A stretch of 63,882 bases of DNA, taken from contig JAVHYY010000154.1 of assembly GCA_035221665.1 (NCBI GenBank), positions 310,119 through 374,000 of the forward strand, given 5' to 3'. Of this stretch, positions 1 through 63,882 are shown piece by piece. The position numbers and the translations under genes are program-made. Below the pieces are notes generated by a model that was given only the letters and a program-made list of their open reading frames with translations, was not told the DNA's origin and searched no databases. Numbering within the stretch: the stretch's first letter is position 1; the number at the start of each line of letters is the position of its first letter. The stretch comes from Okamejei kenojei (taxonomy: Eukaryota).

Positions 1-24
1 ACTATTTTTTTTCCATTTTTACAG

Positions 25-119
25 ATGTATCAAAAGTGAATTTAATCTCTCTCACGTTGATGGTGTTGAGGATCCTCCTGTTCAATGTCCTGTTGACGGC
101 CTGCGTCTGGATGATTTAA
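25..119 (+). CDS. T-cell receptor alpha/delta constant region, transmembrane/cytoplasmic exon (partial gene; upstream C exons lie outside the window)
   Basis: Polypyrimidine tract and ttttacAG acceptor (23-24) open a phase-1 exon reading (D)VSKVNLISLTLMVLRILLFNVLLTACVWMI*, with TAA at 117-119 followed at once by a G|GTGAGG donor. This fits the TCRa/d TM pattern KVN-x-x-SLT-x-x-x-LR-x4-K-x4-N-x-LLT and the TRAC/TRDC layout in which the stop ends the TM exon and the last exon is untranslated. Five residues including the Lys are missing. The exon is too short for the ORF track. Confidence 0.8.
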
Positions 120-441
120 GGTGAGGCTGGTTCACTCAAATTGGCACATGGAAAGACATCGTGTGGCCGCTGGTCATGTCCGGAATAAACGGTGCAAGCA
201 ATATTTCTCGATTGTCCATGTCGTAACCCCCCGCTGATCGTCCGGCTCCAGCCACATTGTGAAGTTAATGCTGAATTATTTAGGTTTTTGAACGTTTGCG
301 GAAGGATAGTTACTCGTCACCCTCAGTACACATGCTACTGTTATATATTCTGCTGTTATATAATGATTAATTAACATCGTCTGGCCATTTTGCACCTCCA
401 CCACATACAATTTACATATCGTTCTCAAACGTGTCTATATG

Positions 442-1150
442 TAGAACTTATAGAAACATAGAAACATAGAACATAGGTGCAGGAGTAGGCCATTCGGCCC
501 TTCGAGCCTGCACCGGCATTCAATATGATCATGGCTGATCTTCCATCTCAGTATCCTGTACCTGCCTTCTCTCCATACCCCCTGATCCATTTAGCCACAA
601 GGGCCACATCTAACTCCCTCTTAAATATAGCCAATGAATTGGTGACCTTGGAGAAGTTTCCGTCGGTTGTGGAGATTAAACCTTACTTACAAGATGTCGG
701 ACGTGTTTTCTTTCTGCTAGTCACAACAGGGCCTTCTGTGGCAGAGATTCGCCACTCTCTGTGTGAAAAATGATTTTCTCATCTCGGTGCTAAAAGTCTT
801 CCCCCTTATTCTTAAACTGTGACCCCTTGTTCTGGGGTTCCCCAACATCGGGAACAATCTAGCCTGTCCAACCCCTTAAGAATCTTGTAAGTCTCTATAA
901 GACCCCCCCTCAATCTTGTAAATTCCAACGAGTACAAGCCGAGTCTATCCAGTCTTTCTCCATATGGAAGTCCATCCCAGGAATCAGTCTGGTGAACCTT
1001 CTCTGTACTCTCTCTATGGCAAGAATGTCTTTCCTCAGATTAGGAGACCAAAACTGTACGCAATACTCCAGGTGTGGCCTGACCAAGACCTTGTACAACT
1101 GTAGTAGAACCTCCCTGCTCTTGTACTCAAATCATTTTGCTATGAAATAG
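442..1150 (-). mobile_element. CR1-clade LINE 3' fragment ((CTATGTTT)n-tail family)
   Basis: ORF 910-1098 ([18 protein letters not shown]...[14 protein letters not shown]) is the CR1 ORF2 C-terminus; ATAGAAAC microsatellite tail at about 445-470. Confidence 0.85.
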
Positions 1151-1849
1151 CAAATTACTTGCTTTTTAGTTTAGGTAGGATCCACCCAGTTGAACAGTAC
1201 TACTTACATGCATTACACCATAAAACTGAAATCCCTGTGTAAATGTAACCTGTAATAGTAGATTGACAACAAAAAAACACGTTCACTAGTCTTTATTTGG
1301 AAATCGCACATGTTGGATTATATGTGTCTCTACAGCCGTTAAATTGGCACCTTCTCAGTCTAGGTACCATATTAGCAATGGAGTTGGGATATGTATGAAG
1401 GAATGCTCCGAACGTGCTTCCTCACGAAGATCCCTCCATCCGCAGATGCGATTGATATCTAAAAGGATAGTGGGGATAGAGTATGTCATTTAAACAATAA
1501 TTAATAATAATGATAAATTGTTTCATAAATGAGACGTGCAATGTTTGACGTCTGGCAGATTAACGCGAAGGCGCTAAATGGTCCATTGCTTGTTTTAAGA
1601 ATCAGTTTAAATCTAGTTATCCTGTAAGGTCGCATATATAATGCACAAATCTCCCGAATCATTCCCGCAATATCTTCAGACCTTTTTCTAATTCCAGTGC
1701 CAAAAATCTGGTTCAATGCCCTGTAATGGACATGCCAATGCATCGCTGTTCCAGTTTGAGGTTTTATTTACAACAATCAGGACTTTTAATATTCGCTATC
1801 TCAACCTTGCTCGCATGTAAAAGTTTAAGAGCATGCACGTAAAGATTCA

Positions 1850-2620
1850 CTATTTGTAGGAAGGAACTGCAGATCGTGGTTTAAACCGAAAATAGACACA
1901 AAAAGCTGGAGAAACGCAACGGGTCAGACAGCATCTCTAGAGAGAAGGAATGGGTTAGATTTCGGGTCGAGACTCTTCTTCAGACCGAGCCAGGGGAAAA
2001 GGAAACGACAGGTATAGTGAGATATTGAACACACGAACAAAATATATGCAAAAAATGCAACGATTTGCGTTTGGCCTCACTCTGACACTGGAGGAGACCC
2101 AGGGCAGAAAGGCCAGTGTGGTTGTGAGAAGGGGAATGAACATGTTTGACAAGCGGAAGATCAGGTAGGTCCACATGGACTGAGCGAAGGTATTCAGAGA
2201 AACCGTCGGCAAGTCTACGTTTAGTCTCGCCGATGTATAAGAGTTCACACCTTGAACAATGGATATAGAAGACGAGATTGGAGGAGGTTTAAGTTATCCT
2301 CTGCCTAACCTGAAAGGAGTGTCGGGGTCCCTGGACAGAGTGAAGGGAGGAGTTATAGAGATATGCGGTGCGTCACCTGCGTTGCAGATGAAGGTACCTG
2401 GGGAGGGGGTGATTTGGTTGGGTAGTTAACCAGGGAGATGCGGAGTACACGGTCTCTGTGGAAGACGAGAGGTGTAGGTATGGGAAGATGCGACCGGTGG
2501 TGGGATCCCTTTTGAAGGTGGCGATTATGTGTTGTACGGGACGGCTGATGCGGTGAAAGGTAAGGACTACGGGGACCCTGTCCCTGTTGCGACTAGGGGG
2601 AAGAACAGAGCTGCGGGGTG
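1850..2620 (-). mobile_element. Penelope-like element fragment (GIY-YIG region and 3' pLTR-like end)
   Basis: Degenerate LYIGETKR / HSPSHNHTGLSALGLLQCQSEAKRK, homologous to 21467-21775; hammerhead-like motif at about 1960-1985. Confidence 0.7.
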
Positions 2621-2992
2621 CAGAAATTTATGTTGGACCATTAGCGGCTGAAGTCCCTGTTCAGCAAATGTTGACCAAATCTTACACTCCAACTTTCTTA
2701 TGGCTAGATGTCAGTCCAAGGACTTCAGTTTTCACCGTTCGCTATTCCCTTTATTCAAAACAGGCACATTTTCGCCGCTGGGATTCATCCACCGACGGCA
2801 TGCGGAAGAAATGACCCAACTGCACGTCACGAGGCACAGTCTGTTTTATGAGAACGACTCGACATTCACGATACAAACGATTTCCTATCAGTAATCCCTG
2901 TCCCTTCTCGATAAAATGACAACTTTGTACTTAGGAATTCTTCGATCTTTCAGGTAGAACATTTTCTTCTGCTCAATTAGCTACGTTTGTTT

Positions 2993-5900
2993 TAACCATA
3001 TATAACCATATAACAATTACAGCACGGAAATAGGCCTTCTCGGCCCCTCCAGTCCGTGCCGACCATTTGTTTTCCCCTAGTCCCATCTACCTGCACTCAG
3101 ACCATACCCCTCCATTCCCTTCACGTCCATATACCTATCCACTTTACTTTTAAATGTAATTTAATAAAATCGATCCTGCCTCCACCACTTCTGCTGGAAG
3201 CTCATTCCATACAGACACCACCCTCCGAGTAAAGAAGTTCCCCCTCACGTTACCCCTAAACTTCTGTCCCTTAATGCTCATATCATGCCCTCTTGTTTGA
3301 ATCTTCCCTACCCTCAATGGGAAAAGCTTATCCACGTCAACTCTGTCTATCCCTTTCATCATCTTAAAGACCTCAATCAAGTCCCCCCTTAACCTTCTGT
3401 GCTCCAACGAATAAAGACCTAACTTGTTCAACCTTTTTCTGTAACATAGTTGCTGGAACCCAGGCAACATTCTAGTAAATCTCCTCTGTACTCTCTCTAT
3501 TTTGTTGACATCCTTCCTATAATTAGGCGACCAAAATTGTACACCATACTCCAGAATTGGTCTTACCAATGCCTTGTACAATTTTAACATTACTTCCCTA
3601 CTCCTATATTCAATGCTCTGATTTATAGAGGTTAGCACACCAAAGGCTTTCTTTACCACCCTATCTACATGCGATTCCACCTTCAGGGAACTATGCACAG
3701 TTATTCCTAGATCTCTCTGTTCCACAGCATTCCTCAATTCCCTACCATTTACCATGTACGTCCTATTTTGATTTGTCCTGCCAAGATGTAGCACTTCACA
3801 CTTATCAGCATTAATCTCCATCCGCCATCTGTCAGCCCACTTTTCCAAATGGCCCAAATCTCTCTGTAGACTTTGAAAATCTACTTCATTATCCACAACA
3901 CCACCTATCTTAGTATCATCTCCATACTCACTTGTCCAATTTGCCACCCCATCATCCAGATCATTGATGTACATGACAAACACCAGTGGACCCAACACAG
4001 ATCCCTGAGGCACCCCACTGGTCACCGGCTTCCAACCTGACAAACAGCCATCCACCATTACTCTCTGACATCTCCCATTCAGCCACTGTTGAATCCACCT
4101 TGCTACTCCGCCATTAACAGCCAAAGATTGAACCTTCTTAACCAACCTTCCATGGGGAACCTTGTCAAAGGCCTTACTGAAACCCATATAGACAACATCC
4201 ACTGCTTTACCCTCATCAATTTCCCTAGTAACCGCTTCAAAAAATTAAAGAAGGTTTATCAAACATGACCTTCCAGGCACAAATCCATGTTGACTGTTCC
4301 TGATCAGACCCTGTTTATCCAGATGCGTATACATATTATCTCTAAGTATCCTTTCCATTAATTTGCCCACCACTGACGTCAAACTAACAGGTCTATAATT
4401 GCTAGGTTTATTCTTTGAACCCTTTTTAAACAATGGAACTACATGCGCAGTACGCCAATCCTCCGGCACTATTCCCGTTTCTAATGACATTTGAAATATT
4501 TCTGTAATAGCTCCTGCTATTTCTACACTAACTTCCCTCAATATCCTAGGGAATATCCTGTCAGGACCTGGAGACTTATCCACGTTTATATTTTTCAAAA
4601 TGTCAGTACTTCCTCCTCTTTGAATCTCATAGTTTCCATAGCTACTCTACTTTTTTCCCTTACCTCACAGAGTTCAATATCCTTCTCCTTGGTGAATACC
4701 GATGAAATTGTTCAATATCTCCCCCATCTCTTTTGGCTCTGCAGATAGCTGTCCATTCTGGCTCTCTAATGGTCCAATTTTATCCCTCGTTATCCTTTTG
4801 CTATTAATATTGCTGCAGAAACCCTTTAGATTTACTTTCACCTTTCTTGCCAAAGCAACCTCATATCTTCTTTAACCTTCCTAATTTATTTCTTAAGATT
4901 CTTTTTACATTCTTTATACTCCTCTAGCAACTCATTTACTCCATGCTTCCTATAATTATTGTAGATATCTCTCTTTTTTCGAAACAAGTGTCCAATTTCC
5001 CTTGAAAACCATGGCTCATTCCAATTTTTACTATTTCCTTTCAACCGAACAGGGACATTAAGTTTCTGTACTCTTACAATTTCCCCTTTAAATGTCCTCC
5101 ATTTCTCTTCTACATCCTTCCCATAAAACAAAGTGTCCCAATTCACTCCTTTTAAATCCTTACGCATTCCCTCAAAGTTAGCCTTTCTCCAATCAAAAAT
5201 CTCCACCCTAGGTCCAGTTTTGACTCTCACCATAATTATATTGAAACGAATGGTATTGTGATCATTAGTCCCGAAGTGCTCACCAACGCATACCTCCGTC
5301 ACCTGACCTACCTCATTTCCTAACAGGAGGTCCAGCACTGCCCCTTCTCTGGTCGATACCTCTATGTACTGCTGCAAAAAAACTATCCTGCACACATTTT
5401 ACAAACTCCAAACCATCCAGCCCATTTACAGAATGTGTTTCCCAGTCTATTTTTGGAAAATTGAAATCTCCCACAATCACTACCTTGAGCTTACTACTAA
5501 TATCTGCTATCTCCTTGCATATTTGCTCTTCCAATTCTCGCTCCCCATTTGGCGGTCTATAATACACCCCTAAAAGTGTTCCTACACCGTTCGCACTTCT
5601 CAGTCCACCAAAATAGCCGCCCTAGACGAGCCCTCTAATCTATCCTACCAAAGCACTGCTGTAATATCCTCTCTGACAAGCAATGCAACACCTCCACCTC
5701 TGGTCCCACCAATTCTATCACACCTGAAGCAACGAAATCCTGGAATATTTAGTTTCCAATCACAGCCGTCTTGCAACCACGTTTCACTGATTGTCACAAC
5801 ATCATATTTCCAGGTGTCAATCCAGGCTCTAAGTTCATCCACCTTTCTTACAATGCTCCTAGCATTAAAATATACACATTTTAGAAACCCACCATCCCTT

Positions 5901-6010
5901 ATTCTCTGTCTATTATCTTTTTTCTCTTTCTCATCTACATTTTGGGTCCGAGTGCTTCCCTTCATGTCCCCTAACCCCGAGTCCCCCCCCCCCCCCCCAG
6001 CCTTTCTAGT
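2993..6010 (-). mobile_element. CR1 LINE, 5'-truncated ORF2 (APE endonuclease + RT), frameshifted
   Basis: ORFs 5645-6025, 5313-5567, 4886-5395, 4245-4598 and 3150-4202 give NARS, SETW, GDFN, SDH, FSKAFDKV, GVPQGSVLGP and YGDD; (ATAACCAT)n tail at about 2993-3015. Same family as 14551-19347. Confidence 0.95.
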
Positions 6011-6209
6011 TTTGGAGGCAGACAAGTTCTTTTAATGTGTGGGAAAGAACTGCAAACGCTGGTTTAAATCTATGGAGAAAAATAATGGGTGATGTTTCTA
6101 ATGCCCTGTGTCCACCTTCATATTATTTTAATGTTTTCGCAAATAAATAACTGTTCATACCACAAAAATTGTGGCGGGTTCAATGAACTGAATAGGAACA
6201 AGGCATACC

Positions 6210-6580
6210 TTTGAAACATAGAAACATAGAAACATAGAAATTAGGTGCGGGAGCAAGCCATTCGGCAGCCTGTACCGCCAAATATGATCATGGCTGGCCT
6301 TCTTCCAACCCTCTGATCCCTTCAGCCACAAGGACACATGGCCAACGAACTTCAACTACCTTCTGTGGCAGAGAATTCAAATTCGTGTGAAAAAACGATT
6401 TTCTCAGCTCGGTCCTAAAAGACTGCCCCTTGGTGGGAACAATCTTCCTGCATCTAGCCTGTCCAACCCTTAAGAATTTTGTAAGTCTCTATGAGATCAC
6501 CCCTCAATCTTCTAAATTCCAGTGAGTACAAGCCGAGTCCTATCCAATCTTTTCTTCATATGGAAGTCTGCCATCCCATT
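6210..6580 (-). mobile_element. Degenerate CR1 3' fragment
   Basis: ATAGAAAC tail and homology to 442-1150. Confidence 0.7.
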
Positions 6581-7840
6581 GAAGCAACAACAATGCAAAG
6601 GAGGTGGTATGAAAGCGAGTACTTCCACCGGATTAATCTTTCTTCACAGCGCACACGCGAAATATTTTATTTCCAATCAGTTTTTCTGCAATTTCGGTTT
6701 GATATATAATCATAGTTCACCGATTACCGGCGGTTACATCGATTACAGGCGACAAGAGGGTTCTTGGATATCAGACCGCCTGTCTCAATGAACGGTAGAA
6801 CACGAGAGGTTTTTTCAATGTGTACCCGTTGATAAGCCAAGCAATGGCAAAAATGCAAAAATGCTTTGGAGGTGCGGTTGCAGAAAAGGCCTAGTTGAAA
6901 GAAACTGCGGTGTTGTCGCCTTGGCTGGAAATTAGAAGACGTTGAAGGGGTGCAAAGAATATAGACCACATCTTGAAGATAAGTGGGACACTTTTTTAGG
7001 CAGATTATATTGGCTGTGTGAAACACGCTGCCAGGGGTGGCGATAGAGCTAGATGTGGTGGCGTCATTTAAGAGGTTTTTTTTTAGACAAATGGGTATTC
7101 AAGGAATGGAGGGGGATGGATCATGTCCTGGCAGATTAATCTAGTTTGCACCGATAATATGGGCCGAAGGGCCTTTTCCTGTGCTGTACTTTCTATGCCC
7201 TATAATAAGATGTAATGACAATATATTTAGCATCATACATTTATTTTTTTCCAGACTGATTAGACATCAATAAAACAAACACATAAATCGTTATTAATAT
7301 CTGTGATCACTTCTGTGACCAAATGTGTTGCTTCCCGACCGGAGAAAGAAAGCATTACAGTGCATATGCCTATGTTTCCAGTTAGTACTGCTCCCTTTGC
7401 AACCGTCTCCCTCCAATTGTACTTTTTGAACGGCGCCAAATTTCGTAAAATACCACTGGCCGGTGCACCATAAAGGGGTTATTTTACGAAATTAGGATTA
7501 GAATAGTGTAGCAAACCCCCACATCATCTCTGTTTCAATAAGAGTGTTGGGAATTCTCACGTCGGCCCGAGGTCAATATCTAACCAATGTTATTATGTCC
7601 TAATAATCGTGTCAATCCGATTTATTTTCTGACATTGGGAATTTGCTCCGCACAACTTTTGCTTATTTTACACTGGAAGTCTTACAACTATCTGATTCGT
7701 CTAATCGTGAGCGAGCATTTTCATAGTTCACGGAGAGAAAACATTAACATTATGGGCGAGAATATAAATTATCAACATATATACGGTCCCAATGCAACTA
7801 ACAATTCCGCGTCACTATTGGAAAGTGAGGCAGAATGCTC

Positions 7841-8759
7841 CTATGATCGCTCTCTGATACATTTTCTCATCACATTGACAGGGTACTTGACCGCAATCTT
7901 CAACTGCTGTCTAAATTTTGTCTGCGTCCCCGCATAGATACACGAGTTGGTGCAGGAACAGAGCAGATCCAACATGTGTCCGCTTTCCTTGCAGAATAAA
8001 CTTTGGATCATAGGAATTAGTGTTGGTGGCGTAGATCTTGCTTGAAATTTGGACGAAAAGGAAATTTACAATGTAGGTCAGTTTCAACAGGAGAAAGGTA
8101 CCAGAGATCGCCATGAGTAAAATGATAGACCGCCTCCTGCTCTCCATCTCCGGGTCGCTTTGTTTATCGCTCTGGCTTTGGGCGCGGAGCCTCCTGCGGG
8201 CTGCGCTGGCTGCAAGGATATGTTTGATAGTGAAGGCGTTGAGCATGGAGATCAGAACGAACGGGAGACATGGGTTTAAAATGCGGTGCATCCAATCTCA
8301 GAATCTCCATGCAACGGAAGTATAATAGATCTCCCTTATGATGCAGTACCAAGATACGTTATCCATGATGTAGGAGGGGCTCATATTTAAAATACAGAGG
8401 GACGTTTTTCAAAATGCCGAGTAGGCAGACGGCTCCAATGACGACCGGCGCGATTTTCTCTGTACAATATCTTAGCTTCACTTTCTGGCAACAAATGGCG
8501 ATGAACCGATCGAAGGTGAACGCGACCGTGAACCAGACTGAAGCGTCTTTGGAAGCCCAGCTGGGCAGAATAATGAGACTGCACGCCGGGGTGGTGGACA
8601 GGAAACTGGAGTTGAAGTAAATAACCCGATGTCGGCTTAAGATAACGGCAGTGACAATGACCAGGAGATCCGCCGCCGCCATAAACACCAGGTAGCGAGT
8701 GATGCATTTGGAGAGGCCGCATCTTCCTTGCGATAGAATTACAATCGTCAGCAGGTTAG
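7841..8759 (-). pseudogene. GPR139/GPR142-like class A GPCR pseudogene (copy 1, exon 2 only)
   Basis: Acceptor cccacAG|CT at 8760-8761; reads ANLLTIVILSQGRCGLSKC...FDRFIAICC...NSCIY...IRERS* (TAG 7841-7843). Carries +1 indels near 8373 and 7988 and an in-frame TGA (WRF*DW, about 8298-8300). Exon 1 is deleted (junction about 10465). Confidence 0.9.
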
Positions 8760-9469
8760 CTGTGGGAGAGAGCGAGAGACACAGAGACAGAGAGAAAGAT
8801 AGTGGGTGGGGGTGGTGTGAAAGATAGTCAGAGAGAACAGTCATGATTTGCACCTCGTTACATTATCGGCAGACAGGCGTGAAATTAGTTGATCTGATTA
8901 AAACCGCTGGCTAGGAATACAATTAAATAATCTATTCCTAATTCACATCAATAGTTATGGTTTATTTGAGATCCCAGTATCACTTAATACATCAAACGAA
9001 CAAATTATAAGCAGTTAATGCATTAGACATCGAAGCATGCAATTCGAATTACACACAATGAAAGGTTCACCGTTCACCCTGCATGTGTCCTGCGGGGTAA
9101 GAATATTGGATACGTCTGCTGGAGTGATCCCTGTGATTATTCAATGCGTCCACTTTACCCGAAAGCTCATACTCCAACAGCGTTATTGTCAGTAATTTAT
9201 GCGAAGAAGGGAGCGACACAAACCGTAACGGTCGCAGACAGAATACGAGCTCATGACCGCCTAAAACAGAGTTGAGATATTTGACGTATATCAACACATA
9301 TTGGTTATAGGGAGAATGACGCGTTAGAGATGTTTTTTGTTGGTGCGGACGTCCGTACATAAACATGAATTTGTTGAGAATAATAATGCGTACATGGGAG
9401 ATAGCTTTCTGAATGTCAAAATAACAACAACAACAAATTTGTTAGACACCGATAGAAATGAAGAAGAGT

Positions 9470-9950
9470 ACATCCTGGGATGTCAGGACTTTCATATGAG
9501 GAAAGACTGGATAGACTCGGCTTGTACTCGCTAGAATTTAGAAGATTGAGGGGGGATCTTATAGAAACTTACAAAGTTCTTAAGGGGTTGGTCAGGCTAG
9601 ATGCAGGAAGATTGTTCGCGATGTTGGGGAGGTCCAGAACAAGGAGGTCACAGTTTAAGGAGAAGGGGGAATTCCTTTAGGACCGAGATGAGGAAAACAT
9701 TTTTCACACAAAGTGTAGTGAGTCTCTGGAATTCTCTGCCACAGAAGGTAGTTGAGGCCAGTTGATTGGCTATATTTAAGAGGGAGTTAGATGTTGCCCT
9801 TGTGGCTAAAGGGACCAGGGGGTATGGAGAGAAGGCAGGTACAGGATACTGAGTTGGATGATCAGCCATGATCATATTGAATGGCGGTGCAGGCGCGAAG
9901 GGCCGAATGGCCTACTTCTGCACCTATGTTCTATGTTTCTATGTTTCTAT
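9470..9950 (+). mobile_element. CR1 3' fragment inserted in the GPCR copy 1 intron
   Basis: GLSYEERLDRLGLYSLEFRRLRGDLIETYK; (CTATGTTT)n tail; absent from the paralogous intron of copy 4 (about 61480). Confidence 0.9.
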
Positions 9951-11129
9951 CAGTATTATAAGCACTGTCGGAAGTAAGGCGGTATACGCATTTATCGAGA
10001 AGGTAAAACAGATAGGAAAAATAAACAGATATAAAAAATAAATGCAACGCTGTGTCTCCATACGTAGCACTCGTGAGAATTGCGGAATTGGGGCTTTTAG
10101 GGAATACAAAGCAGCTCATTGTGCAACGGCGCCCTCTATGGGATGTGTTACGGGGTGTATCGCAATAAATTGGCCGAACGCCAATGCAGGCAAGTAATCC
10201 ATGCATTTCAGGCTATCAATATTTGATTGCGCTGCAATGATTAGTCGTGGAAAAATATAAAGCAATAGAACTCACAACTCATCTGGTAGACCAACGGGCT
10301 CGCAAAAAAAAAAACATTTTCGAGACTTGATTAAATTGATATTTTCCACAAACATAATAAGCAATCTTGAAATGTTTTGCTTAATTTATTTTGCATAATT
10401 TGTAATGAAACGCCGCTTAAATAACAAAAAAACGCGAAAGACACCCAGATATGAAACCATTAATTTGAGAACAATCAAATGGCGAGTTTTAATCTCTAGT
10501 AGAGGCATCGTTGTCCTTATGTATAGTCCAGATAGCAATCTCCAGAGCAATAACATCATAATGATCGTTAGTCACAGATACTTGAACAAACAAATTATGG
10601 CAGTCATCTGCACACGTTGGTTACATAATTAGAGGTGAAGACATACAGGTTTATGATGGAATAGTGCAAATCTAAGTTAACTGGCAGAAGGTAGCTGCGG
10701 ATATGTCCAATAACTCAGTTAGATAGAGCGAAATAAAGTGCAAAATATGTGAGATTAAATAGAAAGAGAGAGTACGGACACAATAACCGTTAAACAACGT
10801 TGCTCGGTCGTTTTGCCACCACCGATTATCTGGCAAGGCGGAGGTGCTTATCGGACGATCAAGGGGCCTAGATAGATACTGGCATGCCTTCAATTAGTCA
10901 GGGACTGTGAGTATTTGGGAGCCGCATTGTCCAAAGTATTCCACATGCCTAATTGGAGGCAATGGTTAGCGATCTGAGAGTCCCCTATCCTTTTGCAAAT
11001 ATGCCGAATCGACTATTAAGCGACTATTACATCGTATTGGTCTGGGTTGCCAATGTATATGTAATATGGAAAGGTGGCGTGCCTAATATGGTCCTCTGCC
11101 CACAATGTCTATGTCGAACATGATGCCAA

Positions 11130-11700
11130 GAAAAACGAATCCAGATTCAGGGGCAGTTTCTTGCCAGCTGTTATCAGGCAACTGAATCATCCGACCAGTA
11201 GACAATAGAAAATAGACAATAGGTGCAGGAGTAGGCCATTCAGCCCTTCGAGCCAGCACCGCCATACATTGCTGATCAACCCCAATCAGTACTCGTTCCT
11301 GCCTTCTCCCCATATCCCCTGACTTTGTTATCTTTATGTGCCCTATCTAGCTCACACTTGAAAGTATCCAGAGAACCGGCCTCCACCGCCCTCTGAGACA
11401 GACACACAACTTACCGCCCTCTGAGACAGACACTTACCCCTTATTCTTACATTCCACAAGCAGAAAGCAGTCCTGAACTGTGACCTACTTCGTTGGTGAC
11501 TCTCCGATTATCCTTGATCAGATTATGCTGCGTTTTCCTTGCACTCTCTGTTATTTTCCCTTCTCGTGTATCTACACACTGTAAATGGCTCGATTGTAAT
11601 TGTGTATTATCTTTCCGCTGACTGGAATGCACACGACAAAAGCTTTTCACTGCACCTCGGTACACCTGGCAATAAACTGTACTGTAACCTGAAAAATAAT
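11130..11700 (+). mobile_element. Rex1/Babar-type LINE 3' remnant, interrupted by an antisense CR1 tail (about 11198-11445)
   Basis: RFRxSFxPAVIRQLN-like sequence and a GGCAATAAA-type 3' end resembling 32880-33160. Confidence 0.5.
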
Positions 11701-11769
11701 TTGATCCGACTGCACATGATCCATATCGATCCATTCCCGCCATAGCCATGATACTAACTACACGTCTAG

Positions 11770-12590
11770 AATGATCTAGGAATAACTGTGCATAGTTCCC
11801 TGAAGGTGGAATCGCATGTAGATGGAGTGGTAAAGAAAGCCTTTGGTGTGCTGGCCTTTATAAATCAGATCATTGAATATAGGAGTAGGGAAGTAATGTT
11901 AAAATTGTACAAGGCATTGGTAAGACCTGGAGTATGGTGTACAATTTTGGTCGCCTAATTATAGGAAGGATGTCAACAAATAGAGAGAGTACAGAGGAGA
12001 TTTAGTAGAATGTTGCCTGGGTTCCAGCAACTATGTTACAGAGAAAGGTTGAACAAATTAGGTCTTTATTCTTTGGAGCGCAGAAGGTTAAGGGGGGACT
12101 TGATTGAGGTCTTTAAGATGATGAAAGGGATAGACAGAGTTGACGTGGATAAGCTTTTCCCATTGAGGGTAGGGAAGATTCAAACATAGAAACATAGAAA
12201 CATAGAAACATAGAAATTAGGTGCAGGAGTAGGCCATTCAGCCCTTCGAGCCTGCACCGCCATTCAATATGATCATGGCTGATCATCCAAACAAGAGGGC
12301 ATGACATGCGAATTAAGGGACGGAAGTTTAGGGGTAACGTGAGGGGGAACTTCTTTACTCAGAGGGTGGTGGCTGTGTGGAATGAGCTTCCAGCAGAAGT
12401 GGTGGAGGCAGGATCGATTTTAACATTTAAAAGTAAAGTGGATAGGTATATGGACGGGAAGGGAATGGAGGGGTATGGTCTGTGTGCAGGTAGATGGGAC
12501 TAGGAGAAAACAAATGATCGGCACGGACTGGAAGGGCCGAGAGGGCCTGTTTCCGTGCTGTAATTGTTATATGGTTATATATGGTTATGG
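11770..12590 (+). mobile_element. CR1 3' fragment (family of 14551-19347) with a nested antisense CR1 tail at about 12187-12287
   Basis: Near-identical to the reverse complement of 14570-15280; (ATGGTTAT)n tail; the nested insert is flanked by a CAAACA duplication. Confidence 0.9.
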
Positions 12591-12860
12591 AACTTTAGTT
12601 GCCATTTTCGGTATAGTGCTCTGGGATTTCAGGGGCAACAGATATTCCTCGTTTCGATTAGAGTCCGCCAAGCGGGAACCTTCGGCTGCGTGTGACATCT
12701 GCTGTGCTGGAGTGTGAGGTGAGACGGGGGGTGAATTGTGTTTCGCTTAGACCCGTTTCTGGAAACCAAAGATCTTACACAGCTGAGGTTGATACCTAAC
12801 GCGGAGGAGCCGTTTGTTGGAATTGGAGAGTTGCGGTTTGCGGTTGTGTTCGTGTCTTGA

Positions 12861-12899
12861 GCTTTTTGTTGAGCAACAGCTCAATGTTGAATCACTGTG
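12861..12899 (-). other. V(D)J recombination signal sequence, 23-bp spacer
   Basis: Minus strand CACAGTG (12899-12893), 23 nt spacer, ACAAAAAGC (12869-12861), directly after the CALS codons. Confidence 0.95.
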
Positions 12900-13337
12900 A
12901 GACTTAGCGCGCAGAGATACAGGCCGGAGTCCTGAAGCTTTACTTGTGTGATTGTCAACGGGATATTCCCTCCATTGGCCAGATCAGCCGCGAACCTCTC
13001 CCTTGCAAAATCCGCTTTTTCATTGTTGCTGTTATCCCGATACAAAATAAACTGCGGAGCCTGATCCGCTTGCTGTCGGTACCAATAGAGGTCGGGGTTG
13101 TCGCTACCTGTCGAGTACCTGCACTGTATTTTCACTGTCTTTCCTTCAACCACACTTAACTCGGTTTCCGGCTGCGTAACCGACTCTCCCCGAATATCCC
13201 CTGAAAAGTAAACGTTGGTGAATTGTGTTCAGCATTGAGTTGGAAAGTTGCAAACGTGGCATAAAACACAACGGAGAAAAGGCACCGTGATACTTACCGA
13301 ACACAGTGCATATTATCATAAGAATGTGGGAGAACAT
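12900..13337 (-). CDS. T-cell receptor alpha/delta V gene segment V1 (leader exon 13337-13298, V exon 13200-12900), apparently functional
   Basis: Leader MFSHILMIICTVFG|GTAAGT, 97-nt intron, tttcAG acceptor. V exon DIRGESVTQPETELSVVEGKTVKIQCRYSTGSDNPDLYWYRQQADQAPQFIL...LTITQVKLQDSGLYLCALS has the conserved C, W, D-x-x-x-Y-x-C and CALS; canonical RSS follows. Confidence 0.93.
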
Positions 13338-13487
13338 GGTCTCGTGGCTAACTTCGGCAGCAAACTTCTGCAGTAGCTTTGCCCTTACCTGTAACGATAG
13401 GACGGGGACAATATATCCGGATTGGGGTGATTGAAGCACCGTTCAAGGCAGAAGGTATACCGAAAGCTGAGGAAGTATTTACCTTTG

Positions 13488-13805
13488 GCGGCCGGGCGGC
13501 GCAGCGGTAGAATTGCTGCGGTAGTGACCCGGGTCGAAACTGACCACGGGTGTTGTGTTTACCTTCTCCCTGTCACCTTCGTGGAGTTTGCACCTTCTCC
13601 CTGTCACCTTCGTGGGGTTTTCTCCGGACTTTCCGGTTCACACCCACACTCCAAAGACGTAGGCTAATTAGCTTGGAAGAAAAGAGGAAATTATTCCTAG
13701 TTTGTGTAGACTAGCGTTAGTGTGCGGGGATCGCTGTTGGGCGCGGACTCGGTGGGCCGAAGGGACTTATTCCGCGCTGCATCTCAAAACTGAACTAAAC
13801 CAAAT
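13488..13805 (+). mobile_element. V-SINE (HE1-like tRNA-derived SINE)
   Basis: GGCGCAGCGGTAGA A-box-like head, V-domain GGAGTTTGCAnnTTCTCCC...TTCCGGTT...TCCAAAGACGT, and CR1-like 3' end GGGCCGAAGGG...AACTAAAC. Confidence 0.8.
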
Positions 13806-13864
13806 TTAACTGAAGTAAGCGGCAGTCTTGTAACGCGAGTAATGACCCACTGGGCGTTTTTTTT

Positions 13865-13990
13865 GCTACTTCCTCTGACGTCATGTGTTCGTCAGCATTG
13901 GTGTTTTCTCGGGCGAATGGGGGTGGACGCATCCTTCTTTGAGGAGAGTTTCAGTTTGTCTGTGCATCCATCCTTCCTCCCCACATCACC
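13865..13990. promoter_or_regulatory. Candidate TCR regulatory module (ETS + palindromic CRE + TCF/LEF-like + RUNX-like sites)
   Basis: ACTTCC next to TGACGTCA (13876-13883), CTTTGA (13937-13942) and CCACATC (13981-13987), in unique sequence upstream of V1. Confidence 0.4.
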
Positions 13991-14004
13991 AATTGGTATG
14001 TAGT

Positions 14005-14290
14005 TAAAATTGGCGGGGAAACAGGCCCTTCGGCCCACCACGCCGAGCAGCGATCTCTAACACTAACACTATCCCACGCACACTAACGATACTTAACAAG
14101 AATACCAAGTCAATTAACCTACAAACCTGAGGGTCTTTGGAGTGTGGGGGAAACCGAAGGTCCCGGAGAAAACCCACGCAGGTCACAACCCACGCAGGTA
14201 AAACGTAAACCGCCGTATAGATAATACCAGGATCGAAACCGGATTTCTGGCGCTGCACGGTAGCCACTCTACCGCTGCGCCACCGTGCCG
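14005..14290 (-). mobile_element. V-SINE (HE1-like)
   Basis: Reverse-strand homolog of 13488-13805 (GGCACGGTGGCGCAGCGGTAGAGT head). Confidence 0.8.
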
Positions 14291-14550
14291 GAAGTTGCAT
14301 TGGTACTGGTTTATTGACACTGAGAAACGGCGGAAGCAATGTTGTGTGTGTTATTTGGGCAGATCACACCCTGCACAAGTACAACAAAAGCATACATTAA
14401 AGAAAATGGTGGTGTGAAACGAGAAAGATATGCGGAATATACTGTTGCAACCCCGTTGGAAATGAAATAAATGTATTTTCTATGCAGAAGGTGCAACATA
14501 TGTAGAAATCTTTCCTATCATAATGCAAATGAGGACGGAAAAATAATGGA

Positions 14551-17500
14551 GACCATAATATAATATAACCATATAACCATATAACCATATAACAATTACA
14601 GCACGGAGACAGGCCCTCTCGGCCCTTCCAGTCCGTGCCGACCATTTGTTTTCCCCTAGTCCCATCTACCTGCACTCAGACCATACCCCTCCATTCCCTT
14701 CACGTCCATATACCTATCCACTTTACTTTTAAATGTTAAAATCGATCCTGCCTCCACCACTTCTGCTGGAAGCTCATTCCACACAGCCACCACCCTCTGA
14801 GTAAAGAAGTTACCCCTCACGTTACCCCTAAACTTCTGTCCCTTAATTCTCATGTCATGCCCTCTTGTTTGAATCTTCCCTACCCTCAATGGGAAAAGCT
14901 TATCCACGTCAACTCTGTCTATCCCTTTCATCATTTTAAAAGACCTCAATCAAGTCCCCCCTTAACCTTCTGCGCTCCAAAGAATAAAGACCTAACTTGT
15001 TCAACCTTTCTCTGTAACATAGTTGCTGGAACCCTGGCAACATTCTAGTAAATCTCCTCTGTACTCTCTCTATTTTGTTGACATCCTTCCTATAACTAGG
15101 CGACCAAAATTGTACACCATACTCCAGAATTGGTCTTACCAATGCCTTGTACAATTTTAACATTACTTCCCTACTCCTATATTCAATGCTCTGATTTATA
15201 AAGGCCAGCACACCAAAGGCTTTCTTTACCACCCTATCTACATGCGATTCCACCTTCAGGGAACTATGCACAGTTATTCCTAGATCCCTCTGTTCCACAG
15301 CATTCCTCAATTCCCTACCATTTACCATGTACGTCTATTTTGATTTGTCCTGCCAAGATGTAGCACTTCACACTTATCAGCATTAAACTCCATCTGCCAT
15401 CTTTCAGCCCACTTTTCCAAATGGCCCAAATCTCTCTGTAGACTTTGAGAATCTACTTCATTATCCACAATACCACCTATCTTAGTATCATCTGCATACT
15501 TACTTATCCAATTTTCCACCCCATCATCCAGATCATTGATGTACATGACAAACAACAGTGGACCCAACACAGATCCCTGAGGCACCCCACTGGTCACCGG
15601 CTTCCAACCTGACAAACAGCCATCCACCATTACTCTCTGACATCTCCCATTCAGCCACTGTTGAATCCATCTTGCTACTCCGCCATTAACACCCAAAGAT
15701 TGAACCTTCTGAACCAACCTTCCATGGGGAACCTTGTCAAAGGCCTTACTGAAATCCATATAGACAACATCCACTGCTTTACCCTCATCAATTTCCCTAG
15801 TTACCGCTTCAAAAAATCCAAGAAGGTTTGTCAAACATGACCTTCCAGGCACAAATCCATGTTGACTGTTCCTGATCAGACCCTGTTTATCCAGATGCTT
15901 ATATATATTACCTCTAAGTATCCTTTCCATTAATTTGCCCACCACTGACGTCAAACTAATAGGTCTATAATTGCTAGGTTTATTCTTTGAACCCTTTTTT
16001 AAACAATGGAACAACATGCGCAGTACGCCAATCCTCCGGCACTATTCCCGTTTCTAATGACATTTGAAATATTTCTGTCATAGCTCCTGCTATTTCTACA
16101 CTAACTTCCCTCAATGTCCTAGGGAATATCCTGTCAGGACCTGGAGATTTATCCACCTTTATATTTTTCAAAAGTGTCAGTACTTCCTCCTCTTTGAATC
16201 TCATAGTTTCCATAGCTACTCTACTTTTTTCCTTTACCTCACAGAGTTCAATATCCTTCTCCTTGATAAATACCGAAGAAAAGAAATTGTTCAATATCTC
16301 CCCCATCTCTTTTGGCTCTGCAGATAGCTGTCCATTCTGGTTCTCTAATGGTCCAATTTTATCCCTCGTTATCCTTTTGCTATTAATATAGCTGTAGAAA
16401 CCCTTTGGATTTACTTTCACCTTTCTTGCCAAAGCAACCTCATATCTTCTTTTAGCCTTCCTAATTTCTTTCTTAAGATTCTTTTTACATTCTTTATACT
16501 CCTCTAGCACCTCATTTACTCCATGCCTCCTATAATTATTGTAGATATCTCTCTTTTTTCGAAACAAGTGTCTAATTTCCCTTGAAAACCATGGCTCTTT
16601 CCAATTTTTACTATTTCCTTTCAACCTAACAGGGACATAAAGATTCTGTACTCTTACAATTTCCCCTTTAAATGTCCTCCATTTCTCTTCTACATCCTTC
16701 CCATGAAACAACGTGTCCCAATTCACTCCTTTAAAATCCTCACGCATTCCCTCAAAGTTACCCTTTCTCCAATCAAAAATCTCCACTCTAGGTCCTGTTC
16801 TGACTCGCTCCATAATTATATTGAAACTAATGGTATTGTGATCACTGGTCCCGAAGTGCTCACCAACGCATACCTCCGTCACCTGTCCTGCCTCATTTCC
16901 TAACAGGAGGTCCAGCACTGCCCCTTCTCTGGTCGGTACCTCTATGTACTGCTGCAAAAAACAATCCTGCACACATTTTACAAACTCCAAACCATCCAGC
17001 CCATTTACAGAATGTGTTTCCCAGTCTATTTTTGGGAAATTGAAATCTCCCACAATCACTACCTTGTGCTTACTACTAATATCTGCTATCTCCTTACATA
17101 TTTGCTCTTCCAATTCTCGCTCCCCATTTGGCGGTCTATAGTACACCCCTAAAAGTGTTGCTACACTGTTCCCCCTTCTCAGTTCCACCCAAATAGCCTC
17201 CCTAGACGAACCCTCTAATCTATCCTGCCAAAGCACTGCTGTAATATCCTCTCTGACAAGCAATGCAACACCTCCACCTCTGGTCCCTCCAATTCTATCA
17301 GCCCGGAAGCAACGAAATCCTGGAATATTTAGTTTCCAATCACAGCCCTCCTGCAACCATGTTTCACTGATTGCCACAACATCATATTTCCAGGTGTCAA
17401 TCCAGGCTCTAAGTTCATCCACCTTACTTACAATGCTCCTAGCATTAAAATATGCACATTTTATAAACCCACCATCCTTTATTCTCTGTCTATTATCGTT

Positions 17501-19347
17501 TTCATCTTTCTCGCCTACATTTTGGGTCCGAGTGCTTCCCTTCTCTGCCTCTTGCCCCACAACCTGTCCCCTAGCCCCCTCTACCCGAGTCCCTCCCCCC
17601 AGCCTTTCTAGTTTAAAGTCTCCCCAGTAGCCTTTGCAAATCTCCCTGCAAGGATATTGGTTCCCTTCGGGTTCAAGTGCAACCCGTCCTCTGCGTACAG
17701 ATCATGCCTTCCCCAAAAGAGGTCCCAGTGATCAAGAAACTTGAATCGCTGCCCACTGCACCAGTCCCTCAGCCACGCATTTAGCCTCCACCTCATTTCA
17801 ATCCTACTCTCACTGTCACGCGGCACAGGCAGTAATCCTGAAATCGTTACCCTTTTGGTCCTTCTCTTTAACTTTCCCCCCAACTCCCTAAATTCTCCCT
17901 TCATTACCTCGTCACTTTTTCTGCCTATGCCATTGGTACCTATGTGTACCACAACATCAGGCTCCTCTCCCTCCCTTATCAGAATCTTTTGGACACGTTC
18001 TGACACATGCGAGACCCTGGCACCAGGGAGGCAAACTACCATCCGGGTCTCCCGACTGCGTCCACAGAATCGCCTATCCGACCCCCTAACTATAGAGTCC
18101 CCTATTACAATTGCCCTCCTCTTTTTGCTACCCTTCTGAGCATCAGGGCCGGTCTCTGTGCCGGAGGCCCGGCCGCTGTTGGTGCCCCTGCTAGGCTGTC
18201 CCCTCCAATCGTACTCAAACCCGAGTACCTATTTTCCAGTTGTACGGTCACAGGGGTACTCTCTAGCCCCTGCCTCTTGCCCTTCCTAACCGTGACCCAC
18301 TTGTCTGCCTCCTGTGGTCTGGGAGTGACTACCTCCCTGTAGCTCCTCTCTATGACCTCCTCACTCTCCCTGACCAGACGGAGGTCGTCGAGCTGCTGCT
18401 CCAGGTTCCTAACACGATCCTTTAGGAGCCCCATCTCGACACACCTGGCGCAGATGTGTACGTCTGGAGGGCTATCAGATTCCCTGACCTCCCACATCTG
18501 ACATCCAGAACAGTACACTGCCCTGGCCTTCATACTGCCCCCCTTACACAGGATACAATAGCAACACAATATAAAATCACTACAAACTGCTGGGATCTGA
18601 CTGTAAATCAGCTGCTTTCCCTAGTCCACTTCCCACCAATCAGCGGCTTCCTCAAAAAAAAACCCACTTCTCCAAATGGAATGTTATGGATTTTGGTAAG
18701 CCTCTGAAAAAAACAAGCCCCGCGCTAGATTTTATAGCTTACCGGTCGGGTGTCGCTCCTCCTCCTCCTCCTCTTCCAACGGCTCATGTGGGCCTCTGAA
18801 AAAAACAAGCCCCGCGCTAGATTTTATAGCTTACCGGTCGGGTGTCGCTCCTCCTCCTCCTCCTCTTCCAACGGCTCCTGTGGGCCTCTGAAAAAACAAG
18901 CCCCGCGCTAGATTTTATAGCTTACCGGTCGGGTGTCGCTCCTCCTCCTCCTCCTCTTCCAACGGCTCCTGTGGGCCTCTGAAAAAACAAGCCCCGCGCT
19001 AGATTTTATAGCTTACCGGTCGGGTGTCGCTCCTCCCCCTCCTCCTCTTCCAACGGCTCCTGTGGGCCTCTGAAAAAACAAGCCCCGCGCTAGATTTTAT
19101 AGCTTACCGGTCGGGTGTCGCTCCTCCCCCTCCTCCTCTTCCAACGGCTCCTGTGGGCCTCTGAAAAAAAACAAGCCCCGCGCTTGATTTTATAGCTTAC
19201 CGGTCGGGTGTCGCTCCTCCCCCTCCTCCTCTTCCAACGGCTCCTGTGGGCCTCTGAAAAAACAAGCCCCGCGCTAGATTTTATAGCTTACCGGTCGGGT
19301 GTCGCTCCTCCCCCTCCTCCTCTTCCAACGGCTCATGTGGGCCTCAC
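14551..19347 (-). mobile_element. Full-length CR1 LINE: 5' monomer array, ORF1 (zinc finger + SGNH/GDSL esterase), ORF2 (APE + RT), microsatellite tail
   Basis: ORF1 about 18536-17608 (CSGC...HICARC; VVHIGTNG; DGLHLN). ORF2 about 17500-14656 in four pieces split by single-base indels. (ATAACCAT)n tail. Candidate TSD ATAATGGA at 14543-14550 and 19348-19355. Confidence 0.95.
18701..19345 (-). repeat. Seven tandem 91-93 bp monomers forming the CR1 5' UTR
   Basis: Unit cctctgaaaaaacaagccccgcgctagattttatagcttaccggtcgggtgtcgctcc(tcc)n...gtggg starts at about 18701, 18793, 18885, 18976, 19067, 19158 and 19251. Confidence 0.95.
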
Positions 19348-19469
19348 ATAATGGAAGAGAAACGACGAGACAACGGAGAGATGGACATTGAAAGTGCAAT
19401 AGGAAAGTGAGAAAACATAAATAGGCCAAAGGAAAAGCGAGCAAACCTAGAAACGACTCATGAGCAAAG

Positions 19470-19850
19470 GATTTGCTGGACGATCTAGGGTCTCGACCCA
19501 AAACATCACCTAAGCCTTTTCTCCAGAGATGCTGCTTCAACACTGAGTTACTCCAGCATGTTGTTATGATCTTTGCTAGAAGAACTCAGCGAGCCGGGTG
19601 GCTTCTGTGGGGGGATGGTCAGGGTCCGTTTCTCGTGGGGAGCCTTCTTCAGAGGTGCCTCCAAAGTCTGACGAACGTTTAAGACCCGACACGTCGTTGA
19701 CCTATTTCCCTCCACAGATGTTGCCTGGCCCACATAGTTCCTCCAATTGCCCAGGACTCCGGAAATAACACCCCACCTCTCCACCGACTGTCCTTTCTGT
19801 TTCCGGTATCAGTCTCCAGGTGCTGCTGATCACTGGTGCCAATTAGACCT
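19470..19850. mobile_element. Cluster of short Penelope-derived terminal fragments in both orientations
   Basis: Degenerate CTGAnGA..GACCCGAAACGTC..GATGCTGC..GAGTTACTCCAGC units. Confidence 0.55.
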
Positions 19851-20579
19851 GTCTGCTGATCCTTCATCAATAACTGCCTCCTGCGTGACGGATATGCTAC
19901 CACATCAACTTCAAAACCAAACCCGCAGACAAATTATATTTCACGTTTGCAAAAGAGAGGAGAGAAAGTGCTGCATAATATCATGCGTGAAGGTGATTCA
20001 TTCAGATTTTATTAAAGAGGCAACAAACGTAACGAACGAGAGAACCAGGTTCAAAATTCCCTGCGGAGCTCCTTGATCTAGAGTATCGACACAAGGCGTT
20101 GACTATCCCTTTATCGCTACAGATAGTCTTTCATCAACAATGTTTCTCCAGCAGTTTGTGTTTTTGTCCCAGTTCTTCATCTATTCATTACCGAATTTAC
20201 TCGCAGAATGCTGCTCGAAATTATATATAGGCGAAAATTATTTTCTATCGTCGTTGGGGATAGGATGCAACGTTGGGTGGGAAAGGATGGACAGAGCAGG
20301 GCGGTAAAAGGAATCCATTGCGTGGGGTGGAGGTGGCGGGAAGCGGTGACAAGAAGAAGGGAAGGAGAGGGTAAGCGAAATGTAGGATGGGGTTGAAACC
20401 TCCAAACTCCCCATCAACCATTATCTCAAAACCTATTGTAATTTTACAGGATCATTAAAAGCTACAAGACAGACGGCCATTCAAACAACCGTGGATATAT
20501 CAATATATCTCCACGGCTTCGCTCTATTTTCGCGGTTCTGAGCCTGTATATTGGTTTAATTCATTGGCCGGTGCTCCCG

Positions 20580-22930
20580 CATTGTCAGGAAGGAACTGCT
20601 GATGCTGCTTTAAACCGATGATTGGTACAAAAAGCTGGAGTAACTCCGCGGGCCAGACAGCATCTCTGCAGAAAAGGAATATGTGAGGTTTCTGGTTGGG
20701 AACGTTCTTCAGACTAAGAGTCAGCGGAAAGGGAAATGATAGAAATAGACGGTGAAATAGAGAAAGCGAACAAAGGAATGAAATATGTGCCCAGACTCAT
20801 TGGCTAGTTCTCAACAGATTATTGTAAATCATAAAAACATAGAAAGTAGATGCAGGGGGAGGGGGAGGGGGGGTGCGATACCTGTAGAGGAAGGGGTTTG
20901 GGTGGGACTGTATGAATTAAACAAGTGGTTGCGGAGGGAGCGGTCACCAACGGTATGATTAGTGGTCGGAGCACGATGGACTTGACGGAGATGACGGAGG
21001 TGCGGATGCTGCTGGGGTGAAAGATAAATACCAGAAAAATACTGTCGTTGATGCGTCTAGGCGGATGGAGGGAATCTAACGAAGGGGAACATACGAGGAG
21101 ACGCGCGTGAAGGACCCATCTATGATAGAAGGAGTGAAACCACTTTCACTAATGAATAAATATATCTCGAATATCGTTGTATTCAAAACCTTATATTGCA
21201 AGGAGTTGCGGCGGAGTTGGAGCAACTGAGAATAGGGGATAGCATCGTAGTAAGAGGCAGGGTTAGAAGAAATGTCGTCCTGGCAACTATGCGCCTAATA
21301 GACGTCAGTCGGTAGTCTGTCCCCTGTGATGGAGGCAGATAGATCAAGAAAGGGAAGAGAGATTTCAAAAATAGCGCTGGTGCATTTGTTGGCTGGGTGG
21401 AAGTTAGTGGTAACGTTTGTATGTCCACGAGATCTGCATGGATGCAGGAGGTAGCCCCGACACACATTGTTTCTAGTTCCTCCCCGCTTCAATGTCCGAA
21501 TAAGGGTCCAGACCGCAAAAATTACCTATCGTTTTTCCCTGCTCTACATCGGTGAGACCAAGCGTAGGCTTGGCGATCGTTTCGCCGAACACCTGCGCTC
21601 GGTTCGCAATAACCAACCTGATCTCCCGGTAGCTCAGCACTTCAACTCCCCCTCCCATTCCGAATCCGACCTTTCTCTCCTGGGCCTCCTCCATGGCCAG
21701 ACTGAGGCCCACCGTAAATTGGAGGAGCAGCACCTCATATTTCGCTTGGGCAGTTTACACCCCAGCGGTATGAACCCGAGGTGGCGCCATCGAGTGTGGG
21801 TGGCACCATCGAGTGTGGCAGCCTCGCCTGCAGTTGTTAGTCCTTCACCCATTCTTTATTTTTAGTTCGTCAAAAAGTTTTGTTTTAGAAGCCTTTTAGT
21901 ATTTTTTTGTGAGGGGTGGGGGGTGGGGAGGGGGAAACCGTTTTTTCCAGTCCTTACCTGGTCGAGGATGCGTCCTTCCTCGGAGTCGCATCTTCGCCCT
22001 CTCCTCGCGGCCTACCATCTGGATTGGCGCGTCCTTGTCTGTCGTAGACCGGCCAGAGCTTCGAGCTGCAGCTTCAGCGGCGGCACAGCACTGAGGTACC
22101 ATCGCGGGTTGCCGTGTGTAGCTCCGGAGTGCTGGGACTGCCGAATTCAACGTCGTGGAGCTGTGGTCTGCGGAGCTTCCAGCCGCGGCGGCGCAGAATG
22201 TATCATCGCGGATCCTGAGATCTTTCGCCGAGGTCGCCAGTGTTGGAGCTCCGTCCAGCGCGAGCCTGTGGACTTCGGGGGCCGGGGTCTCCGGTAGGAA
22301 GCGCCCGTTTCGGAACTCCAAGCCACTGAGAGCATTCTTCCGAGTTCCATTATTCCCGCGAGAGGGCCTAAAACATCGGGCCGCCGTAGCGGCGGCTGCA
22401 GAGGCCTCAATAGGCCCCGACCACGGGTGAACATAGAGGAAGTGGACGGAAATTTGCTGCCTTCCCTCACAGTGGGATAGGTTGATCCCGCTGTGGGGGG
22501 ATGTTTTTTATGTTTAAGGTTAAATTCTATTGTGTTGTATTTATCTTATTTGTGCACTGCATGGCAACTCAAATTTCACTGCACCAATTGGTGTATGTGA
22601 CAATAAATGTCCTTTGTCCTTTGTCATTTGCATGAACATTGACTTTTCCAATTTCAGGTAGTCCCTGTTTTCTCCTCCCCTCCCAGCTCTCCCTCAGCCC
22701 GCTGTCTCCGCCTCTTCCTTTCTTCTTCCCGCCTCCCCACCCTCACATCAGCCTGAAGGAGGGTCTCGACCTGAAACGTCGCCTATTTCCTTCACTTGCA
22801 TAGATGCTGCCTCACCCTCTGAGTTTTTCCACCATTTTTTTCTGCCTTCGATTTTCCAGCACCTGCAGTTCCTTCTTAAACTATCTGTTTTCCCCAGTTA
22901 TCATGTGACCCGTTGATTTATTCCAGCATT
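20580..22930. mobile_element. Penelope-like element remnants (antisense RT piece about 20580-21470; sense GIY-YIG piece about 21470-22930)
   Basis: ORF 21467: LLYIGETKRRLGDRFAEHLRSVR...VAQHFN...EQHLIFRLGSLHPSGMN, a GIY-YIG endonuclease C-terminus; pLTR-like end at 22750-22930. Confidence 0.8.
21776..22631 (+). mobile_element. Non-autonomous GC-rich retroposon with a Rex1/Babar-like 3' tail, inserted in the Penelope GIY-YIG
   Basis: Flanked by an ATGAAC duplication (21770-21775, 22632-22637); ends GACAATAAA(TGTCCTT)n; no RT coding. Confidence 0.65.
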
Positions 22931-23555
22931 ATTGTCCATCTTAGTTGCTCGGGAATATTGACTGGAATTATAGAGGGAGGGGGGTGCTAAACGGTTGGGG
23001 GCTACGTAAGCTGGCCTCCGTTGCCTTAATTTAGGACTTAGGTTGACAGCATAATGACGGACATGGACAAATCAAACGCCGTCAACAATCTATTTCACAG
23101 ACTAGAGGATTCTAAAGCCAGAGGACATCGGTACACGGAAGAGAAATGACGTAGCGGGATGCGAGGAGAAACGTTTTTCACTCAGAGGTTCAGTCCGAAT
23201 TTTAGTTCATGTGTGGAATCAGCTGGCAAAAGGAAAGTATAGATGCGGTAGTAGTTATGATTAAAAAACTATAAGAACAGATATATGATCGGAAAGGTTG
23301 AGGGGGCTGTGAGCCAAACACGCACAAAGGAGGTCAGCAGAATATACCAAATTGGTGGGCATCGTTAACGCGGGCTGTTAAGCATTTTTCCATGCTCTAC
23401 AGCTCTGCGCCACAAAACAGATTGACAGAATAATACGGATCATACGCATTGGTTTGGGGACTTTTGAATGTTGACCCATCATTTCTTGCAATGACCGATT
23501 AATGTTGGTGGACAGGTGTTGCTGAGCTCGTTTTCGCGGTTTACGTTTACGTTGA

Positions 23556-23593
23556 GGTTTTTGTACAGTGTCGGGGAGTTTTGTAACGCCGTG
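23556..23593 (-). other. V(D)J recombination signal sequence, 22-bp spacer (23-type)
   Basis: Minus strand CACGGCG (23593-23587), 22 nt spacer, perfect ACAAAAACC (23564-23556). Confidence 0.9.
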
Positions 23594-23891
23594 ATACGCA
23601 ACGCACAGAAATAGATGGCGCTATCTTCGACCTTTGCATCAGAAATCACCAAACGGAAGACTTGATAATTTTGGAAAAGGCGAGCGCGGAAGCGTCCCGT
23701 CCCAATGCCCGCATCCATTGGCTTCGTGTTATCCAGATGCATCTGAGGTGCCTCAATCCGGTGCAGGCGGTACCAATAAAGCTCCGGGTTAACATAACTG
23801 GTGTTGTACTTGCAACTGAACTCAGGATGATCTCCTTCAATCGCCTCCACATCGCCCTGATTCTGAACAACGGAATCCCCTTCAATTGTAC
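23594..23891 (-). CDS. T-cell receptor alpha/delta V gene segment V2 (V exon intact; leader exon appears defective)
   Basis: Acceptor tcactccAG|GT (23893-23892); TIEGDSVVQNQGDVEAIEGDHPEFSCKYNTSYVNPELYWYR...FRLVISDAKVEDSAIYFCALR, then the RSS. The upstream leader-like WQISVYFLLL (about 23950-23978) has no in-frame ATG. Confidence 0.85.
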
Positions 23892-24009
23892 CTGGAGTGA
23901 ATAATTCAATTCATCTCTTTATCGAATTCTTCGTCGACAAAGCTCACACCAGCAGCAAAAAGTATACGCTAATCTGCCATTAATATGTCCATCGGTATTG
24001 AGGAGATGG

Positions 24010-26030
24010 AGTCATAGAAAGTCATAGTCATAGAGTAACACATTGTGGATACACGCCCTTCGACCCAACTCGCCCACACCGGCCAACAATGTCCCAGCTA
24101 TCCTCGTCCCACTTGCCCGCGCTTAGCCCATAACCCTCCAAACCAGTCCTGTCAATGTACCTGTCCAAATATTTCTTAAACGAAGAGTAGTCCCAGTCTC
24201 AACTACCTCCTCTGGCAGCTTGTTCCATACACCTACCACCCTATGTGTGAAAAGGTTACCCCTCTGATTCCTATTAAATCTTTTCCCCTTCACCTTGAAT
24301 TTATGTCCTCTGGTCCTCGATTACCCTACTCTGCGTAAACTACTTTGTGCACCTACCCGATCTATTCCTCTCATGATTTTGTATACTTCTATAAGACCCC
24401 TCTCATCCTCCTACGCTCCATGGAATAGAGATCCAGCCTACTCAACCTCTCCCTATATCTCACACCCTCTAGTCCTGGCAACATCCTCGTAAATCTTTTC
24501 TGAACCTTTTCAAGCTTCACAATATATTTCCTATAACATGGTGCCCAGAACTGAACACAATATTCTAAACGCGGTCTCACCAACGGCTTATAGAACTGCA
24601 ACATTACCTCCCAGCTTCTATACACAATACTCTGACTGATGAAGGCCAATGTGCCAAAAGCCTTTTTGACCACCCTATCTACCCGTGACTCGACTTTCAT
24701 AGCACTTGTACTCCAAGACCCCTCTGTTCTACGCAACCATTTACTGTATAGGTCCTGCCCGTGTTCGGCGTCCCAAAACGCAACACCTCATATTTCTCTG
24801 TGTTAACTTCCATCACTCATTCCTCCGCCCACCTGGCCAATCGATCCAGATCCCGCTGCATTCGTTCACAACCATCTTCACTATCTGCAAAACCACTAAC
24901 CTTTGTATCATCAGCAAACTTGCTAATCTTGCCCTGCAGGTTCTCATCCAGAAACCGTTTTTTTTAATCTCATAGGGGCTTGTTCAAAGGACACAGAGGA
25001 GGCTTATTCAAAGGACACAAGTGAGAAGAAGAATTAAGCCATCGTCCACTCCGCCATTCACTTATGGCTGAACTATCTCTTCCTCCTAAACCTATCCCCC
25101 TGCCTTCTCCCCATACCAACTGACATCCGTACTAATCAATAATCCATCTACTGCAGCTCTGCCTTAAACATATCCATTGACTTGGCCTTCACAGCCTTTT
25201 GTGGCAAATAATTCCACAGATTCGCCTCCCTTCGACTGAAGATATTCCTGTTCAACTTCTTCCTAAAGGAATGTCCTTTAATTCTGAGACTTAGACCGCT
25301 GGTCCGAAACTCTCCTATCAGTTGACACATATCTCCACATCCACTCTGTCCAAGCCTTTCATAGTTCGGCACGTTTCAATAATGTCCCTCTCCATCCTTC
25401 TAAACGCCAGCGAGTACAGGCTCAGTGCCGTTAAACTCTCACCATATTTGAACCCACTAATTCCTGGGATCATTCTTGTAAATCTCCCGTGGACCCACTC
25501 CAGAGCCAACACATCCTTCCTCAGGTATGGTGTTCAAAATGTCTCACAATACTGAACATGCGGCCTGACCTGCGCCTTGTCGTGCCTCAGCATCACATCC
25601 CTGTTTTTATATTCGAGCGCTCTTGACATAAATGCTAGCATTGCTTCTTTCCTACCGATTCAACTGCCAGATTAACCTTTTGGGAATCCTGCGCCCTTTG
25701 CACGTCCGAATTCTAGTTTATCTCCCCATTTGGGAAATAGTCCACGCCTTTATTCCTACTCCCAAAATACATGACTCCGCAATCTGCTACACAATATTCC
25801 ATCTGCCACTTCTCTGCCCACTCTCCGAGTCGTTCTGCAGTGTCCCTGCTTTCTCTACTCTACCTGCCCGTCTACCTATTTGCCTATCTTCCGCAAACGT
25901 GGCCACAAATCCTTCAATCCCCTCGTCCAAATTATTAATACACAACCCGAGGAGTAGGGGCTCTTGCACCGACCACTGCGGAACTCCGCTAGTCACTGGC
26001 AACTGATCAGTAAAAGCTCCCTTTGTTGCA
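24010..26030 (-). mobile_element. Two degenerate CR1 RT/3' fragments in tandem
   Basis: ORFs 24389-24736, 25318-25512 and 25787-26038 ([17 protein letters not shown]); GTCATA tail at about 24012. Confidence 0.85.
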
Positions 26031-26734
26031 AAGTACATAAGAGAAAAGCCCTTTAAATCGACCTTGTTGTAGTGAACAAAATAACGAGGGACTTTGGGAA
26101 CGGGAACGCTCGCAGTCGAAATCTACAATTAATAAATGGAATCAGAAAATAGGAGATACATATTGCAAAGTCCATTAGTCATATTTGTCAACGAGTAACA
26201 TAAGTTCTAATTTACCTATTAAAAAGACGATGTGGAGCAGACCAAAACGAGTCATTATTAAACTGCCTGCGATTTTTTCTGGGTCAGAATTGCACCGTGT
26301 GCGAACTGGCCGTCCGACGCGATTGAGCTGAGTTGCTCTCGATGTCAATACCCGAACTGCAGCGGGCTCCGAACCTCAATGCAGTCAGGCGCAGGTGCGG
26401 AATTCAATGACCCACTAACTCACCGACTCATCTCGCTGGTGGTTCAACACCGAACCGCCGGCTACATTGAAACACACGTGACCCATAAAGTCTTCGCGAC
26501 AGCGTAGCCTTCCTGTCTGCCGACTTTAATTGCGATATACTATTAAAGGCTCACGACCATTTCAGAGACACATCGCGACCTTTTGCAGTAACTCACAGCA
26601 CGTTCGCCATATGTGGTGGCTGTTTAAATCTGTGTTTAATCTTAAGGTAGATATGCATCCTTTCGCTTTTTTTGTATGATTATAGCAATTCAAATATCAC
26701 TGTATCTCGGTATACGTGACCAGAACGTACCATT

Positions 26735-26980
26735 GAACATAGAAACATAGAAACATAGAAAATGGGTAGAGGAGTAGGCTATTCGGCCCTTCGAGCCTGC
26801 ACCGCCATTCAATATGATCATGGCTGATCATCCAACTCAGTATCCCGTACCTGCCTTCTCTCCATACCCCCTGATCCCTTTAGCCACAAGGGCCACATCT
26901 AACTCCCTTTTAAATATAGCCAATGAACTGGCCTCAACTTCCTTCTGTGGCAGAGAATTCCAGAGATTCGCCAATCTGTT
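26735..26980 (-). mobile_element. CR1 3' end fragment
   Basis: ATAGAAAC tail; near-identical to 445-640. Confidence 0.85.
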
Positions 26981-27451
26981 TGACAAGTGAACAATTGACA
27001 ATTCGCGATGAACGACAAGCTACTGTCCTGATCATATTTCCTAAAATCTCTTCGAAGCAAGCAAATGCAAGTAGAACGTGTTAGAGTTTTATTTCACAAT
27101 TATGTATTGCACAACTTGAAAAAACCCCACAAACATTGATATTGGACGCACAAAGCTGGAGTAACTTAGTGGTATAGGCAGCATCTAAAGAGAAAAGGAA
27201 TTCTCCAGCATCTGCAGTTTCTTCGTTAACACAAGGAATAGGTCGAGACCCTTCTTCAGACATTCTCTCCCTATCCCTCATCCCACCAAAAAATGATGAT
27301 AAGGTTATAGCAAATAATTAGAAGCTGTTTACAATAACAACATACCTGACAATTACTTGTAATTCACAAATGCACATAATTTAATAGTCTCTAATTTTGT
27401 CGTTTCATAGCACTATTATTGAATGCAAGACACGCATTTAAATCATTCCCA

Positions 27452-29902
27452 CTATTTGAACCACTTTCTGACTGCATTGAAGGGATATTTTACCGCACCC
27501 TTCAACTGCTCTCGGAATTTAGTCTGAGTCCCTGCATAAATACACGAATTGGTGCAGGAGCTGAGGATTTCCAGCATGTATCCGCTTTCTTGAAGGATAA
27601 ACCTTGGGTCATTTGCATTGGAACCGTCCGCATAGTCATTGGGCGTAAATTGTACAAATAGAAAATTTGCGATATATGTAATTCGCAAGAAGATAAAAGT
27701 ACCCGAGATTGCCAAAAGTAAAATGATGGATTTCCTTCTGCTTTCCATCTCAGGGTCACTCTGTTTATCTCCATTGCTCTGAGCTCGGAGCCTCTTGCGG
27801 GCTCTACTGGCCGCGAGAATGTACTTGATCGTCGCAATATTGAACACCAGAATTAGAAGGAACGGCACACATGGGTTGAGCATACGGTGGAGCCATTCGT
27901 AGAACCTCCATGACACAGAAGTATAATAGATTTCTTTAATGGTGCAGTACCATGGCACTTTATTAATGACGTACATGGGTTTATATTCAAAATAAAATGG
28001 GATATTCTTGAAACAGACCAGCACACAAATTGTTCCAATAACGACGGCCGCGACTTTCTCGGTGCAATATCTCAGTTTCAGCTTTTGACAGCAAATGGCG
28101 ACGAACCGATCGAAGGTGAATGCGACCGTTAACCAGGCGGAAGAGTCCTTGGAAACCCAGCTGAATGCAATGACGAGATTGCAGTACGGGAGAGTGGACA
28201 GGAAACTAACCGGGAGGTAAATAGGCCGAAGCCGGCTCAATATCACAGCGGTGACAATGGCCAGGAAATCCGTCGCCGCCATGAACACCAGGTAGCGAGT
28301 GATGCACTTCGAGAGGCCACATCTTCCTTGAGAAAGAATCAGAATGGTCACCATGTTCGCTGTTGGAGAAGAGTTAGAGATGGGGTGATTATTAATCGGG
28401 CTACTGATTAAGTTACTGGTAAATATGATGCGGGAATAAGATTCGTGTTTTTGACAATTTGTTCAGCAATTAAGACCGATCGTTTTATCGATGGATACTT
28501 TTTCGCACAGAAGCACGGTTCTCCCAAACACGCCGTGATCACATTTTAATGTAGAGATATATGGATCGTGGAAACGGGCTTTTTGGTCCAACGAGTCCTC
28601 ACTCACCAACGTCCAGATGGCGCAGCGGGGTTCAATCCTGACTACGCGTGCTGTGTGTACGGAGTTTGTCCATTCGCCCCGTGACCGCGTGGGGCTTCTC
28701 AGTGTGCTCCGGTTTCCTCTCACAATCCAAAACGTACAGGTTTGTAGGTTAATTGGCTCCAGTAAAAAATGTAAATTGTCCCCAGTGTGTCCCGCGTGTG
28801 TACGATAATACTCGTGTGCGGGGATCGCTGGTCGGCGCGGACTCGGTAGGTCGAAGGGTATTTTTCCGTGCTGTCTCTAAAACTAAAACTAAAAACTAGT
28901 GGATTACCCAACTACACACATCCAGCGGTAATGGTGATATCAACACTTCGCAGATTTTATACTCCTCTACGCACAAGGGGCAATTTACAATGGTACATTA
29001 ACGAACCAGTCTGCGTGTGGGTGAGATGAAACGGGAGCACCCAAACAACACAACACGTACTCAAGGAAACCGTTCAAACTCCACACAGATAGCGCTCGAG
29101 GTTAGGATTGGTGTCTCTGGTGCTGAGAGGTGTGGCTTTATAAATTACGCGACGACAGATCAAATTTCCCATTTGTTTGCATGCACAGCGATTATAGCAG
29201 ACGAAAGCGCTAAATAAACTTCTCATATTGAAGTAACACAATATTGCGTAAGTGAGTAACAGCGCATATTATTATGAGAAATAGACGAGAAAAGACAATA
29301 AGACAATAATAAAACACGATGAGCCGTAAGGATACAATGATTGTCGAACGACCAGGAACGATGGCACTGAAAGAGCGAGACATGGCCATGGGCATTGATA
29401 CACGTGTCTTGTCAGCAAAAAACGATTAAAGGGCGTTAGACATTTGGTTTCAGTGATTCCTGTAACCGAGGGATTTGCAGCTGGCAGCAAGGTCAGCAAA
29501 TTGTTGCTGCCAGCTGCACATCAAGGGATACCCAACGATGCCACGTTTCGTTTGCATGCCTTGTTTCTGGAAAGACTGTTGGTTTTGACTAAATCGTATT
29601 AAACTACTAGACGAACCCAACCGGACAGGTAGCATCTGTGGAAGGAAATAGACCAATTACATTTATTCTTTTCACGAAGATATCACAACGAAAAAACATT
29701 CTGGAGTAGCGGCATTGGTTAACAATTCCGATGCCTGAAAAAAGAAAACTAAAAATCTCGATTACCAAGCAATGCGGAATGCGGAATGGCCAAACATTGT
29801 AAGCGCGCCTGTTCATCTACCGTAAACATTACCTGGAACACCAAAAACCGCAAGAATAGTATAATAAATAGCAAAGACCGGACCGTTTCCAGGCGCGTGC
29901 AT
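27452..29902 (-). CDS. GPR139/GPR142-like class A GPCR, copy 2 (exon 1 29902-29833, exon 2 28359-27452), intact, 325 aa
   Basis: Exon 1 MHAPGNGPVFAIYYTILAVFGVP(A)|GTAATG; acceptor ccaacAG|CG; 7TM with AATD, TFDRF, W4.50-less TM4, ECL2 Cys and NSCIY. The intron position in TM1 (GVP|ANxxT) matches GPR139. Confidence 0.9.
28615..29150. mobile_element. Two V-SINEs tail-to-tail in the GPCR copy 2 intron (+ 28615-28895; - about 28900-29150)
   Basis: V-domain GGAGTTTG...GTGACCGCGTGGG...CTCCGGTTTCCT; (CTAAAA)n tail. Confidence 0.7.
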
Positions 29903-30879
29903 TTTCCGTCACGTCGTTGACCTATTCAGGTGTAGGTTCTGAAGTAAGCGTGGCCACGGTTGCAGTTATACCCGGCGTTAACCTCTGGAGCGCCAATTAG
30001 CTTGCGACATCGCTGTTGTTATTTCGAGTGTTCAGAACAAACAAATTAATGCAGTCACTTTCATGCAATTTTAATTGATCGCGTAGGATGCATTGAAAGT
30101 GCTGACGTTTTCTTTGGATGACATAGAAGTCATAACCTTTTTGCTTTTTGCAATATAGACTGGACCGGTCAACTGATTTAAGTTGAAAATTCACTAAATC
30201 GTAACTAACCAGTTTGTTGACTGGATAAAATTTCAAAGCCCTTCGATTACGTGGAAGTACTTATGGGCAGCAAGAACGTTGGTAATACATTGGCCGAAGG
30301 ATAGCAAAATTGTTATTTTTTGCAGAGGTTTTGCAGTCGAGCTACGCGACAATGGGAACTTCAGTCACAGAACCATACATTGCATTTGGGAGTGCAGATC
30401 ATAAATTTAAAATGCGTAGACGCCACACATTCTGGTACTTCTCCCCTTTATATCGAAGAGGATATAAATAGAATTCGATGAAATGGGAAGAGAATTCGAT
30501 GAAAGATTGTCAGCTTGATAGACTGGATGATATATAACGCTGAGAGCGGTGCATTCGGGACGAATGAGCAAAGGCCACAGATTTAAATGACAAGAACAAT
30601 GTTAGATGCACATTTGATGTTTGTGTGCACTCTTCCATGAAAGTGGAGATCGGGATAAAATGGCTTGGGCAACTGATTTATAGAATACGTGACCAGCAGT
30701 TCAATTATTCATTCAAGGTTGAGCTAGAAATTAATTGCCGCCCCCAATTGTCCCACTGAAGAGGTGGTGAATTGCAGTTTTGAACCGCTGGACACCTTGA
30801 AATGTGCGTCTACAATGCAACAGAAGAGGAATGCCAGGAATTCGCTCCAGCGACTTTGAAGGATCGGCGATATAGTTCA

Positions 30880-31170
30880 GTTTGGTTTAGACACATAGCA
30901 TGGAAGGTGGCCGTTCAGCCCACCGAGTCCACGCTGACCATCGATCAGCCGTTCACACACTCGTTCTATGTTATCGCACTTCATCCATTCGCTGGGGCAA
31001 TTCACAGAGGCCAACTAACTAACCTACAAACCCGCACGTCTTTGGGACATGGCAGGAAACCGGAGTACCTGGAGGAAACCCAAGCAATCCGATCGTGGAG
31101 AACGTGCAAACGTCTAACACGCAGCACCTGAGGTCACGCTTGAACGCGGGTATCTGGCGCTGTGAGACAC
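30880..31170 (-). mobile_element. V-SINE, inserted in a degenerate LINE remnant (about 30730-31460)
   Basis: Reverse V-domain GTCTTTGGG...GGAAACCGGAGTACCTGGAGGAAACCCA...GGAGAACGTGCAAAC. Confidence 0.7.
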
Positions 31171-32049
31171 CAGATCCACAGGGTCTGGTTTGCCTTTGGA
31201 GGGCGGGGTAACGGTAAAGGTAACGCATTTGCTGCCTTTCATATTGGTGGTAGTGGGGTTTGTTGTCCGAGGAGTCCTACTGACTTGTTGCCATGCATCC
31301 TGTAGGTGATACTACTGTTGTAACTGTGCTAAATTGAGCGAGTGAGTACAGACGTGATGCTCAGAAACCGGGCTAATATGTCCTGTATGGCATCGCGTTT
31401 TGAGAGCACTATGGAATCAGCGTTCATGCAGATGAATGGAATGTATTCTGTTGCACTCTTGTTTAATAACGAAACACACTGTTTTGTTGGATTCTATATA
31501 ACTTAGCTTTTTAGTCCCTATTCCTGCACGCTCGTAGATCTCCTTCCCAAAATATTTCGGGATCTCTGAAATCCTTCAGATTTGGCATCAATTTCAGTTG
31601 TTATAGGTTGTCGTTCATATATTCCAGTCATAGTTATAGAGGAATTCAGCACAGCATATTGGCCGTACCGTGGATCGTCCAATGAATGAAATCAAGCTTT
31701 CGCATTGCTCTGTATTCCTCTGCTTCTTTTCTATCCAAGCGCATGTCAAAATGCCTTTTAAATGTTCTAATTTTACCTGATTCGCCATCTCCTCCCTGTT
31801 CCATACATTTATAACCCTCTGTGTGGACAAACTTGCCCCTTGGATCTTCTTTAAATTTAGTAGATGATCAGCCATGATCACATTGAATGGCGGTGCTGGC
31901 TCGAAGGGCCGAATGGCCTACTCCTTCGTCTATTGTCTGTTGTGTATTGTCTATTGTCTATTTCTCTCCTCGCACTTTAACCCATGCTATCCAGATGTAG
32001 ACTCCCCTACACTGGGATAAAATATTCTCAATATCTTCCATATCTGGGT

Positions 32050-33160
32050 CTGAACTGGGTCTCTGCGCATCCCTCTGTAATTGGATCCTCGACTTTCTCA
32101 TTCACAGACCACAGTCTGTTCGTATTCTTACAGTCTGAAATGTGTCATATATAACATATACCTCGATAACAATCAACACGGCACCACCTCAAGGCTGCGT
32201 GCTCAGCACCCTGCTGCACCCACTCTATACTCATGACTGCGTAGCCGGTCACAGTGCGAACTCCATCATCAAGTTCGCTGACGACACCACTGTTGTGGGA
32301 CGTATGACTGATGGGGATGAGTCAGAGTATAGAAGAGAGATCGAGCAACTGTCCATATGGTGCCAGCACAATAACCTGGCCCTCAACACCAGCAAAACCA
32401 AGGGACTGATTGTGGACTTTGGAAGGAGTAGAATGGGGGCCCACAGTCCCGTTTATATCAACGGGTCGATGGTTGAAAGGGTCAAGAGCTTCAAATTCCT
32501 GGGCGTGCACATCTCTGAAGATCTTTCCTGGTCCGAGAACACGAATGCAATTATCAAGAAAGCACATCATCGTCTCTACTTCCTGAGAAGATTAAGGAGA
32601 GTCGGTTTGTCAAGGAGGACCCTCGCTAACGTTTACAGGTGCACAGTAGAGAGCATGCTGACCGGTTGCATCGCGGCTTGGTTCAGCAACTTTAGGACCT
32701 GGAGAGGAAAAGACTACAAAAAGTAGTAAGCACTGCCCAGTCCATCATCGGCTCTAACCTTCCTTCCATCGAGGGGATTTATCGTAGTCGCTGCCTCAAA
32801 AAGGCTGACAGTATCATCAAGGACCCACACCATCCTGGCCACACACTCATCTCTCTGCTACCTTCAGGTAGAAGGTACAGGAGCCTGAAGACTGCAACGA
32901 CCAGGTTCAGGAATAGCTACTTCCCCACAGCCGTCAACTATTAAACCTGGCTCGGACAAAACTCTGATTATTAATAACCCATTATCTGTTAATTGCACTT
33001 CATCAGTTTATTTATTCATGTGTATGTAATTATATTATGGTGTACGGACACACTGATCTGTTTTTAGTAAATGCCTACTATGTTCTGTATGCTGAAGCAA
33101 AGCAATAATTTCATTGTCCTATCAGGGACACATGGCAATAAACTCACTTGACTAGACTTG
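32050..33160 (+). mobile_element. Rex1/Babar-clade LINE, 5'-truncated
   Basis: ORF 32142: APPQGCVLSTLL..KFADDTT..LALNTSKTK..FKFLGVHI..RLYFLRRL; 3' end GGCAATAAA(CTTGA)n. Confidence 0.85.
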
Positions 33161-34109
33161 ATCTATGTTCTTCACAGTTTTATAAACCTCAATCAGTTCA
33201 ATTCTCTGGAGTTTACGTTTCAGCTGCAACAATCCCAGCGTTACCAATATAGTCATATTTATAGTCTTCCAACCCAGGTGAAATTCCAGTGAAATACTTC
33301 TGAGCACTTTCAAATGCCATCGCGCCCTTTTTATTGCCAGGTTTTAGCTGCCATGAAGCCGAGTCTTGGCTCCCCGCCTAACCCTGCCCTAGCGTCGAAG
33401 ACAAACCGCCCAGCCCACATCTTCTGAATCAATGAAAAACAAACTACGTGTGATGGTGCACCCGTGAGAAACATAGAAACATTGGACTTTTGCGCCGCGG
33501 TAGACGCTGGATATATTGTTCGAACGGCAATGCATATTATTGATCGGACAGTTTATTCAAATATCAAAAAATAGCAAAATGTCTTGGAATCAATGTATGC
33601 TTGCAAAAATCTCGGCCTCTCTGCCTAATACGCGACTTTGCAGTTGTCAACCAGGGTCCCACAGTTCACACCGAGACGCTGTGACTGATAGAGAGCGTAG
33701 GTTCGCTCAGTCCTGGAATATGAAGGCGTTAAACCTCTCTTCTCTGCCTGCAGATGATCCTTATCCTTCCATTTCATGCATATTCATGAGCCTTTCCAAA
33801 CTCCTCTCCAATGCCACTGTCGTAACTGATATTACGACCACCCCTTTCATGGCGTTCCAGGTACCTACCACAGGCTGTGTTAAGATAAGCTGCTCAGCAC
33901 TTCTGCCTTAAACATTGCTCCTTTCTAATTAACGCTTTGCCATCTAGATGTTGGCATTCTGCCGCTCCGTTCCATTTATGCCCTTAATCATTGTATGTAA
34001 CCCTATCAGGTCTGCCCTCGACCTCCGATGCTCCAGAGAAAGCAAACTAAATTGGTTTAACCTATTCTTGTTCCATTTCGTCCAGTACGATACGTAACGA
34101 TGCGAGATA

Positions 34110-34610
34110 ACTTCATTTATCCCAGGAGGGAACTTGATCTGAAACAGTCTTAAAAACACAAAATAAACGAAAATTACATTAAATTTGCAAGTGGAAAGGG
34201 CTGAGGGTGTGAAAAGATTAGGGGTGGGGGGTCGACGACAGTCTACCCCACGACTGAAGGGTAGGACGGTAGGTTGTACAGTTTGATAGCCTCAGGGAAG
34301 AAGGATTTCATGTGACGTTCTGGCCTGCCATTTGCTGAAGATACTCCTCAGGTTGACCAGTATGTCATGGAGGTGGTGAGCTGATTTGTCCAGGATGCAC
34401 CGCGGTTTTAGGAGCATCCTTCCCTCCAAGACCACCTCCCTTGTTCCAACTCCGCTCCAAGGACGGAGCCATCCTTCCTGGTGAGTTTTTATTTCCTATT
34501 TGCCTCCGCGGCCGCCGCCTTGCTGCCCCAGCACATGGCTGCGAAGAAGTTGGGACTGGCTACGATCGACTGGCCCAACATCTGGAGCCTTCTCATAACG
34601 TACAGCCGGG
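34110..34610 (-). mobile_element. Degenerate Rex1-type LINE 3' remnant
   Basis: Reverse strand reads ILDKSAHHLHD...SFFPEAIKLYN-like. Confidence 0.5.
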
Positions 34611-35564
34611 TCTGTTCCTTCTTGTACAGCGCCCTTCTATTTTAAACGAGAAAGCATTCTGATAATCCTCTTCTGCACACTGTCGAAAAAAACTCCACAA
34701 CTTTCCTGTAAGTGGGCTACGAGAATTCCAAACAATACTCCATATGCGGACAAACCAAAGTACTAAAAAAGCCGCAACAAGATTTCCTGATTCTTATACT
34801 CACTGCCGTTGACGGTAAGCAACCTGTGTCCATTATTTTTAGTTCTCTTTATTGGATCCAACGCGAGGACGAGGATGTTTCGAGCACTTCATTGTTTTTA
34901 ATTTTAGATTTAGAGCATGTGCATTGCGGTTTCGATTATTGCAGTAACTCTTCGAGCATGCACCTGCCAGCTTTAATGCATGTTTCATGAAATCACTGTT
35001 GCATTGGGAAAGAAAAACAGCGCGTAGTACCATGATTCTACCAGAATGTTGCTGGTTTTCGTTTTGCATTGGGCCAATAGGCAAATGTCGATAGCTTTAA
35101 CTAAAGCGCCACTGTCTATTCTCCGTTGATCATGTTACAATATTTACAACAAATTGAAGAAACAGAGATGCCAGACAACTCCACGGTTGCAGGAGATGAC
35201 AGAGATCGAGTATTCAAGTGTTGTCGCTCATTTCATAAGTGAATTAACATTTCGTAAGTGAATTGTTTCAGAACACACTAAATACATGTTAACATGAACA
35301 TGAACCGCAGTGACTCGTCAACATTCCTCACTGTGATGGAGAGCGAAAACAAGTTCAATCTCTCCCTTCTTGTCCTGCAGCGGTCGGGGGCCCCTAACCT
35401 TCCGTTGATCTTACCTCGTAGCCGGCGGCGGGCCTTCCTCATTGGGGCGATCAAGCTCCTGCATCGGGGGGGGGGGGGGGGATCTCAGCTCCCACGTGCC
35501 GGCGATCTGCCCAGACCTGGGGGTTTCCCGCCCAGCCCCCACATAAAACAAACCAGGGTACATT

Positions 35565-35567
35565 AAC

Positions 35568-35608
<41 letters not shown>

Positions 35609-37075
35609 GACTAGGTTCATTGGCCAAGTGTTCACGTACAAGGAATTTGCCTAGGTGCTCCGCCCACAAGTAACAAAAATGACATACAGTGACTGTTACG
35701 AATGACTCAGAAAACATTAATAATAATGAGACATCAATGATAAAACACCATTGATCAAGCATGTGAACCGATAAAATACCAGATAAAAGGGAGGCTACAG
35801 ATGTGTGGCTGTTGAGTAGAACAACTACTCGTGGATAAAAACTGTTTTTAAGTCTGGCTATGGCAGATTTGGCAATCCGGAGTCGCCTTCCAGAGGGAAG
35901 TGATTCAAAGAGTTTGTGGTCAGAGTGAGAGGGGTCAGAGATGATCCTGACCCTTGCAGTGTACAGTTCATCAATGGAGGGAAGGTTGCAACCAATAATC
36001 TTCTCTGCTGATCGGACGATTCGCTGCAGCCTCCAGGTGACGTGCATAGTGGCTGAGCCAAACCAGACTATGATGGAGAAGGTGAGAGCATGAACGTGTA
36101 GAATTGGACCATCATTGCCTGTGGCAGATTGTGCTTACTCGACTGCCGCAGGAAGTACATCCTCTGTTGTGCCTTTTTGACTGTGGAGTCGATGGTAACC
36201 TCCCACTTAAGGTCCTTGGAGATGATGGTTCCCAGGAACTTAAACGACTCCACAGATGTGACTGTGGTGTTGTTGATGGTGAGTGAGGTTAGGGAAGGGG
36301 GAGCTCTCCTAAAGTCTACAGTCAATTCCACTGTCTTAAGAGCATTGAGCTCTAGGTTGTTGCTACGGCATCAGGACGCCAGCTGTGACACTTCCTGTCT
36401 GTAGGCAGGTTGCTCCCCATCCTGGATCAGTCCGATTAGGGTTGTGTCATCCGCAAACTTGAGAAGGTTGACAGAGGTGTCTGTGGAGGTGCAGTCGTTG
36501 CTGTGGAGAGAGTAGAGGAGAGGAGAGAGTTTGCAGCCTTGCGGTGCTCCTATGCTAAGTGTTTGTGGGTCAGTGATGTGCTTTCCAGCCTCACATACTG
36601 CTTCCTGTCTGTCAGGAAGTTGGTGACCCACTGACAGGGGGATTCGGGTACAGTCAACTCGGAAGGTTTCGAGTGTAGTAGCTCTGGCACAATGGTGTTG
36701 AATGCAGAGCTAAAATCATCAAACAGGATCCTCGTATAGGTCACCTGGCAGTCTAGGTGCTGTAGGATGACGTGCAGGCCCAGGTTGACTGCATTATTCA
36801 CAGATCTATTGGCCCGATATGCAAACTGCAGAGGGTCCAGCAGGGAGTTTGTTATTTTCTTCAACTTGGCCAACACTAGCCTTTCGAGTGTCTTCGTGAC
36901 TACAGAGGTCAATGCGACAGGCCTGTAGTCATGAAGACAAGTAATCCTTGCCTTTTTGGGTACAGGGACAATAGTGGAGACTTTGAAGCCGGCAGGGACA
37001 GTACATGTTTGCAGAGACTGGTTAGAAATGTCGGTATAGACCGGTGCCAGCTGTTTGGCACAGAGCTTAAGAGTA
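35565..37075 (-). mobile_element. Rex1/Babar-clade LINE fragment with (CTTA)n tail
   Basis: ORFs 36550-37167, 36371-36631, 36068-36331 and 35451-36047 ([38 protein letters not shown]); (TAAG)n at 35568-35607. Confidence 0.9.
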
Positions 37076-38050
37076 GTTAGTGGGCAGATGCATGGCAGAC
37101 GCGGTATAATGTAGATACATGTAAGGTTATCCACTTTGGCGGCAAAAACAGGAAGGCCGATTATCATCTAAATGCTGTCAAGTTGGGAAAAGGGGAGGTA
37201 CAACTGGGTCTGGGGGTCCTTGTGGCAAGAACAAGGAGGCATATTATTATCTCAATGGATTAGGAAAAAGGGAAGTGCAACAAGGCCTGGATTGCCTTGT
37301 ACACCAGTCATTGAAAGTAACAAATCAGGTACAGCAGGCAGTTAAGAAAGCTTATGGCCTGTTGGCCTTCATAACGAGAACATTTGAATATAGGAGTAAA
37401 GAGGTCCTTCCGCAGTTGTACACGGCCTAGAGAGACCACATCCGGAGTATTGTGTGCAGTTTTGGTCTCCTAATTTGGGGAAGGACATCCTTGCTATTGA
37501 GGCAGTGCATCGGTGGTTCACGAGGTTTATCCACGGGATGGCGGGACTGCCATATGATGCAAGTTTGGAAACACTCGGATTGTATTCACTGGAATTTAGA
37601 AAGATGAGAGGGGATCTTATACAAACATAAAATTAAACAAGGACTGGACAATCTAGATGCAGGCTAAATGTTTCCAATGCAGGGAGAGTCCAGAACCAAG
37701 GGCCACAGTCCAAGAATAAAGGGAGGCCATTTAAAATGGAGATGAGAAAAACCGTTTTCACCCAGAGGGTTGTGAATTTGTGGAATTCTCTGCCGCGGAT
37801 GAATTTAAAATACACTTAGGTAGAGATGTAGGAGCTGGCGGAATCAAGGGATATGTGGAGAATGTAGGCACCGGTTAGTGATTGCGAATATTCAATGAAC
37901 GTCGTGGGGGTGGGGGAGTGGGAGGGGCCTCAGAAGTGGAATAGCCTGGGGCCTCTCTACATCTAAATCCGGTTCTGATGGCAGTGTTCGCTCGAAGGGC
38001 TAAATGGCTTCCTCCTGCACCAATTTTCTATGTGTGTATGTGTTATGTTT
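37075..38050 (+). mobile_element. Degenerate CR1 RT/3' fragments
   Basis: Homologous to 51200-52100. Confidence 0.75.
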
Positions 38051-38559
38051 CCATGTTGTCTTCCCGCCATAAAAAGTCTTGGATTTTACCTTGTCCATTG
38101 AAGATAAAAATGAATGTATTATCATCAGACATGTTCGTAGAATCGTTGCTTTCGCGCGAGGGCTTAAACGCGCCGTTTCCCAGACCTGTGGAATGTGCAG
38201 TACCTCGAGAGGAGAGGTCGACTTTGTCAAAATCTTCGACTCCGTCCATTCCACAACCAACGCCAATTTCTAAAAAAAACTTGCAACGTATCCCAAAGGA
38301 ACAGGAACATCCAGTAACTGCAATGTGACAACAACAACAATCGTGACGATAAATAACAAGAATCATATCACAAGCCCAAATTTATTTTTGGACTTTTTCA
38401 ATTGCAGTTTGGGGCAGATGTACAAGGAAGTCAATTGTATAGCAAATAGATGGTGTAACAAGTAAACAAGTGCTTTATGGAGGAACTGGCAGAAATAAAT
38501 GAGAAATGGAATGCACGAATGGAAATATAAAGGGACGAGGTACCGATTGGCACCTGGAT

Positions 38560-39310
38560 AGGTGGATGGGTGGATAGAATGGATGAAGGGTATACAGAAA
38601 GACAACGACATAGAGACAAACAGATGGATAGGTAGCAAGATGGGTAGACAACGGAATAGCCATGTAAATGGATGGGCAGACAGGCGGACATATAGCTTGA
38701 AATACTCAGACAGAGAGGTAGGCAGAAAGAGCGGGAGAAAGCGAGGGAGAGAGAGAGAGAGAGAGACAGGCAGAAAGAGAGAGAAAGTGAGAAAGCAAGA
38801 CAGAGAGAAGGACAGAGAGAGGAAGAGAGAAAGAACGAGAGCAAGAGACAAATAAATTAATACATAAGTGGAAAAATAAATGAACACATATATATATAAA
38901 TAAGTTAATAAATAAATAGACACGTCAATAAACAAGCAAGCAAACTCAACAAGCACGTAGATAGGTAAATAAGCAAGCAGGCAAAAAAAAAATCAACGAN
39001 NNNNNNNNNNNNNNNNNNNNNNNNNNNNNNNNNNNNNNNNNNNNNNNNNNNNNNNNNNNNNNNNNNNNNNNNNNNNNNNNNNNNNNNNNNNNNNNNNNNN
39101 NNNNNNNNNNNNNNNNNNNNNNNNNNNNNNNNNNNNNNNNNNNNNNNNNNNNNNNNNNNNNNNNNNNNNNNNNNNNNNNNNNNNNNNNNNNNNNAAAGCA
39201 TCAAAAATAAAGAATAAATAAGGGTGGAAAGAGTTCTTGGAGAGAAGAAAATAAAATAGGACAGAGAGAGGGTCGGGGGAGATATTTCGAATGAGAGAGA
39301 GCGTGACAGG

Positions 39311-39374
<64 letters not shown>

Positions 39375-39376
39375 GA
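38560..39376. repeat. (GA)n / purine-rich low-complexity tract spanning assembly gap 39000-39194
   Basis: Direct inspection. Confidence 0.9.
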
Positions 39377-39669
39377 TTGTGATGTTTGGCCATCTTACTC
39401 ACAGTCCTCCTCCGCTCAGGCTGCCCCGAGAATTGTTCCCATCGATGAAAAATAAACAAGTTATTAGTGTTTAAAAAACCTTGAGATCAGCTGATTGGCC
39501 CTCTCATATGTCAATCACTACGATGAAGGTAACGTCCCTTCCGGAGGGCAGGACTAAGCCCCGGATGCCTGGTTGTGAGTCAGTCGCTCTGCAAGATCGC
39601 GAAGGAGAGGCCACGACTGTCATTCTAAGGTGTGAATCAACTGAACAGTGAGTCTCCGATGTATTTGCA

Positions 39670-41612
39670 ATAAATGTCAGATGAGTTGAACAGATACTTT
39701 GGATCCGTCTTCACTAAGGAGGACACAAACAATATTCCTGATAAAGTAGTGGCCAGAGGATCTGGGGTGACAGAGGAAATGAAGGAAATCCACATTAGGC
39801 AGGAAATTGTGCTGGGTAGATTGATGGGACTGAAGGCTGAGAAATCCCCAGGGCCTGATGGCACGAATCCCTGGGTACTTAAGGGAGTGGCTCTAGAAAT
39901 CGTGGGCGCAATGGTGATAATTTTAGATAGAGAAATGGTTGGCAGACAGGAAACAAAGAGTAGGGATTAACGGGTCCGTTTCAGAATGGCAGGCAGTGAC
40001 TAGTGTGGTACCGCATGGCTCGGTGCTGGTACCGCAGCCATTTACAATATACATCAATGATTTGGATGAAGGTTGTGTGATTAGGCAAATGCATGGCAGA
40101 TGCAGTTTGCTGCGGATGAATGTGAGGTTATCCACTTTGGTAGCAAAACAGGAAGGCAGGTTACTACCTAAATGGTGTAAAGTTGGGAAAAGGGGTAGTA
40201 CAACGCAATCTGGGGGTCCTTGTTATTCAGTCAATGAAAGGAAGCATGCAGGTACAGCAGATACACCCAATACCATGTGCTCTACTGTTAATCACCAGTC
40301 TCCCGTGCGGGACCTTATCAAAGGCTTTCTGAGAGTCTCGATACACGACATCCACTGCCATCCCTTCATCCATTTTACTTGTCACATCCTCAAAAAATTC
40401 CAGAAGATTAGTCAAGCATGATTTTCCTTTCATAAATCCATGCTGACTTGGACTAATCATTTTACTGCTACCTAGATGCCCTATTATTACCTGTTTAATA
40501 ATTTACTCCAGCCTCTTTCCCACCACCGAAGTCAGGCTAAGTGGTCTGTAATTCCCCGTTTTCTCTCTCGCTCCTTCCTTGAAAAGTGGGATAACATTCG
40601 CTATCCTTCAATCTACAGGAACTGATCCTGAATCCATTGAACATTGGAAAATGATCACCAATGCGTCCACTATTTCTAGAGCCACCTCCCTTAGGCCCCT
40701 GGGATGCAGACCATCAGGCCCAGGGGATTTATCATCCTTCAGTCCCATTAGCCTACCCGATACTATTTCTCGCCTATTTCAGTTCCTCTACCCCCTTAGA
40801 TCCTCTGTCCTCCAGTACATCTGGGAGATTGTTTGTGTCTTCCTCAGCGAAGACAGATCCGAAGTACCTGTTCAACTCTGCCATTTCTTTGTTGCCGATA
40901 ATAGTTTCACCCGTGTCTGCCTTCAAGGGACCTACATTTGACTTTGCTACTCTTTTTCCCTTAACATATCTAAAGAAGCTTTTACTGTCCTTCTTTATAT
41001 TCCTGGCCAGCTTCCCTTCGTATCTTTTCAGCCCGTATTGCACGTTTTGTTTCCTTCTGTTGTCCAATGAAGGTTTCCCATTCCTCTGGCTTCCGGCTAC
41101 TCTTTGCTGTGTTATACATGTTTTATTTTAGTTTCATTCTATCCCTAAATTCTCTTGTAAGCCACGGTTGCCTCCTATTCCCCTTAGAATCTTTCTTCCT
41201 TTTTGGAATGAAATGATCCTGCGCCTTCCGGATTATGGACAGAAATTTCTGCCATTGCCGTTCCACCGTCATTCCTGCTAGGATCGCTTTCCAGTCTACT
41301 TTGGCCAGCTCCCCTCTCATGCCTTCATAGTCCCCTTTGTTCAACTGCATCACCTTTTCCCTCTCAAGTTGCAGATTAAAACTAATTATATTATGATCAC
41401 TACCCGCAAGCGGTTTCTTTACCTCGCGTTCTCTTATCATATCTGGTTCATTGGACAACACTAAATCCAGAATTGCCTTTTCTCTTGTCGGCTCCATTAC
41501 AAGCGGCTCCAAGAATGCATCTCGGAGGCATTCTACAAACTCTCTTTCTTGGGGTCCTGTACCAACCTGATTTTCCCAGTCTACCTGCATATTGAAATCC
41601 CCCATCACCATA
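39670..41612. mobile_element. CR1 ORF2 fragments in opposite orientation (+ 39670-40260; - 40265-41612)
   Basis: FGSVFTKEDTNN, KSPGPDG, SQHGFMKGKSC, GDFN, GSDH motifs. Confidence 0.85.
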
Positions 41613-42285
41613 GTTCAAGTGAGTTTATTGTCACGTGTCCCTGATAGGCAATAACATTCTTGCTTTGTTTCAGTACAACAGAACATAGTAGGCATTGACT
41701 ACAAAACATATCAGTGTGTCCATTTACAATTATATAAATTTATACACACATGAATATATAAACGGATCAAGTGCAAATAACAGATAATGGGTTAATAATG
41801 TTCAGAGTTTTGTACGAGCCAGGTTTAATAGCCTGATGGCTGTGGGGAAGTAGCTATTCCTGAACCTGGTCGTTGCAGTCTTCAGGCTCATGTACCTTCT
41901 ACCTGAAGGTAGCAGGGAGATGAGTGTGTGGCCAGGATGGTGTGGGTCTTTGATGATACTGCCAGCCTTTTTGAGGGAGCGACTGCGATAAATCCCCTCG
42001 ATGGAACAAAGATCAGAGCCGATGATGGACTGGGCAGTGCTTACTACTTTGTGTGGTCTTTTCCTCTCCAGGGCACACAAGTTGCCGAGCCAAGCCAAGC
42101 CACGATGTGCTTTCTTGATAATTGCATCAGTGTTCTTGGACCGGGAAATATCTTCAGAGATATGCACGCCCAGGAATTTGAAGCCCTTGACCCTTTCAAC
42201 CATCGACCCGTTGATATAAGCGGGACTGTGGGTCCCCATCCTACTCCTTCCAAAGTCCACAATCAGTTCCTGGGTTTTGCTGGTG
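41613..42285 (-). mobile_element. Rex1/Babar LINE 3' fragment (family of 32050-33160)
   Basis: ORF 41802-42371 near-identical to 32390-32965. Confidence 0.9.
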
Positions 42286-43097
42286 CTGTGGACGGATGTT
42301 GCAATGAGCAAGAATATAAAATAATACAATCTTATCCCCAGGGTTGACATGTCAAAGATTGGAGACCACATCGTGAAGATGAGAAGGACAAATTTTTACG
42401 CAGATATTGTTCGCTGACATTTTAGAGACTTTTTTTAGAGAAATTGACATACAGGGAATGGAGGGTAATGGATCATGTACAGGCAGGTGAATTTAGATTA
42501 CACCGATAATATGCCGTATAATAGTAAGATTAAACAAGAACTTACCAGTTCGAAGTTTGATCGTTATTTTATGAGGAGTTACGATGAGGGATTACGTGAA
42601 GAACCCGCCTCACGCTGGCAATGGCATACTTCAAAGCAGCGGCATGAAAAACACAGAACACCAAAAGCCGGAGTAACATAGTAAGGCTCATAAAAGACTT
42701 AGAACTACCATTTGATCATTTATTTTATGAGGGTGGGAGCGGAGGGCACGTAATCCCTCATCGTAACTCCTCATAAAATAACGATCAAACTTCGAACTGG
42801 TGAAGTTCTTGTTTAATCTTACTATTTTACTTCGGAGTCACGTGAGTGACTACGTGAAGATTTTAAAGCTTTCTGTGTTTTTTATGTCGTAGAATCAATC
42901 CGTACGACAGTCCAGGCTAAGTAAACACATACATGAGAAACCAGACTAATGTTAGATCATTTCACAATTAACTTTTTAATGGTTTAAAGACCATATAATA
43001 ACCCTCCTTATATCTGAGGGAAAATGATTACAAGTGATAAAAGATAGAAGTGACTACACCATTGATTATAGCAATTAATAGTAAACAAAGCAGGTGA

Positions 43098-44042
43098 TTA
43101 TAGTGCTCCCAACACCGCGTGTCCAAAGCTTGTCATAGTGTGAACAGGTTTATTGTAGAACTTTGAAAAAGTTTCTTCTTTACTCCACCCTGCGACTTTT
43201 AAAATATGCTCGAGAGGTACGTCCCGCCCCTTCGCCGCGGACGTAGCGCCCGCCCTGGTGGAGTGAGATTTGAACACATCAGTGTCTACTCCCGCTAAAA
43301 CCAACACCTGTTTCAACCATTTTGAGATAGTTTGAACTGAAGCTTTTGTGTGTGGATTTTTGTGCGTAACCATTAACGCTTTTTCATTTCCTCGAAGGGT
43401 GTCAGTAACTTTAATATATTCGTTCAAATGTTTAACCACACACAAAGTAGGATCAATATGATAAGCTTGAAAGGTTACCTTTGTTCCAGATCTCCCTGGT
43501 CTGCTTTGTTTGATCAACTCGTAAACATAGAACACAACATTATCTGTAGTCACATGCATACAGTCTAAACGCAACATTTGTAAAGTTTGCACTCTTTGAG
43601 CTGAGACCAGTGACATTAACATGACTAATTTCAATGTCAATCTTTCCAATGTCAACCCTTCAATTGGAGTCCATTGTCTAAGTAGCGTAAGTACAATGCT
43701 CACATCCCAAATCTCTGTGTATCTCGGTGTGGGTGGATTAATATTAAAGATTCCTTTCATGAATCTAGATATTAATGGATGCGACCCAATTGATCTGTGA
43801 TCCGTCATAAGTCCTAAATAGGACGACAAGGCACTGCGTGCAGTGTTAATGGCACTGTAACTTAAATGTTGCTGAAAATGCAAATTGGTAAGGAATTCCA
43901 AAACATTTGCAATATTTACAGTATCATAAGAAATATTTGACTGTGTGCAAAAGTCTTCCCATTTCTTAATATGTGTCATATATTGTTTTTGTGTGCTATT
44001 GCGCCATGATGCAACCATAACTTCCATAGTTTGGTCCGACAA
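43098..44042 (-). CDS. DIRS1 tyrosine recombinase
   Basis: 314-aa ORF with a SAM-like N-domain and catalytic motifs SAQR, IKQSRP, HSTR, AGW and FYNK. Confidence 0.92.
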   Translation of the reverse strand: MSDQTMEVMVASWRNSTQKQYMTHIKKWEDFCTQSNISYDTVNIANVLEFLTNLHFQQHLSYSAINTARSALSSYLGLMTDHRSIGSHPLISRFMKGIFNINPPTPRYTEIWDVSIVLTLLRQWTPIEGLTLERLTLKLVMLMSLVSAQRVQTLQMLRLDCMHVTTDNVVFYVYELIKQSRPGRSGTKVTFQAYHIDPTLCVVKHLNEYIKVTDTLRGNEKALMVTHKNPHTKASVQTISKWLKQVLVLAGVDTDVFKSHSTRAGATSAAKGRDVPLEHILKVAGWSKEETFSKFYNKPVHTMTSFGHAVLGAL

Positions 44043-44065
44043 TCCCAGCTCCTGTAGTGGTCAGG

Positions 44066-45959
44066 TCAAAACCTGCAGATTAACAAATTCATATATGCAT
44101 ACAATGGGTAAATCTCTTTAGTTACCGGATTAGTCAAGATATCACTACAGTTAGGAATCGACATATATGGTTCTTTAATCATATTCAGCATTACTGGGAA
44201 CCAAGGTTGAGTTGGCCAATTTGGAACTACCAACAATCCAGAAGCAGAATCTTGTTCTATCTTCTTCAGGCATCTCTGAATCAAAGCAAATGGTGGAAAA
44301 GCATAAAAGAACATCTTTCCCCAGTGTAATGAAAAAGCATCTACTGCTACTGCATCTGGATCGTGTTCCCAAGACACATAAGTAGGCAACTGATGATTAA
44401 GCCTAGATGCAAACAAATCTATTTCTGGCAACCCAAATTGGTTTACAATATTCTTAAATATTGCTGGCTTAAGCATCCATTCCGTATTATCTTTAAAAAT
44501 CCTGGACCTTTCATCTGCTACCACATTGTCCTTACCCGGAATGTAGCTTGCTGAAATCCATATTTGGCGACCAATACACTATTGCCATATCTCATTGGCC
44601 AGACAATCACATGATACTGACCTAACTCCCCCATGTGATTAATGTATGCAACAGCCGTTTTATTGTCTAACTGTATTAACACATGTAGACCTTGTTTAGC
44701 ACAACAATATGCTTTAAGTCCATAAAAAGCACCCAATAACTCCAAATAGTTAATACCATAAACTTGAAGAAACGCTTCTTCTTGAGCTTTCCATCTACCT
44801 CCACAACTGGAGGACGAATCTGTAGCCCCCCCCATCCGAGAGCACTAGCATCCGTTTGTAAAACCATTTCAGGTTGTTTAATCGTGATATTCTTAGCAGC
44901 TTGTGGGACATTTTCAACCCACCATTGTAATTCCAACACGGCTTCTTTTGTTAATTGCATAGGCCTGTCAAAGTGACCTGCCTTCTCTTTAAGAGCCCTT
45001 ATTTTGTCCCTTTGAAGATTTTGATAATGTAATGGACCAAATTCCACTGCCGGAAATGCTGCTACCAGTTTCCCAATGGTTTTCGCCACTTCTCGGATGG
45101 AGGGATAAGGTTTGTGAATGAGGTAATTACAAGTCATCAAGATGTCATTGGCCTTCTCTGTTGGCAAAGTAACTAACATAGTCACTGAGTTAATTACAAA
45201 CCCCAAAAAGTTAATTGATTGTGCTGGCTGCAGCTGGGACTTAATTGGATGAATCAAAAACCCTAGCTTTTCAAACAAAGCTTTAGTAACTGAAACTGAG
45301 TGCTCAGCTGACTCTTGAGTATCACTAATGATCAGAATATCATCCAGATAAGCCATAACAATGTGTTTCTGTGCTCTTAATTGGGCTAAAACTGGTTTCA
45401 ACAGTTTTGTAAAGAGTCTAGGAGCCGAACTCAATCCATTTGGTAAAGCTTTAAACTGCCATAATTGTCCCAGCCAATTAAATTTTAAATACCTCCTGAA
45501 GCATTGATGAATTGCTACAGAATAATAGGCATCCTTCAAATCAATCTTAGCCATATAACACCCTGCTGAGATAAGATATTTTGCAGTACTGAATGTCTCC
45601 ATCTTAAAATGTTTGTATTCTACAAACTTATTCAGATCTGTAAGGTCCAGAATAATTCTGCAACCACCATCTTTTTTATCTCTTCGAAATATATTAGAGA
45701 CAAATTGATGCTTATGTTCATAAGTCTTTTCAATTACGCCTTTTCCAGATAATTTGTCAATTTCCACATTAATCTCCATTCTTTCCTCTGCAGAAAACAC
45801 ATAAGCATAAGCAGGTCTATTCTGTACAGGAGGATTAACCCCTTCTTTAAAAATAATAATGGCTCCCGAAACTGCTTGTAATACATATCGATCAGAAGTA
45901 ATGTTAAGCCAGGCATTATAAAATTTTTGCAATCTCCCTCCAACTGGAGAGTCATCCAC
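44066..45959 (-). pseudogene. DIRS1 pol (RT, RNase H, DNA adenine methyltransferase-like domain), frameshifted as assembled
   Basis: RIILDL, DLKDAY, LPNGLSSAP, YLDD; TDAS, INYLEL, QLDN; DLFAS...YAFPPF. Split across three ORFs. Confidence 0.88.
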
Positions 45960-45974
45960 AGTTTCTTTAAGTCT

Positions 45975-47088
45975 TTAATACCTCTCCGTATGAGCGTGGT
46001 GGTCTCCTTCTTCCCGAATACAGGGAAGCACTTGCCTGCACAGCACGATAGTATTTTCGTGACAAACTTCTGCTTCTATAACGGAAATCGAAACCCCTTC
46101 GGGTCGAAAAACCCCTTCTTTGTCCAAAACAAAAGGTTTAACATTGCTAAAAATATTTAGCTTCTTCATCCAACTCTTTCAGCTGTTTCGGCAGATTTTC
46201 TCCAAACAAATACCCAGGAGCTTGAACTCCACTTTCTTGACACAGGCTTGCAAATCTAGGGTGAAATATGGGCCGAATCGCCATTTTCCTCATGCAATTA
46301 ATTTCATAGAATGAATTACATAATAAGCCCAAAGTATCCTTTTGAATCTTTTCCATTTCCAGATTCTCCATTTGCCTGCCATAGGCCGTAATGGCAGCAG
46401 AAATTAATTTGAGCACCTTTTGAAACTTCACTTCTAGGGCTCTCATACTTGGAGTCATAGACGTCCATATCATCGGATTCACCGTAGGTACTTCCAATGA
46501 GGCACAATTTCTTGGAGCTTTATATAATTCTGATGTTTCATTCATCACAGAATTGTGAAGTTGGTGAGATACCATATAATTTATGTTTGCAGCTAGGATT
46601 TCTTCCATAGCCTCACCACTTCCTTCAGGTATAGCAAAATCTTGTGCTATCCCAGGAACATTAGGCCTTTTCTTTTTACTTTGTGGTGTGCTCTCAAAAG
46701 CCATATAGCCACCAGCAGGGTCTGCCTTCTGCAGCCCTAAATCAATTGGGATATCATCCCATGAGACTTCTTCCAGCCCAAATCCTGGGTCCGGAGTATC
46801 ATATTCCCAACTTGGCCCACAGCCATATTCATCATATTCAAACCCCTCAGGGATTTTTTGGGATTCATCTGGGTACCCTGACCCTTGTCTCATTATTGTT
46901 TGGAGAACTTTCTCCATATGCTCCATTTTTAGCCACATAGTTTTATTGTCTGGAGGTCTTTCAATATCAGAGTCATCAGAAACCACGGGCCTCTCAGATT
47001 TCTTTTTGCATTTTTTAGGAACATTTTCCTCCGTGGTTATTATTTCTGGAGAATCTGGAAACTCACTATCGGGTAAATCGGCGGCCAA
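45975..47088 (-). CDS. DIRS1 gag-like ORF1 (probable frameshift near 46150)
   Basis: 313-aa ORF directly upstream of pol inside the ITRs; PxN..VPTVNP.IW and LFGENL motifs typical of DIRS gag. Confidence 0.7.
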
Positions 47089-47609
47089 CGGTATCGGAAC
47101 CGGGTCCGCACTAACTTCGCGTCCCGTATTTTTACTTTCACCCCGGGAACATCTTTTTACCCGCGAAAACTTCTTTCCCGATTTCTCAATTTTTCTTTAA
47201 TAATCAGTGCTCAATCAGCACGTTAACGTGGCTCTAAATTTTACTTTTGGTTTCGTTTGCTGGAGCCACCCAGCGTAACCTAAAAAACGCCCCGGTCTAA
47301 CTGCACTTACCTGCGGGCCGTTCCGACCGCTGCCGAGGAGCTGCTCCTTACTGCAGCTCCTCCTCGCGCCGTCAGCGTTGACGTCATGCCGTTGCCAGCG
47401 TGAGGCGGGTTCTTCACGTAGTCACTCACGTGACTCCGAAGTAAAATAAGATGAAATTACAATATATGTTGTTTCAAACATTTATTTTTCACCGACTGAT
47501 TACATATCAATAAAAGCAATCTTTAAAGCCCCTTATTTATATCGCAATTCTGTGACCAAATGTGTTGCTTCCCGACAGGACGACGGAGAAAGAACACATT
47601 ACAGTGCAT

Positions 47610-47698
47610 ATGGTAGACAAAAGTGCTGGAGAAACACGGCAGGATCTATGGAGCGAAGGAAATAGGCAACGTTTCTGGCCGAAACGCTTCTTCAGACG
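47610..47698 (-). mobile_element. Short Penelope-derived terminal fragment with a hammerhead-like motif
   Basis: Orthologous to 59025-59118 (shared by GPCR copies 3 and 4, absent at copy 1). Confidence 0.6.
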
Positions 47699-48102
47699 AC
47701 ACATTTCGTAAAATACCAAGGACCGGTGCACCATAAAGGGGTTATCTTTAGCAAATTAGGATTAGACGTGTAAAAACACACCATCTCTATTTCAATAAGG
47801 GTGTTGGTAATTCTCATGTCGACCCGCGGTCAATATCTAACCAATGTTATTATGTCCTAATGATATTGTCCTTGCGATGTATTTTCTGACATTGGGAATT
47901 TGCTCCGCTCAACTTCAGTTTTGCTTATTTTACACTGGAATCCTTTCAACTACTTGATTCTTGTAATCGTCAGCAAGCATTTTCACAGTTCACCAAGAGA
48001 CAACATTAACGTTATGGGCGAGAATATAAATTATTAGCGTAGACATGATTCCAATGCGACTAACCATTCCGCGTTACTATAAGAAAGTGAGGCAGAATGC
48101 TC

Positions 48103-49715
48103 CTATGATCGCTCACTGATACATTTGCTCATTACATTGACAGGGTACTTGACCGCAATCTTCAACTGCTGCCTAAATTTAGTCTGCGTCCCCGCATAGA
48201 TACACGAGTTGGTACAGGAACTGAGGAGATCCAACATGATTCCGCTTTCCTGCAGAATAAACTTTGGATCATACGAATTAGTGTTGGTGGCGTAGTTCTT
48301 GCTTCGAATTTGGACGAAAAGGAAATTTACAATGTAGGTCAGCCTCAACAGGAGAAATGTACCCGAGATCGCCATGAGTAAAATGATAGACCGCCTCCTG
48401 CTCTCCATCTCTGGGTCAGTTTGTTTATCGCCCTGGTTTTGGGCGCGGAGCCTCCTGCGGGCTGTGCTGGCTGCAAGGATATGTTTGATAGTGAAGGCAT
48501 TTAGCAGGAAGATCAGAGCGAACGGGAGACATGGGTTTAAAATGCGGTGCAGCCAATCATAGCATTTCCACGCAACGGAAGTATAAAATAGCTCCTTTAT
48601 GATGCAGTACCAAGGAACGTTATCCGTGATGTAGAGGGGCTCATATACAAAATATAGAGGGACGTTTTTCAAAATGCCGAGTAGGCAGACGGTTCCAATG
48701 ACGACCGCCGCGCATTTCTCTGTACAATAAATTAGCTTCACTTTCTGGAAACAAATGGCGATGAACCGATCGAAGGTGAACGCGACCGTGAACCAGACGG
48801 AAGTGTCTTTGGAAGCCCAGCTGAGCAGAATAATGAGACTGCACGCCGGGGTGGTGGACAGGAAACTGGAGTTGAAGTAAATGACCCGAAGTCGGCTTAA
48901 GATAACGGCAGTGACAATGACCAGGAGATCCGCCGCCGCCATAAACACCAGGTAGCGAGTGATGCATTTGGAGAGGCCGCATCTTCCTTGCGAAAGAATT
49001 ACAATCGTCACTAGGTTANNNNNNNNNNNNNNNNNNNNNNNNNNNNNNNNNNNNNNNNNNNNNNNNNNNNNNNNNNNNNNNNNNNNNNNNNNNNNNNNNN
49101 NNNNNNNNNNNNNNNNNNNNNNNNNNNNNNNNNNNNNNNNNNNNNNNNNNNNNNNNAAAGATTGTTAGAGAGAACAGTAGTGATTACGCACCCAGTTACA
49201 ATATCGGGAGACAGGCGTGAAATTAGTTTATCTGATTAAAACCGCTCGCTTTATCCTTTAAAATCACCGCCCCACGAACACGCGAGTGGCTGAGATTACA
49301 ATTAAATAATATATCCCTTGTTCATGTCAATAGTTATGGTTTATATGAGATCTCATGTGTCACTGAACACATCAAACGAACAAATTATATGGAGTGGATG
49401 CATTAGACATCAAAGCATGCAATTCGAATTACACACAATGAAAGGTTCACTGTTTACCCTGCGTGTGTCTTAGAAACATACAAACATAGAAAATAGGTGC
49501 AGGATTAGGGCATTCGGCCTTTCGAGCCTGCACTGAGTACCCCTATAATTGGTAGAGAAACGTTCGCCAAATAACTAAAAACGAGAAAGTCACCCAGATA
49601 TGATACCATCAATCTCTTGTTGCCCCAAGTTCAGTCACATTTTACCTGGGACACCGAAAGTAGCAAGAGTTGAATAATACACGGCGAAGACAGGTCCATT
49701 TCCAGGCGCATGCAT
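48103..49715 (-). CDS. GPR139/GPR142-like GPCR, copy 3 (exon 1 49715-49646, exon 2 about 49019-48103), apparently intact
   Basis: Exon 1 MHAPGNGPVFAVYYSTLATFGVP|GTAAAA; open exon 2 (ORF 48103-49011) with DRF and NSCIY. The splice acceptor falls in N gap 49019-49156. Confidence 0.87.
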
Positions 49716-50036
49716 TTTACTGGAGAACAATCAAATGGCGAGTTGCAATCTCTAGTAGAGGCATCGCTGTCCTTATATTTCGTCCAGATAGGAATCTCGA
49801 GAGCAATAACATCATAATAAACGTTAGTTACAGCTACTTGAACAAACAAATTATGGCAGTCATCTGTACACGTTTGTGACTTAAATAGAGGTGAATACAT
49901 ACAGGTTTATGATGGAATAGTGCGAATCTAAGTTATCTGACAGCAGGTAGCTGCGGATATTTCCAAGAGCGAAGTTAGATAGAGCAAAACTTGTGAGATT
50001 AAAAAGAAAGCGAGAGTACGGACACAATGTTGACCG

Positions 50037-52125
50037 ATTCAAAATTAAAGCGTAGAAGTGCAACGTAGCAAAGATGATCGGGAAGCAAGAGGATTGGGTA
50101 ATGTTTGAAGTACAACAGAAGATAACCAAAAAGACAATACGGGTAGAAAAGGTGAGGTACGAAGGGAAGCTAGCGAAGAATATAAAGCAGGATAGTGAAA
50201 GTTTATTTAGGTACGTGAAGAGGAAAACAATAGTTAAGAGCAAAGTTGGACCCTTGAGGACAGAAAAAGGTGAATTTATTATGGGGAACAAGGAAATGAC
50301 AGGCGAGTTGAACAGGTACTTTGGATCTGTCTTCACTAAGGAGGACACAAACAATCTTCCTGATATAGTAGTGGCCAGAGAATCTGGGGTGACAGTGGAA
50401 CTGAAGGAAATGCACATTAGGCTGGAAATGGTGTTGGATACACTGATGGGACTTCAGGCAGATAAATTCCCAGGGCCTGATGGTCTGCATTCCAGGGTAC
50501 TTAAGGCAGTGGCTCTAGAAATCATGGATGCATTGGTGATAATTTTCCAATGTGCTAAAAACTCAGGATCAGTTCCTGTAAATTGGAGGGTAGCTAATGT
50601 TATCCCACTTTCTAAGAAAGGCGGGAGAGAGAAAACAGGGAATTATAGACCAGTCAGCCTGACATCGGTGGTGGGGATGATACTGGAGTCAATTGTAAAA
50701 GGTGAGATAGCCGAACATTTGGATAGCAGTAACAGAATCGGTGCGAGTCAGCATGGATTTATGAAGGGGAAATCATGCTTGACTACTCTTCTGGAATATT
50801 TTGAATTTGTAACTAGGAAAATAGACAAGGGAGAGCCAGTGGACGTAAGGTACCTGGACTTTCAGAAAGCATTTGATAAGGTCCCACATAGGAGATTAGT
50901 GGGAAGAATTAGGACACATGGTTTGGGAGCAGAGTGCTGCCATGGATAGAGATGTAGTTGGCAGACAGGAAACAAAGAGTAGGGATTAACGTGTCCCTTT
51001 CAGAATGGAAGGCAGTGACTAGTGGGGTACCGCAAGGCTCGGTGCTGGGACCGCAGCTATTTACAATATACATCAATGATTTGGACGAAGGGATTCAAAG
51101 TAATATTATCAAATTTGCAGATGACACAAAGCTGGGTGGCAGTGTGAACTGTGAGGAGGAGACTACGAGAATGCAGGGTGACTTGGACAGGGTAGGGAAG
51201 TGGGAAAATGCATGGCAGATGACGTGTAATGTGAGCTTATCCACTTTGGTAGCAAAAACAGAAAGGCATAGAAAGGTAGAAACATAGAAAATAGGTGCAG
51301 AAGAAGGCCATTCGGCCCTTCGAGCCTGCACCGCCGTTCAATATGATCATGGCTGATCATGATCATATGATCAAGGCAGATTACTGTCTTAATGGCGTCG
51401 TTGGGAAAAGGGGAAGTACAACGGGATCTGGGGATCCTTGTACATCAGTCTATGAAAGTAAGCATGCGGATACAGCAGGCAGTGATGAAAGCGAATGGCA
51501 TTTTGGCCTTTATCACAAGAAAAATCGAATGTAGGAGCAACAAGGTCCTTCTGCAGTTGTACAGGCCACACCTGGAGTATTGTGTACAGTTTTGGTTCCC
51601 TAATTTGAGAAAGGACATTCTTACATTGAGGGAGTGCAGTGTAGATTTACAAGGTTAATTCCCGGGGTGGCGGGACTGTCATATGCTGAGAGAAAGGAGC
51701 AGCTGGGCTTGTACACTCTGGAGTTTAGAAGGATGAGAGGGGTTGTCATTGAAACATATGAGATTGTTAAGGGTTTAGACACGCTAGAGACACATCTTCC
51801 CGATGTTGGGGGAGTACAGAGCCAGAGGCGACTGTTTAAGAATAAGGAGTAAGCCATTTAGAACCGAAACGAGGAGGCACTTTTTCTCACTGAGAGTGGT
51901 GAGTCTGTGGCATTCTCTGCCTCAGAGGGCGGTGGAGGCAGGTTTTCTAGATGCTTTCAAGAGAGAGCTAGATAGGGCTTTTAAAAATAGCGGAGTGAGG
52001 GGTTATGGGGTGAAGGCTGGAACGGGGTACTGATTGGGGATGATCAGCCATGATCATATTGAATGGTGGTGCTGGCTAGAATGGCCGACTGGCCTACTGC
52101 TGCACCTATTGTCTATTGTCTATTG
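50037..52125 (+). mobile_element. CR1 LINE, 5'-truncated, (CTATTGT)n tail, with a nested antisense CR1 tail (about 51266-51372)
   Basis: ORFs 50074-50949, 50958-51287 and 51392-52033; interrupts sequence that is contiguous at 62440-62450 in the copy 4 unit. Confidence 0.92.
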
Positions 52126-52289
52126 AAAGACCTAACGCTTCATTGCTTTTCAGGGAGGAGGACATTTCAGTTTGTAAAAGTTCACGTTCTAATGTTACAG
52201 GAGTAGGATTACGTCATTGGGACCATCGAGTCTCTTCCGCCATTCAATCACGGCTGATCTCTGCCTCCTCGTCCCATTTTGCTGCTTTC

Positions 52290-53160
52290 AGAGCGATAGG
52301 ATTTGAGTATAGGAGCAAGGCGATTCTTCTGCAGTTGTACAGGGTCCTGGTGAGACCACACATGGATTATTGTGTACAGTGTTGTCTCCTAATCTGAGGA
52401 AGGACATTCTTGCCATTGTGGGAATGCAGGGTACGATCAAAAGATTAATTCCTGGGATGGCGTGTCTGGCATCTGATGAAAGAATTGGTCAAATGGGCTT
52501 GTATTCACTTGAATTGAGTACGATGAGAAGGGATCATGAGAATTGTTAAGGGATGGGACAGGCTAGTGGAAGGAAGAATGTTCCCGATGATGGGGGAGTC
52601 CAGAAACAGTGGTCACAGTTTAAGAATAAGGGTTAGGCCATTTAGGATTGAGATGAATAACGTATTTTTTCACGCGGATTCTGTGGAATTCTCTGCCACA
52701 GAAGGCAGTGGAGGCCAATTCACTTGATGTTTTCAAGAGATAGTTAGACACCGCTCTTAGGGCTAACGGAATCAAGCGATATGGGTAAATAGCAGGACCG
52801 GTGTATTGATTTTGGATGATCAGCCAAGATCATATTGAATGGTGATACTGGCTCGAAAGGCGGAATGGCCTACTCATGCACGTATTTTGTTTGTTCCTCC
52901 GTTTCTTTGTTTTCACATAACCCTTGTCACCCGTTCTAATCAAGAATTTGTCTATCTCTGCCTTAAGAATATTCACTGATTTGGCCCTCGCAGCCTTCCA
53001 TGGCAATGAGTTCCACAGATTAACTGCCCTCTGACTACAGATGTACATCCACACATCCTTCTTATAAGAGCGCCCTTTCATTCTGGGGCTATGATCTCTT
53101 GTCCTAGACTCTCCCACCAGTGGAAAAATCCTTTCCATATCCACTTTCATTATTCTGTAA
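52290..53160. mobile_element. Degenerate CR1 3' fragments, tail-to-tail
   Basis: VRPHMDYCVQ on +; FPLVGESRTR on -. Confidence 0.75.
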
Positions 53161-53808
53161 GTTTCAACCTTTTAAAGTTGTGTAAAACTTTAAAGGGACA
53201 GTGTAGCGGCCCATGGCTTTCAAACGCGCATCATAAGCTCACCCACTCATTCCCCGAACCATCCTAGTAAACCTCCCCTGGACCATCTCCAAAGCCAGGG
53301 TCAGAGAAGGGACCGGACTGGACAATGTCAGATTCAATCAACATGTAAAACCCAGTTACGTTATTTTAGTACTAAATGTAACTATCCTCCTGCGGTTTTA
53401 TGTTTGTCAAACGCTAACTATGCTATCGGCCCCCCTGTTTGGCTGTTGTGAGTGAGCTATGATGGAGGAGATAATTGTAGTCGATCTGTGATGCGAAAGT
53501 AAAGTAGGATAGTGTGCCTGGCTATAACGTGCAAGTTGAACAAAGAGTTAAATTGGCATGTCCTAAAGGCAATGCAACGGTGGTTATGGGACATTTCAAC
53601 ATGCACGTAGACTGCCAAAATCAGATTGGTACTGGACCCCAAGAAAATGAGTTTGTGGAGTGCCTCCCAGACGGATTCTTAGAGCAGGTTGTACTGGACC
53701 CTATGAAGGAGAAGGCAATTCTGGATTTACTTTTGTGTAATGAACCGGACTTGATAAGAGAACTCAAGGTAAAGGAGCCATTAGGTGGTAGTGAGTTTAC
53801 ATCTGCAA

Positions 53809-55340
53809 CTAGACTAAGTGGGACCCGTTGGATCCCAGTCACAAGGGAGGCCAACGCAACCCATTCCCCATTGCAATATTCCACCATGGTGTGGGGAATG
53901 GGGGCGTGGGGGAGAGGTGGTGGGGGAGGGGGGGGTTGTGAAGGAGGGGGAATGGGGCAGGCCGGGTGGGGAAGGTGAGTGGGGGAGGGGGTGGTGGAGG
54001 AATTGGGTGGGGGAATGGGTGAGGGGATTGTAGGGGAGGGGTATTTGCGGAGGGGTGTGTGTGTGGGGGGGGGGGGGGGGGGGTGGGGTGTGTGGAGGTA
54101 GGGGGGTTGTGTGGGGGAAGGGTGTGTGTGTGAGGGAGGCTGTGTTTGTGGGTGGGGAAGGTGGGTGTTTGGTTGAGAGATGTGTGGGGCAAGGGGTGTG
54201 CGGGGGTAGGGGGATGTATGGGGAAGGGGTGTCGGGGAGGGTGATGTGTGGGGGGGGGGGGGCTGTGGGGGAAGGGGGTGTGGGTGAGAGGGGTGTGTGT
54301 GTGGGGGGCGTGTGTGTGGGGGAAAGGTGTGGGTGTGTGTGGTGGAGAGGGGTGCATGTGTGGGTGTGAGGGGGAGGGGGAGCTGTGGGTGTGTGTGTGT
54401 GTGGAGGGAAGGTTGTGGGGGTAGGTGAGGGTTAGGGAACGGGGAGGTGTGTGTATGGTAAGGGGAGGGGTGTGTGTGGTGGCGGATAAGGTGGCTGTGA
54501 GGGGTGGGGGTGTGGGGAGTGTGGGGGGTGTGGGGGGAGCGGGTGGGGGTGAGGGGGGTGTGGGAGGGGGTTGTGGGAGGGGTATGAGTGGAATGGAGGG
54601 GGCTCAGCGACTCCCTGCACTAGTTCTGACCGCAATCACCGGCTTCAGAACCAGGCTCCGGACTCACTCAGCGGCACCTGTCCCCGGCGCCTGTCGCACT
54701 CAGTGGCTCCCAACCCCGGCTGCACTGAGCGATTTCCGGTTCGTCGTGGAACCGCTGTAATTGTGGGTTGGGTGGGGGGGGGGGGGGGGCGGGATTGAAA
54801 TGCAAGTTTGTATCGCTTGTCGGAGAACGATTTCCTCGGGCTGCTAGTCGATGAAGAAAAAACGATCCGACTTCCGTTTCCGCTTTTTTTTTTAAATCGC
54901 TGGACAATGTAATCGCTGGATTAAAGTAAAAACTTGTAACGGCCTCAACATCTTCAACGTCACGGATCGCAATATGAGGACGAAACAAAAGGTAAGTCTT
55001 TATTTCACATATAACAGTCTAATTGTACGATGCGAAAATGTTATTTAGTCCCCAAACGATTTGGCCATGTCGATATGGGCTTAAAATTTACGGCAACGGC
55101 AACTTCCAATTGATCGCATTCCAGAAACACCCACTCGCAAGATGATTACAATTCAAATTTTTGGGGGGCAATCATGTCATAAGAGCATCTCAATCGTCTA
55201 TATTTTGTGATATTTTCTATGCATAATCGATATCTTTATACTAAATATCTACAACAGTTGTAGTCACATGTATTGTGCAAAAAATAATAATTTTGATTAT
55301 ATGAGAGTGAATGTTTCTAGATTAATTCATGGGAATATAA
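53809..55340 (-). mobile_element. Probable non-autonomous Helitron (5' boundary uncertain) containing a G/T-rich low-complexity tract (about 53890-54600)
   Basis: Minus-strand 3' end: hairpin GGGATCC-AAC-GGGTCCC, 7 nt, then CTAG|T (53836-53808); interrupts a CR1 ORF2 fragment (53530-53785, resuming about 55345). Confidence 0.55.
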
Positions 55341-55344
55341 TTTA

Positions 55345-58230
55345 ATATAAGGAAGGTTATTAAAAGCTTCTTTAGGTATGTGAAGAGGAAAAAAATAGTT
55401 AAGACCAAAGTTGGACCCATGAAGACTGAAAACGTTGAATCTATTATGAAGAACAAGGAAATGGCAGATCAGTTGAACAGGTACTTTGGATCCGTCTTCC
55501 CTAAGGAGAGCATAGACAATCTTCCTGATATACAAGTGGCCAGAATATACGGCTGGGCTTGTATACTCTGGAGTTTAGAAGGATGATGGAGGAACTGAAG
55601 AATATCCACATTAGGCGGGACAAGGTGCTGGGTAGATTGATGGGAGGGAAGGCTGATAAATCCCCAGGGCCTTACGGTCTGCATCCCAGGGTACTTAAGG
55701 AAGTGGCTTCAGAAATCGTGGACGCATTGGTGATAATTTTCCAATGGTCTATAGATTCAGGATCAGTTCCTGTGGATTAGAGGGTAGCGAATGTTATCCC
55801 ACTTTTTAAGAAAGGCGGGAGAGAGAAAACAGAGAATCATAGAGTAGGTGCGTTACAATACCTACCTTGAGCAGCGCTGCAGTTCTGCCGCTCCCCGTGT
55901 GCGTGACTTTGGCGCCTTTCAGAGGGGTGCGGGTTTAAAATGCCATTTTTCCCTAGACGGTTCAAATCGATCCGTGTCGGGCGATTTCGTCGCTAAAGAG
56001 AAATCGCTCCGACATTTCATTCATGAAGCTATTTTTAAACTACGCTAGATTATTTATTAAGTAGAGTAGTTTAAAAATCATCTTCTAAAGCTCTGAACGC
56101 CGAGAGCAGAACGGACCTAACGTAGGCGATAAAAGAAGCTACACAGTTTATTTTTACATGAAAACTTAGTTTTTAGGAAGCATTTAATGACATTTTCATG
56201 TTGCGAAAAGGGGACAAAAAAATTGTAAACCGGCTGTATTTTTCCTGCCGACTGGGGGTTTAAATTCACCGCAAACCGCAACGTCCCAATCCACCGCGTT
56301 GCACTAAAACCCACTCGCTAGTTGATTTAAATGGCCATTAATTTACAGGAATTAAACACTAAATACCTTCCATTTGGCCTATAAATTCATAAAAATGAGA
56401 TTTAAAAATCATGTTATATTGTGGATTATTGTGTGAATGTTATTTGGACACTTAGGCAAATTAAAATGTTTATCATTTCTTAAGAAATGGATAGATGTTT
56501 AGATCTAGTAAGTGAATTTTGTAATTAGCTACAATTAGCTAACTAACTAATTATATGCTTTAATTTCAGGTCATCCAAGTAATATTGTTTCATATTTGTT
56601 TCAGAATGCTTCAATCTATAACAACTGAAAATTTCATTGAGCTCTCTTAATTTTTAAGAATGTTATGGGCTTTTGACTGTCCTCGATCACAGCTTTTGTG
56701 GAAAGGCAATAGGGAACAAGATGTTAATTTCCGAGTATGAAAATGGCCATAACTTTTTTAATACTGAAGATATGAAAGTGAATTAGGTGTCAAATTAAAA
56801 GTCTTTTTATGCTTTATCTGATGGGATAAATTGCTGACTTGATTTTTGAAATCCCAAAATTTTGTAACGTTGCTACATAGAGTAGATAGCCCTACATCCG
56901 TGGTGGGGAAGGTGCTGGAGTCAATCATAAAAGATGAAATAGCGGCACATTTGGAAAGCAGTACCAGGTTCGGTCCGAGTCTGTATGTATTTACGAAGGG
57001 GAAATCATGCTTGACTAATCTTCTGGAATTTTTTGAGGATGTAACTGGGAAAATGGACAATGGAGAGCCAGTGGATGAAATGTTCCTTGACTTTCAGAAA
57101 GCCTTTGATACAATTCCACATGGGAGGTTATTGGGCAAAATTAGGGCACATGGTATTAGGGGTAGCGTGCTGATATGGATAGAAAATAGGTTGGCAGACA
57201 GGAAACAGAGAGTAGGGATGAACGGATCCAGTTTCAGAATGGAAGTCTACCGCAAGGCTCAGTGCTGGGACGGCAGCTATTTACAACATACATCAATGAT
57301 TTAGATGCAGGGAGTCAAAGTAGCATTAGCAAATTTGCTGATGACACAAGCTGGGTGGGAGTGTGAACTGTGAGGAGGATGCTATGAGAATGCAGGGCGA
57401 CTTGGGCAGGTTGGGTGATTGGGCGGATACATGGCAGATGCAGTTCAATGTGGATTAATGTGAGTTTATCCACTTTGGTAGCAAAAACAGGAAAGCTGAT
57501 TACTATCTAAAAGGTGTCAAATTGGGAAAAGGGGAAGTACAACGTGATCTGGGGGCCCTTGCTCATCAGTTAATGAAGGTAAGCATGCAGTGACGAGACG
57601 AATGGCATGTTGGGGAGGTGAGTATAGGAGCAAGGAGGTCCTTCTGCAGTTGTATAGGGCCCTGGTGAGACCGCAGCTGGAGTATTGTGTGCAGTTTTGG
57701 TCCACCAATTTGAGGAAGCACATTATTGCAATTTGGGCGTGCAGCGTAGGTTTACGAGGTTAATTCCCGGGATATCGGGACTGTCATACGCTGAGAGAAT
57801 GGAGCGGTTGGGCTTGTATACTCCGGAGTTTAGAAGGATGAGAGGTAATCATATTGAAACATATAGGTTTATTAAGGGCCTGGGAACGTTAGAGACAGGA
57901 AACATGTTCCCGATGTTGAGGGAGTCCAGAATCAGTGGACCACAGTTTAAGAATAAGGGGTAAGCCATTTAGAACGGAGACGAGGAAGCACTTTTTCTCA
58001 CAGAAAGTTGTGAGTCTATGAGTTCCTCTGCCTCAGAGGGGGTGGAGGCCGGTTCTCTGGAACACTTTCAGGAGAGAGCTTGATAGGTATCTTAAAGATA
58101 GCGGAGTCAGGGGCTATAGGGAGAAGGCAGGAACGGGATTCTGATTGGGAATTATCAGCCATGATCATATTAAATGGCGGTGCTGGCTCGAAGGGCCGAA
58201 TGACCTACACCTGCACCTATTGTCTATTGC
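55345..58230 (+). mobile_element. CR1 ORF2 fragment with (CTATTG)n tail, interrupted by a TIR element
   Basis: ORFs 55380, 55559, 56846 and 57685 are CR1 RT pieces. Confidence 0.85.
55845..56875. mobile_element. Non-autonomous DNA transposon (MITE-like)
   Basis: Imperfect TIRs TAGgtgCGTTACAA ... TTGTAACGttgCTA; CATAGAG duplicated at 55838-55844 and 56876-56882; splits the CR1 NYRPVSLTS motif. Confidence 0.75.
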
Positions 58231-59024
58231 ATATTGTCATGGGAGTTGGTATGAAAGCGATTACTACCACCGGGTTAATCTTTCCTCACGGCCCACACGA
58301 GAAATATGTTTTTCCAATCAGTGTTTCACCACTTTCGGTTTGATATATAATCATAGTTCATCGATTACCGAAGATTACATCGATTACCTGCGACAAAGGG
58401 TTCATGGCTGTCAGACCGCTTGTCTCATTGAACGGTAGAACACGAGAGGTTTCTTAACTGCGGACCCGTTGAAAAACCACGCAATGGCAGAAAAAAAATG
58501 CGTTGGAGGTGAGGTTGCAGAAAAGTCGGTGGGAGACGTTGGCAGTTTGCACAAAACGAAGAAACTGCGGTTTTCTCGCCTGGACTGGAATTTAGAACAG
58601 TGAGGTCTCAGGGGGAGGGGTACTGCGGACGGATGGTGTAATGAGCAAGTCTATAAAATAATACAATCTTATCCCCAGGGTTGGAATGTCAAAGAATAGA
58701 GACCACATCTTGAAGATGAGAGGGATACATTTTTACGCAGATATTGTTGGCTGTCATTTAAGAGGTTTTCTTTAGACAAATGGATATACACGGAATGGAG
58801 GGTAATGGATCATGTACAGGCAGATTAATTTAGTTTACACCGATCATATGTGATATAATAAGATGACATGACAATATATTTAGTTTCAAGCCTTTAATTT
58901 TTATCCGACTGATTACACATCAATAAAAGCAATCTTTAAAGCCCCTTATTTATATCGCAATTCTGTGACCAAATGTGTTGCTTCCCGACAGGACGATGGA
59001 GAATTAAAACATTACAGTGCATTT

Positions 59025-59410
59025 GATAGATAAAAGAGCTGGATAAACTCAGCGGGAGCACAGCATCTATGGAGCGAAGGAAATAGGCAACGTTTCGGGC
59101 CGAAACCCTTCTTCAGACGACAAATTTCGTAAAGTCCTATTCTTTTAGGACCGAGATGAGATAAACATTTTTCACACAGAGAGTGGTGAGGGTCTGAAAT
59201 TCTCTGCCACAGAAGGTAGTTGAGGCCAGTTCACTGCCTATATTTAAGAGGGAGTTAGATGTGGCCCTTGTGGCTAAGAGGATCGGGGGGTATGGAGAGA
59301 AGGCAGGTACAGGATACCGAGTTGGATGATCAGCCATGGTCATATTGTTCAGGCTCGAAGGGCCGAATGGCCTAGTCCTGTTCTTATTTTCTATGCTTCT
59401 ATGCTTGTAT
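59025..59410. mobile_element. Short Penelope-derived fragment (-, 59025-59118) and CR1 3' fragment (+, about 59137-59410)
   Basis: GTCTGAAGAAGGGTTTCGGCCCGAAACGTT on the minus strand; CR1 tail homologous to 9675-9950. Confidence 0.7.
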
Positions 59411-59805
59411 GTAAAATACCAAGGACCGGTGCACCATAAAGGGGTTATCTTTAGCAAATTAAGTTTAGACTAGTGTAAAAACACATCATCTCTATTTCAA
59501 TAAGGGTGTTGGGAATTCTCATGTCGACTTGACGTCAATATCTAACCAATGTTATTATGTCCTAATGATCGTGTCATTGCGATGTATTTCTGACATTGCG
59601 AATCTGATCCACATAACTCAATTTTGTTTATTTTACACTGGAAGTCTTTCAACTACCTGATTCTTATAATCGTCAGCAAGCATTTTCATAGTTTAGGGAG
59701 GGCAAACATTAACGTTATGGGCGAGAATATAAATTATCAGCGTTTACATGATTCCAATGCGACTAACAATTCCGCGGCACTATTGACAAGTCAGGCAGAA
59801 TGTTC

Positions 59806-60726
59806 CTATGATCGCTCTCTGATACATTTGCTCATTACTTTGACAGGGTACTTGACCGCTATCTGCAACTGCTGTCTAAACTTAGTCTGAGTCCCTGCAT
59901 AGATACACGAGTTGGTGCAGGAACTGAGAAGCTCCAACATGTGTCCGCTTTCTTGCAGAATAAACTTTGGATCATTTGAATTGGTGCCGGTGGCGTAGTT
60001 CTTGCTTGTAATTTGGACGAAAAGGAAATTTACAATGTAGGTCAGCCTCAACAGGAGAAAGGTACCAGAGATCGCCATGAGTAAAATGATAGACCGTCTC
60101 CTGCTCTCCATCTCCGGGTCGCTTTGTTTATCGCCCTGGTTTTGGGCGCGGAGCCTCCTGCGGGCTGCGTTGGCTGCAAGGATATGTTTGATAGTGAAGG
60201 CGTTCAGCAGGAAGATCAGAACGAACGGGAGACATGGGTTTAAAATGCGATGCAGCCAATCATAGCATTTCCACGCAACGGAATTATAATATATCTCCCT
60301 TAAGATACAGTACCAAGGAACGTTATCCGTGATGTAGAGGGGCTCATATACAAAATACAGAGGGACGTTTTTCAAAATGCCGAGCAGGCAGACGGTTCCA
60401 ATGACGACCGCCGCGATTTTCTCTGTACAATATCTTAGCTTCACTTTCTGGCAACAAATGGCGATGAACCGATCGAAGGTGAACGCGACCGTGAACCAGA
60501 CGGAAGTGTCTTTCGAAGCCCAGCTGAGCAGAATAATGAGACTGCACGCCGGGGTGGTGGACAGGAAACTGGAGTTGAAGTAAATGACCCGAAGTCGGCT
60601 TAAGATAACGGCAGTGACAATGACCAGGAGATCCGCCGCCGCCATAAACACCAGGTAGAGAGTGATGCATTTGGAGAGGCCGCATCTTCCTTGCGAGAGA
60701 ATTACAATCGTCACTAGGTTAGCTGT

Positions 60727-60768
<42 letters not shown>

Positions 60769-62105
60769 GAGAGAGATAGAGAGAGAGAGAGGGTGCGGGT
60801 GGTGCGAAAGATTATTAGAGAGAACAGTAGTGATCAGGCACCCCGTTACAATATCGGGAGACAGGCGTGACATTAGTTTATCTGATTAAAACCGCTCGCT
60901 TTATCCTTTAAAATCACCGCCCCACGCACACGCGAGTGGCTGAGTTTACAATTAATAATATACTCCTTGTTCATGTCAACAGTTATGGTTTATATGAGAT
61001 CCCATCTGTCACTGAACACATCAAACGAACAAATTATATGGAGTGGATGCATTAGACATCAAAGCATGAAATTCGAATTACACACAATGAAAGGTTCACC
61101 GTTTACCCTGCGTGTGTCTTGCGGGGTAACAATATTGGATACGACTGCTGGAGTGATCCCTGTGATTATTGATTGCGTCCATGTAACACTTTACCCGGAC
61201 ACGCGGGCTATTTGAAAGTTCATACTTCAACAGCGTTATAGTCTGTAATTTATCCGAAGAAGGGAGCGACACAAACCGTAACGGTCGCTGACAGAATACG
61301 AGCTCATGGCCAGCTGAAACAGAACTGCGATATTTTGACGAATTGTAACACATGTTGGGTAAAAGGTGAATTACGCGATAGAGATGTTTTTTGATGGTGT
61401 CGACTTCCGCAGATAAGCTTGAAAGCATGGCAGAGAGCATTCTGAATGTCAAAAAAAAGGTTTATAGGCACCGGTCGAAATGAATAAGAATAAATCGGTG
61501 TTATAAGCACTGCCGGGAGGACGGCGGAATACGCATTTACCGAGAGGGTAAAAGAGATCGGAAAAAAATGCAACGCTGTGCTTTCAAACACGGCGCTCGT
61601 GAGAATGGCGGAATTGGGGCTTTTCGGGAATACAAAGCAGCTCATTGTGCAACGGCGCCCTGTATGGGGATGTGTTGATGGATGTGTCGTAATAAATTGG
61701 GCGAAAGCCAATGTAGGCAAGTAATCCATGCATTTCAGGCTAACTTATGATCTGATTGCGCTGAAATGATTAGTCGTGGAAAAAATATAAAGCAGTACGA
61801 ACTCACAACACATCTGGTAGACCAAACTGTGCTCCAACAAAACATAAGTGTATCCCCCGCGTTCCGAGACTTGATTTAATTGATATTTTCCACAAACACA
61901 ACAGAGAACAAACAATCGAGAAATGGGTTTTTGTATAATCGGTAAAGAAACGTTCCCCACATAACTAAAAACGAGAAAGTCACCCAGAGATGATACCATT
62001 AATCTCTTGTTGCCCATGGTTAAGTCACATTTTACCTGGAACACCGAAAGTAGCAACAATCGAATAATAAACGGCGAAGACAGGTCCATTTCCAGGCGCA
62101 TGCAT
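59806..62105 (-). CDS. GPR139/GPR142-like GPCR, copy 4 (exon 1 62105-62036, exon 2 60722-59806), intact, 328 aa
   Basis: Exon 1 MHAPGNGPVFAVYYSIVATFGVP|GTAAAA; (CT)n tract and cccacAG|CT acceptor; open 7TM exon with AAAD, FDRF and NSCIY. Confidence 0.92.
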
Positions 62106-62709
62106 TTTCCTGAAGAAATGGCGAGTTGCAATCTCTAACAGAGCCATTGCTGTCCTTATATATAGTCCAGATAGCAATCTCGAGAGCAATAACATCATAA
62201 TAATCGTTAGTTACAGCTACTTGAACAAATAAATTAAGGCAGTCATCTGCACACGTTTGTTACCTAATTAGAGGTGAAGACATACAGGTTTTTGATGGAA
62301 TATTGCCCGTATTTGGATGAAAAAGAACAATTAACTGACAGTAGGTAGCTGCTAATATTTTCAAGGAGCGAAGATAGAGTGAGATAAAATGCAAAATATG
62401 TGAGATGAATTAGAAAACGAGAGTATGAACACAATATTGACCGAAAGACCTAACGCATCATTGCTTTTCAGGGAGGAGGAGATTTCACCTTGTAAAAGTT
62501 CACGTTCTCAAATTACAGGAGTGGAATTACGCCATTCGGACCATCGAGTCTATTCCGCCATTAAATCACGGCTGATCTCCGTCTCCTCATCCCATTGTCC
62601 TGCCTTCAGAGCGAGAGAATTTGAGTATAGCAGCAAACATGTTCCACTGCGGTTGGAAATGGCTCTGGTGAGCCCACACTTGGATTATTGTGTCTCGTTT
62701 TGTCTCCAA

Positions 62710-63882
62710 ATAACCATATGACCATATATCAATTACAGCACGGGAACAGGCCCTCTCGGCCCTTCCAGTCCGTGCCGACCATTTGTTTTCCCCTAGTCCC
62801 ATCTACCTGCACTCAGACCATACCCCTCCATTCCCTTCACGTCCATATACCTATCCACTTTACTCTTAAATGTTAAAATCGATCCTGCCTCCACCACTTC
62901 TGCTGGAAGCTCATTCCACACAGCCACCACCCTCTGAGTAAAGAAGTTCCCCCTCACGTTACCCCGAAACTTCTGTCCCTTAATTCTCATGTCATGCCCT
63001 CTTGTTTGAATCTTCCCTACCCTCAATGGGAAAAATGTATCCACGTTAACTCTGTCTATCCCATCATCATTTTAAAGACCTCAATCAAGTCCCCCCTTAA
63101 CCTTCTGCGCTCCAAATGAATAAAGACCTAACTTGTTCAACCTCTCTCTGTAACAGAGTTGCTGGAACCCTGGCAACATTCTGGTAAATCTCCTCTGTAC
63201 TCTCTCTATTTTGTTGACATCCTTCCTATAATTAGGCTACCAAAATTGTACACCGTACTCCAGAATTGGTCTTACCAATGCCTTGTACAATTTTAACATT
63301 ACTTCCCTACTCCTATATTCAATGCTCTGATTTATAAAGGCCAGCACACCAAAGGCTTTCTTTACCACCCTATCTACATGCGATTCCACCTTCAGGGAAC
63401 TATGCACAGTTATTCCTAGATCCCTCTGTTTCACAGCATTCCTCAATTCCCTACCATTTACCATGTACGTCCTATTTTGATTTGTCCTGCCAAGATGTAG
63501 CACTTCACACTTAACAGCATTAAACTCCATCTGCCATCTTTCAGCCCACTTTTCCAAATGGCCCAAATCTCTCTGTAGACTTTGAAAATCGACTTCATTA
63601 TCCACAACACCACCTATCTTAGTATCATCTGCAAACTTACTTATCCAATTTTCCACCCCATCATCCAGATCATTGATGTACATGACACACAACAGTGGAC
63701 CCAACACAGATCCCTGAGGCACCCTACTGGTCACCGGCTTCCAACCTGACAAACAGCCATCCACCATTACTCTCTGACATCTCCCATTCAGCCACTGTTG
63801 AATCCATCTTGCTACTCCGCCATTAACACCCAAAGATTGAACCTTCTTAACCTACCTTCCATGGGGAACCTTGTCAAAGGCC
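62710..63882 (-). mobile_element. CR1 LINE (family of 14551-19347), running off the window end
   Basis: ORFs 63237-63833 and 62793-63044 near-identical to 14656-15720; ATAACCAT-type tail. Confidence 0.95.

What the first reader, a model, noticed from the sequence alone, without database searches (positions are those of the whole stretch)
1..62105. GPR139-like GPCR tandem array interleaved with a TCR alpha/delta locus
Seen: the order is C-TM exon(+), GPCR pseudogene(-), V1+RSS(-), V2+RSS(-), GPCR2(-), GPCR3(-), GPCR4(-), so all GPCRs are co-oriented with the V segments. Established: non-TCR gene arrays occur within TCR loci (olfactory receptors at mammalian TRA/TRD, trypsinogens in TRB), and mammalian GPR139 is a single-copy aromatic amino-acid sensor. 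Inference: this is an expanding, diversifying receptor family in chromatin that RAG opens and rearranges. It may be co-regulated by TCR enhancers in T cells (a lymphocyte chemosensory repertoire) or be the chondrichthyan counterpart of the OR-TCR linkage. I cannot tell from the sequence whether this linkage has been reported.
Basis: partly seen in the sequence, partly recalled or inferred. Interest (0 to 1): 0.85.

Follow-up and report, generated by a model that had tools for sequence, protein, structure and literature searches.

The report
Orphan GPCR genes among skate TCR-delta V segments
In a skate genome, four tandem copies of an orphan receptor gene (only distantly like GPR139, hugely multiplied in sharks and rays) lie among T-cell-receptor delta-type V segments; this most likely parallels the olfactory-receptor and trypsinogen genes found inside mammalian TCR loci, and nothing yet shows a shared function.

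Summary
The order is: TRDC-like TM exon (+), GPCR pseudogene, V1 with 23-RSS, V2 with RSS, then three intact GPCR genes, all on the minus strand. The psiGPCR-V1-V2-GPCR2 interleaving lies in 39 kb with no gaps.

- **GPCR genes:** each has two exons, the first being a 70-nt exon 1. They copy as ~3-kb units that do not include the V segments. They evolve under purifying selection (dN/dS 0.15-0.30).
- **Family:** they are not GPR139 orthologues. Identity to human GPR139 is about 28%, although GPR139 is the nearest solved relative. They belong to an elasmobranch-wide expansion (109 clusters at 50% identity with E<1e-30) spread over several chromosomes per species.
- **V segments:** both are TRDV3-like and inverted 3' of the C-delta-like exon.
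- **Linkage in other species:** One Heterodontus V1-like germline V lies on the chromosome that carries most of that shark's GPCR copies.
- **Expression:** no RNA evidence was obtainable, so lymphoid co-regulation is unsupported.

First readers noted the same interleaving in the adjacent window and on other pieces of this genome; I could not check those notes.

I read the GPCR genes as passengers in a TCR locus.

The parts
25..119 (+). TRDC-like transmembrane/cytoplasmic exon (DVSKVNLISLTLMVLRILLFNVLLTACVWMI*). AG acceptor at 23-24, stop at 117-119, GT donor at 121-122. The conserved TM lysine is missing.
   Evidence: The only PDB hits are human T cell receptor delta constant TM segments (E 0.46-1.9). 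Query residues 3-29 align to 32 chain residues, so the exon is 5 residues shorter.
7841..8760 (-). GPCR1 pseudogene, exon 2. Two 1-bp insertions (codons 128 and 256 of exon 2) and one in-frame stop. Exon 1 is missing where homology to GPCR3/4 breaks, at about 10464-10467.
   Evidence: tblastn finds it in three frames. Indels and stop. Upstream alignment loses exon 1.
13298..13337 (-). V1 leader exon (MFSHILMIICTVF plus 1 nt), with a GTAAGT donor.
12900..13200 (-). V1 V exon, TRDV3-like and apparently functional (conserved Cys, WYRQ, YLCALS).
   Evidence: PDB hits include TRDV3 7lli at E 1e-16. It is 56% identical to coelacanth 'TRDV3' P0123 and 82% to the rearranged V-(D)-J transcript product P0121.
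12861..12899 (-). V1 recombination signal: CACAGTG, 23-bp spacer, ACAAAAAGC.
   Evidence: Chance expectation is 0.06 per window.
23594..23891 (-). V2 V exon, TRDV3/TRAV-like. Its functional status is uncertain.
   Evidence: The best PDB hits are TRDV3 and then TCR alpha chains. It is 64% identical to the rearranged transcript product P0122. DNA run X1 carries a 6-bp in-frame insertion after 23739.
23556..23593 (-). V2 recombination signal: CACGGCG, 22-bp spacer, ACAAAAACC (non-consensus heptamer).
23950..23980 (-). The only plausible V2 leader exon. It has an in-frame TAG at codon 4 (MAD*RILFAA), and the intron would be only 58 nt.
   Evidence: The X1 contig covering this stretch shows no difference here.
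29833..29902 (-). GPCR2 exon 1 (MHAPGNGPVFAIYYTILAVFGVP plus 1 nt), GTAATG donor.
27452..28359 (-). GPCR2 exon 2, intact, including the stop. The intron is 1473 nt.
   Evidence: Pfam 7tm_1 at E 1e-13. It is 77% identical to Amblyraja P0002.
49646..49715 (-). GPCR3 exon 1.
48103..49018 (-). GPCR3 exon 2. The ORF is intact, but the first base and the splice acceptor fall in gap 2.
   Evidence: It is collinear with GPCR4 on both sides of the gap.
62036..62105 (-). GPCR4 exon 1. A TATA-like motif lies about 50 bp upstream and is conserved in GPCR3 and the pseudogene.
59806..60722 (-). GPCR4 exon 2, intact. The acceptor follows a (CT)n tract and the intron is 1313 nt.
   Evidence: Pfam 7tm_1 at E 1e-15. 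The best hit is 89% identical, from Leucoraja erinacea.
7201..10785 (-). Copy 1 of the ~3-kb duplicated gene unit. Copies 2 and 3 are 47442-50037 and 59411-62444.
   Evidence: Self-blastn gives 85-95% identity, and the V segments lie outside the unit.
39000..39194 (.). Assembly gap 1, inside purine-rich simple repeats. It was not filled.
49019..49156 (.). Assembly gap 2. It corresponds to the (CT)n tract plus acceptor of the GPCR3 intron. It was not filled.
14569..18569 (-). Near full-length LINE (endonuclease plus RT). Copies 95-97% identical lie at 2993-5963 and 62706-63882. This is intergenic filler and not part of the system.
43098..47088 (-). DIRS-like retroelement (RT plus tyrosine recombinase) between GPCR2 and GPCR3.

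Best explanation
**What it is.** The window is the stretch just 3' of a TRDC-like gene in a skate TRA/TRD-type locus. It carries two inverted TRDV3-like V segments. Members of a lineage-expanded orphan class-A GPCR family have multiplied among them by local tandem duplication of a ~3-kb two-exon gene unit.

**What is shown.**
- The GPCR genes are autonomous, selectively maintained receptor genes. Each has its own ATG exon and canonical splice sites, and omega is 0.15-0.30.
- One of the four copies has decayed, which is ordinary birth-and-death turnover.

**What is inferred.**
- The GPCR genes are genomic passengers in the V region, like olfactory-receptor genes at mammalian TRA and trypsinogen genes in TRB. 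They are not functionally tied to V(D)J recombination.
- The V segments would join D/J elements upstream of C by inversion. That would flip the intervening GPCR genes in those T cells and would not delete them.
- The receptors are ligand-diversified sensors of unknown tissue and ligand. Variability is concentrated in the extracellular-facing parts.
For: - **Anatomy and gene models:**
- **Duplication unit:** self-blastn shows three ~3-kb units, 85-95% identical, that exclude the V segments. tblastn finds only two V segments in the window.
- **Selection:** dN/dS is 0.15-0.18 for GPCR2 against GPCR3/4 and 0.30 for GPCR3 against GPCR4 (dS 0.12). The pseudogene has 3 lesions and has lost exon 1.
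- **Family size and spread:** 2027 hits, the top 120 all elasmobranch 'probable GPR139', and 109 50%-identity clusters at E<1e-30. Copies lie on several chromosomes per species.
- **Phylogeny:** the window's genes sit in a batoid subclade whose sister group is shark sequences, so there are old subfamilies plus recent local duplicates.
- **Nearest known receptor:** GPR139 is the closest solved receptor by single sequence, family profile and fold.
- **TCR identity of the neighbours:** the V segments are TRDV3/TRAV-like with 23/22-bp RSSs, and related V sequences occur in rearranged V-(D)-J products. The C exon matches only human TRDC TM.
- **No RSS by the GPCRs:** none was found beside any GPCR gene.
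- **Independent sequence support:** contigs from DNA run X1 reproduce V2, the spacer and GPCR2 at single-copy depth.
- **Another species:** a Heterodontus V1-like germline V (P0334) lies on the same 59,489,666-bp chromosome as most of that shark's closest GPCR copies.
Against: - No expression data of any kind could be obtained, so 'passenger' is an argument from analogy and from the lack of any structural coupling.
- Interleaving is reported, unchecked, in many other windows of this genome. That extent might exceed what chance co-location would give.
- Fine-scale conservation in other species was not testable.
- Ten long fused gene models of family members contain no V-set domain. This gives no support for close V-GPCR adjacency elsewhere, but it is weak evidence either way.
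Confidence: 0.7

Rival explanations
1. Functional coupling. The GPCR array is co-regulated with the TCR V region through shared open chromatin or enhancers and is expressed in thymocytes or T cells as a lymphocyte chemosensory repertoire. On this view the linkage is maintained by selection.
For: - All six units are co-oriented in this window.
- Unchecked scan notes report the same interleaving in the adjacent window and on several other pieces of this genome.
- A V1-like V and the main GPCR cluster share a chromosome in Heterodontus.
Against: - There is no expression evidence.
- The GPCR units duplicate without V segments and have their own first exon and a TATA-like motif.
- No RSS lies nearby.
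- The family also sits on other chromosomes.
- Another scan note reports opposite-strand arrangements elsewhere in this genome (unchecked).
- From general knowledge, the known passenger families in TCR loci (ORs, trypsinogens) are not T-cell genes.
Confidence: 0.07
2. Assembly artefact. Unrelated GPCR and TCR contigs were joined, or repeats were collapsed, creating a false interleaving.
For: - There are two N gaps in the window.
- The closest Leucoraja homologues sit on small unplaced scaffolds, which suggests a region that is hard to assemble.
Against: - psiGPCR, V1, V2 and GPCR2 lie in one gap-free 39-kb stretch.
- Gap 2 separates exon 1 and exon 2 of one gene, and both flanks are collinear with the GPCR4 paralogue.
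- Gap 1 lies in simple repeats present on both sides.
- Contigs from DNA run X1 match the unique parts at a uniform depth of about 23-46.
Confidence: 0.04
3. The GPCR copies are non-functional debris, meaning retrocopies or transposon-carried fragments that accumulate in a repeat-rich region.
For: - The window is dominated by LINE and DIRS elements.
- One of the four copies is a pseudogene.
- The window's copies have Arg where the family consensus and GPR139 have Trp 6.48.
Against: - The introns are retained, so these are not retrocopies.
- Three ORFs are intact, with ATG and GT/AG signals.
- Omega is 0.15-0.30.
- Homologues 60-89% identical are kept in sharks and rays.
- The model of a full-length homologue is a confident 7TM fold, pLDDT 81.
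Confidence: 0.05

Closest known systems
Human/vertebrate GPR139 (and GPR142), class-A orphan receptor activated by L-Trp/L-Phe
   Same: - It is the best solved-structure match by single sequence (E 4.5e-8), by family profile (E 9.6e-18, against 5.6e-12 for the next receptor) and by Foldseek (rank 1, TM 0.70/0.81).
- Both lack the Pro of the TM7 NPxxY motif: NFFLY in GPR139, NSCIY/NTFIY here.
- NCBI names the homologues 'probable GPR139'.
   Different: - Identity is only about 22-28%.
- This is a multigene family, whereas GPR139 is a single conserved gene.
- There is no Pro at 6.50.
- The window's copies have Arg at the Trp 6.48 position.
- The N-terminus is about 8 residues long.
- Ligand and tissue are unknown.
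- It is not an orthologue.
Non-mammalian 'GPR139-like' orphans (coelacanth XP_005988539, salamander XP_069092602; probably the GPR210A/B clade of PMC6504862)
   Same: - These are the nearest relatives outside elasmobranchs: 31-32% identity, E 1e-29 to 1e-32.
- They too hit human GPR139 only weakly, at 60-70 bits.
   Different: - They have few copies in the taxa seen, whereas the elasmobranch branch is expanded to over a hundred 50%-identity clusters.
- Equating them with 'GPR210' is my inference from the paper's description and was not tested.
Olfactory-receptor genes at the mammalian TRA/TRD locus and trypsinogen (PRSS) genes inside TRB
   Same: An unrelated multigene family sits inside or among TCR gene segments and expands by local duplication. 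The PRSS cluster between TRBJ and TRBV is also described in Xenopus (PMC12529555). The OR case is from my own knowledge.
   Different: - The family is different.
- The genes are interleaved with V-delta-type segments 3' of a C-delta-like exon.
- The array contains several intact copies.
- Conservation across species is not established.
Human TRDV3 / mouse Trdv5 arrangement
   Same: V1 and V2 are most like TRDV3. They lie 3' of a TRDC-like exon in inverted orientation, the known layout of TRDV3 (own knowledge).
   Different: - Here there are two such V segments with GPCR genes between and beyond them.
- The C-delta-like TM lacks the conserved lysine.
Vertebrate chemosensory receptor repertoires (OR, TAAR, V1R/ORA)
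   Same: - It is a large family with tandem arrays, pseudogenes, lineage-specific clades and variability at extracellular-facing positions.
- Sharks have very few ORs (PMC11979771).
   Different: - No expression in any sensory tissue is known.
- The catshark study did not find GPCRs among the top olfactory-enriched genes.

Membership tests
GPR139 orthologue | High sequence conservation with vertebrate GPR139 | tested here: not met
   Human GPR139 scores 36 bits, about 28% identity over TM1-5. The family profile scores 67 bits. Foldseek gives 22-23% identity.
GPR139 orthologue | Single-copy gene | tested here: not met
   There are four copies in 55 kb. The family has 109 clusters at 50% identity with E<1e-30.
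GPR139/GPR142-related clade (superfamily level) | GPR139 is the closest characterised receptor, ahead of other class-A branches | tested here: met
   It ranks first in phmmer, in the profile hmmsearch (a 19-bit margin) and in Foldseek (small margin).
GPR139/GPR142-related clade (superfamily level) | Aromatic-amino-acid pocket residues and activation by L-Trp/L-Phe | not testable with these tools
   Alignment alone shows Trp/Tyr at 3.33 but Arg at 6.48 and Tyr at 6.51 in the window's copies. The roles of these residues are from memory and ligand assays are needed.
Class A (rhodopsin-like) GPCR | Pfam 7tm_1 above the gathering score, 7TM plus helix 8 fold, D-R-aromatic motif at the TM3 end | tested here: met
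   Scores are 48-58 bits against a cut-off of 30.5. The AF2 model of homologue P0005 has pLDDT 81 and 7 helices plus H8. FDRF is conserved.
TCR alpha/delta V gene segment | V-set domain with Cys23/Trp41/Cys104, split leader in phase 1, 23-bp-spacer RSS directly 3' of the V | tested here: met
   V1 meets all of these. V2 has the domain and nonamer, but a 22-bp spacer, heptamer CACGGCG and a stop in the candidate leader.
TCR alpha/delta V gene segment | Closest to TRAV/TRDV and not to Ig or TRB/TRG V; used in rearranged TCR transcripts | tested here: inconclusive
   - V2's best matches are TRDV3 and TCR alpha chains.
- V1's best matches are Ig light-chain V (scFv chains), with TRDV3 next. V1 is 56% identical to coelacanth 'TRDV3'.
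- P0121 and P0122 are V-(D)-J products 82% and 64% identical to V1 and V2. Their species and chain type are not recorded.
TRDC transmembrane exon | KVN..SLT..LR.L connecting-peptide/TM motif with conserved Arg and Lys | tested here: inconclusive
   The only four PDB hits are human TRDC (E 0.46-1.9 for a 31-aa query). Arg is present. Lys is absent and the segment is 5 residues shorter.
Passenger multigene family inside a TCR locus (OR/TRA, PRSS/TRB type) | Non-TCR genes physically between TCR gene segments | tested here: met
   psiGPCR lies between the C exon and V1, and GPCR2-4 lie beyond V2. All of this is in one gap-free stretch up to 39 kb.
Passenger multigene family inside a TCR locus (OR/TRA, PRSS/TRB type) | No expression or function in lymphocytes; linkage conserved across species | not testable with these tools
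- The RNA runs were uninformative.
- The only cross-species hint is at chromosome level, in Heterodontus.
Chemosensory receptor repertoire | Large birth-and-death family with pseudogenes and variable ligand-facing positions | tested here: met
Chemosensory receptor repertoire | Expression in sensory neurons, one receptor per cell | not testable with these tools
   No RNA data were available. PMC11979771 lists no GPCR among the top olfactory-enriched catshark genes.

The most novel reading that the evidence does not exclude
The GPR139-like family is a so-far undescribed elasmobranch 'repertoire' receptor family, chemosensory or immune-sensing. Its interleaving with V-delta/V-alpha segments is ancient, conserved from sharks to skates, and has regulatory consequences. 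Locus-embedded paralogues would be switched on, or chosen one at a time, through the TCR locus's chromatin machinery in lymphoid or sensory cells.
Probability: 0.07. Interest if true: 0.85.

Novelty: new member of a known kind. Interest (0 to 1): 0.4.

Why it matters
**For immunogenetics.** This adds a third kind of passenger gene family inside a TCR locus, in the oldest living lineage with TCRs. It also shows that the inverted TRDV3-like V arrangement 3' of C-delta may predate the split between cartilaginous and bony fishes.

**For sensory biology.** Sharks and rays have almost no ORs. Yet they carry a very large orphan class-A family, already auto-annotated as 'probable GPR139'. None of the full-text searches run here (GPR139 with shark, other elasmobranch terms, T cell receptor/locus, or fish genome expansion) found a paper that discusses it. 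The family is worth deorphanising and mapping by tissue.

**Limits.** Nothing here shows a mechanistic link between the receptors and V(D)J recombination.

Tried and rejected
- **The look-up of encoding contigs:** it was closed, so neighbourhoods of homologues in other elasmobranchs could not be read.
- **First V-segment homologue search:** it gave only 6 proteins and no elasmobranch genome model. The wider search gave a single elasmobranch hit, P0334.
- **XP accession order:** P0334 is about 240 numbers from the nearest GPCR block. This is too rough a proxy to claim adjacency.
- **Fused gene models:** ten long fused GPCR models were scanned for V-set domains. None had one, and one carried hemopexin repeats. 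blastp of V1/V2 against all held proteins found no V-GPCR fusion.
- **Metagenome scan:** it found no relative.
- **Sequencing runs:**
  - No RNA holder of GPCR4 exon 2 was found.
  - The three 'RNA?' runs of the same species look like low-coverage DNA and cover repeats only, so they say nothing about expression.
- **Literature:** no paper holds GPR139 together with 'shark' in a relevant sense, with 'T cell receptor' and 'locus', or with elasmobranch terms. The salamander TCR-locus papers do not mention such genes. The catshark paper's supplements are not held.
- **The search of earlier findings by sequence:** blank, which means nothing.
  - Exon 1 and exon 2 were never joined for any tool. All searches used exon 2 by reference.
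  - The full-length fold used the Heterodontus homologue P0005.
  - The N gaps were not filled or looked up.
- **Rejected reading, GPR139 tandem array in the strict sense:** the genes are not orthologues.
- **Rejected reading, retrocopies:** the introns are kept.
- **Rejected reading, V+GPCR cassette duplication:** the V segments lie outside the repeat unit.

Full report
**1. What is in the window**

The window is repeat-rich vertebrate DNA. Its large ORFs are mostly LINE endonuclease/RT pieces and one DIRS-like element with RT and a tyrosine recombinase. Seven features matter.

(i) *A TRDC-like TM exon at 25-119 (+).* A short exon follows an AG acceptor, encodes DVSKVNLISLTLMVLRILLFNVLLTACVWMI, stops at 117-119 and is followed at once by a GT donor.
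- Its only matches among 177,635 PDB sequences are four human T-cell-receptor delta constant TM segments.
- The E-values (0.46-1.9) are weak because the query is only 31 residues.
- The longest alignment pairs 27 query residues with 32 of the chain, which fits a 5-residue deletion that removes the conserved TM lysine.

(ii) *V1.*
- A 40-nt leader exon lies at 13337-13298.
- A phase-1 V exon lies at 13200-12900 and ends in YLCALS.
- Two bases later comes CACAGTG-23-ACAAAAAGC.
- A signal this good is expected 0.06 times per window.

(iii) *V2.*
- The V exon lies at 23891-23594 and ends in YFCALR.
- It is followed by CACGGCG-22-ACAAAAACC.
- Its only plausible leader has an in-frame TAG, so V2 may be a pseudogene.

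(iv-vii) *Four GPCR copies on the minus strand.* All pass Pfam 7tm_1.

**2. GPCR gene structure**

The long ORFs lack TM1. tblastn with full-length homologues finds a 70-nt first exon 0.6-1.5 kb upstream of three copies. It encodes MHAPGNGPVFA.YY....FGVP plus one base.
- Each has an ATG and a GT donor.
- GPCR2 and GPCR4 have a polypyrimidine/(CT)n tract and an AG before exon 2.
- The predicted proteins are 325-328 aa, the modal length of the family.

All searches used exon 2 by reference.

The first copy (7841-8760) is a pseudogene.
- It has two 1-bp insertions and an in-frame stop.
- Homology to the other units skips exactly the part that holds exon 1.

**3. Gaps**

*Gap 2 (49019-49156).* It begins one base into GPCR3 exon 2.
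- The flanks match GPCR4 at 92.7% and 95.2% identity.
- The gap stands for GPCR4's 60722-60806, which is the (CT)n tract and acceptor.
- The two sides therefore belong together, though the acceptor of GPCR3 is unread.

*Gap 1 (39000-39194).* It lies between purine-rich simple repeats on both sides.

Neither gap matters for the central claim, because psiGPCR, V1, V2 and GPCR2 lie in the uninterrupted first 39 kb. Contigs from DNA run X1 reproduce V2, the unique spacer and GPCR2 with 0-4 differences at a uniform depth of about 23-46. I did not fill or look up the N stretches.

**4. How the array arose**

Self-comparison shows a ~3-kb unit at 7201-10785, 47442-50037 and 59411-62444. It runs from about 400 bp 3' of the stop to about 330 bp 5' of the ATG.
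- The V segments are not in the unit.
- No further V remnant exists in the window.
- Exon 2 of GPCR3, GPCR4 and the pseudogene is 93-95% identical in DNA, while GPCR2 is 74% identical to them.
- dN/dS is 0.15-0.18 for the old pair and 0.30 for the young pair, with dS 0.12.

This is purifying selection, somewhat relaxed after duplication. It is not overall diversifying selection.

Across 99 family members the most variable stretches are the TM2-ECL1-TM3 top, ECL2/TM5 and ECL3. ICL1, the DRF region, ICL3 and helix 8 are nearly fixed. This pattern fits ligand diversification.

**5. What the family is**

*Size and spread.*
- The best hits are 'probable G-protein coupled receptor 139' of skates, rays and sharks. 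They are 89% identical in Leucoraja erinacea and 75-77% in Amblyraja.
- There are 2027 hits in all, and the top 120 are all elasmobranch.
- At 50% clustering there are 109 clusters with E<1e-30.
- The most divergent full-length members that I looked up are also elasmobranch and lie on further chromosomes. Scyliorhinus canicula, for example, has copies on chromosomes of 133.8, 226.0 and 98.3 Mb.

*Relation to GPR139.*
- The nearest relatives outside elasmobranchs are salamander and coelacanth 'GPR139-like' proteins at 31-32% identity.
- Those proteins, and a teleost one, match human GPR139 only at 60-70 bits. They are not GPR139 either.
- They may correspond to the GPR210A/B orphans placed beside GPR139/GPR142 in PMC6504862. 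That equation is my inference.
- Human GPR139 remains the closest solved receptor. It scores 36 bits with one sequence, 67 bits with the family profile (against 48 for the next receptor), and ranks first in Foldseek on a confident model of the Heterodontus homologue (pLDDT 81).
- Shared oddity: neither has the Pro of NPxxY.
- Differences: there is no Pro at 6.50, and the window's copies have Arg (Lys in the pseudogene) where the family consensus and GPR139 have Trp 6.48.

*Phylogeny.* The tree puts GPCR3/4 with Leucoraja P0001 (support 100) and GPCR2 with Amblyraja P0002. Both sit inside a batoid subclade whose sister group is shark sequences, and several other subfamilies each hold both sharks and batoids. 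The family therefore diversified before sharks and batoids split and keeps duplicating locally.

**6. The TCR side**

- V2's best PDB matches are human TRDV3 and then TCR alpha chains.
- V1 matches Ig light-chain V regions and TRDV3. It is 56% identical to a coelacanth protein named TRDV3.
- Two database proteins, P0121 and P0122, are V-(D)-J products 82% and 64% identical to V1 and V2. They share one J sequence, so both V families are used in rearranged receptors somewhere in this group.
- No 12-bp-spacer signal, and so no D or J segment, is in the window.
- Both V segments are inverted relative to the C-delta-like exon and lie 3' of it. To my knowledge this is the arrangement of human TRDV3 and mouse Trdv5, so joining would be by inversion (inference).

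**7. Is the linkage general?**

*Within this genome.* First-stage notes, which I could not check, report the same interleaving in the adjacent window and on several other pieces. They also report NAR-TCR cassettes 68 kb beyond this window.

Indirect tests gave the following:
- Ten long fused gene models and all held proteins show no V-GPCR fusion.
- One germline V1-like V model of Heterodontus francisci (P0334) lies on the 59,489,666-bp chromosome. That chromosome holds most of that shark's closest GPCR copies, including the sister clade of the window's genes.
- That is one chromosome-level coincidence. It is suggestive but is not interleaving.
- The family's presence on several other chromosomes shows it is not confined to TCR loci.

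**8. Expression**

- No RNA run holds GPCR4 exon 2.
- The three 'RNA?' runs of the same species cover only repeats in 23556-29555 and look like DNA.
- Nothing can be said about tissue.

**9. Verdict**

The most economical reading has four parts:
- The genes are a passenger multigene family, orphan GPR139-related receptors.
- The family has expanded across elasmobranchs and duplicates in ~3-kb units.
- The units lie among inverted V-delta-type segments next to a C-delta-like gene.
- The arrangement is analogous to OR genes at TRA and PRSS genes in TRB (the latter in PMC12529555).

Co-regulation with the TCR is neither supported nor excluded. The literature searches run here found no paper linking GPR139-like genes with TCR loci or elasmobranchs. 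A detailed catshark sensory-gene study does not mention the family.

Noticed in passing
window 12861-13337 and 23556-23980 relative to 25-119: Both V segments are TRDV3-like and lie inverted 3' of a TRDC-like TM exon. This is the layout of human TRDV3 and mouse Trdv5, which suggests the inverted V-delta arrangement is very old.
   Followed up: partly
window 23739 (V2): DNA run X1 has a 6-bp in-frame insertion (CAGGAT on the + strand) exactly where the window's V2 is two codons shorter than V1, at the FR2/CDR2 border. This is an allelic length polymorphism or a paralogue.
   Followed up: no
window 23950-23980: V2's only plausible leader exon has an in-frame TAG and would leave a 58-nt intron. 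Together with the CACGGCG heptamer, this suggests V2 is a pseudogene or ORF-class V.
   Followed up: partly
window 25-119: The C-delta-like TM segment is 5 residues shorter than human TRDC and lacks the lysine that normally pairs with CD3. This agrees with an earlier scan note. Whether such a chain can assemble with CD3 is open.
   Followed up: partly
window GPCR exon 2, TM6 (e.g. 59806-60722): The window's intact copies have Arg, and the pseudogene Lys, at the position of the Trp 6.48 toggle. The family consensus and human GPR139 keep Trp there. The whole family lacks Pro 6.50 and Pro 7.50.
   Followed up: partly
window 43098-47088: A DIRS-like retroelement has long intact ORFs: a 427-aa RT, a 314-aa tyrosine recombinase and a 313-aa ORF with no Pfam match. 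It may be recently active.
   Followed up: no
window 2993-5963, 14569-17543, 62706-63882: Three copies of one LINE family are 95-97% identical. One is near full length with a 526-aa endonuclease ORF. This points to recent LINE activity in the locus.
   Followed up: no
window 18700-19345: A 91-bp minisatellite is present in 7.1 copies at 98% identity, directly upstream of the LINE's 5' end.
   Followed up: no
P0121 and P0122 (database proteins): Two rearranged V-(D)-J products with long junctions share one J (MIFGGGTKLTVL). They use V regions 82% and 64% identical to V1 and V2. They are probably skate TCR-delta transcripts of unrecorded origin.
   Followed up: no
P0137 (database protein): A 562-aa gene model fuses hemopexin repeats to a family GPCR domain. 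At least one family member elsewhere therefore neighbours a hemopexin-type gene and not TCR segments.
   Followed up: no
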